From the NCBI GenBank assembly GCA_024679065.1, contig JAGIQG010000003.1, positions 28,024,001 through 28,088,000 on the forward strand: a stretch of 64,000 nt of DNA. The letters are read 5' to 3'. The position numbers and the translations under genes are program-made. Below, one piece after another: positions 1-64,000 of this stretch. The stretch comes from Sphyrna mokarran. Taxonomy: Eukaryota. The first letter of the stretch is position 1; each line of letters begins with the position of its first letter. The notes under the pieces are model-generated. The model did no database searches. It worked only from the letters and a program-made list of their open reading frames with translations, and was not told the origin of the DNA.

Positions 1-530
1 GCATGCACATGTGTGATGTTGAGCAGTTGATTGCACGCAATTTCGACATTCAGGGAGTGGAACCCCTTGCAGTTGATGAAGCACATTCCCTGATGACATG
101 GGGTTTGCAAGGTGGCATGCATGTCTTCTATAGCACTCTAATCTGAGGCATACCAGTGATAATGGAAAAGCTTGCAGCTTGGGCATTTTGTTGGGCTTAG
201 CACATGTTGAAATGGATGTAGTGGGATGCCTGGGCATATATGGCATCCCTGACCCTCTGGATGCACTTATAGGCTGATGACTGGGAGATGCCGCACAAGT
301 TGCTGTTTAAGCCTTGGAATGATTGGGTGATGAAAATGTTCAGGGCTGTTGTGGCCATGACCACTGGGAGCAGGTATCTTCCTCTCCCAGTAGGTGCCAG
401 GTCTGTGATGATGTGGCACGTGCTGCACTGTCTTCTTGTTCAGGTGGAGTCTCCAGCGGCATTCATTGCCAGTTCATTTTAGGATGTGCGGATCCTGTAC
501 AACCGAAGTTTCCTACTTTGCCCTCCATGG
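1..530 (-). mobile_element. Decayed PIF/Harbinger transposase (HARBI1-like DDE) fragment
   Basis: Manual minus-strand translation gives AYKCIQRVRDAIYAQASHYIHF and KGFHSLNVEIACNQLLNITHVHA, matching the Harbinger KGFHSLNVQ.VC motif; frame disrupted; runs off the window start. Confidence 0.75.
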
Positions 531-1951
531 GCCAATAGGCAGCTGAGCATTGACCCTAATCAACGGTCCCCTGTTGTTCTGGTATTGGGTTGGACTTGCC
601 GCTAGCAGCAATATCTGTCAGCTGCCACATCAGCAGCAAGGATTACTGCCAGCTCTACTGACTCAATTCCAACATTCATGGTTGCTTTGCAGGGGGATGT
701 GAGAAAGAGAGAGGAAGAGACAGTCCGTAAGATTATCCATCCTGGACCCCTCTGTTCCCTCCCCAGCACACCATGTCCTCACAACCTGACAATGTTGCAT
801 GTGTCCATTAGTGGGAGCTGGGATGGAATGTCAGCAATAACAACAGAGCCTTTCCAGCAGACAGATGGTGGATAACCAATGCAACATTAGTGGGATTTGA
901 ACTCAGCTACATCTGAAACCCCATGGAGGTCTTTCAGCAGGCAGGGAAAATATTTGCCACACGACCTCCGACAGAGGACCCACAGCCCAGCTTGGACCTC
1001 CCCAAGCCCCTGCACTCTTGAAAACCCCCAACCCTACCCTATACCTGGCAGTGGCTATTTGCACCCTGGAGGATAATTCTAAGTGGTACTCACCTCCTTG
1101 CTTACCCTTGCAACTGTTGTGCCTGAACCACACTTCAAGGGATGAATACTGATTTGTGCCTGTGTGATATCCCACTGGAGGAGTGGGAACATCCTGGGAC
1201 AGGAGGATGATCACGTGCTAAACTTGCTAATGAGATTGAAATCCAATCAATTTCATGCTAATCAACTTTGCCTGGTCTGCACCAGTAGAAAGGTGCCGGG
1301 AATGTTTGGCAATGGGTGTGGAACTGATTATGAGGCCCACACGCTATTTTCTGAGATCGAGGTCAGAGAATTACCCCCAGTATTTTGATGATAGAATCTG
1401 TTTATCTCCCTCAGTTTAGTTACATTTACAAGAGATATATTCCATGGGAGTTTTTTAATTAATTCCACTTATCAATAGCAATATATTGCTAACTGAGCCA
1501 CATTGCTGAGCGCAAAAACTTTGAACAGTTTATTACATGGAAAGAATGGCTTGGCAGAATGTGATTATGGAAATTTATGGCTGTGGCACACAATCTGTAA
1601 GTGTTTATGAGATGTTACAATCCAATTGCTTGTTAATACATAAATAATAGCCGGTACTCCCAGGATGAAAAAGGGTCACAAAGGAAACCAAGACAGATGA
1701 TTCCAGAACTCTTCGGCAACTACACCTCAGACTGTTGCTGCCAATTTGTAATCATCTGCAAATGCTAGATAAAGCATGAGTTTAATAAAAGGCTGGACTC
1801 CCCAGTGGTTCAAAGTGTACATGCCCACATGATGTGTACTGCTAAGCCATGCAGTCGAGGTTCAATACTGGCTGAACTATGTTGAATTAAATATTTTTAG
1901 CTTAGGCAATAATAAGGGGCTAAAATTTGCCACAGGTCCCCCATCTCAGAG

Positions 1952-2397
1952 AAAAAAAATTCGAATTGCTTTCAAATGAACCTCTATGGGAAAGCCTTTA
2001 GGGGAAAAACTGGATAAGATCCAAAAACAAACCATCGGCCCGTTAGCCATGCGCACTCATTGTAATGCAGACAGCAGTAGGAAGGTACCAACCCTCACAG
2101 TTCATTACACATACAGCTATCCACAGATGCGTCTTTCAGAATGGGTTCCCTGCAAGCCCCTGAACCAGCACTCTTCACTACTTTTGTGCCTCTCCCATCC
2201 AGTGAGCACATAAGATTACCCTCAGTGATGCAGGCACCCACATGATTTATTTTGAAAAGGCAATTATTCCCCCCGTGATTTTGCCAACTTTGGTAAGCTC
2301 AGCGCTGGAGATCACTAGCAGGCACATAATGACGTTTATAATGTGATCAAAATTTCAGGGCCAGATTTCTGATAATATTTCTGAAGAGAGTCAGAGG
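1952..2397 (+). repeat. Local direct duplication, copy 1 (~445 bp)
   Basis: Aligns by eye along its whole length to 4077-4715 (e.g. aattgctttcaaatgaacctct; tgaaccagcactcttcactacttttgtgcct). Confidence 0.9.
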
Positions 2398-2619
2398 ATA
2401 GAGGGCATCATAATTTTCCAGTCCAGGCCTAATTTGTTGCTTTTTAACCTTTACATGATCCAGATGGGATTTGTAGAGGTAAATAAAAAGTTGTCTATTA
2501 AGCAGTGCTTCAGTGAATCAACATAAAATATATGTGGTGACTTGTTAAGCTTCATGATTTAACACATTTTCAGTCTTTTGCATCATGCTAACCTGCAGTC
2601 CTTTCTGTATGAACAGTGT

Positions 2620-3560
2620 CAAAGAACAACAAACAAAGAAAATTACAGCACAGGAACAGGCCTTTTGACCCTTCAAGCCTGCACCGACCATGCTGCCCAA
2701 CTTCACTAAAACCCCCCCACCCTTCTGGGGACCATATCCCTCTATTCCTATCCTATTCATGTATTTGTCAAGATGCCCCTTACAAGTCACTATCGTATCT
2801 GCTTCTACTATCTCCCCCAGCGATTTCCAGGCATCCACCACTCTCTGTGTAAAAAATCTGCTTTGTATATCTTCTCTAAACCTTGCACCTCGCACCTTAA
2901 ACCTGTGCCCCCAAGTAATTCACTCTTTCATCCTGAAAAAAAGCTTCTGACCACCCACTCTGTCCATGCCTCTCATAATCTAATAGACTTCTATCAGTTC
3001 GCCCCTCAACGCCCATTGTCCCAGTGAGAACAAAATCAAGTTTCTCCAATCTCTCCTCATAGCTAATGCCCTCCATATCAGTCAACACCATGGTAAAACT
3101 TTTCTGAACTTTCTCCAAAGCCTCCATATCCTTGAATTAAACATTATATTCCAAGTGCGGCCTAAGGTTCTATAAAGCTGCAACATGACTTGCTAATTTT
3201 TGAAAGCAATGCACGGCCAATGAAGGCAAGCATGCCATATGCCTTCTTGACTACCTTCTCTACCTGCATTGCCACTTTCAGTGACCTGCATAGCTGTAAA
3301 ACCAGATCCCTTCGCCTATCAATAAGGGTTCTGCCATTTACTATATATTCCTTATCTGTATTAGACTTTCCAAAATGCATTACCTCACATTTGTCTGGAT
3401 TAAACTTCACCTTCCATCTCTCCGCCCAAGTCTTCAGCTGATCTATATCCTGCTGTATCCTCTGATGGTCCTCATCCGCAAATCTACCACCTTTGTGTTG
3501 TCTGCAAACTTACTAATCAAATCAGTTACATTTTTCTCCAAATCATTTACATATATTACA
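2620..3560 (-). mobile_element. CR1 LINE, 5'-truncated 3' portion
   Basis: ORF pieces MKFNPDKCEVMHFG, EALEKVQK..SYEERLEKL, FFTQRVVDAW; CR1 3'UTR and TTTGTTC-type tail at ~2620. Confidence 0.9.
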
Positions 3561-3649
3561 AAATTTGTCCTGTACACTTGGTATTTTGAACTTTGACTAC
3601 TGCATTGCTGAAATGCCTTAGCTAGGGAAAATACTTGAGACTAAGATAA

Positions 3650-3967
3650 GTTGAACAGTTGGAAGCTTTTTCCCAGAGAAGAAATGATAATCACAATGGG
3701 ATACAAGTTCAAGGTAAGGGGAGGGAAAGGTTCAGTGGAGATGTGTGGGGGATTTTTTTTTACACGGAGGGTGGTGGGGGCCTGGAATGCACTGTCAAGT
3801 GAGGTGGTTGAGGCAGATATGTTAGTGACATTTAAGTCTTATCTGGATAGCCCACGAACAGGTGGGTTGTAAAGAGAGACAGGCAGTTGGTTTAGGTAGG
3901 ACAATGTAATTGACACAGCCTTGGTGAGTGAAAAGCCTGTTCCTGTGTTGTACTTTGTTCTTTGTTA
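3650..3967 (+). mobile_element. CR1 LINE 3' end
   Basis: FFTRRVVGAWNAL..FKSYLD; 3'UTR ending cctgttcctgtgttgtactttgttctttgtt. Confidence 0.85.
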
Positions 3968-4076
3968 GCATGAAAATTTAGTGTTGTCTGCTTATTTCAA
4001 TAATTAAAGTCTATTTAAAAAAGAATAACATACAGCCTAGTGCTAAACATACTGCTCTGTGGCTGGGTGTCTCTGT

Positions 4077-4715
4077 GAAAAAAATTCTAATTGCTTTCAA
4101 ATGAACCTCTAGGGGAAAGTCTTTAGGGGAAAAAACTGGATAAGGCCCAAAAACAAACTATGAGCTGTAGCCATGTGCACTCATTGTAATGCAGACAACA
4201 GTAGGAAGGTACAGATACTCACAGTTCATTACACATACTGCTAGCCACAGACACGTCTTTCGGAATGCAAGCCCTTGAACCAGCACTCTTCACTACTTTT
4301 GTGCCTATCCAGCCATTGAGCACATAAGGTTATCTCTCAGTGATGTAGGCACCCACTCAATTTATTTTAAAAGGGCAATGATCCTCCCTGATTTTGCCAA
4401 CTTTGGTGCGGGTTTGGAGGGCCAAAGGACCTGTTTCTATGCTCTAATTTTCTTTGTTCTTTGTTCTAAACCCTGACTGCACTTATTAAAAGGGAGATTC
4501 ATTCTACTTGTACAGATACTGGAAGTGGCTGGGGAAAAAAGTTTGAACGGGTGGTAGAGGGCAAATGGTGCACTTGAGGGTTCTCTGGTGCAACATTGAT
4601 GCCAACTTTGATAAGGTTAGCGCTGGAAGTCACCAGCAAGCACATACTGACGATTATACTGTGATTAAAGTTTCAGGGCCATATTTCTGATAATACTTCG
4701 GAAGATAGTCAGAGG
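4077..4715 (+). repeat. Local direct duplication, copy 2, interrupted by an insertion
   Basis: Matches 1952-2397 except for an insert at 4406-4599. Confidence 0.9.
4406..4599 (+). mobile_element. Very short CR1 3' tail plus ~130 bp of extra sequence, flanked by an 11-bp TSD
   Basis: TGCCAACTTTG at 4395-4405 and 4600-4610; a single copy at the empty site 2282-2292; 4406-4467 is a CR1 3'UTR/tail. Confidence 0.8.
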
Positions 4716-4754
4716 CCACATTTGGACAAGCTAACATAACTTAAACATAACTCA

Positions 4755-5090
4755 GTGTGGCATTGAGTTAAAAAATTGGCCTGTCATGTTACAGCTTTAT
4801 AGAATCTTCGTGAGGCTACACTTGGAATATAGTGTTCAATTATACTTGACCAGAAGGATGTGGAGGCTTTGGAAAAGATACAGAAAAGATTTTCCAGGCT
4901 GTTGCTTGAATGGATGGCATTGCAATGAGAAGAGGTTGAAGAAATTTGGTTTGTTCTCACTGGAATGACACAGGTTGAAGGGCATCCTAATAGAAGTTTA
5001 CAAGATTACGAGGGGCATGGACAGAGTGACTAGACAGAAGTTTTTTCTTAGGGTGAAAGATTACTACTAAGTTATTACTAGGGTGCATAG
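4755..5090 (+). mobile_element. CR1 LINE ORF2 fragment
   Basis: MLQLYRIFVRLHLEYSVQ..FGLFSLE. Confidence 0.85.
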
Positions 5091-6269
5091 GCTCACCACT
5101 CTTTGGGTGAAGCAATGTCACTTCACCTCTGAATGATCATGAACAGTGAATACAACACTGAATGTCATATATCTATGAATGAATTACTACACCCACAAAT
5201 GTTGCTCCATTCAACATCCTCCCTTTCACTCACCTGGAAACATCCTCTTACAAGCATGACTCATATGTAATATGTATAACCTCACCTCACCTTTTTAGAC
5301 TTAGAACTACTGCAGGCCTCAGACCCAAACCTCATAGCTGCTATGCAATCCCAGCTATTCAAATATGATAGGAATATCATGTAAACATTGCACTACACAT
5401 GCTAAACCACTTCGCTCTTGCAGGAGCAGCTGGCATAGAATCTGACCTAGTAGCACCTAACTGGTGGAAGCAAGCACAGCTGCATGCCCTTATCCTCAGC
5501 ATTTGACCATATTTGGAGAGGCCATAAATGAGACTCAATGGAATAATGGGATTCAAACCATAGAAGAAGGCAATATGATCCTACCTCATCCACCTTATCA
5601 TACCTCACTTTTCCCTCATTTCCTAATGTCTTCTGACATGTATGTTGTAGACAGTTTTAGCATGCACCTCTTGTTTTCACCCACTTCCCTCATGCAGCCC
5701 CACTCTTGGTTCCTTCTCCTTTCAGATAAACAAATACTACCACTCACTCAAACACTAATAGGGAGCCTGAAGTTCAAGAGGTGAAGAACACTAATGATGA
5801 CGATGAAGAAATCCCATAATTCAATCTCGCATTTGCAGCCAGGAACTCATATACTGGCACTGCTTATACTTTAAAAAGGTAGTAGTTTGGAGTGGGGTTG
5901 AGATCTTCAGCATTACAGTAGGGATGTTATTAAGACCTTTTGCTGTATCCAATACACACAATCATTTTTGATGTTGCACAGAGTTAGTTGGATTAGCTGA
6001 ACATTGGCTTCTTTGATGGTTCGGCCCTCAGGAGGAAGATGAGATGGAACATTTGCTTGGCACTTTTCGCTAAAGATGAATTGCGAATGCTTTGGCCTTG
6101 TCTGATGTGCTGCATTCTGCCATCATTGAAGATATGGATGTTATAACAGTGCTGTATTTTGTTGTTTGCTGTTTGGAGAAATGTCTTTGTGCCCTTGCGC
6201 AGGCAATGGCGCCCAGTGGGAAACCTGCGAAATGGCCTCCACTGATGTCTCCCAGTCCATTGCACTGGT

Positions 6270-7345
6270 CAAGCCTCCTTATGTAAACATAATAAGATTA
6301 AGATATCCCTCTTTATCTTTCTCAACCTATCTGCACCTTTTGATACTGTTGATCACACTGCCTATTTCTAATAAATCCCACTGTTGATCAGCTGGGTGAG
6401 ACAACCCTCACCTAGTTCCATTCGTACCTTTCTAATCACAGCCCTAGAATCTTCTACAGTAGTTTTTCTTTCCATTCTGTGACCATTACTTCTGGTGTCC
6501 CCCAGGGATCTATTCTTGGCCCCCTCTTATTACTTTTCAAATGGTCCCTTCAGCAAAATCATCCTTAAATACAGTGTTAGTTTCCAAATATAGGCTGATG
6601 ACATACAATTCTACCTCACTACCTCACAATTGCTAAGTTATCTGACTGCTTATTGGTATCCAATACAGGATGATCAGAAACTTCTTCCCATTAAATATTG
6701 TAAATAATGTAAAAACTAAAGTATTTGTCTTCTGTTCCCACCACAAAGTCCATTCCCTAATCATTGACTCAAAATCTCTCCCTGGTGACTTTCTGAGGCT
6801 GAACCAGATCATCTGCAATCTTGGTGTCCTATTTTATCCTAAGTCAAGCTTCTGACCACATATCCATTCCATCACTAACGTTACCTACGTTTAGTTTGAT
6901 AACATCACTCAAGTCAATTCTTGCCTCAATCCATTTGCTGCTGAGACTTGGAATCATGCATTTGGTGTTTTTAGTCGTGAATATTCCAACAAACTCCTAA
7001 GCTATCTTGCAGCTGTCACCCTCCCTAAACATAGGGATCATCCAAAACTCTGCTGCCTGTGTCCTATCTCACAACAACTCCCATTCACGATTTGCTAACC
7101 TGGATTATTTCCTGCTGGAGCAGCACCTTAATTTTAAAATTCTTATTCCTGTTTTCAAATCTTTACATGACCTCATTTTAACATTTCTGTAATCTGCTCT
7201 AGGTTCAACCCTTTGAGATATCTCTGACCTTTAATTCTGGCCTCTTGTATATTTTCTATTTTAATTGCTGTTCCATTGGCAGCCATGTGTTCAGCTGCCT
7301 AGGCCTGAAGTATTGGAATTTCTGAACCTATACCTCTCTACCTCA
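6270..7345 (+). mobile_element. Old L2-clade LINE, RT region
   Basis: Decayed L2-type motifs: LNLSAPFDTVDH (LDLSAAFDTVDH), GVPQGSILGP, xADDIQFY, IIQNSAACVL, FKILIPVFKSLH. Confidence 0.8.
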
Positions 7346-7611
7346 CATTAAACTAGGCCTTCTGGTTTGTGAGAGTATAGTCAGGTGAGAGGGGCGATGC
7401 AAGTTGTGTCTGAGGGTAGGGGTAGTGGGGAAGGGGGTGCGGTTGGGGTTGATTGGTTGAGTTACTGAATTATACCAGGTATCAAACTGTCTAACTTTTT
7501 CAGGGTAAGTTTGCATATAAGTCCCATCCAGCTGCCCAGAGTCTCCTTCCTGGGCTCAGTATCAGAGACATTCATGGACGATCCTGGACAGTAGGGAATT
7601 AGCCCATTCAA

Positions 7612-7843
7612 CTGACTCTAGAATAGCTTCTACCCTGCTTCCATCAGACTTCTGAATGGACTTACCATATAATAAGCTGGTCTTTCTCAATAGCTATTCT
7701 CTATGATTATAATCTGCACCCTCTCCTTTCTTTTTCCCCTACATATTCTATGAATGGAATGTGTTGTCTGTATAGTACGTAAGAAACAAAACTTTTCATT
7801 GCATCCCAATACATGTGACAATGATAAATCAAAGCAAATCAAG
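7612..7843 (+). mobile_element. Rex1/Babar-type LINE 3' end
   Basis: 3'UTR ending acttttcattgcatcccaatacatgtgacaatgataaatcaaagcaaatc, homologous to the tail of 10039-11278. Confidence 0.7.
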
Positions 7844-8345
7844 TCATTGAATGTTTACACTTCCTGGACAGTTTCCATGTATGTGTGCATGTCAGAAGCT
7901 CCAAGGGGTCCTGACACACATCGCGCAATATCCCATCTCTGATAACCCAGAGACTGGAAGATTTGGGTCTATCCTACATCTTCCTTAAAGGTGCATTTTA
8001 AAACCTACTTCTGTCTGAATATCACCCTTATGCAACTTGGCATAAACTTTTATTTGACCTTGAGACATTTTGCTACATTAAGTGTGCTTAAAAAAAATAC
8101 AAGTTGTAATTGTCTGGTCCATCCAACTTGTCCTACACCATGTGGATACACATGCATCATGGTATCTTCACTCTCCACCCCACCTAAAATTACATGATCT
8201 GGGAGAGGTGAAAAAGAAAATGCAATTTTACAATTAGTAGTAATAATATTAATAATAATAATATAGTATAAAATGTAACTTACATGTTCCTGTTCTGGCA
8301 ATGGGGCAAGCATATTGGCTTTGCTCTGAACTTAGTCCATATTAT

Positions 8346-8661
8346 GGGGCAGCATGGTGATACAGTGGTTAGCACTGTTGCCTCACAGCACTAGGGGCCT
8401 GGGTTCAAGTCTGGTCTCGGGTCACTGCCTGTGTGGAGTTTGCACATTCTGCCGATGTCTGTGTTGGTTTCCTCTGAGTGCTTCAGTTTCCTCCCACAGG
8501 CCAAAGATGCGTGGGTGAAGTTGATTGGCCATGCTAAATTGACCCTAGTGTTAGGGGATTAGTGTGGGGCTACAGGGATAAGGCCTGGGTAATATTGTGA
8601 TCGATGCAGACTTGATGGGCTGAAAGGCCTCCTTCTGCACTGTAGGGATTCTATGATTCTA
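8346..8661 (+). mobile_element. HE1-type tRNA-derived V-SINE, full length, CR1-type tail
   Basis: A box tggtgatacagtgg, B box ggttcaagtc, V-domain gtgtggagtttgcacattct..ggtttcctc..tttcctcccac, tail cctccttctgcactgtagggattctatgattct. Confidence 0.9.
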
Positions 8662-9520
8662 TTTAGCTTCCACCTTCATGCAGAAAAAGTTTATCCAAAA
8701 ATATGCTTCTGTAATACAGGCCACAAGAACTCCTTATAGAGCACAATTCTGTCACTTTCCCCATCTTTTCCTTGCAAATATTTCATGTACATTTTTCCTT
8801 TATTTGTTCCAGTCCAGCATGAATAGCATGACTGTCTACAGCCAAGTGGTGTAAAGAACATTAATTTTTTCTTCAAAATTCCTGCCATATGAAATCGTAT
8901 CTAACTATAATTAGCTATACTACTCTCATGCAATATTTGGAGAAATTCAAATTTTACATTTTTGTACATGTTTAAAATTTCATAAAGGCTATTTGTGAAT
9001 GAAACAGTCTCGGGTGTTTAACTGACTGCTGATACAGGAAAAGAAATTTGTCTGCATAGTGTCACTGCTAATGGCATCATGCAAACTTATTTTAATTCCC
9101 TAGAGGGTTGTTATTGCCACCAGTTGTTACAAATGCAGCCTACTTGGCATTCCTCATTGATATCACTAAAGAAGAGTGAGAAGTAGTGCTACTTTTAAGA
9201 GTTAGTAACTCCTTCATGTCTTCTAACTTTTCAGTATCTTTAAGAAAATTTCATTCTGAAATAAATTATTGACCAGTTAGTTAAAAATATCTTTTCCTTG
9301 ATATTCAGAATGATAATTTCAAATACTGGGCATTAGACATGGCATTCTAAATGTGCAATAGCATCAAAGTAAATATTAATTTCAAGATTCATTCCTCAAT
9401 GTTGCTTTGGGATTTTGAAATATAAAGTCACAGGTACTCTGTTTTTCTCCAAATTGACTTCACTGTGAAACAATCTTGACATTCCTTAATCCCTGTTCAG
9501 ACCTGATTTCTTGCCTCTTG

Positions 9521-9702
9521 TGACCTTACTGGCACCAGATATCTGGCAAGGTCAGCCTTATGTACATTTCTGGTGTAAGGTTGAATAAATTATTTAAATA
9601 ATTTTAAAGGGCATTTTACATAGCATTGCAAGCCCATTAAATCTATCAACTGGACTCACTTATCTCTCTGGCCTTGCCAGATATCTGGTGCCAGTAAGGT
9701 CA
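9521..9702. repeat. Perfect 31-bp inverted repeat with 120-bp spacer
   Basis: tgaccttactggcaccagatatctggcaagg (9521-9551) is the exact reverse complement of 9672-9702. Confidence 0.95.
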
Positions 9703-10038
9703 GTGAGAATCAAAACTGGTTCCCAGCACTGTGAACACGTTGTAATGGCCTCACTGGTTGAACTAGAGGCCATTGAGGGGCAAGGAGGATATCAGAAGCA
9801 AGCGGGAGTATGCTCCTTGGGCAGTACCAGCCTGACCCTCTGGCACTTCCCATGGGGCAGCCTGGGGCACTCCCAAGCAGTGCCAAGGATTTGGGGCTGG
9901 AGGGGGAGCAGGGTCTGAGTGGCAGGGAGGAGGGACCCATTATCACTCCACAATGGGATCGGTGGGGGGTGGAAAGGGTGACCCACTGCCATCTGCAAAG
10001 GGATCTGTGGTAAGGGACTGGGACAATTGAGACTGGCC

Positions 10039-11278
10039 ATTGATTTGATTTGATTTGATTTGATTTATTATTGTCACATGTATTAAAAAACAGTGAAAAG
10101 TATCACTTCTTGAGTGCAATACAGGCAGAGCATACAGTTCATAGAAAAGGAAACGAGAGAGTGCAGAACTTTCTGTTACAATCATAGCTAGGGTGTACAG
10201 AAAGATCAACTTAATGCAAGGCAAATCCATTCAAAAATCTGACAGCAGCAGGGAAGAAGCTATTCTTGAGTCAGTTGGTAGGTAACCTCAGACTTTCGTA
10301 TCTTTCTACTCACGGAAGAAGATGGAAGAAAGAATGTCCGGGCTTGTAGGATCCTTAATTGTATTGGCTGCTTTGCTGAGGCAGTAGGAAGTGTAAACAA
10401 ACTCAGTGGATGGGAGGCTGGTTTGCGTGATGGATTGGGTTACATACATGACCTTTTGGAGTTTCTTGCATCTTAGGCAGAGCAAGGCACATACTAAGCT
10501 GTGATACAACAGAAAGAATGCTTTCTATGGTACGTCTGTAAAAGTTGGTGAGAGTCGAAGCTGATATGCCAAATTTCCTTAGTCTTCTGAGAAAGTAGAA
10601 ACATTGGTGGGCTTTCTTAACTATAGTGTCAGCATGGGGGGACCAGGTAGTCTGGATATCTAAAAACATGAAGCTCTCAACCTTTCTACGTCATCCCTCT
10701 TGATGTAGACAGAGACATGTTCTCCACTACGCTTCCTGAAGCTGATGACATTGAGGGAAAGAGGGTGAGCTGCACCAGTTCACCAGATTCTCTATCTAAA
10801 TCTTGTACTCTGTCTATTCCTATACTATGGTGTTGTTGTCAGCAAACTTCAAAATCAAATTGGAGGGGAACTTGGCCATACAATCATAGGTGTATAAGTA
10901 TAGTAGGGGCGCCAAGAAAACAGCCTTGCCGGACACCGCTACTGAGGGTGATTGTGGAGGAGGTGATGTTGCCTACTTTTACTGATTGTAGTCTGTGAGT
11001 TAGGAAGTTCAGGATTCAGTTGCAGAGGGAGGAGCTGAGGTGCTGATCATGGAGTTTGGAGATGAGTTTTGTGGGAATAATGGTATTGAAGGCTGAGCTG
11101 TAGTGAATAAATAGGAATCTGACATTGGTGTCTTTGTTATCTAGGTGTTCTAGGGTCGCGTGCAGGGGCATGGTGATGCAGCAATAGGCAAACTGTAGTG
11201 GATCTGGGCAGTTCGGAAATTGATTCGTGCCATAACTATTCTTTCAAAGAACTTCAAAATGATGGATGTCAGAGCCAC
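10039..11278 (-). mobile_element. Rex1/Babar-clade LINE, 5'-truncated
   Basis: TWSPHADTIVKKAHQCFYFLRRLRKFG..LTNFYRRTIESILS; (AAATC)n tail on the minus strand at ~10039-10065. Confidence 0.85.
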
Positions 11279-11629
11279 AATGGGTCAGGCTAACAATCGT
11301 GGAAGGGGTCAGGCATCCTATAGAGGAGGGAATGGGTTATCGATCACAGGGGAACTCGAGCAGGCAATTGTTGAGGAGGTTGGGCAGATGATCATGAGGG
11401 GTTGGGGCGGGAGAAAGGGATTAGTCAAGACGGGTGGAGTGGTGTGTGATCGGCTGCAGATCCCTGCGGTAGCTGGGGCAGGAAGAGGGGATAGCTATGT
11501 TAATGAGGTTGGGTACTTTGAGGAAGCCATGGAAGCTGGCAAAGAGCAGCAGAGGTTGACTGACAGGTCTCTGCTGCTAGAGACCTGCACACGTAAAATG
11601 ACACACTCTGGCAAGGTCATCTATGTGCG

Positions 11630-13315
11630 GACAACAAAAGGGTTGAGATTCTAAATGAATATTTCTCATCTGTATTTACTGTTGAGAAAATCATAAATTT
11701 AGGGAACTTGGGAAAATAAATAGTGATGTCTTGAGGAGATGCTGGAAGTCTTAAAGCACTTCAAGATAGCTAAGTGCCTGGGACTTGATGAAATGTATCC
11801 CAGGACATTATGAGAAGCTAGGGAGGAAAGTGTGAGTCCCTAGCAGAGATATTTGAATCACTGATAGTCACAGTTGAGGTATCTGAAGGTTGGAGGGTGG
11901 CAAATGTTATGTCTTTGTTCAAGCAGGACTGCCGGGTAAAGCCTGAGAACTACAGGCCAGTGAGCCTCACATCTCTGTTGGGTAAGTTCTTGGAAGATAT
12001 TTTGAGAAGCAGGATCTATAAGCATTTAGAGATGCAAGGTTCAGGACAGTCAGCACGGCTTTGTGAGTGGAAAATCATGTCTCATAAATTTGATTGAATT
12101 TTTTGAAAGGGAACTAAGAAGGTAGATGAGGGCAGTGCAGTTAATGTTGTCTACATGGACTTTAGCAAGGCCTTTGACAAGATACTGCATGGTAGATTGT
12201 TGCATAAGGTTAAATCTCACAGGATCAGGGTGAGGTCGTTAAATGGATAAAAATTGGTTTGATAACAGAAGCCAAAGGGTAATTGTAGAGGGTTGCCTTT
12301 AAAATTGGAGGCCTGTGACTAGCGGCGTGCCTCAAGGATTAGTGTTGGGTCCACTGTTATTTGTCATTTATATTAATGATTTGGATAAGACTGTAGGAGG
12401 CATAGTTAGTAAGTTTGCAGATGACAGCAAGTTTGTGGCATAGTGGACAATGAAGAAGATTATCTTGGATTGCAATGGAATCTTGATCAATTGGGTCAGT
12501 GGGCTGACGAATACCAGATGGAGTTTAATTTAGATAAATGCAAGGTGATGCATTTTGGTAGATCAAAGCAGGGCAGAATTTATTGAGTTTATGATAGAGC
12601 ATTGGACAGTGTTATAAAACAAAGAGATCTAGGAGTATAAGTTCATAGCTCCTTGAAAGTAGATTCACAGGTGGACAGAATGGTGAAGAAGGCATTCAGC
12701 ATATTTGGTTTCATTGGTTAGATTATTGAATACAGGCGTTGGGACATCTTGTTGAAGTTGTACAAGACATTGGTAAGGCTATACTTGGAATACTGTGTAC
12801 AGTTCAGGTCACGCTATTATAGGAAGGATATTATTAAACTAGAAAGAGTGCCGAAGATTTACTAGGATGCTACAGGAACTTATGATTTGATTTATATGGA
12901 GAAGCTGGATAGACTGCGACTTTTTTTTCTGGATGGCCTTGGTTGATCTTACAGAGATCAATAAAATGATGAGGGGCGTAGATTGGCAAGATAGACAGTA
13001 CCTTTTCCCAAAGAATCTAAAACTAGAGGGCATAGGTTTAAGGTGAGAGGGGAGAGATACAAAAGAGTCCAGAGGGGCAGTTTTTTCACAGATGGTGGTG
13101 AATGTCTGGAACAAGCTGCCAGAAGTAGTAGTAGAGGCAAGAATGATTTTGTCTTTTAAAAAACATTTAGACAGTTACAAGCATACAATGGGTGTCAAGG
13201 GATATGGGCCAAATGCGGGCAATTGAGACTAGCTTAGGAGTTTTGAAAAAAGGGCAACATGGACAAGTTGGGCCAAAGTGCGTGTTTCCATGCTGTAAAT
13301 CTCTATGATTGTATG
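11630..13315 (+). mobile_element. CR1 LINE ORF2 (RT) to 3'UTR, decayed
   Basis: PENYRPVSLTS, YMDFSKAFDK, GVPQG..LGP, KFADD; tail ctgtaaatctctatgattgtatgac. Confidence 0.9.
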
Positions 13316-13330
13316 ACTGTGCTGCTCTTA

Positions 13331-13474
13331 TGATGTAGAGATGCTGGCATTGGACTGGAGTAAACACAGTAAGAAGTCTTCTTCATCAGGTGAAGAAGAG
13401 GACAGCCTTGAAAGCTTGTGAGTTTACTATCAAATAAATCGATTGGACTTAAACCTGGTGTTGTCAGACTTTTT
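13331..13474. mobile_element. Mini fold-back Penelope pLTR insertion with decayed hammerhead motif
   Basis: 15-bp TSD actgtgctgctctta (13316-13330, 13475-13489); two opposed pLTR ends meeting at cttcatcagg|tgaagaag..gaaagcttg; homologous to 61360-61487. Confidence 0.85.
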
Positions 13475-14093
13475 ACTGTGCTGCTCTTAGCCAGCATTCA
13501 GATCACTTAAAGCCCACTCCCTACCCTTACAGGCAAGGAATCATTTCTATCAATTTTTTGTGCAATGAATGCATAAGAAAGCAGCTTTGAACTCACCCAA
13601 GAAACCAGTTTGAAACTCTCCCTTTTGCCCACCTGTCCTGGACTTAGTCTTTATCAGTAAGATCGACCCCAAAATGTATTGCTACTGCTTATGAACTATC
13701 CAGGATGAATTATGTATAGGCCTACTTGTTTCCCTATCATTAGAGTTGATTTGGCAACAGAATACACATCACCTATAAGTGCTTTACTTTACATACAATA
13801 CTGCATCTAGGAGTGGAATAATATAAATAAACTAGATAACTAGTAAAACTTCTGTGTTGCATGGTGTTGGGCATAGTTATGGTAGATATTATCAAGGTAT
13901 TTGTAACTTTAATAAGCATTTATTGACTATTTGAATCTACATACATAGTCACAGTAGTGGTCCAAGCTACGAAATGTCTCCATGCTTGCTTCTACACATG
14001 CCCTGTCTAACACTACATTGACCCCTAGGAGGGGGTTATGTGTTCTCATGCTTCACTATGTGAGTGGCACTAATACTCAATCCCACACACTGT

Positions 14094-14440
14094 AAGAATG
14101 TAGGAATAAAAGCAGGAGTAGGCCACCAGGCCCTTCAAGCCTGCCCAGCCATTCAATACGATCATGGCTGATCTGTGCCATTTTCTTATAGCCCTCTATT
14201 CTTCAATCTTAAAATATTTATCCACCTCCATTTTAAATACTTCTAATGATCCAGGTCCCACCACACTTGGGGTAAAGAATTCCAAAAATACACCAATCTT
14301 TCCATGTGAAGAAATTTCTACACACCTCAGTTTTAAATGATCAGCTATTTATCTTGTAGCTATGTCCCCTTGTTCAAAACTCTCCCACTAGTGAAAATGC
14401 TTCACTGTCTACCTGTCAAGCCCCCTCAGGAGCTTAAATG
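14094..14440 (-). mobile_element. CR1 LINE 3' end (second subfamily)
   Basis: taggaataaaagcaggagtaggcca..cagccattcaatacgatcatggctgatct, the reverse complement of the tail type at 43750-43870. Confidence 0.75.
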
Positions 14441-14559
14441 TTTACACTTTATGTGCCAGGCTACCATACTATACAATACTATATTCCCTAAGTCTTTATC
14501 CAATATATTTACAAATTATTCCTTTTACCCTATTTATGTACATCAATGCTACTACCTCA

Positions 14560-16770
14560 TATGCATCGCGCTCCTCACCTTCTCAGTTCTGACTTAAAGG
14601 TTCAAGCAGCCTTGAGGCCTTATAAAACTTTGCTATCTTATTCTTATTGCTATTGGAAAAGAGATAGACTCAGCCAATGCAGGTAATCTTTGTTGAATTG
14701 GAGGTTGTTCTCTCATCTGGGTATCTCTTTATTCTCTTTTTTTTTGTTTTTTGACATTGAATTGCTCTTTGTTGATACCCCAATTGTAGTGATAGATGAT
14801 TTATCCTGTTTTTTTATATGGTAAATGAACTCTGGATGTATCTCTGTGATTTTTTTTCTCTACTTATTTTGTGTAGCTGACCATGATGCATCTTTTTTCT
14901 GTTGTGAATATGTGACTTTGTAGTAAGCTCATCTTTACATTTGGCTGAGTGGCGTGTGTTGTTAATGGATGGCTGCTACTTGGTTCCAGTATCATTTCTG
15001 GCACTGTCAGACTGACTGGAGATTGCAGTCTCTGCTCTGTAATCTCAGGGTTTTTTTAAAGTTTAAGTTTATTTATTAGTCACAAGTAAGACTTACATTA
15101 ACATTGTAATGAAGTTACTGTGAAATTCTCCTAGTCGCCACACTTCAGCATCTATTTGGGTCAATGCACCTAAGCAGCACATCTTTCCAACTATGGAGGA
15201 CACCAGAGCATCTGGAGGAAACCCACATAGACACAGAGAGAACATGCAAACTCTATGCAGACAGTGACCCAGAGAATCAAATCTGGATCCCTGGTGCTGG
15301 GAGGCAGCAGTGCTAACCACTATGCCATCATGTCACCCAGATTTTTACAACTGGTATTGGAGCTGAAGTTGAGGCTCTTCTTGTTGCTGCTTCTTCTCTT
15401 TACCATCATCATGGTAACCATCTAATGGCTGGTTGGTGTGACTAATGAGGGACTTGTGGCACCTGTAATGAAAATGAATAAAATGCTCTGTAAAGTGAGG
15501 AGACAATTCATCGTTGAAGTCCAAGCTGACAGGATCTTTCATGGTACATCTTTTGGTAGAGCTTAATGTTCTATAATTTACGACAGTGGCTATCCTGATA
15601 TCTTCTGCCATTTTGAGGAGATTCAGGGCTCTACAGGTATCTCTGCTTATGTGAAAAACAGACTGGTTACAGTTGATATATCAGTTTGAAGATTTATTTT
15701 CCACCATACTGTAATGATTCCAGAATCATGCCTATAACCAGAAGTTGGATTTCTCAGGGTACAAGAGGTGTTGTGCCTATTGTTCATATCATTGGTCACT
15801 TAATCATAGTTCTTTGTCTGTGCCTCCTATGTCCAACATAGAGCTTGTGAGATGACAATTAACCAACATATCCATAGTCTAGAACATAAATCCAGAATCT
15901 TTAACCTCAACCAAAAAGCAGGTTTGTGTATCATCTTGGTGTACTGGTCTTAACCTCATAAATCCTCTTGATATTTTGGCTGGAATTGTACTGGCACATC
16001 TGCCTGAGGCTTGTAAGATCTCCCCCAAGACAAATGGAAGATGCTGTTCTGCAAGCCTTGCCTGCCCCTATTTCGGGGTAGGCGTGCTGGTAATATCATG
16101 GCCTTTGTGTGCATTTTGAATTTTTGGCTTTGTAGAGCTTTTCAAAATGTCCTATTTGGTTACATTGAAAGCATTGAGTTGACCTTGTCAGAACATTGAT
16201 CAAGCCTATTTGCTCCACAATACTGGCAAGTTACCCTACACGGTTAGGGTATTGCATCTGTTGGCCTTGAGCGTTCCTGTTTCTGTGCTGTTTAGCTAAT
16301 GGAACAATGAGGCTTACTTGGTACCATGGTTTGCTTTTTATCTTTAATGTTGATTGCAAGTGGATTTCAGATTTCCTTATAATCTAGGTAGCTTTTTCAT
16401 GGATTAGACTTCCTTTCATTTGAAGTATATCAGAAGCTGCAATTCCTGCAATTATCCTATCCCTGATTAGTTCAAATTTCATGTATCCATAATCACAAGC
16501 TTTAGCCATTCAATACAACTCATTAATGAGGGAGTCACAAGTTTGTTAAACTTAGCTCATTCAAGTGTTTAGTTACTTCTGAGGTTAATATAAGCATCAA
16601 ATGACTTTAAAATTTCATCAGATTTTGCAGATGGTTCATTGATTCCTTGTCTAGCTATCATACTATCAGCTAACGGGTCTACCAAATAAAACAGTGCATT
16701 AACTTGTGCTGCTTCGACCTTTTTATCCATACCTGAAGTAATGATGTATCTCAGGAATCTCTTTCTTCAA
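14560..16770 (-). mobile_element. Decayed, internally deleted Gypsy LTR retrotransposon (gag, protease remnants)
   Basis: Manual translation: KRFLRY..QVNALFY, AKACDYGYMKFELIRDRIIAGI (gag), CQYCG knuckle remnant, LDIGG (LDTGA-like), SRDTCRALNLL; many stops. Confidence 0.65.
15052..15338 (-). mobile_element. tRNA-derived V-SINE with non-CR1 (Rex1-like) tail
   Basis: Minus strand head ggcatagtggttagcactgctgcctc, V-domain, tail aacttcattacaatgttaatgtaagtcttacttgtgactaataaataaactt. Confidence 0.85.
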
Positions 16771-17102
16771 AGCCCCCAATTTTGTGATTGATCTAGAATT
16801 TAAATAAGTCCAAATTGATCTAAAAGTGTGGATTTTTGATCTAATCGTTAAAGTTTTTAAATTGAAAGTTCAGACTTACGAGATTTCCAAAAATCCAAGA
16901 TGATATAGCCATATGCTTCTTCACAAAGGATTTTTCTGCACTTGCCAGTTTTGGTGGGCTCTCATGTCAATGTCATTCGTGATCTCAGCATTTACAGTTT
17001 TTCAACAATGGCTGCGTGGAACAACTTTTTAGAGTCTTTCCTGCTTTAGCATGATGTTCTTGGGTATTTGAAGCATTGAATTCTAGCTTTTACTGAGTTT
17101 TT

Positions 17103-17360
17103 CGGGTGGCACAGTGGCACAGGCCTCACAGGGACTCAGGTTCGATTTCCGGCTTGGTCACTGGCTGTGTGGATTTGCACACTTTCCCCATGTCTGTGTG
17201 GGTTTCCTTTGGTGCTCTGGTTTCCTCCCACAGTCTGAAAGATATGCTGGTTAGGTGCATTGACCCGAACTGGCACTGGAGTGTGGTGACTAGGGGAATT
17301 TCAACATAACTTCATTGCAGTGTTAATCTAAGCCTTACTTATGATTAATAAATAACTTTA
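17103..17360 (+). mobile_element. tRNA-derived V-SINE with non-CR1 (Rex1-like) tail
   Basis: ggtggcacagtgg, B box ggttcgatttcc, V-domain, same tail as 15052-15338. Confidence 0.85.
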
Positions 17361-18311
17361 AAGCTGAAATCACAAAATTCACCAAGGTGTTTGCAGAGGT
17401 AGCAAACATATGGGGAATTGATGCGAGTTGCCATGTTTATTTCCTACCAATACATGTTTGCAGAACAGATTTAAATTGTTCAAGTGTGCAAGGCTTTGCC
17501 AGTAAGTGACAATTATGGCTTCTGATGAACTGCATACATAAGATTGTATCATGTACTTCAGAAATCTACCAATACAAAATAATGATAAAATATAGGAATT
17601 CTGAAGCAGAGTCATCATAAAGTGTTGTGTGTGAGTCATATCGTTGTGTTACTTTTTAACACTTGTGAATGCAACTTTTACAAATCACCTTTCCCTGATT
17701 ATCAAGGGTAAAATGTGTGTGTAGTGTTTTGCTTCAGTGTAGCTGATGCACAAAACCAATTCAATAGGCATCTAAAATCACAATAGGCACAGTGATATAC
17801 AGTGATGATATAGCATAATTTTTGCCAGTACCAAGTTATGGTTACTTCACACAAAGCAGATGGAATATTTCATAATCAGATGATTAACACAATGTAGTTG
17901 AATGCTGACATTTTGCTGTTAAGTAGCAGAGGATTATGCTGATGAAGTATTTGTCTGTAGTTTTCTTAGGGATAAGGATGGTATTTAATTGACATTCATG
18001 AACTGTACTAATGCTTTAATGGAAGGACAATGCAATTTGAGTTTATGTAGAGTAGATGTCTAACAGTACTAAAAGGCGCACAGTTTTATGTTAATGTAAG
18101 CAGTGAATCATTTTGCATTTCGTTTTGAATTTCGTAATATAATTTATTTTCATAGCTTTGTATGCTATTCTTCCATTTGAATCCTTGTAATTTGTTTCTG
18201 TGATTATTTTTGACTCCCGCTGTGAGCGGGCTTTCCCACTGTGGATGCAGCAAAACATTGGACATTGGCGGGATCTTCTGGCTTTGCATGGCCTGCCTGC
18301 TCAACTACCAT

Positions 18312-18421
18312 GGGGAAGGGAGTTGGGGGTGGAAAGGCGGGGAGGGGGGGGGGGGGGGGTGGGGGGGGGGGTGGGGGGGGTGGGGTGGGGGGGGTGGGGG
18401 TGGGGGGGGTGGAGAGGGGGG
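18312..18421 (+). repeat. Poly-G / (G4-11T)n tract
   Basis: ~110 bp G-rich; 18344-18412 contains only G and T. Confidence 0.9.
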
Positions 18422-20419
18422 TTGTCCAACTTCAATGGGACCAAAAGATTCTGACAATGATTTCCAAAGCCACACATTTTTTTAGATGGAATCGTTTTTC
18501 CTTATATCCCCCATTTTTTTCCTGTCAACTCTATCTATGCTGCTCAGTGCCTATCTTATATTTATTGCCCCTTATTTTGAACAGTGGCATAAAAGGGAAC
18601 ATTTTCTCTATATTTTTCAAACCTTTCATGGTCATAGAACCCCTACAATGCAAAAGGAGGCCATTTGGCCCGTAGTGCCCACACCAACTCACTGGCAAAG
18701 CATCTTACCCAAGTTCACCCCTCCTCCCCAATCCCGTAACCCTACACATTTACTATGCTAATCTCCTTAACCTATAAATCCTCAGACATTAAGGGACAAT
18801 TTCGCATTGCCAATACACCTAAACTGAACATCTTTGGCCTGTGAACAGTGAATGCACAACTCAGGATAGTCAGGGTGACTTGGCTTGAAGAGTTTCAGAA
18901 CAAACTAAAAACCAAAAAATTTCTGAGGAAATGCTTTGATATTACAACCACAACAGCTTGTATATGTTTGGTAATAAAATGTCCCAAAGTGTTTCCTGAG
19001 AGCATTATCAAATCTTAATGACTAAATGAAATAAAAATATTTTTCCTCCTTTGGCTATTTCATATTTCTACACTATAAAATTGACCTGACTGGGTTATCA
19101 AGCTAGTGACCTATCCCCTAGCTTTGTAAATGTCATTCTGCAGCTGATGATGTGTTTGGGAGAGGGATAGTGTGAAATTACAGGGAGGGGATTTCCTCTG
19201 GGTTTCTGCCTGTCCTGATCACATAGTAATTGTACGCTAGGATGGGAAAATCCTGATAGGAAGCCTGACCTTGCCCCAATGAAGGTTCTTAAGTGCAAAT
19301 AATTGCTGCAAGAGCTGTTTCCTGCCCAGCTTCAATTGTTAGGGCTGGCAAGAACCTTGATCCTCCATGAGGAAGCCTGGTAAAACTCAGTGTTAGATCT
19401 TGGTTGGAAGGTGAGGAAGGTCCGATGACCTCTGGGCTACAATCCTCACCCACTTGCCTCTTCCCAAGACCACAATCAAGCCTTTTGTACCCTCCCCGCT
19501 CTTAGAATCCTTACATTTCCCTTGTCCTTTGGCTCCTGCACTTAGCCTCAGGTAGATTGGTGTATTTTCTCTGTGTTTACTGATTGACTGGCAGTTCTCT
19601 AAGGTGGAACTTCCTTCTGAGTAAGGGGTAGAACCCCACCTACTGGAAATCAGTAGTGTAAATGAACTGCCGTGCATTTGGCATTGGCAGGGTTGTGTCC
19701 CCTACTGACTGTGGATGGTGGAAGGCAAGCTCCTGCCTTCTGAAAAAATTCAGCTTTTAGTTGTAAAAATGTTCAACAGTTCATGCTTACCTACTCTGAA
19801 GTGAAGTCAGCTGCTGAGGAGAATGGAAAATTCATGAGCCCCGGCCAAAGCCAATCTGGCCGTAAGAGCTTTGCTGAGACGTGTTTTGGGGGCAACCTTG
19901 ACACAGTATTGGAATTGATGCGAGTTGCAAATAACAGTATTGAGTGGACTCAATATACCTCACACTGATAATGCCATCTACTCTTGTTAAAATTCTTCTG
20001 ATGCAATCCTAATCGACTCAATTCCTCTTCATAGGTCAGTCCTGCCACCCTAGAAATCAGTCTGTTAATCTTCTCTGCACTCTGTACTGACATCTTTCCT
20101 TACATATAGAGATCAAAACTGACCCACTCTATGTTCCCCCAAATTAGGAATTATTCCCTTGCCAGCGTGATGTCATACAATGAGGTTTCCAATTGTTTTT
20201 TAAAAATGGGATCCAGGTGAAGAAAATCCATAGGAACACGCAGCTGACTATAGCCTCAGGGAAAGGGAGGGAAATGCTTGAGCAGTACCTTGGCACTGCA
20301 CTTTGGCACTGCTCCCTGGCACCCTAGCTGTGCCCAAAGCACCCTGGGAACAGTACCAAGGGGTGGAGCTCTAGGGGCCTCCATGGAGGAGTAAACTCTT
20401 ATTATTTTTATCATAGAGC

Positions 20420-20612
20420 CGTCTCCCATGTCTGCATGCATTTCTTCCAGGAGTTCAGGTTTCGTCCCACAGTCCAAAGATATGCAGATTAGGTTGATTG
20501 ACCATATAGATTACCCATTAGTGTCAGGGGAACAGCAGCGTAAATGTGTTGGGTTATGGGGATAGGGCTGGTTGGATTGTGGTCAATGCAGACTTGATAA
20601 GCCAAATGTCCT
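20420..20612 (+). mobile_element. 5'-truncated HE1-type SINE
   Basis: V-domain ccacagtccaaagatatgcag and tail actgtagggattctatg. Confidence 0.8.
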
Positions 20613-21979
20613 CCCTCTACACTGTAGGGATTCTATGGTTTCTATGAATTCTATGTTATGAGTGAGAAGCCTATCACAAAGCTAATGATCGAGTGTCGCA
20701 AATTGATCAACAGATTGTGTTGATTCACAATTTATGGACTATCTTTTCCTCAACAAAGGTTGCTGGTAGATTTGTTCATTAATCATTTAATGAGTCATTC
20801 ACGTACTGTTTTGCTTCTCAGCAAAGTTTGGTCAATTGCATCCAGATAGCATTCAGCTCTGTAATGTAAAATATTTGCTGACCCTTAACAGATACACTGC
20901 TTGGGCGAGAAGATATCATGCAAAGAGTGCAATATTGGAGTGGAAATGTGAGAGATTTATATTTACCTCAGGTTATAAATGATATTGTTGAAAACCATGT
21001 CACCTTGAGTTGTACAAATGTAGGTTGATGTCCAAGAGTAAAAGAATCATCAGCTACTGACAGTCAAAGGAACATCAACAACTTATTCTCTGATACTAAA
21101 ACTCACAAAAACAGCATGTGTTCAGTATATTAGAAAGACTGCAAAAGGATGATGAAATGTTAAGTTAATTATTGTGAGTCTACGCTGGATAGCATTCATT
21201 TACAGCATAACCCAACAGCAAATAATGACTAAACTTTTAGTTTTATAAAATATTTTTATAAGTTTTATCTTTTATCCAGTTCTAAATATCCAAACAATGT
21301 TTGGAACAAAATATCATTTCTGTTTGACCTGATTTCTTAAAGCCATATTTCTGAAATAGAAGAATTGGTATATTGCTAAATTGACCACTTCTGAGTATCT
21401 ATGTATGACTTACAGATGAAAATGCTGTTATTAAAGTAAGACAAATTCTATATTCTTACTTTAATCTGTGTTTACGATGACATTTTAGTAAATTACATTT
21501 TTAATTAGCAAGTGATGGTAAGCACAAATTTCAAAAGAAATGCAGTAATCCTTTGGTACAGTTAATCTAATTCCCATAGTTACAATACTTGGATGGAAAA
21601 GCATTAAAATTTATATTTTTGCAAAAATTATAAAATACTCTTCTAAATGGATTCAAGAGCATGTTTCTGAAACATTTTTGTGTGATCTATTCTACTTTAT
21701 AAATAAAAAGAGTTACTTACTATATATAATTTTCAGTTAGGCACAATATTTTATTCACTGACATCTAATATTGCTAAAATCAAAATCACAGTAGATTCGA
21801 TTTGGCAAACAACTATTAACATTAAAAATGATGTCCAGTATGTAACAGTGCTGCACCTTAGTGGGGAAGTAGTAGTTTGTATGAATATGTAGATATAACT
21901 TACACTTTCCAATGCATAACTCATTTACTAAAATTGTAAATAATGGAATGTGTTTATGTAAATGGAATGTAATTCTTAC

Positions 21980-22098
21980 ATGAAATCGTTTACTAGAACG
22001 TGCTCTCTCACAATCCTGTGAGGTGTCAAAGCAATCCCACCAAAGCTTGTAAGAGTATAGTGATAAAAATAATTTCTATTGATCTGTGCAGCTTTGAC
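21980..22098 (-). CDS. Candidate internal exon of an unidentified gene (119 nt)
   Basis: Acceptor aattttttgcttgaag|G, donor CAT|GTAAGA, one open frame VKAAQINRNYFYHYTLTSFGGIALTPHRIVREHVLVNDF, in repeat-free DNA; protein not recognised. Confidence 0.25.
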
Positions 22099-23049
22099 CT
22101 TCAAGCAAAAAATTGTCTGATAAATGGCTTTAGGATTAATATATGCATATTTTTCAGAAAATCCATTTTGTGAATATGCAGATGGTTTGTGGGAGTAAAA
22201 TGTGCCAAAAAGATACTCACAGAATGTAGCTAATTCATTGTGATTGCTGTGAATGAATATAGTAGAACAACAGGATGCTAATCTGTTACTATTATGTAAA
22301 TATACCTGAATGTCAACTTGATTTACTAGTAACCATAAAATTGTGGGCTCAAGCCTTACATCAGGGCTTGCAATGTAGGGGGCGATTCTCCCAAAAGTGC
22401 TGACCTGGTGGGAAAACTGACTTAGATCAGGACTGTTTTTTAAGTGCAGCTTGAGACGTGAATCTCCGCACTCTGAGTACTGTAGAGGTGACAATTGGGA
22501 ATCTCATTAAAAACCCAGGGGGCAGGGCCTATTCACACTGGAATCTGACAATTCTGGAACTCTGCGCATGCACAGTGGTCCTGATCGGTCAGACTCCTCA
22601 TTTGCTGGTCAGCTCAATTGCTGGTGAGCCCAGAACACCCACAGAGCTGCCCTATCCCTCCAATCCCTCCCATAGCCTATTCGCGGCCCCTCAACAATTC
22701 CCGGGCCAGTCCCAACCTTACCCTGCCCGAAGAAGAGCTTGCCTCCTCCAGCAGTGCTGATCCCCCATCCTCCTCACCCAGCAGACCATTCCCCTCGTGG
22801 GTCAAATCCCCCACCGGGATGTAGGGTACCCTTTGGCAAACCAACCTCCCCAGTCCACCCCAATCCTTGCCTCCCTCCAGCCTAGACCAATGCAGAGTGG
22901 CAACGGGACCCCACACACCCCGCCAGTTGTACCTATATCCCACTCACGATAGGCCCTATCTCCTTTGCACTGCACTATGTCCAGTTGACAGAGACAAGGT
23001 ATACCCTGGGCATGGGTACTTTGCTCCTTGGGCAGCGCCAGGGGCAAAG

Positions 23050-23830
23050 TTGAAAATTGAGTTGGCGAGGAAACTGGCCACATAGTCAAATGAGGAGTAT
23101 AGTAGCGGGCTGAGGACACAGCCTTGTGAGGCATCAGTATTGTGGGTGATCATGGAGGAAGTGTTGTTGCCTATCCTTACTGATTGTAGTCTGTGGATTA
23201 GGAAGTTCAGGATCCAGTTGCAGAGGGAGGAGCTGAGGCCCAGGCCACAGAATTTGGAGATGTGTTTCGTGGGAATGATGGTGTTGAAGGCTGAGCTGTA
23301 GTCAATAAATAAAGAATGATATTGGTGTCTTTGTCACCTGTGTTCCAGGGTTGAGTGCAATGCCAGAGAGATGGCATCTGCTGTGGCGATAGGCGAACTG
23401 TAATGGATCCAGGCAATCTGGGAGGCTGAAATTGATATGTGCCATAACTAACCTTTCAAAGTATTTCATAATGAAATAAATGTCAGAGTCATCTAATGAT
23501 AATCATTAAGTCATGCTACTTGGCTTTTCTTTGCTACTGAGATGATGGTTGTCATGTTTAAGTAGATAGGGACCTCAGGTTGTTGTAAAGGGAGGTTGAA
23601 AATGTCTGCTAATACTCCTGCCAGCTGATTCACGCAGGATCTGAGTACTCATCTGGGTATCTCAGCCAGACCAGTCGCTTTCTGTGGGTTGACTTTTGAG
23701 AAAGCTGCTCTGACATCTGCAATGGTGACCTGAGATATAGTTTCACCCGGGGCTCCTGGGGTGGCGGGCGTGCTCTTGCTGACCTCTTACTCAAAACAGG
23801 CATAGAATGCATTGAGCTCATCAGAGAAGT
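23050..23830 (-). mobile_element. Rex1/Babar-clade LINE RT fragment
   Basis: [16 protein letters not shown]; near-colinear homology with 10850-11278. Confidence 0.8.
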
Positions 23831-24269
23831 GTGTGTTAGAACCAACAATTTTATATGCATTTAGTGTTTAGTAATTTATATTTTTTTGTTAGTTTATGGC
23901 CCAGCTCTAAATTCTCTTGAGAAGATGATGAACCATCTTCTTGAACTGCTGCAATCTATGTGGTGTCAGTACAACTGCAGAATTAGGACAGAGCCCCATA
24001 ACTTTGACCCAGCGACAATGAAAGATCGACAACAGATTTCTAAGTTAAGTTGGTGAATGACATGGAGGAGAACTTGCAGCTGGAGGTGTTCCCATCTTTC
24101 TGTGGTCCTCATTCCTTCAAAAAAAGAAAAATTTGCGTCTGTAAAGCGCCTTTCAATGATCACATCACATGGGTTTGTAGCCAATGAACTATATTTTGAA
24201 GGGAGTCACATGAGAGGTAATTTACACTGAGCAAAGTCCCACAGACAGCAATGACCTGTGAGAAATTAG

Positions 24270-25215
24270 ACTATTGCTTGCACCTTAACGTCTTCCAAGA
24301 TTTTGAGGTCAGTGGATCTACTTTGGTCTTCTCGTAGACCACTCACAAATCCTGATTTATCTAAGGTGCTGGTAGGACAAGCTGTATGAGGTTGGAAACA
24401 GGACATATGCAAAAAGTAAAATCTGGAAATGGAAGGCAGGCAATGGATGGAGCAGAAGCTGGATAGGAAAGGCAGTTTAAGAGCAGAAGGTTGAGGTACA
24501 GTGGAGAATTGGCTGGACAGGGGATACAGATGAAGGGTGAAGCAGAGGTTATACAGAGGAGGGAAGTAAAGGTTGGAGTAGAAATTAGATAGAGAAGGCA
24601 AGCAAAGAGTGGAAAACAGGGAGGCTGTCCCATACAGGAAGAATACTGCCCATAGAGGGAAGAACTGTTTGTGGCAGGGAAGGAAGCAGCAAGGGAATGA
24701 AAGGCTGAAGTAATGTGTGATGGAGGGAGCTGCCTTTCTTGTTGGCTCTGAGAGTTGTGTGGCTAGTGGGGAAGGGAATTCATAACAGGAACAGTGGTAG
24801 AATGATGATTCTAGAGGTGGGATCAGTATTATTGACAGTGTTTGAGTTGTACAGGACAGCAGAAGGACATGGGAATGTTGAGTGGGATGGAATAGGGTAG
24901 TATGTCCAGGATATTATTTGTGTAGATTTCATGGGAGGGCAGAGGATTTGGAGTAAAGGGAGAATGGTGGGGAGAGTAGAAATGGACAAAATTGGTGATT
25001 TAGAGATCTGCAGCATTCAGTGTCAGGATCACTGTGAGCATAGGGATGGTAACAGGTATAGACTTAGAGGGGAGGGAAAGCGTATGTAGGTGAATAGTAA
25101 TAGGTGAAAGGATAATGGGAGGAAGTGCAAGGGTGACATGTAAGAGGAATGATGATATTAGATGGGGAGAAGTTAGTGGATGACGGGGGAAGAGAGAAGT
25201 TGATGGAATGAGTTT
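24270..25215 (-). mobile_element. Heavily decayed LINE (probably L2) segment
   Basis: ~1 kb of strong purine skew on the + strand, typical of antisense L2 ORF2; no intact motif read. Confidence 0.4.
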
Positions 25216-25614
25216 CAAGTATAACTACTGTGCTGTACTGTTCTATGTTCTATGTTCTATAACATGCACCATTTTTTGAATCTCATCAGTGCAATCACAG
25301 TTGATGTGAAACTGCAATACCTTGAAATGGGTCTTATTGGGTAGGTGGAGTACAAAGTCTGCACGATTGTCCAATTAAAGAAACATCTAAATAATCATGA
25401 GGCAACTGGGAGTTATGCTCAGGTGTATTCTTCTCTCCACAGTGAAATCCACATGACAGTTGTTTCTTATTGTGGATGTTCTTATCCTGCAGAAAGACAG
25501 AAGAATTCTGAGTTTACTTGTAGAATTTTATATTAGATAATCTTTAATGTGCAATTTTATCTATAAAGTTGATACAGTAAATAATCCAGCTGTGTAGTAT
25601 AACATTTGTCTTCT

Positions 25615-28178
25615 TACGTAGATAGTGCAGTTAGGGAAGGGACCGCATTGGACCTGGTATGGGGGAATGAGCCCAGCCAGATGGTTAATGTTTCAGTAGG
25701 GAAGCAGTTTGGGAATACAATTCAGTAAGTTTTAAGGTACAGAAGGATAAAGATAAGTGTAATCCTCAAGTTAAGGTGCTAAATTGAAAGAAGGCTAATT
25801 ATAACAAAATTCTTCAGGAACTGAAGAATGTAGATTGGGGGCAGATGTTTGAGGGCAAATCAACATCTGGCATGTGGGAGGCTTTCAATTGTAAGTTGAT
25901 AGGGATTCAGGACTGGCACATTCCGATAAGGATGAGGGATAAGTATTGCAAATTTTGGAGCCTTTGGATAACAAGAGATGTTTTGAGCCTTGTGAAAGAG
26001 AAAAAGGAAGTATTCGTCAAAGATAGGAAGCTGGGAACAAGTGTGAAATACAAAGAAAGAAGAAAGAAATTTAAGCAAGGAGTAAGGAGAACTACAAGGG
26101 ATCATGAAAAAGCATTGGGCAGCAGGATTAAGGATAATCCCAAGGTTTTTTATACATAATAAAGAGCAAGAGGGTTACCAGGGAGAGGATTGGCCCATTC
26201 AAGGACAAGGGAAGGAATCTTTGCGCTGAGCCAGAGGAAATGGGTGAGGTATTAAATGAGAATTTTGCTTCAATATTCACCCAAGAGAAGGACTTGGTGG
26301 ATGATGACTGTGGGATAGGGTGTGTAAATGATTTGAGCCAGGGAGTTCTTGAGAACCATTAAGCTACACATGACCACAGGGTCTGATGGAATATACCACA
26401 GAATACTGAGAGAGGCAAAAAAGGAAATTGCTGGGGCCTTGAGAGAAATCTTTGTATCTTCACTGGCTACAAGGAAGGTCCCAAAGGACTGGAGAACAGC
26501 CAATGTTGTTAGTTTGTTTAAGAAGGATAGCAAGAATAATCCAGGCAATTACAGGCCAGTGAACCTTACATCACTGGTAGGGAAATTATTCGAAAGGACT
26601 CTTTGAGACAGGATTTATTCCCTCTTGGAAATAAGTAGAAGTATTAGTGAGAGGCAACATAGTTTTGTGAAGGGGAGGTTGTGTCTCACAAACCTGATCA
26701 AGTTTTTCGAGGAAGTGACGAAGATGATCGTTGAGGATAGGGCAGTGAATGTTGTCTACGTGCACTTCATTAAGGCCTTTGACAAGATCCCTCATGGCGG
26801 ACTGGTGCAGAAGGTGAAGTTGCATGGGACCAGAGGTGAGCTCTGTTACAAAAGTGACTTGATCAAAGAAGACAGAGTGTAGCAATAGAAGAGTGCATTT
26901 CTGAATGGAGAGCTGTGACAAGTGGTGTTAAGAACTCAGAAAGAATTTAGCAACACCAATTTTAAATCCAACCGATTTAAATCCAATTTCGGTTGGATTT
27001 AAAATTGGTGTTGCTAAATTCTTACTGAGTTCTTACTACCCCAGTCCAATGCCGGCATCTCTACATCACAAGTGGTGTTCCTCAGGGATCAGTGCTGAGA
27101 CCTTTGCTATTTGTAATATATATAATTGATTTGGAGGAAAATGTAACTGGATTGATTAGTAAGTTTGCGGATGATGTAAAGGTTGGTAGATTTGTGGGTA
27201 ATATTGAGGACCATCAGAAGATACAGCAATATATATATCAGTTGGAGACTTGGGCAGAGAGATGGCAGATGGAATTTAATCTGGACAAAGGTGAGGTAAT
27301 GCATTTTGGAAGATCTAATAAAGATAGAAAATATACAATAAATGGAAGAACCCTTAAGAGTTTTAACAGGCAGAGGGATCTGTATAGGTACACAGGTCAT
27401 TGAAAGTGAAAACACAGGTGGAGAAGGTAGTCAAGAAGTAATACGACATGCTTGCCTTCTTTGGCCAGGGCATTGAGTTTAAAAATTGGCAAGTCGTCTT
27501 GTAGCTTTATAGAACCTTAGTTAGGCTGCATTTGAAATATAGTATTCAATTCTGGTTGCCACACTACCAGAAGGAAGTGGAGGCTTTGGAGAGGGTACGG
27601 AAAAGATTTAATAAGATGTTGCCTGATATGGAGGGCATCAGCTATGAGGAGAGGTTGGAGAAACTTGGTTTGTTCTCATTAGAATGACAGAGATTGAGAG
27701 ATGACCTGATAGAAGTCCACAAAATGGTGAGAGGCATGGAAAGAGTGGATAGTCAGAAGCTTTTTTCCAGGATGGAAGAGTCAATTACTAAGAGGAGTTA
27801 CAGATAGTTCTATGGCCTGATAGGTATAGGTATGATCGGCACAACTGGTGGGCCGAAGGGCCTGTTTATGCTGTAGTGTTCTATGTTCTATCTTCTACTG
27901 GTTTAAGGTGCGAACGGCAAGTTTAAAGGAGATGTAAGAGGCAGATTTTTTTATACAGAGGATGGTGGGTGCCTGGAACTCATTGTTGTGGGAGGTAGTG
28001 GAAACACATATAATAGTGAGTTTTAACGGGCATCTGGACAAATACATGAATAGGATGGGATTAGAGGGATATTGTCCCTGGAAGGGTGGGGGGATTTTAG
28101 TTAAGTAGGGTAGCATGGTTGGACGGTTGAAAGTCCTGTTCCTGTGCTGTAATTTTCTTTGTTTTGTTCTTTGTTCTT
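25615..28178 (+). mobile_element. CR1 LINE ORF2 (EN end, RT) and 3'UTR with nested insertions
   Basis: PKDWRTANVV..NPGNYRPVNLTS, KAFDKIPH, LISKFADD, WQMEFN; tail ttttctttgttttgttctttgttc; nested inserts at 26930-27067 and a second CR1 tail at ~27790-27896. Confidence 0.9.
26930..27067. mobile_element. Palindromic mini-insertion of Penelope pLTR ends
   Basis: 12-bp TSD acaagtggtgtt (26918-26929, 27068-27079); 46-bp arms 26930-26975/26989-27034 with one mismatch; arm nearly identical to the PLE end at 36149-36195; 33-nt unpaired tail. Confidence 0.92.
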
Positions 28179-28732
28179 TAGAGTCATGAGTTGATGCCAT
28201 TACTTTGAACAGATAAGCAAATGTAATAATAATATTTCACAGATTAATAACATTAGCCATTTTATCACTAATTTAGCTTCAGTTTTTCTTTCATTATTTT
28301 AAAATATTGTGGCTGGGGTTTTCCCTCTCTCAGCTTCAGCAGTGCAATGGGCCAGGAGATACCAGCAGGGGACCTTTAGTAATGTTCGCAAACAGTATAA
28401 TATTAGCTGTGAGGCTCCCAAGTGCATTTTTTTAGCATAGTCAGCTCTGCGGCGATTTCCGGGGCTGAGGCTGGCCTAGAAGGTCTGGAAGGCCAGTGGT
28501 CGGAGAGTGAGGTTCTGGAAGGCTAGTGGCTAGGGGTTATGGAGCAGGCCAGCGATCTAGTACAAGATCCCTTAGGGATCAGCAGGAGGCTGGCAATGGG
28601 CTGGGCCAGTATGTATGCACCAATCTCTGCACTAACAAATTGATGCATGCACAGTGGCCCACTACGTGCTATGCTGCCTGCTTCTCAGGAGGAATAGGTC
28701 CCACTCTCTGCTTACCAGAAGGAATCATTCTG

Positions 28733-29050
28733 AGGCACAGTGATAGCATGGTTAGCACTGCTGCCTCACAGTGCCAGGGACCTGTGTTCAATTCTGGCCT
28801 TGGGTCACTCACTGTGCGGAGTTTGCACATTCTCCCCTTGTCTGCGTGGATTTCCTCTAAATGCTCCGTTTTCTTCCCATAGTTCAAAGATGTGCAGGTT
28901 AGGTTGACTGGCCTTGCTAAATTGACCCTAGTGTCAGGGAATTAGTAGGATAAATATGTAGGATTACGGGAATGAGGCCTAGGTGGTAATGTGGTCAGTG
29001 TAGACTCGATGAGCTGAATGGCCTCCTTCTGCACTGTTGGAATTCTATGA
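28733..29050 (+). mobile_element. HE1-type V-SINE, CR1-type tail
   Basis: ggttagcactgctgcctcacag, B box gttcaattc, V-domain, tail cctccttctgcactgt..attctatga. Confidence 0.9.
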
Positions 29051-29344
29051 GGTACTTTGCAATGCTCAGAATGTTGGAGATTCATTCTGATAAGTACTGC
29101 CTAAAAAAGGACAGGAATGCTCTCATTTAAGTTTTTTGTTTTGAGATAACCCAGGCCGTAATAAACAAAAGTGATGTATATTCTTGGATAGAAATAATAA
29201 TACATCATTTACCATTTAGTAAGATTCAAAAAAAGCTATGAAATAGAGCTATCACATGATCCTATAAGAATCATGTTTATGGGATTGTTTTGAATATGAA
29301 GAGCGCAGTAAAGGCAATAATAAAGTAATATGCAATGGAGCTCT

Positions 29345-29437
29345 TACAAAGAGTCACCCAGACTCGAAATGTTAGCTCTATTCTCTCTCTATAGATGCTG
29401 TCAGATCTGCTGAGGTTTTGCACATTTTTTGTTTTTG
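29345..29437 (+). mobile_element. Short PLE LTR-derived fragment (second family) with decayed hammerhead
   Basis: gagtcacccagactcGAAAtgttag (stem II gagt/actc then GAAA), followed by agatgctgtcagatctgctgag; homologous to 57215-57360. Confidence 0.65.
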
Positions 29438-29677
29438 CTGTAATGGTTATTTATTGGTTGTCCATCTTGTCCTCCCCTAACATTAAACAACCAGTGAAGC
29501 AACCAAACCTTCAATGTCATCATTTTCACTGCTGAACTAGTGATGGAACTGCATGAACTGTGAAATAAGATCTTCAGTATTAAATTACTGGAAGCTCTGT
29601 TAGAGAGGAAATCTGTTGAAAAATGTTCTGCAAATATATCTTAAAACCCTCTCCACCAAGCAATATTACAGTTATTG

Positions 29678-29805
29678 TTCTGATGAAAGATCATCAACCT
29701 GAGATGTTAATTCTGTTTCTGTCTTCACATATGCCTGACCTGCTGAATATTTCCAGCATTTTCTGATTTTATTTCTGGTTTCCAACATCCATAGGACTAT
29801 GCTTT
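29678..29805 (+). mobile_element. Short PLE LTR-derived fragment with decayed hammerhead
   Basis: CTGATGAaagatcatcaacctGAGAtgttaa followed by gcctgacctgctgaatatttccagcattttctg. Confidence 0.65.
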
Positions 29806-30019
29806 TCAAGCCGTTATATGTATTATCTTCCTTGTTGGAATCATAATAACAAACCTTGTTTTGTATAAACCACGGATGCTAGGTTTTGAACTTAAGCATC
29901 TGATATTATTTCTGGTTAGTTGGATTTTAATATCAATTTTAGATTGACCTTTTAAAAAGAAAATTAAGCATTTGAAATTGGATAGCTCTCTGGACAAAGG
30001 AGACCTGTTCACATCAGTT

Positions 30020-32460
30020 CAGATTGAGGTGGGCAGCATGCCAGTTTTATATGCCTACTTCATTTGAATGATTATAGCATTGTGCCTTGCACTGCTGTCT
30101 TCTTCTAAACATTCCAAGTGGCTTCTGTGCTTATCAAAGGACTGAGCAGCATTATTTGGAAACCCCATAGTTGGACCAAACTTCCTTTCTCTGGGGCAGA
30201 TTGCCTATGAAGCTAAACTAGTCTGCTGCCTTCTGGTTAATGAGAGTGGAAGATTAAGGATGCAGGAGAAAGGCTCACTAAGCAAGGAAGAGAGCTTCCA
30301 GATTCAGAGTGATCAGTTTGAAGCAATGATGAGAAAGGTAAAGTTTGGAGAGAGTCTGCCTGAGGACAAGGCAACAATGCTGGACAAGGATGAATGACTT
30401 GATATGTTAATTTTTAGTCAAGGTGTTTGAATACCTTTTCACCACATATCACAAGCACACCATCAACCTCTCACACTCCTCGATACACCATCACTTGCCC
30501 AGTGCTATTCATTGGCTCTCAGGATGACCAAAATTTACATACACAAAACCATGGTTCCACCTCTCACTGTATTCTGCTGTGGCTGTGGCAGGCACCTCAT
30601 TCAAATGTAATCACTGACATTCTACCCTCTCTCTTTGCAGAAGGAGGTCATCCACAATAGAGAGGAAAGCCAGTGAACCAGCAGAGACTGGCATGTCTTA
30701 ATTCAATCAACCATTTAAGGAAATAGTTCTCTGCGTTATTGGGCCAGAAACAATGGAGGCTGTAGTATCTGGTGATGCAGAGGTTGTCCAGGATGACCCT
30801 TCTCAATTTCCTCCTCACCCTTATCCTAGGATGTGGCATGAAATGCAAGGTATACGTAGAACATAGTATATTACAGCGCACTATAGGCCCTTCAGCTCTC
30901 AATATTGTGCCGACCAGTGGAACGAATCTAAATCTAATGACCCTCTAACCTAAACTATTCCAATGTTATCCATTTGCCTATCCACTGACCATTTGAATGC
31001 CTGAAAGTTGGCGAGTCCACAACTGCTGCAGGCAGGGCATTCCATGCCCTTACTACCCCCTGAGTAAAGAACCTACTTCTGACATCTGTCCTATAATTAC
31101 CACCCCTCAATTTAAAGCTATGTTCCCTCGTGTTAGCCATCACCATCGGAGGAAAAAGGCTCTCACTGTCCACCCTATCTAACGCCCTGATCATCTTGTA
31201 TGCCTCAATTAGGTCACCTCTTAACCTTCTCTAACGAAAATAACCTCAAGTCCCTCAGCCTTTCATTCCTGATTTTTTTTCTTCACTAATCCTTCACTAA
31301 CAATATCCCATCATTTCTGCTTTTATATTTTCAGATACCAATAACTTACCCCTGGAAAACCTCAGCGCACTGCAGAGAAAGAGCAAAATGACCAGAAAAC
31401 AGTGATAAGTAGGCACTACCACTTCATCTTGCAATTCCATTCATTAACTCAGATATTGACAAGTCACAAACTTTAGATGCTCGTATAGAATAGAGATCGG
31501 CACATGATAAATCATCAGGCACTAATGGACTGCAGCCCAGTCTGGAGGCAAGTTTAGTCCTGTGTCAACTTCCCGGAGGATAAGGTTGCAGATGTATTCT
31601 GCTCCAGGGAACAGATGAGAACTTCAATGGGACGGCCTATAAAAGAATACTGAAGACAAGAGCAGCAAGATGCTTAATGCATTGGGTAGGTCTGTCACTC
31701 AGCTTCCATTCTACGTGGAAGAACCCAGCTGCAAAATGGTGGAAGTCATCATGCAGAGCTTTCAGACCACCTTTCCATTTTAGGAGTATCTGGTGACTGA
31801 GATCTCAGCTTTCTCTGCAATGCAGGCAGCAGTCACCCAATATCTTTGTGCTGCATTCAAAGGTCAGTTCTATGTCGTAAGATCCATGCTTATTGCCATG
31901 CAGCTATGAACTGCTGCCATCAAGGGAGTTGTGGATGCCAGTTCTCAAAGGGACATGGGACATGCAGGCTATCACACCAGTCCAACAATCAGTGCTCTAG
32001 CAGATTACTAAGGTTGTAGAGATGCCACCCCATGGGAATAGCGATAACATCACGGAGCACAAGCTTGCTCACCCCTCTCAGGAAAACAAGATTCTTTCTG
32101 CCACTCAGTGTCCTTGCTGTACCTCTCAGCCAACACAGACTGCTGCTGTTCATGCCAAGATGAAGCAGTCCAAAGCTGAGCCCTTAAGGTGCAGAATTAT
32201 TGAGAGCATCCTGCAAGGTTAGGAACGAAGGGGATGTACAAGAGCAAATAGTTCATCTCTGTACAGTTGGATGTGTTGTTGTGAAGAGATGTTTAGTGAA
32301 CTTTTGGTGAGTTTTATTGCTGGATGCTGTTCAAAATTGCATGATGATGGAGAAACTGAAATGGATGAGTTCTGGGGAATGATGGATTCAAGTTGTTGCC
32401 ACGCTAGAGGAATGTTCTGAAATTATCATCGGGTGAAGAAAGGAGGATTTTTGTTTGATG
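30020..32460 (+). mobile_element. Ancient decayed Harbinger-like element (Myb/SANT gene region)
   Basis: RKRASRF..EAMMRKV remnant at ~30283-30343 resembles the Harbinger Myb-like N-terminus; patchy similarity to 40700-42100 on the opposite strand. Confidence 0.4.
30856..31265 (-). mobile_element. CR1 LINE 3' end
   Basis: IRALDRVDSESLFP..FFTQGVVRAWNALP; tail at gtagaacatag. Confidence 0.9.
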
Positions 32461-33689
32461 ATGATGGACACCAGATGATTAAGACTTAGCCAGGTAATTA
32501 CCTCTGCCACTCAAGATGAGAACAGATAATATTTTCACTCTTGTTACTTTGTTTGTCTACAGACAATATATTTCAAAAACTAATGGATGGAGTTCTTTGA
32601 AACTTTATACATTGAAAGAGTAGGACCCAAAAAAGAATTGATTGGTTTTTGGCAAAGAGGCAGATCCGGATCCTGGAAATTTTTAAAGGCAGATAGGGTG
32701 AATTGTCCTTTTTTTCAGAATGTTATGGTTTGTTTTATTTAAAATGTTGTTGATTGTTTTAGAATGTTGTGGATTGTCTCAGCTGCTACTTTGTAATTTA
32801 TCCCAGCTATCAAAATGTGAGCAGAGTTTTCAGAGCAGGTTTTTGGTTACATAATAACATGAAGCTTTCTCAATGAGATGGAAGCACTTATTAAAAATAT
32901 TTCTTTTTCAGCTTTGTAGCTGTAGAATATCAAGCAGAGGAAAACCTCAGGAAGTGTTATACAATTGTAATAATGATGAATTAACACAGCAGTGGCAGAG
33001 GTATGCAGTCTACTGAATGCCCTCACTTCTTTCATATCTTTCAATTATTTCATGGAGAGTTTATGATTGCTTACTTTAATTGCTGGTATATTTTGATAAG
33101 AAAACTTTAAAAAAATATTTCCCATCGTGTTGGAATGTGGCACAAGCTAACCAATTACCATAAAATATTTCAAAAGTGAGATTAAATTAAAACTTCTGTC
33201 ACATAATAATTCCGATGTATTCTTTTGAGATTGAATCATTTCCTTCAGCTCCCATCTTGCTTCACAGTATCCATCATTATTATCTTTTCGCTATATAAAA
33301 CATCACTTACAAGCATTATACTTGGATGTTTTCAATGTTGGTTGGCCTGGATTCTGTCTTTTTGACAGATCTCCTTGGTACATTTTTGAGTGGAATTTTC
33401 CATTCTGGAGACTAAGGCCCGATTTTACCATTTTGATTCTAAGTGCTGGACTTGAATCTGGGAGCGTTTCAGATCCGACTTTTAGACTTCATATGCATGC
33501 TGCCTGAAAACATTCCCCTGCCACATTGCTCCTGGGTCTGATAATGCCTCCTCACAGCTCACGCAGACATTGCCCCTCTCCCCGCACCATCACTGTCCCC
33601 CTTAATCCCCACCCCTCCATTATCCAGACCGATCACAGCCCACTACTCCCCTTCCCCCAAACTGATTGCATGCAGAGAGGCAGCAAGTT

Positions 33690-33945
33690 CCTCCTGCCAC
33701 CCCCACCAGGGAACCATCAGACCTGCTCCCCCTTCCCCCAAAACCAGAGAGCGATCTGACCAGCTCCCCTCCTGCCACCCCAGAGAGTGATATGACCCGC
33801 ATATCTCCCCCCACACCAGACAGTGATCTGACCCACCACCCTCCCCCCATCAGAAAGCCATCTGACGCGTCTCCCTCACCCCCACCAGAGAACCACATGA
33901 CCCGTCTCCCTCCCCTACCCTCCAGGCAGAGAACCATCTGATCTG
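33690..33945 (+). repeat. Degenerate ~36-bp C-rich tandem repeat
   Basis: About 7 units like ccagagagcgatctgaccagctcccctcctgccacc; appears as the PESDLTSSPPAT period in ORF 33666-33941. Confidence 0.75.
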
Positions 33946-34225
33946 TTTCCCCCCTCTCACCAGGGAAGGATTTGACACCCCCGTCCCCCACCACTGATCT
34001 GAGTCAGAGGCCGCTAGAAGCTCTGAACTTAACTCCTCAGAAGCTGGAGCACCCAAATTGGAGTTTGCGGATCATGTCTATTTCATGCCAAATCTGAATG
34101 GATGAACGCGGAGGTAAAGGGGAAGTGCTGGTAAAGTTGGGCATCCAGCTCATTAATTCAATTTAAATGCATTTAAATTGCGATCATGTCCTTTTCGGGT
34201 GCAGTCCTGATTTCTGCCATTTTCA

Positions 34226-35083
34226 TAGAACATAGAACATTACAGCACAGAACAGGCCCTTCGGCCTTCGATGTTGCGCCGACCAATATAAAAAGCAATG
34301 CCCCTCCAAACTAAACCATTCCCTTCTCTTCCATATACTTATCAACTAACCTCTTAAACGCCACCAAACTTGGCGCATCTACAACTGCTGCAGGCAGGGC
34401 ATTCCACTCCCGAACCACCCTTTGGGTAAAGAACCTACCTCTGATATCCGTCCTATAACTATCACCCTTAATTTAAAGCTGTGTCCCCTCGTGCTAGCTT
34501 TCTCCATCCTAGGAAAAAGGCTATCACTGTCCACCCTATCTAAACCTCTAATCATCTTATATGTTTCAATAAGGTCCCCTCTTAGCCGCCTCCTTTCTAA
34601 CGAAAACAACCTCAAATCCCTCAGCCTCTCTTCATAAGACCTGCCCTCCATACCAGGCAACATCCTGGTAAACCTCCTCTGTACCCTCTCTAATGCCTCC
34701 ACATCTTTCTTATAATGTGGGGACCAGAACTGCACACAATACTCCAAGTGCGGCCGCACTAGAGTTTTGTACAGTTGCAACATGACGTTGCGGCTCCGAA
34801 ATTCAATCCCTCTACCAATAAAAGCCAAGACTCCATATGCCTTCCTAACAACCTTCTCGACCTGACTGCCTACTTTCAGGGATCTATGCACATACACACC
34901 AAGATCCCTCTGTTCATCTAGACTACTAAGAATCCTACCATTTGCCCTATACTCTACACATTTATTATTTCTGCCATAGTGCATTACCTCACACTTTTCC
35001 ACATTAAACTCCATTTGCCACCTCTCGGCCCAGCTCTGCAACTTGTCCAAGTCCCTCTGCAAACTATAACACCCCTCTTCACT
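34226..35083 (-). mobile_element. Young 5'-truncated CR1 LINE with open ORF2 C-terminus
   Basis: Open from LQRDLDKLQSWAERWQMEFN through LVRPHLEYCVQFWSP to ERRRLRGDLIETYK; 7-bp TSD attttca (34219-34225, 35084-35090); (TTCTATG)n tail. Confidence 0.93.
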
Positions 35084-36146
35084 ATTTTCAGTCATTGGTA
35101 AAGGGGGAATGACCACAGAGGCGATCATGGGTCGCACTACTTGCCTCACACCTGACTTTACTAAGTTTTCACTCCCAAAAACAAGTGCAACCTGATGGTA
35201 AAATTGGGCCCGATGTGTGATGGCAAACAGGAAAGTCAGCATGATTCTGACTTGGTTGTGGTTGGATTAATCACTGTGATTTCCCACTTTTGAGGAGCTC
35301 ATTGAATTCCAGTGGAGAGGGCAGGGACTCGTCTGCCTCACCATTATCTCATGGGATCAAAGGCCTGGGCCCCATATTAAAATCACACACTCAGAAATAT
35401 TTACTCACTGCAGACCAGATATGTTGTTAAGTTCTGCATTACTGTGGTGCATAACCAAGCAAAATCCTCCACTGCACAATTCCCAATCTGGTGTTCACCT
35501 ATGCACATATGATCACAAAGACAGTGACAGCTGAGGTCTTTGATATTTGGAGGACAGCTGGAGACTAGGCCCCTGCTGAGTATGAATCAGACGATGGGCA
35601 TCTAGAATCAGCCCTGATAGAAATGTAGGAGGGGAACATCAGACAGAGTTGTCAGAATTGCTACAATACTGGAATGAAGGATGGGAAAGTTTATCACGTT
35701 CTGATTGATGTTGCAGTTCTGCCACAGAAATGCATTGAAATCTCTCTGAAAATGAAGGCTTAAAGAAGTCAAATTGGTTGGGTAGAGATTTTTCAATTGC
35801 AGGAAGGCAGACTGCCTCAACTGTTAAGAAAATATGATAAAACTTTTGTAGCAAATTAGGCAAAATCAAAGGGGAGTTCTTTGCGTCAGTATTCACAAAG
35901 GAGAAGGATGTGGTGGATGGTGAGTCCAGAAAGGATGATATTGACATTCTAAGACATTTTGAGATAAAAAGGATGGAGGTATTGCAAGTTTTGAAAAACA
36001 CTAAGGTGGACAAGTACTCAGGGCCAGGTATGGTCTACCCCAGAATACCGAGGGAGGCAAGGGAAGAAATTGCTGAGGCCTCTTTAGCCACAGGTAAGAT
36101 ACCAGAGGATTAGAGAGTAGCTGACATTGTTCCTCTGATTAAGGGC

Positions 36147-37762
36147 AGAAGAACTCAGTAAGAATTTAGCAACACCAATTTATAATCCAACCGATTTATT
36201 TGATAGTAAAAAAGCGAGCTTTCGACTCTTGTGTCTTCCTCAGGCAAATGCAGTGTTCTGGTCTGCAATAGCACACATCAGCACAGACAGTCAGAGGTTG
36301 CTGATTAGCATGCGAATCCTTACGTCTAACCTGCTATTCAAGTGTTAAAGTGGCGAACAATGTGTGTGAAGGGAATCCTGAGCATTGTTGGAGAATTGTG
36401 TATTTTCTCCAGACAGCACAGTAAGTGAGGTTTTTTGCTAACCCAGGCAAGTTACGGGGGTTACAGATTGTGTGTCATGAAGCCAAGATCCCTGTTAAGA
36501 CCGTCCTCATGTGTGCGGAGCTTGGCTATCAGTCTCTGCTCAGCGACTCTGCGCTGTCGTGTATCACAAAAGCCCCCTTGAAGAACATTTACCCGCAGGT
36601 CGGAGGCCGAATGCCCATGACTGCTGAAGTGTTCGCCCACAGGAAGGGAACTGTTTTGCCTGGTGATTGTTGAGCGATGCTCATTCATCCGCTGTCGTAG
36701 TGTGTGCATGGTCTCCCCAATATACCATGCTTCGGGACATCCTTTCTTGCAACGTATTAGGTAGACAACGTTGGCCGAGTTGCAAGTGTATGTACCGTGT
36801 ACCTGGTGAATGGTATCCTCACGTTTGATGATGTCGTCCATGTCTATGATCCGGCATGTCTTGCAGAGGTTGCTGTGGCAGGGTTGTGTGGTATTGTGGT
36901 CACTGTTCTCCTGAAGGTTGGGTAGTTTGCTGCGAACAATGATCTGTTTGAGGTTGTGCGGTTGTCTGAAAGCAAGAAGTTGGGGGGTGGGGATGGCCCT
37001 AGCGAGATGTTCATCGTCATCAATGATATGTTGAAGACTCCGGAGAAGATGTCGTAGCTTCTCCGCTCCGGGGAAGTACTGGACAACAAAGGGTACTCTG
37101 TCCACTGTGTCCCGTGTTCGTCTTCTGAGGAGATCAGTGCGGTTTTATCGTTGTGGCACGTTGGAACTGTCGATCGATGAGTCGAGCGCCATATCCTGTT
37201 CTCACGAGTGCATCCTTCAGTGTCTGGAGGTGTCTGTCACGATCCTCCTCATCTGAGCAAATTCTGTGTATACGGAGGGCTTGTCCATAGGGAATGGCTT
37301 CTTTAACGTGTCTAGGGTGGAAGCTGGAGAAGTGGAGCATTGTGAGGTTGTCTGTCGGTTTGCGGTACAGTGAGGTGCTGAGGTGACCGTCCTTGATGGA
37401 GATGCGTGTGTCCAAGAATGCAACTGATTCTGGAGAATAGTCCATGGTGAGTCTGATGGTGGGATGGAACTTGTTGATATCATCATACAGTTGTTTCAAT
37501 GATTGTTCACCATGAGTCCAAAGGAAAAAGATGTCATCAATGTATCTAGTATATAACCTTGGTTGGAGATCTTGTGTGGTGAAGAAGTCTTGTTCGAACC
37601 TGTGCATGAAGATGTTGGCATACTGAGGTGCGAATTTGGTCCCCATGGCTGTTCCGTGTGTCTGGATGAAAAGCTGATTGTTGAAGGTGAAGACATTGTG
37701 GTCCAAGATGAAGCGGATGAGTTGTAAAATTGCATCCGGAAACTGGCAGTTGTTGGCATTGA
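36147..37762 (-). mobile_element. Penelope-like element (Neptune-like), 5'-truncated: RT + GIY-YIG + pLTR
   Basis: 37134-37706 GTAMGTKFAPQYANIFM, RYIDD, FLD; 36461-37105 PCHSNLCKTC linker, VVYLIRC..WYIGET..LRQRMNEHR..GLNRD; one frameshift between the two ORF pieces. Confidence 0.95.
36198..36250 (-). ncRNA. Minimal type I hammerhead ribozyme in PLE pLTR, core intact
   Basis: Minus strand catttgc-CTGAGGA-a-gac acaaga gtc-GAAA-gctc|gc; palindromic AGCT helix III as in PLE minimal HHRs; predicted cleavage after CUC, between 36216 and 36215. Confidence 0.7.
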
Positions 37763-38919
37763 GACAATCCTGGACATTACAAATCTGTGAGTCTTACATC
37801 AGTGCTGGGGAATTTATTGGAAAAAATTCTTAGAAACAGATGTACTCACATCTGGAAGAGAATACGCTTATTAGCGATAGGCAGCATGGTTTTGTGAAGG
37901 GGAAGTTACATCTCTCAAACTTGAATGAGTTTTTTGAGGAAGTGACAAGAAAAATTAACTAGGGCAGGGCAGTGGAAGTTGTATACATGGACTTCTGTAA
38001 AGCCTTTGACAAAGTTCCTCATGGCAAGCTGATGCAGAAAATGAAGTCATGTAGGATTCAGGGTAAGCTGGTATATTGGATACAACTGGCTTGGGCATAG
38101 AAAACAGAGAGGAGCGATGGAAGAGGACTTTTCTAACTGGAGATCTACAACAAGCAATGTTCCACAAGGATCAGTGCTGGGGACCCTATTGTTTGTAATA
38201 CATATAAATGATTTAGAGGAAAATATAGGTAGTCTGATTAGTAAATTTGCAGATGATAAAAAAATTGGGGAGGGGGCGGAATTGTGGCTAATAAGGAAGA
38301 TTGTCAGAAGATACAGCAGGATATGAATCAGCTGGAGACCTGGGCCCAAAAATGACAAATGAAAGTTAACCAGGACAACTATGTATGTGATTTAGAAGGT
38401 CTACTGCAGAAGGAAAGTATACAATAAATGGGAGAGCCTTTAGAAATATTAACATACAAAAGGATCTTGGTGTGCAGATCCACACTTTCCTAAAGGTGGC
38501 TACTCAGATGGACAACGTGGTCAAGAAGGTAATACGGCATCCTATCTCATTGGTCAAAGCATTGAATATAGAAATTAGAAAATCTTGTTGCAGCTATGTA
38601 AGACTTTGGTTAGGCTGCATTTAGTATTGTGTACAATTCTGATCATTACACTACTGGAAGGGTTGCATTGTACTGGAATGCATTGGAAAGGGTTGCAGAA
38701 GAGTTTTTTTAGAATGTTGTCTGGATCCCAAAAATGTGCTCTTAGGCTAATTGGCAAAACAAATTCTCCCTAAATTGTCTCAAATTTGTTTTTTAATCCA
38801 TAGATCTATAAACATAGACAGGGATCACAGGTAGAGGTAGGAACATTGGGGTGGCGGCATGGGCTCATTGGGCTGAAGGGTCTGTTTCCCATGCTGTTTT
38901 GTTCTTTGTTCTTTGATTA

Positions 38920-40486
38920 TAAGCTAAGATTTAAGTTGATCCAGAGGTGATCCCTCCTCCCCCCCCAATTCTTTAGGGCATGACAGGTAGCACAGAAAGT
39001 AGATACTGAGCTTAAAAAAAGGTTGGAAGAACTAGGCATTGTCCAGCCAATTCAGTTTTTGGAATGGGCAGCACCTATCATCCCCGTATTGAAACCGTAC
39101 AAGACCATTCACAGTTATGGCAATTATAAGCTAACAGTTAATCAGGCTACTGAGCCGGGTATATATCCAGTCCCAAGAACTGAAGACCCTGAGTGCAAAG
39201 CTGATAGGATATCAATCTTACAGAAGATTGGATATGAGTCACATGCATCAACAACTCAAGTTAAATTATGCTTACAGGGGCTGGCCATGATAAGCACATA
39301 TACTAAGGCCTATTTCAGTGTATGTGCCTCCTTTTTGGAATGTCTTCGGCATGTGCAACATTCCAAAGGACAATGGAGAGTCTGCTAAAGAAGCTAGCAC
39401 AGATTATAGTACACCTTGATGATGTCCTTATAACTGGATTGAGAGACGCTGATCATCTAGCAAATTTAGAAGAAGTGTTAAAGAGGTTTCAGGAGGCTAG
39501 AGTTGGCCTTAAGAAAGAGAAATGCACCTTTCAAGCCACTGAGATTACATACCTGAGGAGCCCATGTAATTACATGAGAATGGCATCCCATGAAAGATAA
39601 GGTCAAGGTGATAAGAGAGACACCAACCTCTACAAACCCAACTGAACTCAAATTGCTCTTGGGAGATGGTAAACTACTATGGATGTTTTTTAGAAACTTA
39701 TCTACGGTACTAACCCTGTTGCATATTCTGCTAAAGAAACACCATTGTTGGAAGACTCCCCAGGAGAAAGCTTTCAACAAGAGTGGAGTTATTGCTGAAT
39801 TTCTCAAACCTGTTATTATACTTCTAACTGTTGTAAGAACTGATATTGACTTGCAACACCTCTCCATATAGTGTTGGTGCAGCATGGTCCCATAAAATGA
39901 AAGATGGCTCTGTAAGATGGATCGGATAAGTGTCAAGAACCCTCTCAGAGGTCAAAAAAGACTATTCATGAATCAAGAAGGAAAGACTGTCAATATTCTT
40001 TGGTATCAATAGATTCCATCTGTACTTACATGGTAGAACCTTTATCATCATTTCTGAAGTGCAAATTGGATTCTCGGAATCATTGCTTCTAAGAATGAAT
40101 CCTTTTCTTACCAAGTTGACTTGAAGGGACAGATCACTTGTAAACATGTGGGCCAGTTGAGGAGTACAGAGATGCTGAGTAGTCATTGTTGCCGTTAAGA
40201 AATGTTTCCAAATCCATGAACATTGAAGTACCTGGTCAACCTGTTGTAGACATAATTGATGTCTCTTTGGCAGCAAATAGCGATAAGCTGCCTGTACTAG
40301 GAGGTACCCGTTATGCAGTTGATGTTGATCCTGAGGAAGCATCGCAGACAAAAGAATTGCACCATCCAGTATGAGTCAGAGACTTGATTTATAATTGTCC
40401 AACACATGTATATAATGTTTGTTTGTAATTTAGAACTGAGTTAATTAGTTATTGAAAATTGTATAAAGGAGTTAAAGGGGGAAGGA
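38920..40486 (+). mobile_element. Decayed Gypsy LTR retrotransposon pol region
   Basis: LGIVQPIQFLEWAAPIIPVLK..GNYKLTVNQ, LFGMSSACATFQRTME..HLDDVLITG, RNase H remnants; integrase mostly deleted; polypurine tract aaagggggaagga ending at 40486. Confidence 0.85.
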
Positions 40487-40693
40487 TGTCGTGATTGTAC
40501 CTTTAATGGAAATACAGCACAGTAAGTATCACCTGGTCTGGGTGGCCAATCAGGATTCAGAATGGTGAATCATCTGGGGAGGAGTTCCCCTTGGCAGATG
40601 TGTATTAGAATTAGCTGCAAACATGCTGCTGCTCTTGAAGATCACTCAGTAAATCCCTTTTTGTTCACAAATGAAGTCCCTGAAAGTGCATCA
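40487..40693 (+). repeat. Putative 3' LTR of the Gypsy element
   Basis: Starts TGT immediately after the polypurine tract; contains ggccaatcag and agtaaa; right end approximate. Confidence 0.55.
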
Positions 40694-40699
40694 TTAAAT

Positions 40700-42100
40700 G
40701 TTCATTGACTTGAAAGACTGCAGTATGTATAGTTGCTTCAGGAGGTATGCCAGTGAAATGCTGATCACATTCTGTAGGCTAGTGCACCTTTTGCAGATGG
40801 GCTCATTACTGGTGTTGACAGAGACCTATGCTACATCCATGGTCATTGTGAATTTGATGACCTTTTGTGATATCTTGATGTTGCAGTTCTATCCTCTGCA
40901 TTGGAAGTTGAAGAGAATTTTAATCATGCAAACTTGTCTTCACCTTATTCCTCTTGAAACCTTGGAACTGAGGTTGTCATAAGTATGTCTGCCCTCTTGC
41001 ATCTTTGCAATGACATCCTCATGTGGCTCATCTGGATCATTACTCTCTTCAGACTTAACTTTCAGTATCTTCTTTGTCCATGGAGATATCTAGCCTCTCC
41101 ACTGACTGGCTGGCTGTCACTGAACTCTCAAAGCCACATGTGTGTAGTTGATGATGCCCTGTACTTGTAGGAAACCTGAAGTCACAGCGAATTAGTTCTG
41201 GTAGGCTGGCATGCTTCATCCATGCAGAACTGACATATGGTGTGCTTTACTAAAGTGGGCTTTAGTTACCTTCTTAATATATTTTTGTGTCACTGATTGT
41301 TAGATTCCGCACAAGTCCCCAGTGTAAACCTGAAAGTATCTGCAGGCGAATAGGTTCAGTGCAGTGGTAAAGTTCAGAACAACTGCCATGGGATGCTCTC
41401 CAAGTTCTCACAGAGAATGTGGCAAATATGAGCTACCACATCCTAAACGAATGAAGGTGCCTACAACATTGTCATACGTTCATCTTAAATTGTGAGCAGA
41501 ATCTTCTGTCGATCCTTCGTCCTGCCAAATGTCTTCATGGATTTGGTTCCTCTTCATCAACAGTTGAGAGTTCCTGGGGCCCTGCTGGCTCTTGTTCTTG
41601 AGAATGAGGGTCTTCCCTGAGCTGTGCCAATCAGTGACGTGTCCTTCTTTTCCTTATGCTAATTAAAGCTAAAAGAAGGCGGCAGACTGTTTCTCCACTT
41701 ATCCTTGTATTTATGAGTGGATACAATTGGGAAATTCAATGATAGTTCCCATTGACTGGTCTCCCTTAATATACAAGGCAGGAATGTAGTTTGACCTGCC
41801 CTCAGTCTGCACTTTGCATACCAAGGTAATCCCTCACAGGATGAACTCATCCTGGAGGAGAATAGGTGGCTGAACTTTCCCCCGAGACATGACTGCACAT
41901 TCACAGTAGAAGTCTTAATTAGGGTCAAAACATTGTCCTCCAGTGGCCTTAGCAATAACTATTGATACCCAAATCTTGCACTTATGTGATGACTGCAAAC
42001 ATGATGCTTTAATTGTGATGAAACATGAAGGCTTATAGGATCCATGTTGCTTTTATGCAGCAAATGTGACCCTTGATCGTTTGATCCAACATCCATTCCA
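40700..42100 (-). mobile_element. Ancient decayed element related to 31330-32400 (Harbinger-like)
   Basis: Patchy reverse-complement similarity only, e.g. gaactgcaacatcaag vs gaactgctgccatcaag. Confidence 0.3.
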
Positions 42101-42483
42101 ATATCCCACAATAAAGATCAGATGCTAGTTGAGATTGTATGCATCACATAATCTAAACTTAATGGATTCTCACTTGAATGTGCAATATTACTAAAGGAGC
42201 CATGCTTGTTCACTGTGTATTAGACTCACAAATCTAGCACTCAGCTGAGCTATGCTCTCTATGATTTGATCAGAACAGCTATATTCTGCATTTCAATTGG
42301 CTGTGTTGAACTTTCTGATACATCCAGAGGTTCCTACTCTATTAATATTTTTCTCGCTTGTTTTTCCAGTTGTGTCATTGTTAAATGAAATTAAAATTGG
42401 TGCTGACAATCATCTGTCTGTCCAACTTCCAACCTTCCTCAATCACCCAACAAATTCCTATTACCCTCCTCCATACTCACTGC

Positions 42484-42813
42484 TTCCTTGTATAGTAATC
42501 ATTTGTTGGCTATGTGACTTTTCAAGTTTTTCTACAACAAAAGATTTCTGAATCAAGGCTGCTTACTCACCAAAGAAAACATCTTTAAGAATTAAAACAA
42601 CTTGAATACGCAATTTAACTCCTTCCTTTATGGTTTATTATTCCTAAGCCCCTATAATCTGGAATGATTTGGGCTCCATATATTGGTATTTATTTGAAAT
42701 TATAAACACATGTAAAAACTGAGACCACAATTAACCTTGCACAAAATATCCTCAGCCGCATTTTGAAACTACGTACTTGTATTGATACATACTTTATCCA
42801 AATACACAAGAAA
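42484..42813 (-). repeat. Inverted duplication, left arm (~330 bp)
   Basis: Reverse complement aligns end to end with 45566-45910 with scattered substitutions and small indels. Confidence 0.93.
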
Positions 42814-43010
42814 CTCCCCTCCATGGGTCCATCCAATATGCCCTGAATGTTATTCTGCCCTCTTCTTCACAATGCTATGACTTGAGCCCCTGGATCAAAT
42901 TCCTTAGGTGACCGGTGCATGACACTCACTGCTCAAAGAGATATCCAATGCCTAAGACAGGGATCAAGTTGTGCATGCCTTGCAAAACCTTTGAATATGG
43001 CCTGCACAAC

Positions 43011-43975
43011 TCCAGGACAGCCTCTTCTATAATTCATGCTTAAAGTATGATCTTATCCACAGGACAGTGTCTTCAATATGTCCCTGACAGCATGGCCTCT
43101 ACCCAAGGATACGCTTTTCAATATACCCCTTACAGTCATGGCCTCAGCTCCAGGACATGCTCTTCCATATACCCCTGATAGCATGGCCTCAGCCCCAGGA
43201 CGGTCTCTTCACCATGTCCCTGACAGTGTGGCCTCAAACCCAGGACAGTAAATATTAGCATTCATTTCTAAAGGGCTAGAATACAAGAGCAGGAATATAG
43301 TGCTGAGACTGCATAAGGCTCTGGCCAGACCCCATTTGGAATATTGTGAGCAGTTTTGGACCCCATTCCTAAGAGAGAATGTACTCGCCTTAGAGATAAT
43401 CCAGATGAAGTTCAAAAGAATGACCTCAAGAATGAAGAGTTTATCAAATGCGAAGTGGTTGAAGAGTCTGGGTCTATACTCGATGGAGTTCAGAAGGATG
43501 AAGAGGGATGTAATTGAAACTTACAGGATGCTGAGAAGCCTAGATAGGGTGATGTGGAGAGAATGTTTCCACTAATGGAAGAGACTAGAATTTGAGGGCA
43601 CAGCCTCAGAGTGAACAGACGCTCCTTTAAAACTGAGATGAGGAGGAATTTCTTCAGCCAAAGGGTGGTGAATCTCTGGAACTCATTGCCACAGAAGGCT
43701 GTGGAGGCCAGGTCATTGAGTGTCTTTAAGACAGAGATATGTAGGTATTTGATCAATAAGGGGATCAAGAATTATGCGGAAAAGGCAGGAGACCAGGGAT
43801 GAGAATCATATCAGCCATGATTGAATTGCAGAGCAGACTCAATGGGTCAAATGGCCTAATTCTGCTTATTTTATGGACAGTCTCTTCAATATGTCCCTAA
43901 CAGTGTGGCCTCAACCCAATGACAGTCTCTTCAATATGTCCCCCACAACACAGTCTCAGCCCCAGGACAGTCTCA
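43011..43975 (+). repeat. 45-bp minisatellite split by a CR1 insertion
   Basis: Unit ~caggacagtctcttcaatatgtccctgacagcatggcctcagcc; anchors at 43061, 43106, 43152, 43197, 43242, then 43875, 43920, 43965. Confidence 0.88.
43250..43874 (+). mobile_element. CR1 LINE 3' portion
   Basis: LARPHLEYCEQFW, RRNFFSQRVVNLWNSLP; ggacagt on both flanks (probable TSD). Confidence 0.9.
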
Positions 43976-44998
43976 GACTTTTCATTGGACAGTCTTATAA
44001 ATGTTGCTTTAGGATAGTCTTTTCCTTCTCCATTTTGTTTCTTGATCATCCCTTATCCTATCTGTTTACCCCTTTTGCCTTTGTATTTCCTTCTCCCCAA
44101 TCCTGCTCCTATCTCTCCCTGCGGCAGTCCATATTAACACTGCAGTCCTGCCTCCATTTCATTCCTCCCTACCTGTCGAGTCTCCCATGCTCAGCCCTGG
44201 CACAACTTGTGCTGCAGGCAGCCGAACTCTTGCAGCTAAGCTCTTAAAGGTAGGCAAAAACATATCTACCAACCTCCAAGTCATGAGTGAACTGAAGCTC
44301 ACCAGGTGCATGCCACTTACATACAGTTAGGAATCAGACTGTTCTAATTATTTACTGGAGGGGCACTTAATTTGCAGGGGGTCTAATTCTGGCAAGTTGA
44401 CCTTTTAATGAGCATTTATGAAATGCAAATAAATGCAAATATAATTCCCAACTTAGACAAGCCAGAAACTCAACCCATCTTTACTAACACATGATAAAAG
44501 TTGGGAGAACAAAATTGCAAACCAATTTCCCATTGGCAGGAAATTGACTTTTTCCATTGTATCCCATTCTGGAGTCACACCCACCATAATTCCTGCCGCT
44601 GGCAGGAGTGGAAAATTCGGTCCATCGTAGTGGGAAAAGTTGAAAAAGCTTTAAAATATTTTTTGAAAATGACGTGGACGGAGGCACAAAATTATTATTG
44701 CATATGTCCTTATACGTAATTGTTGCAGCCACTACAGCAGTCGCGTATAAAGATCATTTTACTTCCTGTAATGTGATGACTGTATACAGTCTGTGTTTTG
44801 TCTATTGACTATGTGGAGCCTTCTCATCTGTCTGTAGTATATACATGAAGCCACTAAGTGTGTGCTGCATCAATGGATTCATTGTTCAAATTCAGAAGAC
44901 AAAAAAAATGAATAGACTAGTCATAAATTAAGGTCAGCAAAGTTGATTACAATGGAGTTCTTTTACTGCTCAATTGTTGCTCATAAAGTTGATCTTAC

Positions 44999-45024
44999 AT
45001 TGGAATTGATCTTCACAAATCTGC
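44999..45024 (-). other. Candidate 26-nt microexon
   Basis: tcagtttttcttttattacag|GCAGATTTGTGAAGATCAATTCCAAT|gtaaga; splice motifs only. Confidence 0.2.
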
Positions 45025-45565
45025 CTGTAATAAAAGAAAAACTGAAATTGAATCATTTTGCAACTAAAAATGTTAATATGTTAAATACTGTATTGTTGGA
45101 AGATCTCATTGTGCTGCAGACATCTAGTGGCAATTAAAATATATTGCACTAACTTTTCATCTTGATTTATCAAATATTAAAGATCTGTGAAACAAGGACT
45201 GATTTTATAAATATATTTTGAAGTTTGGAAAATCTTGATCTCAATTTGGCATTGATAAAAACTGTATACAGTTTGTAATATCACATTCACGTTCAATTGA
45301 AATTATCATCATTTCGAAGATGCAATCTAAAGTGACCTTCAAACAGAATGTAGCAAAATAGACATGACAAAAAATTAGTAATTGTTAATAACACAAATTA
45401 TTTGAATGAAAGTATGGGGTTAAAGTCAACTTTTGTGGGGTACAAAGTGAGTGATAGTGGATTAGAAGTTAATGGAAAGTAAAATTTACATTGGTAATCA
45501 ATTTGTTATTGCCTGTTTTGCACTTATGCTGAAATTGAATTCCATGCACTATATGTTTTAATTAT

Positions 45566-45910
45566 TTTCTTGTGTATTTAGATAAAGTATGTATCTATAC
45601 AAATACATAGTTTCAAAATGCGACTGAGGATATTTTGTGTAAGGTTAATTGTGGTCTCAGTTTTTACATGTATTTATCATTTCAAATAAATACCAAAATG
45701 AAAATATGGAGCCCAAAGTATTTCAGATTATAGGGGCTTAGGAGAAATTAAAAAACCATAAAGGAAGGAGTTAAATTGTCTATTCAATTTGTTTTAATTC
45801 TTAAAGATGTTTCCTTTGGTGAGTAAGCAGCCTTGATTCAGAAATCCTTTGTCGTAGGAAAGCTTGAAAAGTCACATGGCCAACAAACGGTTACTCTATT
45901 ATACAAGGAA
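45566..45910 (+). repeat. Inverted duplication, right arm
   Basis: Partner of 42484-42813; continuous with AT-rich unique flanks, so probably the source copy. Confidence 0.93.
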
Positions 45911-46779
45911 AACAATGGCATGTTCATGTTTGCTCTAATTATTATTCTGAGAATGCACTAATTTGTTACATCCAAGATGACAGTTAGTTTGGTCCATGAA
46001 AAAGGCAGTGTGCCAGTGACTGGAGCTTTGTAAAAGGACTTCTTTCATTCAGGGCAGTGAGACAGAAATTAGCCTGCCGAGTGTGTGGGTGGGGAGGGGG
46101 GCTTGCCAGCACAATCAGACTGGTACGAAGCTTCACCACACAGGCTGCTGAACTAGGCCAAACCATGACTTCACTAAATGTCAGCTCCAGCAGCTACATT
46201 TTTAAATGACCGGTGTTCTTTTTGAGAAACAATGGACAATACATTGGGTGCAGATTCAGAAACTGAAGGCCTGTGGGGCACAAAATAATGTTATAAAACT
46301 GCGCAGGAGAGTGGTGGGTAGTAACTTCCTTGCATTAAATCCTGTTAATTAATTTTTGTGACGAACGGAGGAAAAATGTTATAGTCTCTGTGGTTTTTAT
46401 AGTCACGGGGAAAAAAAGGAAATATTAGAACTGTAACACAAACTATTTTCACAGGTTCACCAGTTTATTCATCATGAACTTGTTCTTAGAGGCTACCTTT
46501 ACTAAAAGTTGCAGTAGCTATATTTTTTCAAAATCATTTTTAACTGACGAAATAATTTTCCTTTCACACTTCCTTCTTCCAAAGTTCTCTCCTGCTCTAC
46601 AAAAGACTGACTAACATCGACTGAAGCACCTTTTGGACATGGTTAGAGTCATATGCCAGAATTTTACTGCCATGCCTGCTCCGGGATCGGGGCAGGCATG
46701 ACTCACGGAACGGAATTCTCTGTTGGCCTTGGGCGGGGTTCTACAAGTTTCGCTCACGCGAGGTAAGAAAATATCAGCC

Positions 46780-47805
46780 ATAGTCATAGAAAGAAACGGT
46801 CCCTTTGGCCCAACTTGTCCATGCTGCCCGGTTTTTACCATCAGCCTGCATTTGACCCATAAACTCCTATACCAATCTTACCCATGTAGTTGAATAAATG
46901 CTTTTTAAAAAACAAAATTGTACCTACCTCTGCTACTGGCTTTGGCAGCTTGTTCCAGACACTCACCACCCTCTATATGAAAAAATTGCCCTTTTTGACC
47001 CTTTTGTGTCCCTTTTCTCTCACCTTAAATATATATCCACTAATTTTAGATTCCCCTACCTTTGGGAAAAGATGTTGATTATCCAACTTATCTATGCCCC
47101 TCATTATTTTATAAACCTCCAAAAGATCACCCTAAGCATCATATGCTGCAGGGGAAAATGTCCCAGTCTATCCAGCTTCTCCTTTTAACTCAAACCATCA
47201 AGTCCCGATAGCATCCTAGTAAATCTTTTCTGCACTCTTTCTAGTTTAATAATATCCTTTCTATAATAGGATGACCAGAACTGTACACAGTATTCCATGT
47301 GTGACCTGACCAATGTCTTGTACACAACAAGATGTCCCAACTCCTGTATTCAATGTTCTGACCAATGAAACCAAGCATGCCGAATGCCTCCTTCACCATC
47401 CTGTCCACCTATGACTCCACTTTCAAGGAGCTATGAACATGTACCCCTATATCTCTTTGTTCTCTAACTATCCCCAATGCCCTACCATTAACTGAAGTCT
47501 TGCTCTCGTTTGACCTACCAAAATGCATCACCTCGCATTTGTCTAAATTAAACTCCATCTGCCATTCATCAGCCCACTAGCCCAATTGATCAAAATCTCA
47601 TTGCAATCATAGATAACCTTCTTCAGTGTTCACTGTGCTACCACTCTTGGTGTCATCTGCAAACTTACTAACCATGCCTGCTAAATTCTCATTCAAATTA
47701 TTAATATAAATCGCAAATAACAGTGGACCCAGCACTGATCCTGGAAGCTAGTCACAGACCTCCAGTTCAAAAAATAGCCTTCTGCAACTACCCTCTATCT
47801 TCTGT
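46780..47805 (-). mobile_element. CR1 LINE 3' portion
   Basis: Reverse-complement homology to 12300-13315, including the KFADD codons (gtcatctgcaaactt) and tail. Confidence 0.9.
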
Positions 47806-48762
47806 ATAGGTTGAACCTATATTGTGAGGGTCAGCAGGTGATGAGGGAGCTGGGTCATGTTACGTGCATACCAAACAGATCACAGAATTGCATCATGTAT
47901 TGATTCTTAGCTGATTATTTTTCCGTCTCTAGTTGCTGAGGCAAGTGATAGAACCCCTACTGTTACTTTGGTTAATATATTGTTGTTATTTCGATGTAGG
48001 ATATCACAGAAGTAGGATGCACCCCATTATGATTGGTCATCCTCAGGGTGGTAGCTGTCTTTTCAGCATTAGAAATGTATGTAGTCTTCAGTTTTTCATC
48101 AGCATTTCTGTGCCTTCTGACTGTTATTGAAATAGAAATAATTGAACAGCTATGTTATTCATTGAGGTGTTCTCAGGCACTATGTCAAGGCAGGAGACAA
48201 TATTACTTCTGCAGCCTTAAGCTGTAACATTGGTATTTTATCTTGGTTGTCAAATGGCATGTGCTGATTGTTTATTGTACAGTTTTTTGACATAAAACTA
48301 GTGTGCTTTAGAAAATAGTATATCCATTTTCAGCTCACCCTGACCTTATCATTGAAAATACCTTTATTCCATGTAATTTTGTACGTATAGCCTTAATCGC
48401 CAGAGTAGCCATTTTTGTTCGTTTTTCAGAACTGTTTCACCTTGTGCTCAGTTTTTGCAAAGATCCAGTTTTATTCCCTTTCCAGTTGTCATAAAAGCTC
48501 TTTATGTTTCTGCACTGTTGCTCATGTTTTCCATTTAAGCTAAATTTATTTGAGCTAACTGAGGCCAAAATTTCCAGTACATGGTTTACACTGTTTTGCA
48601 CTTGGACTCTACTTGTTTCTCTTTTACTGCTAACATATGTCTTGCAGGGCAAAATGTATTCCTATTTTGGCTTTATTTGATGACCATTTGCAATCTTGAG
48701 AAGAAAAGGAAGTTGTCAGTTGTTGAAAATCTAATTATAGGCCATACCTTACAACTGAGGAG

Positions 48763-49078
48763 GTGATGTGGCTAGTCACCAAATTACTAATCCACAGAAC
48801 TAGAGTAATGCTTAAGGGATCTGAGTTCAAATCCCACCACAGCAGATGGTGAAATGTGGATTCCACTAAAAATGTGGAATTAAAAGTCTAATGATGATCA
48901 TTATTGATAGTTGTAAAAATCCCTCTGGAAGAAAACCTGTCATCTTTACCTGGTATAATCTACATAAGATTGCAGATCCACAGCAATATGGTTGACTGTT
49001 AAACAATTTCATCGCCACATCGTGACTCTTAAATGTCAGTTCAAGGACATGTAGAGAAGGGCAATAAATGCTGGCTAA
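48763..49078 (+). mobile_element. Older tRNA-derived SINE of a different family
   Basis: B box gagttcaaatccc, body gatccacagcaatatggttgact, 3' gggcaataaatgctggc; no V-domain. Confidence 0.55.
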
Positions 49079-52000
49079 ATAAAAACTGATTATTTTACCA
49101 TTCTTTGTTTTTTAAAGAAGGTATACAACCTACTGAGACAGTCTTTGAGTACTCCAAATACAGATTACTCAAATATGTTTGATTCTATAAAGCTGAAACT
49201 TGGACTACGATGAATCCAGAAAATTTGTTTTTAGCCATTAGCTGTAAAAAGCTGAAGAATAATTTTACAAGATTCACTATACATTTGGGAACACACAGCA
49301 AAATATTTAATAATAAATTAATAATTCATCATTGGGTATGTGCTTTTTTATTTGCTGGAAAAAGAATTCAGCTGCTGGTAGCCCTTTGATCAGGGACTAT
49401 ACAATCTTGCAGGATTGCCTTCCAAAGCAATAAATAGATAATTCTAGTAATCTGTGACTTTGATTGCTATTAGAACTGAAATGGGTAAAAAGGAGTGAAA
49501 AATGGGGTGCAGTATTGTTTAGGTTAGCATAACATGAAGGAGAGCAAACTGTTTTTGCAGTCATTCAATCGGAGAACAAGTCACTTAACAGCAATTTTCT
49601 GTGAAGGTCAATTTACTACAGTGCCACCATTTTTTGGACAAGAAAGCAATGGTAAAAAGTATACATTGTCCTTGAGAGGGCAATTTTGGTCAACAGTAAG
49701 TAATTGTTAAAAAAAATCGTTATCCTGTGAATAAAGTAACTGTACTTTATGTATCTGCATCAGTACTTTTTAAAATGCTGATGACTATATTTTAATGTGC
49801 ATAGAGCATTAGATTTGACTTCAGAGACTGGGCTATTATATCGCTCTGCTCGTGGTGCTGTTCCTGATTGACGGGTATCGCATAGGAAAATGCAATGCAA
49901 CTTGCAAGAATTTGCTAAAGCCAGAGTCCAGAAGAATTGACCAACTCAATCCAGTGGGAATGACAAGTGAAACAGAATTCCTAACTGTTATTATGGAAAT
50001 AATTTTTCACCAACCAGAGGACACAATGAAATATCATAAGATTGCTGTTAATTTCGTTGTTTCATTGTGGGATTCAGGGTTAATTTTATGAATATGCACA
50101 TATTGAAAAAACTGTAGGTGTGCTTCTAAAGGTTTTCAATCCAATAACAGAAAATCATGCAAGGCTCCACACTGCAAGCATGCATTCATAACATTTTCCC
50201 TATGTGTTCTGCTCAGATCAAGTTATCATCTGTACTTCGCTGATTCAAAATGTAGCTTTTAAATAATTGATCACTTGTTGCCAGTACAATAAAAGTGAAA
50301 TTACAAATTGGTTTCAGCTTGAGCAACAGCTTGAAAACCTATCCCACTTGCTAGTCTATCTGCTCTGTTGTTGGAAGAAGTGCTGTGACATAGCTTTTGA
50401 ATCCGATTTAGGTAGTTTTGTTTTTGTTTCTTATAACCTGAGAGTAGTATCATACTGTGGTATCATGCTGCTAATAGCATTTCAGAAATCACTATATTGT
50501 TGAAGGTACCAAGGCAGAATTGTATTAAAAACGTATGCAAAATCTAAATGTACAATGTACATTGCTGTGTTTATTTTTTAGTTTTGTGGATGATTATACC
50601 TCTCATTCAAACAAAAGCTCAGCAAAGAGAGATCATATATTTTTTTCTTTGCTGGGTAAACTCTGCACAAAGAAAAATAGGTTTATGTGATGTTTAATTA
50701 AAATTCAGACTCAATCTGAGATTTCCAACACACATTGAGGTTGCTTACTTCTTTCACTGATGTCGGAACAAACATTTCTTTAATGAGACTATGGCGCATT
50801 CTCATCTGGCTAAAGATGGATAGATAACGATCAGTCCCATTCAGAATCACTGCATTGACCTATGACACAGTGAGTGCTGCAACGTGTTGGCAAAAGAGGG
50901 GCTAGGCATTCATTAATATGCATAGGACTTTCCACTTTTGAAAGGACTCTGCTTCTTTCAGTGCTGGATATTGTTTGCCTGAGTTGTGTGCAGTATTTTG
51001 GCAGCTGAGAACAAGAACTGAAACCATTTGGCTTGCAGACTCATTATGACATAATCCTTTAGTAATTCCACATTCTGTGTTAATTTATCATGACAAAAGT
51101 TCTTATTCAGTTAACTGCGGAGGAAAAGTTGACTGCTAACATTCAGGATAAATTAATAAGTGACACTAAGAATACATTTTGCTGAATCCACTTACTGACC
51201 TTTCCAAGTTTAAACACATTGTTGCCTCAAGTTTGAGTCAGTTCCTGTGGTGTAAGATACTTATTTTTTGGGCCAGGGTGTATCAGACAATATTTGAGAA
51301 ATTCAATTTTCTTAATTTTGTCAATCTAATTGGAAAACAGACTAACATAAAGCAATGTTCTTGTAAGTATTGTGAACTGACCCTTAAAGTTATAAATTTT
51401 CACTTGCTCTTTTTACAAACCTTAGACTTTTGAGAATAGATGAATCGTTTCTCATGTAATTGTAACTTGGAAGATGATATTTAAGACACAGTCTGGTATC
51501 ATTATTTTATTCATAAACTGTAGAAAAGCTGTTAGGAACTAGAAGCAGGTTACTATCATTCCATATCCTATGTCTTTTTGAGAGTCCCTGGATTTGTCAG
51601 ACCTTTCCCAAACTAACTTAAAAGAAACTTGGAAGAAATTTTGAACAGAACATGTGAGACTGGAAAGATATCTGCGCTTGAGGCTGGCTTTTCACAAGGC
51701 CCAGACTCTAAGAGTTGGCTAACAAATTTCACTGCATGGCCAATAACATTACCTTGAGAACAATTCATCAATTCAAATAAATGTGAAAAATAGCTAAATT
51801 CACTAACAAAGCTCCTGACTCAGATCTATATGCTATTCACATAGCAATGCCATATCCTCTCAAAAATACTTCTAGTATGAAAAAAATTAGCTCTAATTAC
51901 TGATTTATAATAATTTAAATTTCGTTGAATATGTTCATCATCAGAGTTGCTGGACTAATAGTAAAATATATAAAAAGAAAATTTAGAGACATGTTTCTTC

Positions 52001-52430
52001 TATTTTGTTCACACCAAACCTCTGATTGCCAACTGTGATTAAGTATATTCCTGGAGGTTACATCATCTGATAAAGCCCCAAAGCTTTAGCCATTAGTCGG
52101 CCAATACATATATCCTTGGTGGAACTCCCTGGCTGTTCATGGTGGTGGGATGTTCTGGTCCTGCTGAAGGTGCACCCCTGGAGATATGGGGTTCAGTCAA
52201 TGGAAAATCCCATTGACAACAGCAACTGAAACAAATTGGCAGGCCGTAACTAGCGGAATGCCATAGTGATCCAATATTCACCACATATATTAATGATTTG
52301 GATGAGGGAACAAAAGTAACATCTCAAAGTTTGCAGACGACACCAAGTTGGGTGGGAGAGTGAACTGTGACGTGGATGCAGAGATTCTTTAGAATGATCT
52401 GGACAGGTTGGGTGAGGAGCAAGTCAATGG

Positions 52431-52591
52431 TGGGTTTCTTCCATGTGCCCTGGTTTCCTCCCACAATCTGACCATGTGTTGGTTAGGTGCTTTGTTCCCA
52501 TCAACTGCTAGAGTGGTGACTAGGGGAATTTCACAGTAACTTAATTATAATGTTAATGCAAGCCTTGCTTGTGACTAATAAATAAACTTTA
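52431..52591 (+). mobile_element. 5'-truncated V-SINE (Rex1-like tail) nested in CR1
   Basis: 6-bp TSD caatgg (52425-52430, 52592-52597); tail gtgactaataaataaacttt. Confidence 0.85.
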
Positions 52592-53013
52592 CAATGGCAG
52601 ATGCAGTATAATTTAGATAAATGTGAGGTTATTCAATTTGGAAGCAAAAACACGAAGGCACATTATTACCTGAATTGCTGTAAATTGGGAGAGGGGAGTG
52701 TGCAGTGGGACCTGTGTGTCCTTGTGCACAAGTCATTGAAGGTAAGCGTTAAGATGCAGCAGGCTGTAAAGAAAGCAAATGGTATGTTGGCTTTCATTGC
52801 GAGAGGTTTCAAGTATGGGAGCAGCGATGTGTTGTTGCAATTGTACAGGGCCTTGGTGAGGCCACACCTAGAGTATTGTGTACAATTTTGGTCTTCTTTT
52901 CTGAGGGAGGATGTTTTTGCTCTCAAGAGAGTGTAGTGAAGGTTTACCAGGCTGATTTCAGGGATGGTGGTGGGATTGATGTATGAGAGATTGACCAGCT
53001 TAGGATTGTTTTC

Positions 53014-53432
53014 GATTTGATTTGATTTGATTTTTTGATTTGATTTGATTTGATTTATTATTATCACATGTATTAACATACAGTGAAAAGTATAGTTTCT
53101 TGTGCGCTATACTGACAAAACATACCGTTCATAGAAAAGGAAACAAGAGAGTGCAGAATGTAGTGTTACAGTCATAGCTAGAGAAAGATCAACTTAATGC
53201 AAGGTATGTCCATTTAAATGTCTGACAACAGCAGGGAAGAAGCTGTTCTTGAATCGGTTGGTACATGACCTCAGACTTTGTACCTTTTTCCTGGAGGAAA
53301 TTGATGGAAGAGAGAATGTCGAGGGTATGTGGGATCCTTAATTATGCTGGCTGCTTTGCTGAGGCATTGGGAAGTATAGATAGAGTCAATGGATGGGAGG
53401 CTGGTTTGCCTGATGGATTGGACTACATTCAC
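53014..53432 (-). mobile_element. Rex1/Babar LINE 3' end nested in CR1
   Basis: (GATTT)n on the + strand; homologous to 10039-10450. Confidence 0.88.
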
Positions 53433-55786
53433 AGCATGTTGTTGCTGGAGTTCAGAAGAATGAGGGGGGATCTCATAAAGACTTATAACATTTTAAGAGG
53501 ACTAGACAAGATAGATGTAGGGAGGATATTCCCAATGGTGAGTTAGTCCAGAATCAGGGGTCACAGTCTGAGGAGTCAGGGTAGACCATTTAGGACAGAG
53601 GTGAGGAGACATTTCTTCACTCAGAGTGGTGGAATTCATTACCACAGGAAGTAGTTGATGCCAAAATATTGAATGTATTCAAAAGGTGATTGGATAGAAT
53701 GTTTGGGGCAAATGAGATCAGAGGTTATGGGGAGAAGGCAGGATTAAGCTATTGAGTTGGATGATCAGCCATGATAAAAGGCAGGGCAGACTCGAACAGC
53801 CAAATGGCCTCCTCCTGCTTCTATCTTCTATGTTTCTATGTAGTATCAGGAGATCCCATCACCACTGAATGGTGCACCTCCTCCTGCCATAAGAAACATG
53901 CTGAGGGGAGGCCAGAGAGACCCCATCCCCATGCCCACCCTTTCTGATGTACTGCCTTCCTCCACCAAATGGAAAACAAAATGACTCATTACCCAATTGG
54001 GTGATGTTTGACTGTCAGCCAAATAACCCGTTTTTTCTTATTTTCAATATTTTTATATTTGGAAAAGAGAAATGTTCAAAGGAAATAAATAAAACAATCT
54101 TTTTTAATGTCCTGATGATTTCCCTCCAGGGTTGCATACAGCAATGTTTTGGAAATTTGACTGTTACCAGCAATAGCCTTCCAGCTGCTTTGCTGAAACC
54201 ATTGGAAGAGTGCCTCATGTGAATACGAGAGTCAGGAATCCAAGTGCCCATTACCCTTGGCAAAAAAAATCACATTCATAGGCTCCTTAACATTTCTCCC
54301 CAACTCTTTATTCTATTTTTCACCAAAATAACTGTTGGAATAAATTGTGCCTGGAGTGTTCAATGTATTTTTCTCCAATACTTTGACTTTGTTGAACTAC
54401 GTGGTTTGTTTTCAAGAAAGATGGTTTTTATGTGTAGAAGGAAATTAAATGGATGGCTACTGGATGTCCATATCCATCTTTAGATATAGGCGTAGCATAA
54501 TATTTCTCTGTGCTGGATCAATGGATGGCCTTGCAGCTACAGACATTGTCACAATGTATGCACTGGTTATTTGTGCTATTTAAGAGGAATGGATGAGAAT
54601 TACTGATGTGTCATTGCCTGAATGACATCTCAATCATCTTTGCCAGATGCTGCTATTCCTCAAAGTAAAGATTTTCAGGATTTCTTGCTAATTAGAAATT
54701 TATGAAGATAAATGGGGTTAAAACCAATCTTATTGATGTCTCAATCTGATATCTTACAGAGGATCTAGGCAAAGCAGATTGTTGTAGGATGCCAAGATGT
54801 ATAGAAGTCCATTCATAGCATGTTAAAGACTGTGAGGGTGATTTTACCAAAAAATCTCTGAATGCTGAATGAACATGAAAATGGGAGGGAATTGCACCAA
54901 TTGTTGAGTGAGCTCCCAGTGCCAATCATATGTCACTTAGGAAAAAGGAGCGCAGATGTGATTCTCACTAAAAAGGGTAAGGGTGGAGCTTATTCTCGTT
55001 GGGAAGTTGGCTGTATAGCTCTAGGGGCCCCATTGCACAGGTGCCCTGATCTTCATTGTACAGTGTAGATGCAGTGTGCATAATACACTGGAAGATGTCA
55101 GCCTCCCACTCCCAGACATGCACCCCCTCCATCACTGTCCCAGTCTTGGCTCCCACCACCCCCGATTGCTGTCTCTGAAATCTCCGATTCCCATCCCTGA
55201 TTCTTGCTTCACATAGCACCAATCCCCACAACCGCCACCCCCTCCAGATTGGTGCCCCAACTGATCCTCACTCCCCAGATTGTTGCCCTATCTGATCCTC
55301 ACCATCCCCCCCATGCAGAATACATCTTTCACTCTCTCTTCCCATTGTACTCTCCCTTGCCTCCCCCATCACAGCCCTACCCATTCAGTTTCCCATCCCC
55401 TCAAGCTCCACTCCCTTGGCATTGCCCAGTTCCAGGTAGGCATTTCTAGGGTACCAGATTGGCAGTGCCCATCAGAGTCTGCCCACCCCTGTCCCTGACC
55501 ACTTGGGGGACTTAAATGTCTCCATTCCAACCAGTGAGGTCATCACTTCTGGTCCACACTAGTGGGGACACAGGTGATTCTTGCTGCTGAGTACCTCAAC
55601 CAACAAGCAGATTAGGACAAGTTATCCAGGATGATCATGTCTGGGATTCACTAATTATATCAGTGCCAGTAACATCGCATGAGGCAGGAAACCATACGTG
55701 AATTCGATTTTTTTTGCCTCATCTGATCTTAGCAACTCATCATGTCAATCGACTAGCAAGACGAGCAGTAAGATCACCTCCACTAT

Positions 55787-55944
55787 GGCTGGAATTCTCC
55801 AACCTTGCCTGCAGCTGGGATTCTCTGGTCCCACGGTTAGGATTCTCTAGTCCTGCTGCAGTGAATGGAAGTTTGACTCAAAGCCAAAGTCTCTGTTCTC
55901 ACTGGCAGCTGTGGAAGGGCATAGGAGACTGGAGAATTTCAGCC
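55787..55944. mobile_element. ~160-bp MITE
   Basis: TIRs ggctggaattctcc / ggagaatttcagcc (13/14 match). Confidence 0.7.
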
Positions 55945-57214
55945 CATGTCTGAGCTTGCATGTAATAAAATCACTAAAACTGTACCAAGTAGCACTGATG
56001 CTGAGATACGAAATTACAATTGTGTTTAAGCCTTCCAGCTAGTGGATTACATTGTTTGCAATTCCAGCTGCATCCCTCTTCTTACGTTGATTCCTGTCAA
56101 TGGGAGTGGGAGATGCAGAGTTTATGATGTGCTGGGTTGATGTTCCACAAGTCTCTGAAAATTGCTGTTCTTTGTTATCTAGGCAGCAAAGGAATACATC
56201 TTATAACATTAGCAGTAAAACACATTTTGAAATACACTTCTGTTTTGCAAAATATTGCTGTGTGCTGCATGCCAGTCTTTGCTTATATTTGAGAGAGTGA
56301 ATGAATAAGTATTTGGGATATAAAGAATAAAGTATGGGATTCTAACTGGAAGGAACTATTGCTACAACATCCTAAATCTTTAGGCTGCCTTCTCATGGCA
56401 GCTTAGATTTTCTACTTGAGCAAAACTCTTAAGCACAAAATTGGCAGAATACAATTTGCACCTGTCTACTGAAACATGACCTGACCCTTCCTTCCCAGAG
56501 ATTTTAGGGATAATGAAATAAAAATAATAACTGTGACCTCCTGACTACTAATTATTAGGATCTCCACATTTTGAGAGGGAGTGAAATCTTGTCTGTTACT
56601 GAATATAAAAGCCTATGGGACCTTAAAGAAACAGCATATCAAATAGATTAATTTGGAGTAGCTTTGACAGGTCTTTGGAAAGATGTTCACTGCATCTTTA
56701 AGGTTCATTGGTGAAGTTGTAGAAGTGCTTTTCAATGATGTTAAGCAGAGGATGAAGGTATTTTGAAACTTGCAATATCATTCTGCACAGAAGGTGGTCA
56801 AGACGAAAGTTCCCAGGGAAACCTGGAACTTGGCCAAAGAACTCAGTTCTGAAAAATATTTATTGCTCTTCGTGAATTTGGCAAACTAACAGCGATGAGC
56901 AACATATCTTCCGAGAATGCACTGAATGAAACATATCTGAAGCTTGTAATGATCTCTAATGTGTAATGTATTTCAGTAGTTTTCTGTCAATGCTTATGAG
57001 GTGACACAAGACTCTCCACACCTCCACTTTCAATGTAATTGTAATCATTTCTCTGTTTACTTGCTCTCTGTGGGAGTAAAAGCAGCTTAATGAATCATAA
57101 GGGCATGCACAAAAGATGGAATTTTCCTGATCTCAGGCAGGATTTTCCAGTCTTGGGGTGAGTGCAGCCAGAAAATCCCACTTTTTGTGTCTTAAGGGAG
57201 AAGTATTGTTACAT

Positions 57215-57360
57215 AAAGGCAAAATACTGCGAATGCTGGAATCTGAAACAAAAACAGAAAATGCTGGAAAATTTCAGCAGGTCTGACAACAGAGAGAGAA
57301 TAAAGCCAACATTTCGAGTTTGGTTATCCAGACTTGAAACATTGACTTTATTCTCTCAAA
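57215..57360. mobile_element. Mini fold-back PLE LTR insertion (second family)
   Basis: 11-bp TSD tattgttacat (57204-57214, 57361-57371); opposed arms gagagaataaagccaacatttcgagtttgg / ccagacttgaaacattgactttattctctc. Confidence 0.8.
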
Positions 57361-57890
57361 TATTGTTACATGCCTAGGTTATGCTACAACAATAGATACT
57401 AACCAAAGAAAGTGAACTATGACCACATAAAGTGCAGGTTCTACTTTTGCAAGGGACTAAACCTGAGAATGTGCCTTTGACAGATCTAAATTTAGCTAAA
57501 TGTCTTAGCTGCCTGTTTCAGAAAAAAAACTGGCCCATCATTTTAAGCAATAATATAATTTAAGCAATTATATTAAGCAATGCTGTGCTTAATATAATCA
57601 TTATCCAGTTTTACCTGTGACACTGAATTACTAAGAGCAATTGAGAAGATGTTATCAGTACAATTTGGAAATCAATATGGGCAGGACTTTTTGGACAGCA
57701 CTGTTTTCCATCCCTGCTGTGCATGGCAAGCGCACAGCCATTTATCTCTCCGAGGAACATTTGTTGGCTGGAGACCAGACTTCCATGCCTCACTCAGGCA
57801 AGATCCTGTCTCAGAGAGTTATTGGCCAACCTGATTGGCCAACAGATCTAAAATCCCAGTTAAACCAGTTGCAGCAGTGGCCAGAACTGT

Positions 57891-58910
57891 GACTACATGC
57901 AGTCCACAGATTCTCAGTCCCAGAATCCAGGACCAGTAGATGAGGGGAGGAGGGTGGGGAATTGTGGCGGTGTGTTAAACACAGTGAGGTGAGGTCCTGA
58001 AAGTATGGAGAGGCAGTAGGGTCTTACTGAAGAGGCCAGTGGGAGACTTTTGTAGAACGGAGTGGTACCCGATGTGGAAAGAGGGTCCTGATGGAGGTGC
58101 CTCCACCCTAACTTTTGCGACAAATCCCTGAGCTCTCCCCCCAGCCCTGAAGTCCTTCTGCCTGCCTCAAAATTGAGATGGAGCTAAAAAGTGCCTTTAG
58201 ACGAGATCAGGCAGGACAATAGGCCTCACCTATGTTCCATAAAATTGTGGACAAATCAAGGATGAGCAGTGTAGCATCAAGAAGATCTCCAAAGGAATTT
58301 TACAGGCCTTTGGGTATCAATTGGTCTGACTGTCTCAGTGAATAAAGATTTGGGGTCAGATTTTTACATAGTCTTCCAAATTCCCCAGACCTTTAAAAAA
58401 TGATGGGCCTGACCTGGAGGTAAAAGTCCCACTCCCATTTCTGTCAAATCCTGTTTTTGCTGCCAGGGCAAGGGTTTAAAGTGGAAGGAGGCAGAGGAGG
58501 TACTGCTAATTCATTGAGCAGAAAAACTGAAATTCAGCAGGTTCTCTTGAAGTTTAGCTCTTGATTTATAGCAGCTGGATTTTGGTTAGTGTAAGGGCCT
58601 TAACCTGCAGTGTGAGATCACAGATTAAACACAACTGAAGGGTCAATAAAGTCTGTTTAAGTATTATGATGTGAAGGTTTGTAAATCCCTTGCTCTTTGA
58701 ACATGAAAAAAAGGCTTAGGCTTCAGTGAGATTCAAACAAACCCTCTGCTGGGCTACATGTAGTCCACAGATTCTGAGTCCCAGAGTCCTGTGTGTGTGA
58801 GAGAGAGAAAGAGAGAGAGAGAGAGAGGAGTGGTATGTTCAACATCAGTGAGGGCCTCTAAAGGTATGGAGAGGCAGTAGGGTTCTTATTGAAGAGGCCA
58901 GTGAAAGACT
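57891..58910 (+). repeat. ~160-bp direct duplication (57891-58048 and 58753-58910)
   Basis: ctacatg.agtccacagattct.agtcccaga and gtatggagaggcagtagg..gaagaggccagtg occur in both copies. Confidence 0.85.
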
Positions 58911-60038
58911 AGAATGCTTTCATTGATAAACCACCCATTGTAGTTTAGGGAAAAAAAAGTACCATCCAGTCATGCAGCTTTCATAGGTGTTCACATTTCC
59001 CCCAGTGCTATTATAAATTTACTCAGTGTCAAAAGCTATAATTATCTCTGAATTCACAATTTGACTGAAAATTTAAAGAGCCATTAAAGGATATGTTGAC
59101 TTTGATATGGGGTATGAATAGAAGTTTGTTTTTGTAACAGATTAATCACTTGAGGCAATTTAAAATCTTTGGGTCCCACTGGCAGTGTGAAGCTTGGCAG
59201 ATGGGGGAACTTAATTTGCATGAGTACAAAATCCCATCAATGGTGGGATCATCTTTTGGAATAAGGTTTTGAGGACTTTAAAGACAGATTAAAGGCAGAT
59301 TGAGCTTCCCAGGGGCAGTGTTATGTAGCCGTTTTGCATGTATTAGCATGCCACCTTGCCAGAATTAAGCTCCATCTCCAACCTTAATCCCCAACATGGA
59401 GAAATTAAAACAATAACATTTATGACTGCATGCAAGTGGCATGCACTCAGTGAGCTTAACTTCTTCCTGGACTTTGAAGTGAATAGTTGCTGTCCTGGCC
59501 TTCTTGGACATCCCTCACAATCTCAGTCTCTTGATTCAGATCATGGTACCAGTAATTCAAGCTTTTCATTGCCTCACTCTTTGGCTTGAAGGCCTCCAAA
59601 TCATCTTCCACTCCAAACTCTGCTCCGAGAAGAAGTATGAAACATGTTCAACTTTCTTCTACCAAAAGGTCCACACAGAGAGCTTGTGATCAGCAGCCTG
59701 AAGAAAGAAGATGACTGAGTAAAGTCATTGCAGTCTGACGTTCTGAGGATCTGCAAATCCTTCTATGCCAGATTGTATGACCTGAAGCCAACAGATGGCA
59801 CAACCTCCCAATCCTTTCTGTCATTTATCTCAGAGGTCTTAGACAATAGCAAGTGGGAGAGCCTGGACAAACGGCTATCTCTGGATGAGATGACAAAGGC
59901 AGTCAAGTCCTTTGAGATGAGTAAAACTACTGGAAGTGACAGTTCAATAGCTGTGTTGTATTTGGCCCTGTGGGACTAGATCAGTAAGAAGTCTCACAAC
60001 ACCAGGTTTAAGTCCAATAAGTTTATTTGGTAGCAAAA

Positions 60039-60080
60039 GCCACTAGCTTTTGGAGCACTGCTCCTTCGTCAGGTAAGTGG
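60039..60080 (-). ncRNA. Hammerhead motif, probably inactivated (GAAA to AAAA)
   Basis: ccacttac-CTGACGA-a-ggagc agt gctcc-AAAA-gcta-gtgg. Confidence 0.6.
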
Positions 60081-61350
60081 GAATTCTGTTCACAAACAGG
60101 ACATATAAAGAAACAAACTCAATTTACAAAATAGTGGTGTAGAATGTGAGTCTTTGCAGGCAGTCAAGTTTTGAAGGTACAGATAATGTGAATGGAGAGA
60201 GCATTAAGCATAGGTTAAAGATATGTGTAGTGTCTCCAAACCAGACAGTTAGTGAGATTTTGCAAGCCCAGGCAAGTTTTGGGGGTTACAAGTAGTGTGA
60301 CATGAACCCAAGATCCTGGTTGAGGCAGTCCTCATGTATGCAGAACTTGGCTGTCAGTCTCTGCTCAGTGACTCTGCATTGTCGTGTGTTGTGAAGGCTT
60401 TCCCAAAGATCAGAGACCGAATGCCCTTGACCGCCGAAGTGTTCCCCAACAAGAAGAGAACACTCTTGCCTGGTGATTGTCAAGTGGCTTTCATTCATCC
60501 ATTGCCATAACATCCGCATGGTCTCCCCATGTAGCATGCCTTGGGACATCCTTTTCTGCAAAAGATGTAAACAAATGTTGGCCGAGTTGCAAGAGGATGT
60601 ACCATGTACCTGGTGGATGGTGTTCTCATGTGGGATGATGGCATCCATGTCAATGATCCAATACATCTTGCAGACATTGCTGTGACAGGGTTGTGTGGTG
60701 TTGTGGTCACTGTTCTCCTGAAGACTGGATAGTTTGCTACAGACAATGGTCTGTTTGAGATTGTGCAGTTGTTTGAAAGCAAGAAGTGGGGTGTGTGGAT
60801 GGCCTTGGTGAGATATTCACCTTCATCAGTAACATGTTGAAGGCTTTAGAGATTCGCTGTAGAAAAGGATGATGTCTCCAGGCATGTTAATTGGGAAGCC
60901 CATGCAGACACTACAACAACGGATGAATGAACACTGCTTGACAATCACCATGCAAGAGTGTTCTCTTCCTGTTGAGGAACACTTCATTGGTCATGGGCAT
61001 TCAGCTTCTGATCTTTGGGTAAGTGTTCTCCAAAGCGGCCTTCACGACACATGACAACACAGTCACTGAGCAGACACTGATGGCCAAGTTCTGTACACCT
61101 GAGGATGGCCTCAACTGGGATCTTGTGTTCATGTCACACTATCTGTAACCCCACAACTTGCCTGGGCTTTTAAAATTTCACTAAATGTTCTGTCTGGAGA
61201 CAATACACATCTCTTTAACCTGTGCTTAATGCTCTCTCCACTCACATTGTCTGTACCTTTAAGACTTGATTACCTGTAAAAACTTACATTCCAATTATTA
61301 TTTTGAAAATTGAGTTTGCATCTTTATATGCCCTATTTGTGAACAGAACT

Positions 61351-61392
61351 CCCACTTATGTGATGAAGGAGCAGCACTCCGAAAGCTAGTGG
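61351..61392 (+). ncRNA. Hammerhead motif, probably inactivated (C3 to G)
   Basis: ccacttat-gTGATGA-a-ggag cagca ctcc-GAAA-gcta-gtgg. Confidence 0.6.
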
Positions 61393-62355
61393 TTTTTGCG
61401 ACCAAATAAACCTGTTGGACTTTAACTTGATGTTATGAGACTTCTTATTGCGTTTACCCTAGTCCAATGCCAGCATCTCCACAGAATGACTACATCAGCC
61501 CAAACTTGCTGGAAATGTATGAAAGTATGCTCCTGGCAGGAGCATGCCAGAATCCATGAGGAAAGGCATCATTAACTCATCTACAAGCAAAAAAGGGGAA
61601 AGGGGAGAAATTAGGTATTGGTGACCCATTTCATTGTTGAATGTAGACTATAAAATTTTGTCCAAGGTCACCGCCAATCAGATCAATCTGCCCTGGAATT
61701 GGTGATCCACCCTGACTATATTTGTGCTGTATCCAGCAGGAAGATCTCTGAAAGCCTCAAGCTACTCAGAGATACGACTACCTACATGCAGGGCAGGAGG
61801 GTGGACACTTGCCTCATCAGCCTGGACCAGGAGAAGTTGTTTGACAGAATATTGCACATCTATATGATGAATGTGCTTTCTAAAATGGAATTCAGGGAGG
61901 AATCCACAATTGGTTTCAATTGCTCTACGTAAACATGAATAGCGCAGTTTCAATCAATAATGAGAATCAAAAAGCTTTCAGATCAAATCTGGTGTTAGGC
62001 TGAGCTGGCCTGCCTCCTCTGCCCTGTTTTTGTGTTTGTGTGGATTCATGGAGTGATGGTCTGAGGCTGTGGAGACAGGCTGTTCAAAGCCTCTCTGTAC
62101 ATGGATGATGTCACCATCTTCTGCTCAAATTCATTCTCAGTTGATGTCATGGCACAGGTCTGGCCCATATCCTCATCCTGCGCTACAGCAGTCACCTGAG
62201 CCATCTTCAAATTCATCTGGAGATAGATAGATAAATTCAAGGTAGATTGTGACCCAAGGAATATCATGCACAAATCTCTGGATAAGGGAGAAACAAACGT
62301 ATCCAATGCTTCTCATCCTTGGCCACCTTTGTGCACAGCTGCATCAAGCTATGCG

Positions 62356-64000
62356 TCTATTATCTATCGCTATCCATCCCAAGGGATGATGATGGTTTCC
62401 TTCATTTCGTTTATTTTCTGATAGTTCTGTTTTGGGGGTTTGATGTGTGTGTTCTGCTGTGGCTGTATAAACCAATCCTTGACAGGCACTGCTTTCCGCA
62501 TTCTTGGCAGGCGAGATCTGCTGTGGGTGTTGGAGCGGGAGTTTCACTGTGGCGTTTCCTATGTCGTTCTAGTGCTGCTCCTCTGTTCTTTTTTCCTATA
62601 TCGTCGATGCTCTTTCTTGTGATGGTCCGCCACTGTGCACGGCCTAGGGCCTTTTCTCCCCATGTTGATGGGTCGATGTCAGCTTTTTTGAGGCTCCTTT
62701 TCAGAGTGTCTTTGTATCGCAGCCGCTGACCTCCTTGTTTGCGGGTGCCACTAGACAGTTGGCCGTACATGATGTCCTTGGGCAGTCTTCCATCCTGCAT
62801 TCTGCCTACGTGTCCTGCCCAGCGCAATTGGGCAGACATCACCAGGGTTGAGACAGCTGGCATTTTAGCTCGGGAGAGAACTTCAGTATTAGTTATTTTA
62901 TCTTTCCATGTAATTCTCATCAGAAAGCGTAAATGTCGTTGTTGAAGTTGGTCCAGCTGTCGAAAATGTCTTTGGTATGGACACCATGTCTCACAACCGT
63001 ACAGCAGTGCAGACATGACTACGGCTCTGTATACTTTGCACTTTGTGGCCATCTTGATGTTCTGTGACCAGACACGACTTTTTAGCTGTCCAAAGGCAAA
63101 ACAAGCTTTATTTATTCGCGATTCAATCTCCATGTCCAAAGAGGTGGAGGATGTTATCATGCTGCCCAGGTAACAGAAGTTAGTTACTGAATTAAGACTT
63201 GTGTTATCGATGAGCACAGATCGTTCTTCACGATTTGATCCAGGAACTGGCTGGTGCAGAACCTCGGTCTTTTTAAGATTAATTGTTAATCCGAAGTTTT
63301 TAGCTGCACTGGCAAAGCGGTTGGTGATCGCTTGGAGATCTTCGGGAGTATGGGCTACTAGGGCACAGTCATCAGCAAACTGAAGCTCTCGTACCACTAG
63401 GTCCCTTACTTTTGTTCTCGCCTTCAGTCTGGTGAGATTGAGAAGACCACCATCAGTCCTGGTTTGTAAGAAGACACCTGGATCTGATGACTCTAATCTG
63501 GCATCTTGGATAACAGCAGCATAGAATAATCCGAAGAGGACAGGAGCTAAAACGCATCCCTGTTTAACGCCGTTTCTGATTGGGAATGGGTTGGAGAGCT
63601 CACCACATATGTGGATGCGACCCTCCATGCCTTCATGAAACTGGCGTATAATTTTGCATAAATGTGGAGGGCAACCAAGTTTCTGTGGGAGTTTCCATAA
63701 GCCTTTTCTGTCCAGTGTCGAACGCTTTCGTAAGGTCAATAAATGTAACATAGAGATTTTTTCGCTGTTCAACACATTTCTCTTGAAGCAGTCGTAATGA
63801 GAATACCATGTCGATTGTGCTGCGACCTGCTCTGAAACCACACTGGCTTTCGGGTAGAACTTTTTCATTAAGATGGGAGACTAAACGTCGGAGGATAATC
63901 CTTGAAAGGCATTTTCCTGCAGTTGAGCGGAGAGAGATGCCGCGATAATTATTGCAGTCCTTTTTGCCTCCTTTGTTTTTGTAGATGGCCATGATCGTTG
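62356..64000 (-). mobile_element. Young RTE-clade LINE (RT, C-terminal C2H2, short 3'UTR); continues beyond the window
   Basis: NYRGISL, PESQCGFRAGRSTIDM, FIDLTKAFD, GVKQGCVLAP, QFADD, YLGS, QLRWAGHV.RM, CQECGKQCLSRIGLYSHSRTH; one frameshift near 63715; ATAG-type tail. Confidence 0.95.

Follow-up and report, generated by a model that had tools for sequence, protein, structure and literature searches.

The four inverted insertions in the window, a 64,000-nt stretch of a Sphyrna mokarran contig (JAGIQG010000003.1), are probably truncated, one-off insertions of EN+ PLEs, in which both cut strands of the target would have primed copies of the RNA end that were then joined head to head; this reading is drawn from sequence comparison. 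In layout they match published endonuclease-bearing PLEs: one end is inverted and lacks the tail, and it adjoins an end that carries the tail.

Insertions in the window

All four insertions (Table 1) consist of two opposed pLTR ends, with the 3´ tail on one end only. Their coordinates and TSDs, as given in the first-pass annotation, are real, and its claims of PLE origin and independent insertion are supported. Among paralogous repeat copies, 31/81 hits span the insertion point of ins2 and 9/9 loci span that of ins4; no empty site was found for ins1 (0/22 hits) or ins3 (0/7 hits). The annotation counted at least two unrelated pLTR families, which is right for ins3 (family C), while ins1, ins2 and ins4 belong to one lineage (A/B, ~75% alike).

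Table 1. Positions of the insertions, their parts and a longer related copy in the window.
Feature	Position	Strand	Remark
ins1 left TSD, 15 bp	13316..13330	.	copy of 13475-13489 (15/15)
ins1 tailed arm, family A	13331..13393	-	
ins1 tail-less arm	13391..13474	+	begins within hammerhead core; C3 lost at junction
ins1 right TSD	13475..13489	.	
ins2 left TSD, 12 bp	26918..26929	.	12/12 with right TSD; within older repeat having empty paralogues
ins2 inverted tail-less arm, family B	26930..26980	-	without hammerhead sequence
ins2 centre	26981..26988	.	short re-copied arm piece; putative templated insertion
ins2 tailed arm	26989..27067	+	ends at the point that precedes the ORF start codon in tandem copies
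ins2 right TSD	27068..27079	.	
longer family-B copy	36149..37780	-	tail-less pLTR end, hammerhead core, broken GIY-YIG and RT coding pieces
ins3 left TSD, 11 bp	57204..57214	.	11/11 with right TSD
ins3 tailed arm, family C	57215..57325	-	extends into helix II of decayed hammerhead
ins3 short inverted arm	57328..57360	+	30 nt, 83% complementary; ends ~86 nt before family end
ins3 right TSD	57361..57371	.	
ins4 left TSD	59974..59984	.	within older repeat having empty paralogues
ins4 inverted tail-less arm, family A	59985..60845	-	~860 nt
ins4 tailed arm	60858..61487	+	~630 nt; hammerhead core mutated
ins4 right TSD	61488..61498	.	10/11 with left TSD

The A/B ends are assigned to PLEs because the longer family-B copy, which is interrupted near 37770 by an older-type repeat, carries GIY-YIG and RT pieces. 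Linked coding pieces of families A and B match Pfam GIY-YIG and RVT_1, and one ORF codes for RT and, at the C terminus, GIY-YIG, as in EN+ PLEs; in a tandem unit of 3,029 nt, the ORF begins directly after the tail. The linker of the longer copy contains CX4CxxC, which precedes the GIY-YIG motif in the translation, as well as CCHH. These features fit the definition of the Neptune/Nematis clade (CX2-5CxxC in the RT-EN linker plus a CCHH motif; PMC8557442), and the A/B linker is, as translated, Neptune-type. Family C has no linked ORF among 30 loci, and a tblastn search against phages gave no match.

In the tailed arm of ins1, a 49-nt 3´ end with the tail is followed, after a ~70-nt jump at TCT, by 14 nt from the 5´ end of the hammerhead. 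The right TSD shares its first 6 nt, as microhomology, with the continuation of the tail-less arm. Since the tailed arm lacks ~70 nt, ins1 hardly folds into the hairpin that had been proposed (-11.7 kcal/mol as DNA, compared with -49.0 for ins2 and -26.7 for ins3). ins2 lies in the target CTG-TG-[TSD]-CCT-CAG, and inserts like its centre are present at other loci too. The last 3 nt (CAG) of the left TSD of ins4 run on into the inverted arm, which contains pLTR, 3´ UTR and a remnant of the endonuclease-coding region. In ins4, as in ins1, the tail-less arm extends further 5´ than the tailed arm. The TSD mismatch of ins4 may lie at a base that the ORF start of the element itself would have templated.

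The hammerhead cores attributed to these insertions were overstated: none of the four has an intact motif, ins2 is devoid of any core piece, and an Rfam scan of the window returned no hammerhead match. Two weak Rfam matches to plastid-psbJ, below the gathering score, cover the ins2 hairpin. At the family level, the pLTR contains a predicted minimal type I hammerhead, with the core kept in 56/69 family-B arms and all helices in 20/69.

Structure of the genomic copies

Among 100 genomic copies of family B picked by their tail alone, 54 have an inverted arm, as do 14/30 copies of family A and 11/30 of family C. An exact TSD of at least 9 bp is present in 70 of the 100 copies and measures 11–14 bp in 62/70. 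The outer end of the inverted arm lies at -26 to -61, that is, 26–61 nt inside the tail, and falls within -31 to -45 in 48/54 copies; that of ins3 is atypical (about -86). A tail of 30–40 nt at one end only is thus also seen in the survey. TSD-bounded inverted copies measure 300 bp or less in 36/52 cases, which bears out the proposal that PLE integration routinely yields small head-to-head products, although the main size is 190–270 bp and copies below 150 bp are a minority (3/52). Ten distinct products of this kind were found in 600 kb outside the window, and a rough extrapolation gives ~46,000 such insertions in the genome; exact tails of one family number 4,261.

The target carries a symmetric signature, CTG-N2-[TSD]-N2-CAG. 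Both halves occur in 22/70 copies compared with 0.3% in flanks, the upstream CTG in 41/70 (5.7% in flanks) and the downstream CAG in 42/70 (6.3% in flanks); none of six family-C TSDs has the signature. Microhomology at the tail-less junction is 1.78 nt (45 clean junctions of 50) against an expected 0.72 ± 0.14. At the tail junction it is 1.70 nt (63 clean of 70) against 0.69 ± 0.12, a value that is inflated because the search pattern demanded the last tail bases (11/63 TSDs start inside the pattern). In a permutation test of both target junctions, 0/5000 reached the observed microhomology.

The lengths of the two arms are coupled: 49/54 copies have both arms short or both long (37 short-short, 12 long-long and 5 mixed; p=6e-8). 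Diagnostic bases agree between the arms at 396/411 positions compared with 56% after permutation, a concordance to which the activity of a single subfamily at any one time, or later hairpin repair, may have contributed. The divergence is 0.020 from arm to arm and 0.015 from an arm to the nearest other copy, so that a copy's own arms are no closer. The longer arm is the inverted one in 20 copies and the tailed one in 19, and the arms are equal in 15 (n=54). At the central junction, 20/54 copies have an overlap of 1–4 nt and 34/54 have none; three copies turn at a TGCA palindrome.

Of the arms at risk, 56/112 stop at -131 to -150, just 5´ of the hammerhead. The family-B core is at -128, with ends at -131 to -150, and the family-C core is at -130, with 13/30 ends at -131 to -137. 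Only 1/18 ORF-linked upstream pLTRs at risk stops at -131 to -150 (p=2.4e-4), and this count led to the rejection of run-off at the full-length mRNA's 5´ end as the source of short arms. Hammerhead cleavage was ruled out as the determinant of the arm ends, as 1/149 ends lies at the cleavage site (-100/-99). In D. virilis, a 5´-UTR intron ends at helix I (PMC4209133). Such an intron is unsupported here: the contigs examined contain no GT..AG joint, an absence that contigs cannot prove, and the junction inserts share no upstream exon.

Proposed priming from both target strands and its alternatives

In the mechanism that we propose, a paired (dimeric) GIY-YIG nuclease would nick each strand ~2 nt 5´ of CAG, with the nicks 11–14 nt apart. 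Priming by the first 3´ end would fall on the start codon (0 to +5, the tail end) and the second 3´ end would anneal via a few bases 30–45 nt further in, which would leave the tail one-sided. Both copies would be templated by the same RNA or the same RNA class. The short copies would come from an RNA that begins ~131–150 nt upstream of the ATG, immediately ahead of helix I of the hammerhead, and host end-joining would close the centre via 1–4 nt overlaps or short inserts.

The first-pass annotation had raised the possibility of a non-autonomous, retrozyme-like class. That the hairpins form such a family, transcribed and moved as a fold-back unit, is very unlikely. Recurrence of identical junctions, which such a family predicts, was checked, and none of the 54 inverted copies repeats the full set of three breakpoints, which makes the hairpins one-off truncated products. 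Some central junctions do recur (-137/-137 in three copies, -136/-136 in two), but the three copies that share -137 differ in their subfamily markers, and within each of them the markers of the two arms match. L201 and L216, which are ORF-linked and lie on different contigs, have one inversion junction in common, so junctions can be inherited, and retrozymes have been argued to derive from PLE pLTRs (bioRxiv 10.64898/2026.07.22.740005). However, no tandem intact hammerheads were found, L221 and L222, both tandem arrays, have no hammerhead core, and ends at the cleavage site are as rare as given above. Retrozymes consist of head-to-tail units with an intact type I hammerhead each, whereas the insertions are head-to-head and single. 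In a weaker form of the idea, the template of the short arms may be a sense pLTR RNA that is short, non-coding and mobilised in trans.

A single cDNA (or antisense template) that folds back at a short palindrome, is extended along its own strand and then joins the target by microhomology is an improbable source of the inversion. Palindromes at the inversion junction of rotifer PLEs have led to a fold-back proposal (PMC3846280), and the overlapping centres, the three TGCA turning points and the subfamily bases common to both arms would agree with it, yet most centres have no overlap. Moreover, either arm may be the longer one, so one folding cDNA is insufficient: a tailed cDNA cannot supply the extra 5´ sequence of the longer tail-less arms (including those of ins1 and ins4), and a tail-less cDNA cannot supply the tail. 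Twin priming on an ordinary long RNA, with the short size set by RT stalling or release after the structured hammerhead region, is also unlikely. Ends cluster just 5´ of the core in the unrelated families B and C, as stalling would have it, but a sequence-dependent stall should hit each arm independently, and the arms are coupled. The same stall would be expected in ORF-linked upstream pLTRs, which seldom stop there; this speaks for a short RNA as a separate template rather than for a stall. The predicted stability of the RNA region is unremarkable (z +0.99).

Priming of both strands from such RNAs can be extended to a fuller account, which is plausible but short of probable: the copies would record the full Penelope cycle, with a dimer that reads CAG on each strand, a stagger of 11–14 nt and RT from both ends simultaneously. 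About half of the arms would come from a dedicated 130–150 nt non-coding pLTR RNA whose start lies immediately before the hammerhead; this RNA would be a SINE-like passenger that has left tens of thousands of small inverted repeats. A 155-bp array (L221) would, within this account, suggest that the passenger RNA is sometimes circular or multimeric.

Relation to known elements and significance

In L1 twin priming, attributed to Ostertag and Kazazian in 2001, the second target strand reportedly primes internally by microhomology, which yields a 5´ inversion within the TSD. The two arms of an L1 inversion are usually copied from different regions of the RNA. Here, in contrast, the same stretch is copied twice and the second priming site falls within a narrow window.

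The insertions resemble EN+ PLEs (Pen2a_Av, PMC3846280; the scheme in PMC8557442, Fig. 2; D. virilis Penelope, PMC2377424) in having a 5´-truncated copy adjoined by an inverted 5´-truncated copy. They also share a 30–40 nt tail at one end, a TSD, a pLTR hammerhead, an ORF starting from the tail region and partial tandems. Unlike those elements, the copies are mostly pLTR-only, as their small size indicates; the TSDs are 11–14 bp compared with 8–10 bp cited for rotifer PLEs, and the target is the CTG/CAG signature rather than the microsatellites for which a bias is attributed to Neptune. The PLE protein of the anole (PAc, Poseidon of Anolis carolinensis; PMC11167929) cuts and extends both strands in vitro, has two RT start sites that bound the tail and is a predicted dimer, all of which would apply here too; hammerhead cleavage is not required for PAc and would not be here. 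PAc starts 111–118 nt inside the ORF with no target homology and prefers ATT in an AT-rich site (PMC11167929). Here, the starts are at the ATG and 30–45 nt upstream, with 1–5 nt of microhomology, the CTG/CAG signature and a Neptune-type linker.

The hammerheads resemble the minimal ones of metazoan PLEs, with a short helix I, an extra base before helix II and a palindromic helix III, and pairs ~100–700 bp apart on opposite strands have already been mentioned (PMC4209133). They differ in that the four window insertions lack an intact motif and the arm ends do not track the position of ribozyme cleavage. With non-LTR retrozymes (PMC7229834; bioRxiv 10.64898/2026.07.22.740005), the insertions share a non-coding, pLTR-related sequence and larger TSDs. 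Retrozymes are expressed as circles from head-to-tail repeats with a hammerhead per unit, unlike the insertions here, which appear to lack working motifs. In the literature listed outside subscription journals and Repbase/Dfam notes on Penelope twin priming, a target consensus, non-autonomous pLTR elements of sharks and, since 2023, a dimer mechanism acting on two strands, no description was found of the target signature, the two-junction microhomology, the coupled arm lengths or the stops 5´ of the hammerhead.

The copies bear on the origin of the inverted ends and the one-sided tail of PLEs, for which the 2024 in vitro study left the steps after first-strand synthesis unvalidated. The thousands of young copies lead to precise predictions: a substrate of CTG-N2-N12/13-N2-CAG, two priming windows and an RNA 5´ end. 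Most likely the insertions are inert debris in themselves, though at ~46,000 per genome, by rough extrapolation, they contribute short inverted repeats on a large scale.

Fold-back insertions of Penelope-like elements

The four fold-back insertions placed by the first-pass annotation were recovered at its coordinates, together with their target-site duplications (TSDs). In each, a terminal-repeat (pLTR) arm bearing the 3′ tail lies opposite an arm without the last 30–45 nt, a shortfall that reaches ~86 nt in ins3. The standard layout of endonuclease-bearing Penelope-like elements (PLEs), in excerpts from PMC8557442, PMC3846280 and PMC2377424, is an inverted truncated copy with a one-sided tail of 30–40 nt and a TSD, and an excerpt from PMC4209133 describes minimal hammerheads, including opposite-strand pairs spaced 100–700 bp. 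ins2 and ins4 interrupt older repeats: 31 of 81 copies matching the former are uninterrupted at the site, with the duplicated stretch present once, and all 9 other loci of the latter run continuously across it with a single copy of that stretch. No paralogue with an empty site was found for ins1 or ins3 among the repeat copies searched. The origin in at least two unrelated pLTR families, proposed earlier, holds for ins3 (family C), whereas ins1, ins2 and ins4 represent subfamilies within a single lineage (A/B) rather than separate families. The hammerhead cores ascribed to the insertions are an overstatement, an intact motif occurring in none of the four. ins1 folds barely at all.

Features in the window and surveyed genomic copies (L) outside it
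Feature	Position	TSD	Description
ins1	13331-13474	15/15 bp	Lineage A/B
ins2	26930-27067	12/12 bp	Lineage A/B
ins3	57215-57360	11/11 bp	Family C
ins4	59985-61487	10/11 bp	Lineage A/B
pLTR copies	29358-29437; 29670-29810		Two more of family C, direct orientation
Inverted repeat	9521-9555 / 9668-9702		35 nt, 97% complementary, spacing 112 nt; no match to PLE queries
Inverted repeat	42680-42813 / 45566-45699		134 nt, 93% complementary, spacing 2.75 kb
Long family-B copy	36149-37780		pLTR end with coding pieces
Candidate decayed LTR-retroelement polymerase region	~38940-39900		By-eye resemblance; beyond repeat cutting long PLE copy
L201	C1:108577353		ORF-linked
L216	C113:25275650		ORF-linked
L052	C1:819974
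L056	C1:1637642
L221	G000:C749, ~36342480-36343930	11 bp	155-bp unit array
L222	G000:C771, ~27293400-27293800		Trimer of 142-bp units, pLTR and ORF start (-115..+25)

In the longer family-B copy, the same end is linked to pieces coding for GIY-YIG (Pfam E 1.3e-4) and RT (Pfam E 1.3e-6), with a CX4CxxC linker. According to an excerpt from PMC8557442, such a linker marks the Neptune/Nematis clade, which the copy appears to fit by motif. In the near-complete copy L190 (3,029-nt unit), the tail is directly followed by the ORF, and the pLTR end therefore doubles as the 5′ UTR. Element positions are counted backwards from the last tail base (0); in family B, the hammerhead core begins at -128, with cleavage at -100/-99.

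Breakpoints among genomic copies

The family-B tail pattern has 4,261 genomic matches, and the sample consists of the first 100 listed, all from one contig, picked independently of junction structure and biased to young copies. An exact TSD of at least 9 bp flanks 70 of the 100, 62 of these TSDs being 11–14 bp. Any inverted arm is present in 58 copies, and in 54 it ends 26–61 nt inside the tail; among inverted copies with a TSD (n=52), 36 are ≤300 bp and 3 are <150 bp. Inverted arms also occur in 14/30 family A and 11/30 family C loci (the first 30 of 1,692 and 405 matches). Outside the window, three 200-kb stretches contain 10 distinct short insertions in head-to-head arrangement (one locus accounts for two of the 11 rows), which extrapolates to ~46,000 per genome if the stretches are representative.

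The bolder suggestion of the first-pass annotation, a non-autonomous, retrozyme-like fold-back family, is contradicted by the family-B sample: all three breakpoints recur together in none of the inverted copies, and it had itself named unique junctions as decisive against such a family. Retrozymes, in excerpts from PMC7229834 and bioRxiv 10.64898/2026.07.22.740005, are head-to-tail repeats with one ribozyme per unit. Only central junctions recur: three copies have -137/-137, where a TGCA palindrome lies, and two have -136/-136. The subfamily markers of the three -137/-137 copies differ among copies and match between the two arms of each. The centres comprise 8 blunt, 20 overlapping by 1–4 nt and 26 with inserts. 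The exception among long copies is L201 and L216, which lie on different contigs and have an identical inversion junction; the ORF-linked L202 and L203 (C1, 10 kb apart) also have one in common. Either inheritance via a long transcript or segmental duplication may account for these pairs. L052 and L056, 0.8 Mb apart, are identical at 900/900 bases, flanks included, and are a recent duplication.

The L221 array contains 8 direct and 2–3 inverted units within its TSD. The unit (-95..+60) comprises the pLTR end and ORF start without the hammerhead core and begins ~4 nt past the hammerhead cut site, and one unit junction is common to both arms, as if the array were a copy of circular or multimeric RNA.

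Priming and target signature

A single folding cDNA cannot account for the finding that either arm may be the longer (tail-less in 20 copies, tailed in 19, equal in 15); we favor twin priming by both cut target strands. At the tail-less junction, the TSD end and the element match in register over 1.78 nt, against a null of 0.72 ± 0.14 (45 clean of 50). The match at the tail junction is 1.70 nt against 0.69 ± 0.12 (63 clean of 70), a figure inflated by the search pattern, which leaves the tail-less figure unaffected. Neither value was attained in 5,000 permutations. The anole PLE protein, as described in excerpts from PMC11167929, cuts and extends both strands, has two start sites that bound the tail and is a predicted dimer for which ribozyme cleavage is dispensable.

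CTG begins 4–6 nt ahead of the TSD at 41/70 sites (against 5.7% of flank positions) and CAG 2–4 nt past it at 42/70 (against 6.3%); the two occur together at 22/70 (against 0.3%). CTG and CAG lie 16–17 nt apart in 23 of 39 pairings. Among 11 TSDs of family A, CTG accompanies 8 and CAG 4; the signature is found in none of 6 family C TSDs. Nicking would take place ~2 nt 5′ of CAG on either strand, as expected if a symmetric dimer contributed a pair of nuclease domains. Short cleavage motifs are precedented in this nuclease family, since I-TevI cuts CNNNG (excerpt from PMC12774661).

Coupled arms and the source of short arms

Arm lengths are concordant in 49 of 54 copies (37 both short, 12 both long; p=6e-8). 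The arms of one copy agree at 396/411 diagnostic bases versus 56% when permuted, and are no closer to their own partner than to the nearest other copy. Arm ends were pooled from 96 tailed and 53 inverted arms, excluding a duplicate, the reference, and three arms (two tailed, one inverted) that ran past the edge of the extracted DNA. Of 112 arms extending to -131, half (56) end by -150, ~30 times the rate further upstream, and 1 of 149 arm ends lies at the hammerhead cleavage site. In family C, 13/30 tailed arms begin at -131 to -137, with the core at -130; no sense sequence further upstream is common to these arms (30 loci compared).

Were the short arms produced by run-off at the 5′ end of full-length mRNA, ORF-linked pLTRs should show the pile-up too (37 copies leading into the ORF, of 47 examined; 178 matches genome-wide). 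However, only 1 of the 18 at risk stops at -131 to -150 (p=2.4e-4), a count that also weighs against a structure-dependent stall. The reading left is that the short arms would be copied from a separate short RNA, which may start just ahead of helix I. A minor family-B cluster of arm ends, -77 to -97 from the tail around AATAAATCGG, is seen in short arms and ORF-linked pLTRs; ins2 falls within it.

The insertions represent a genuine, abundant footprint of an already known class rather than a new element family, and their worth lies in the quantitative constraints that they place on the integration mechanism.
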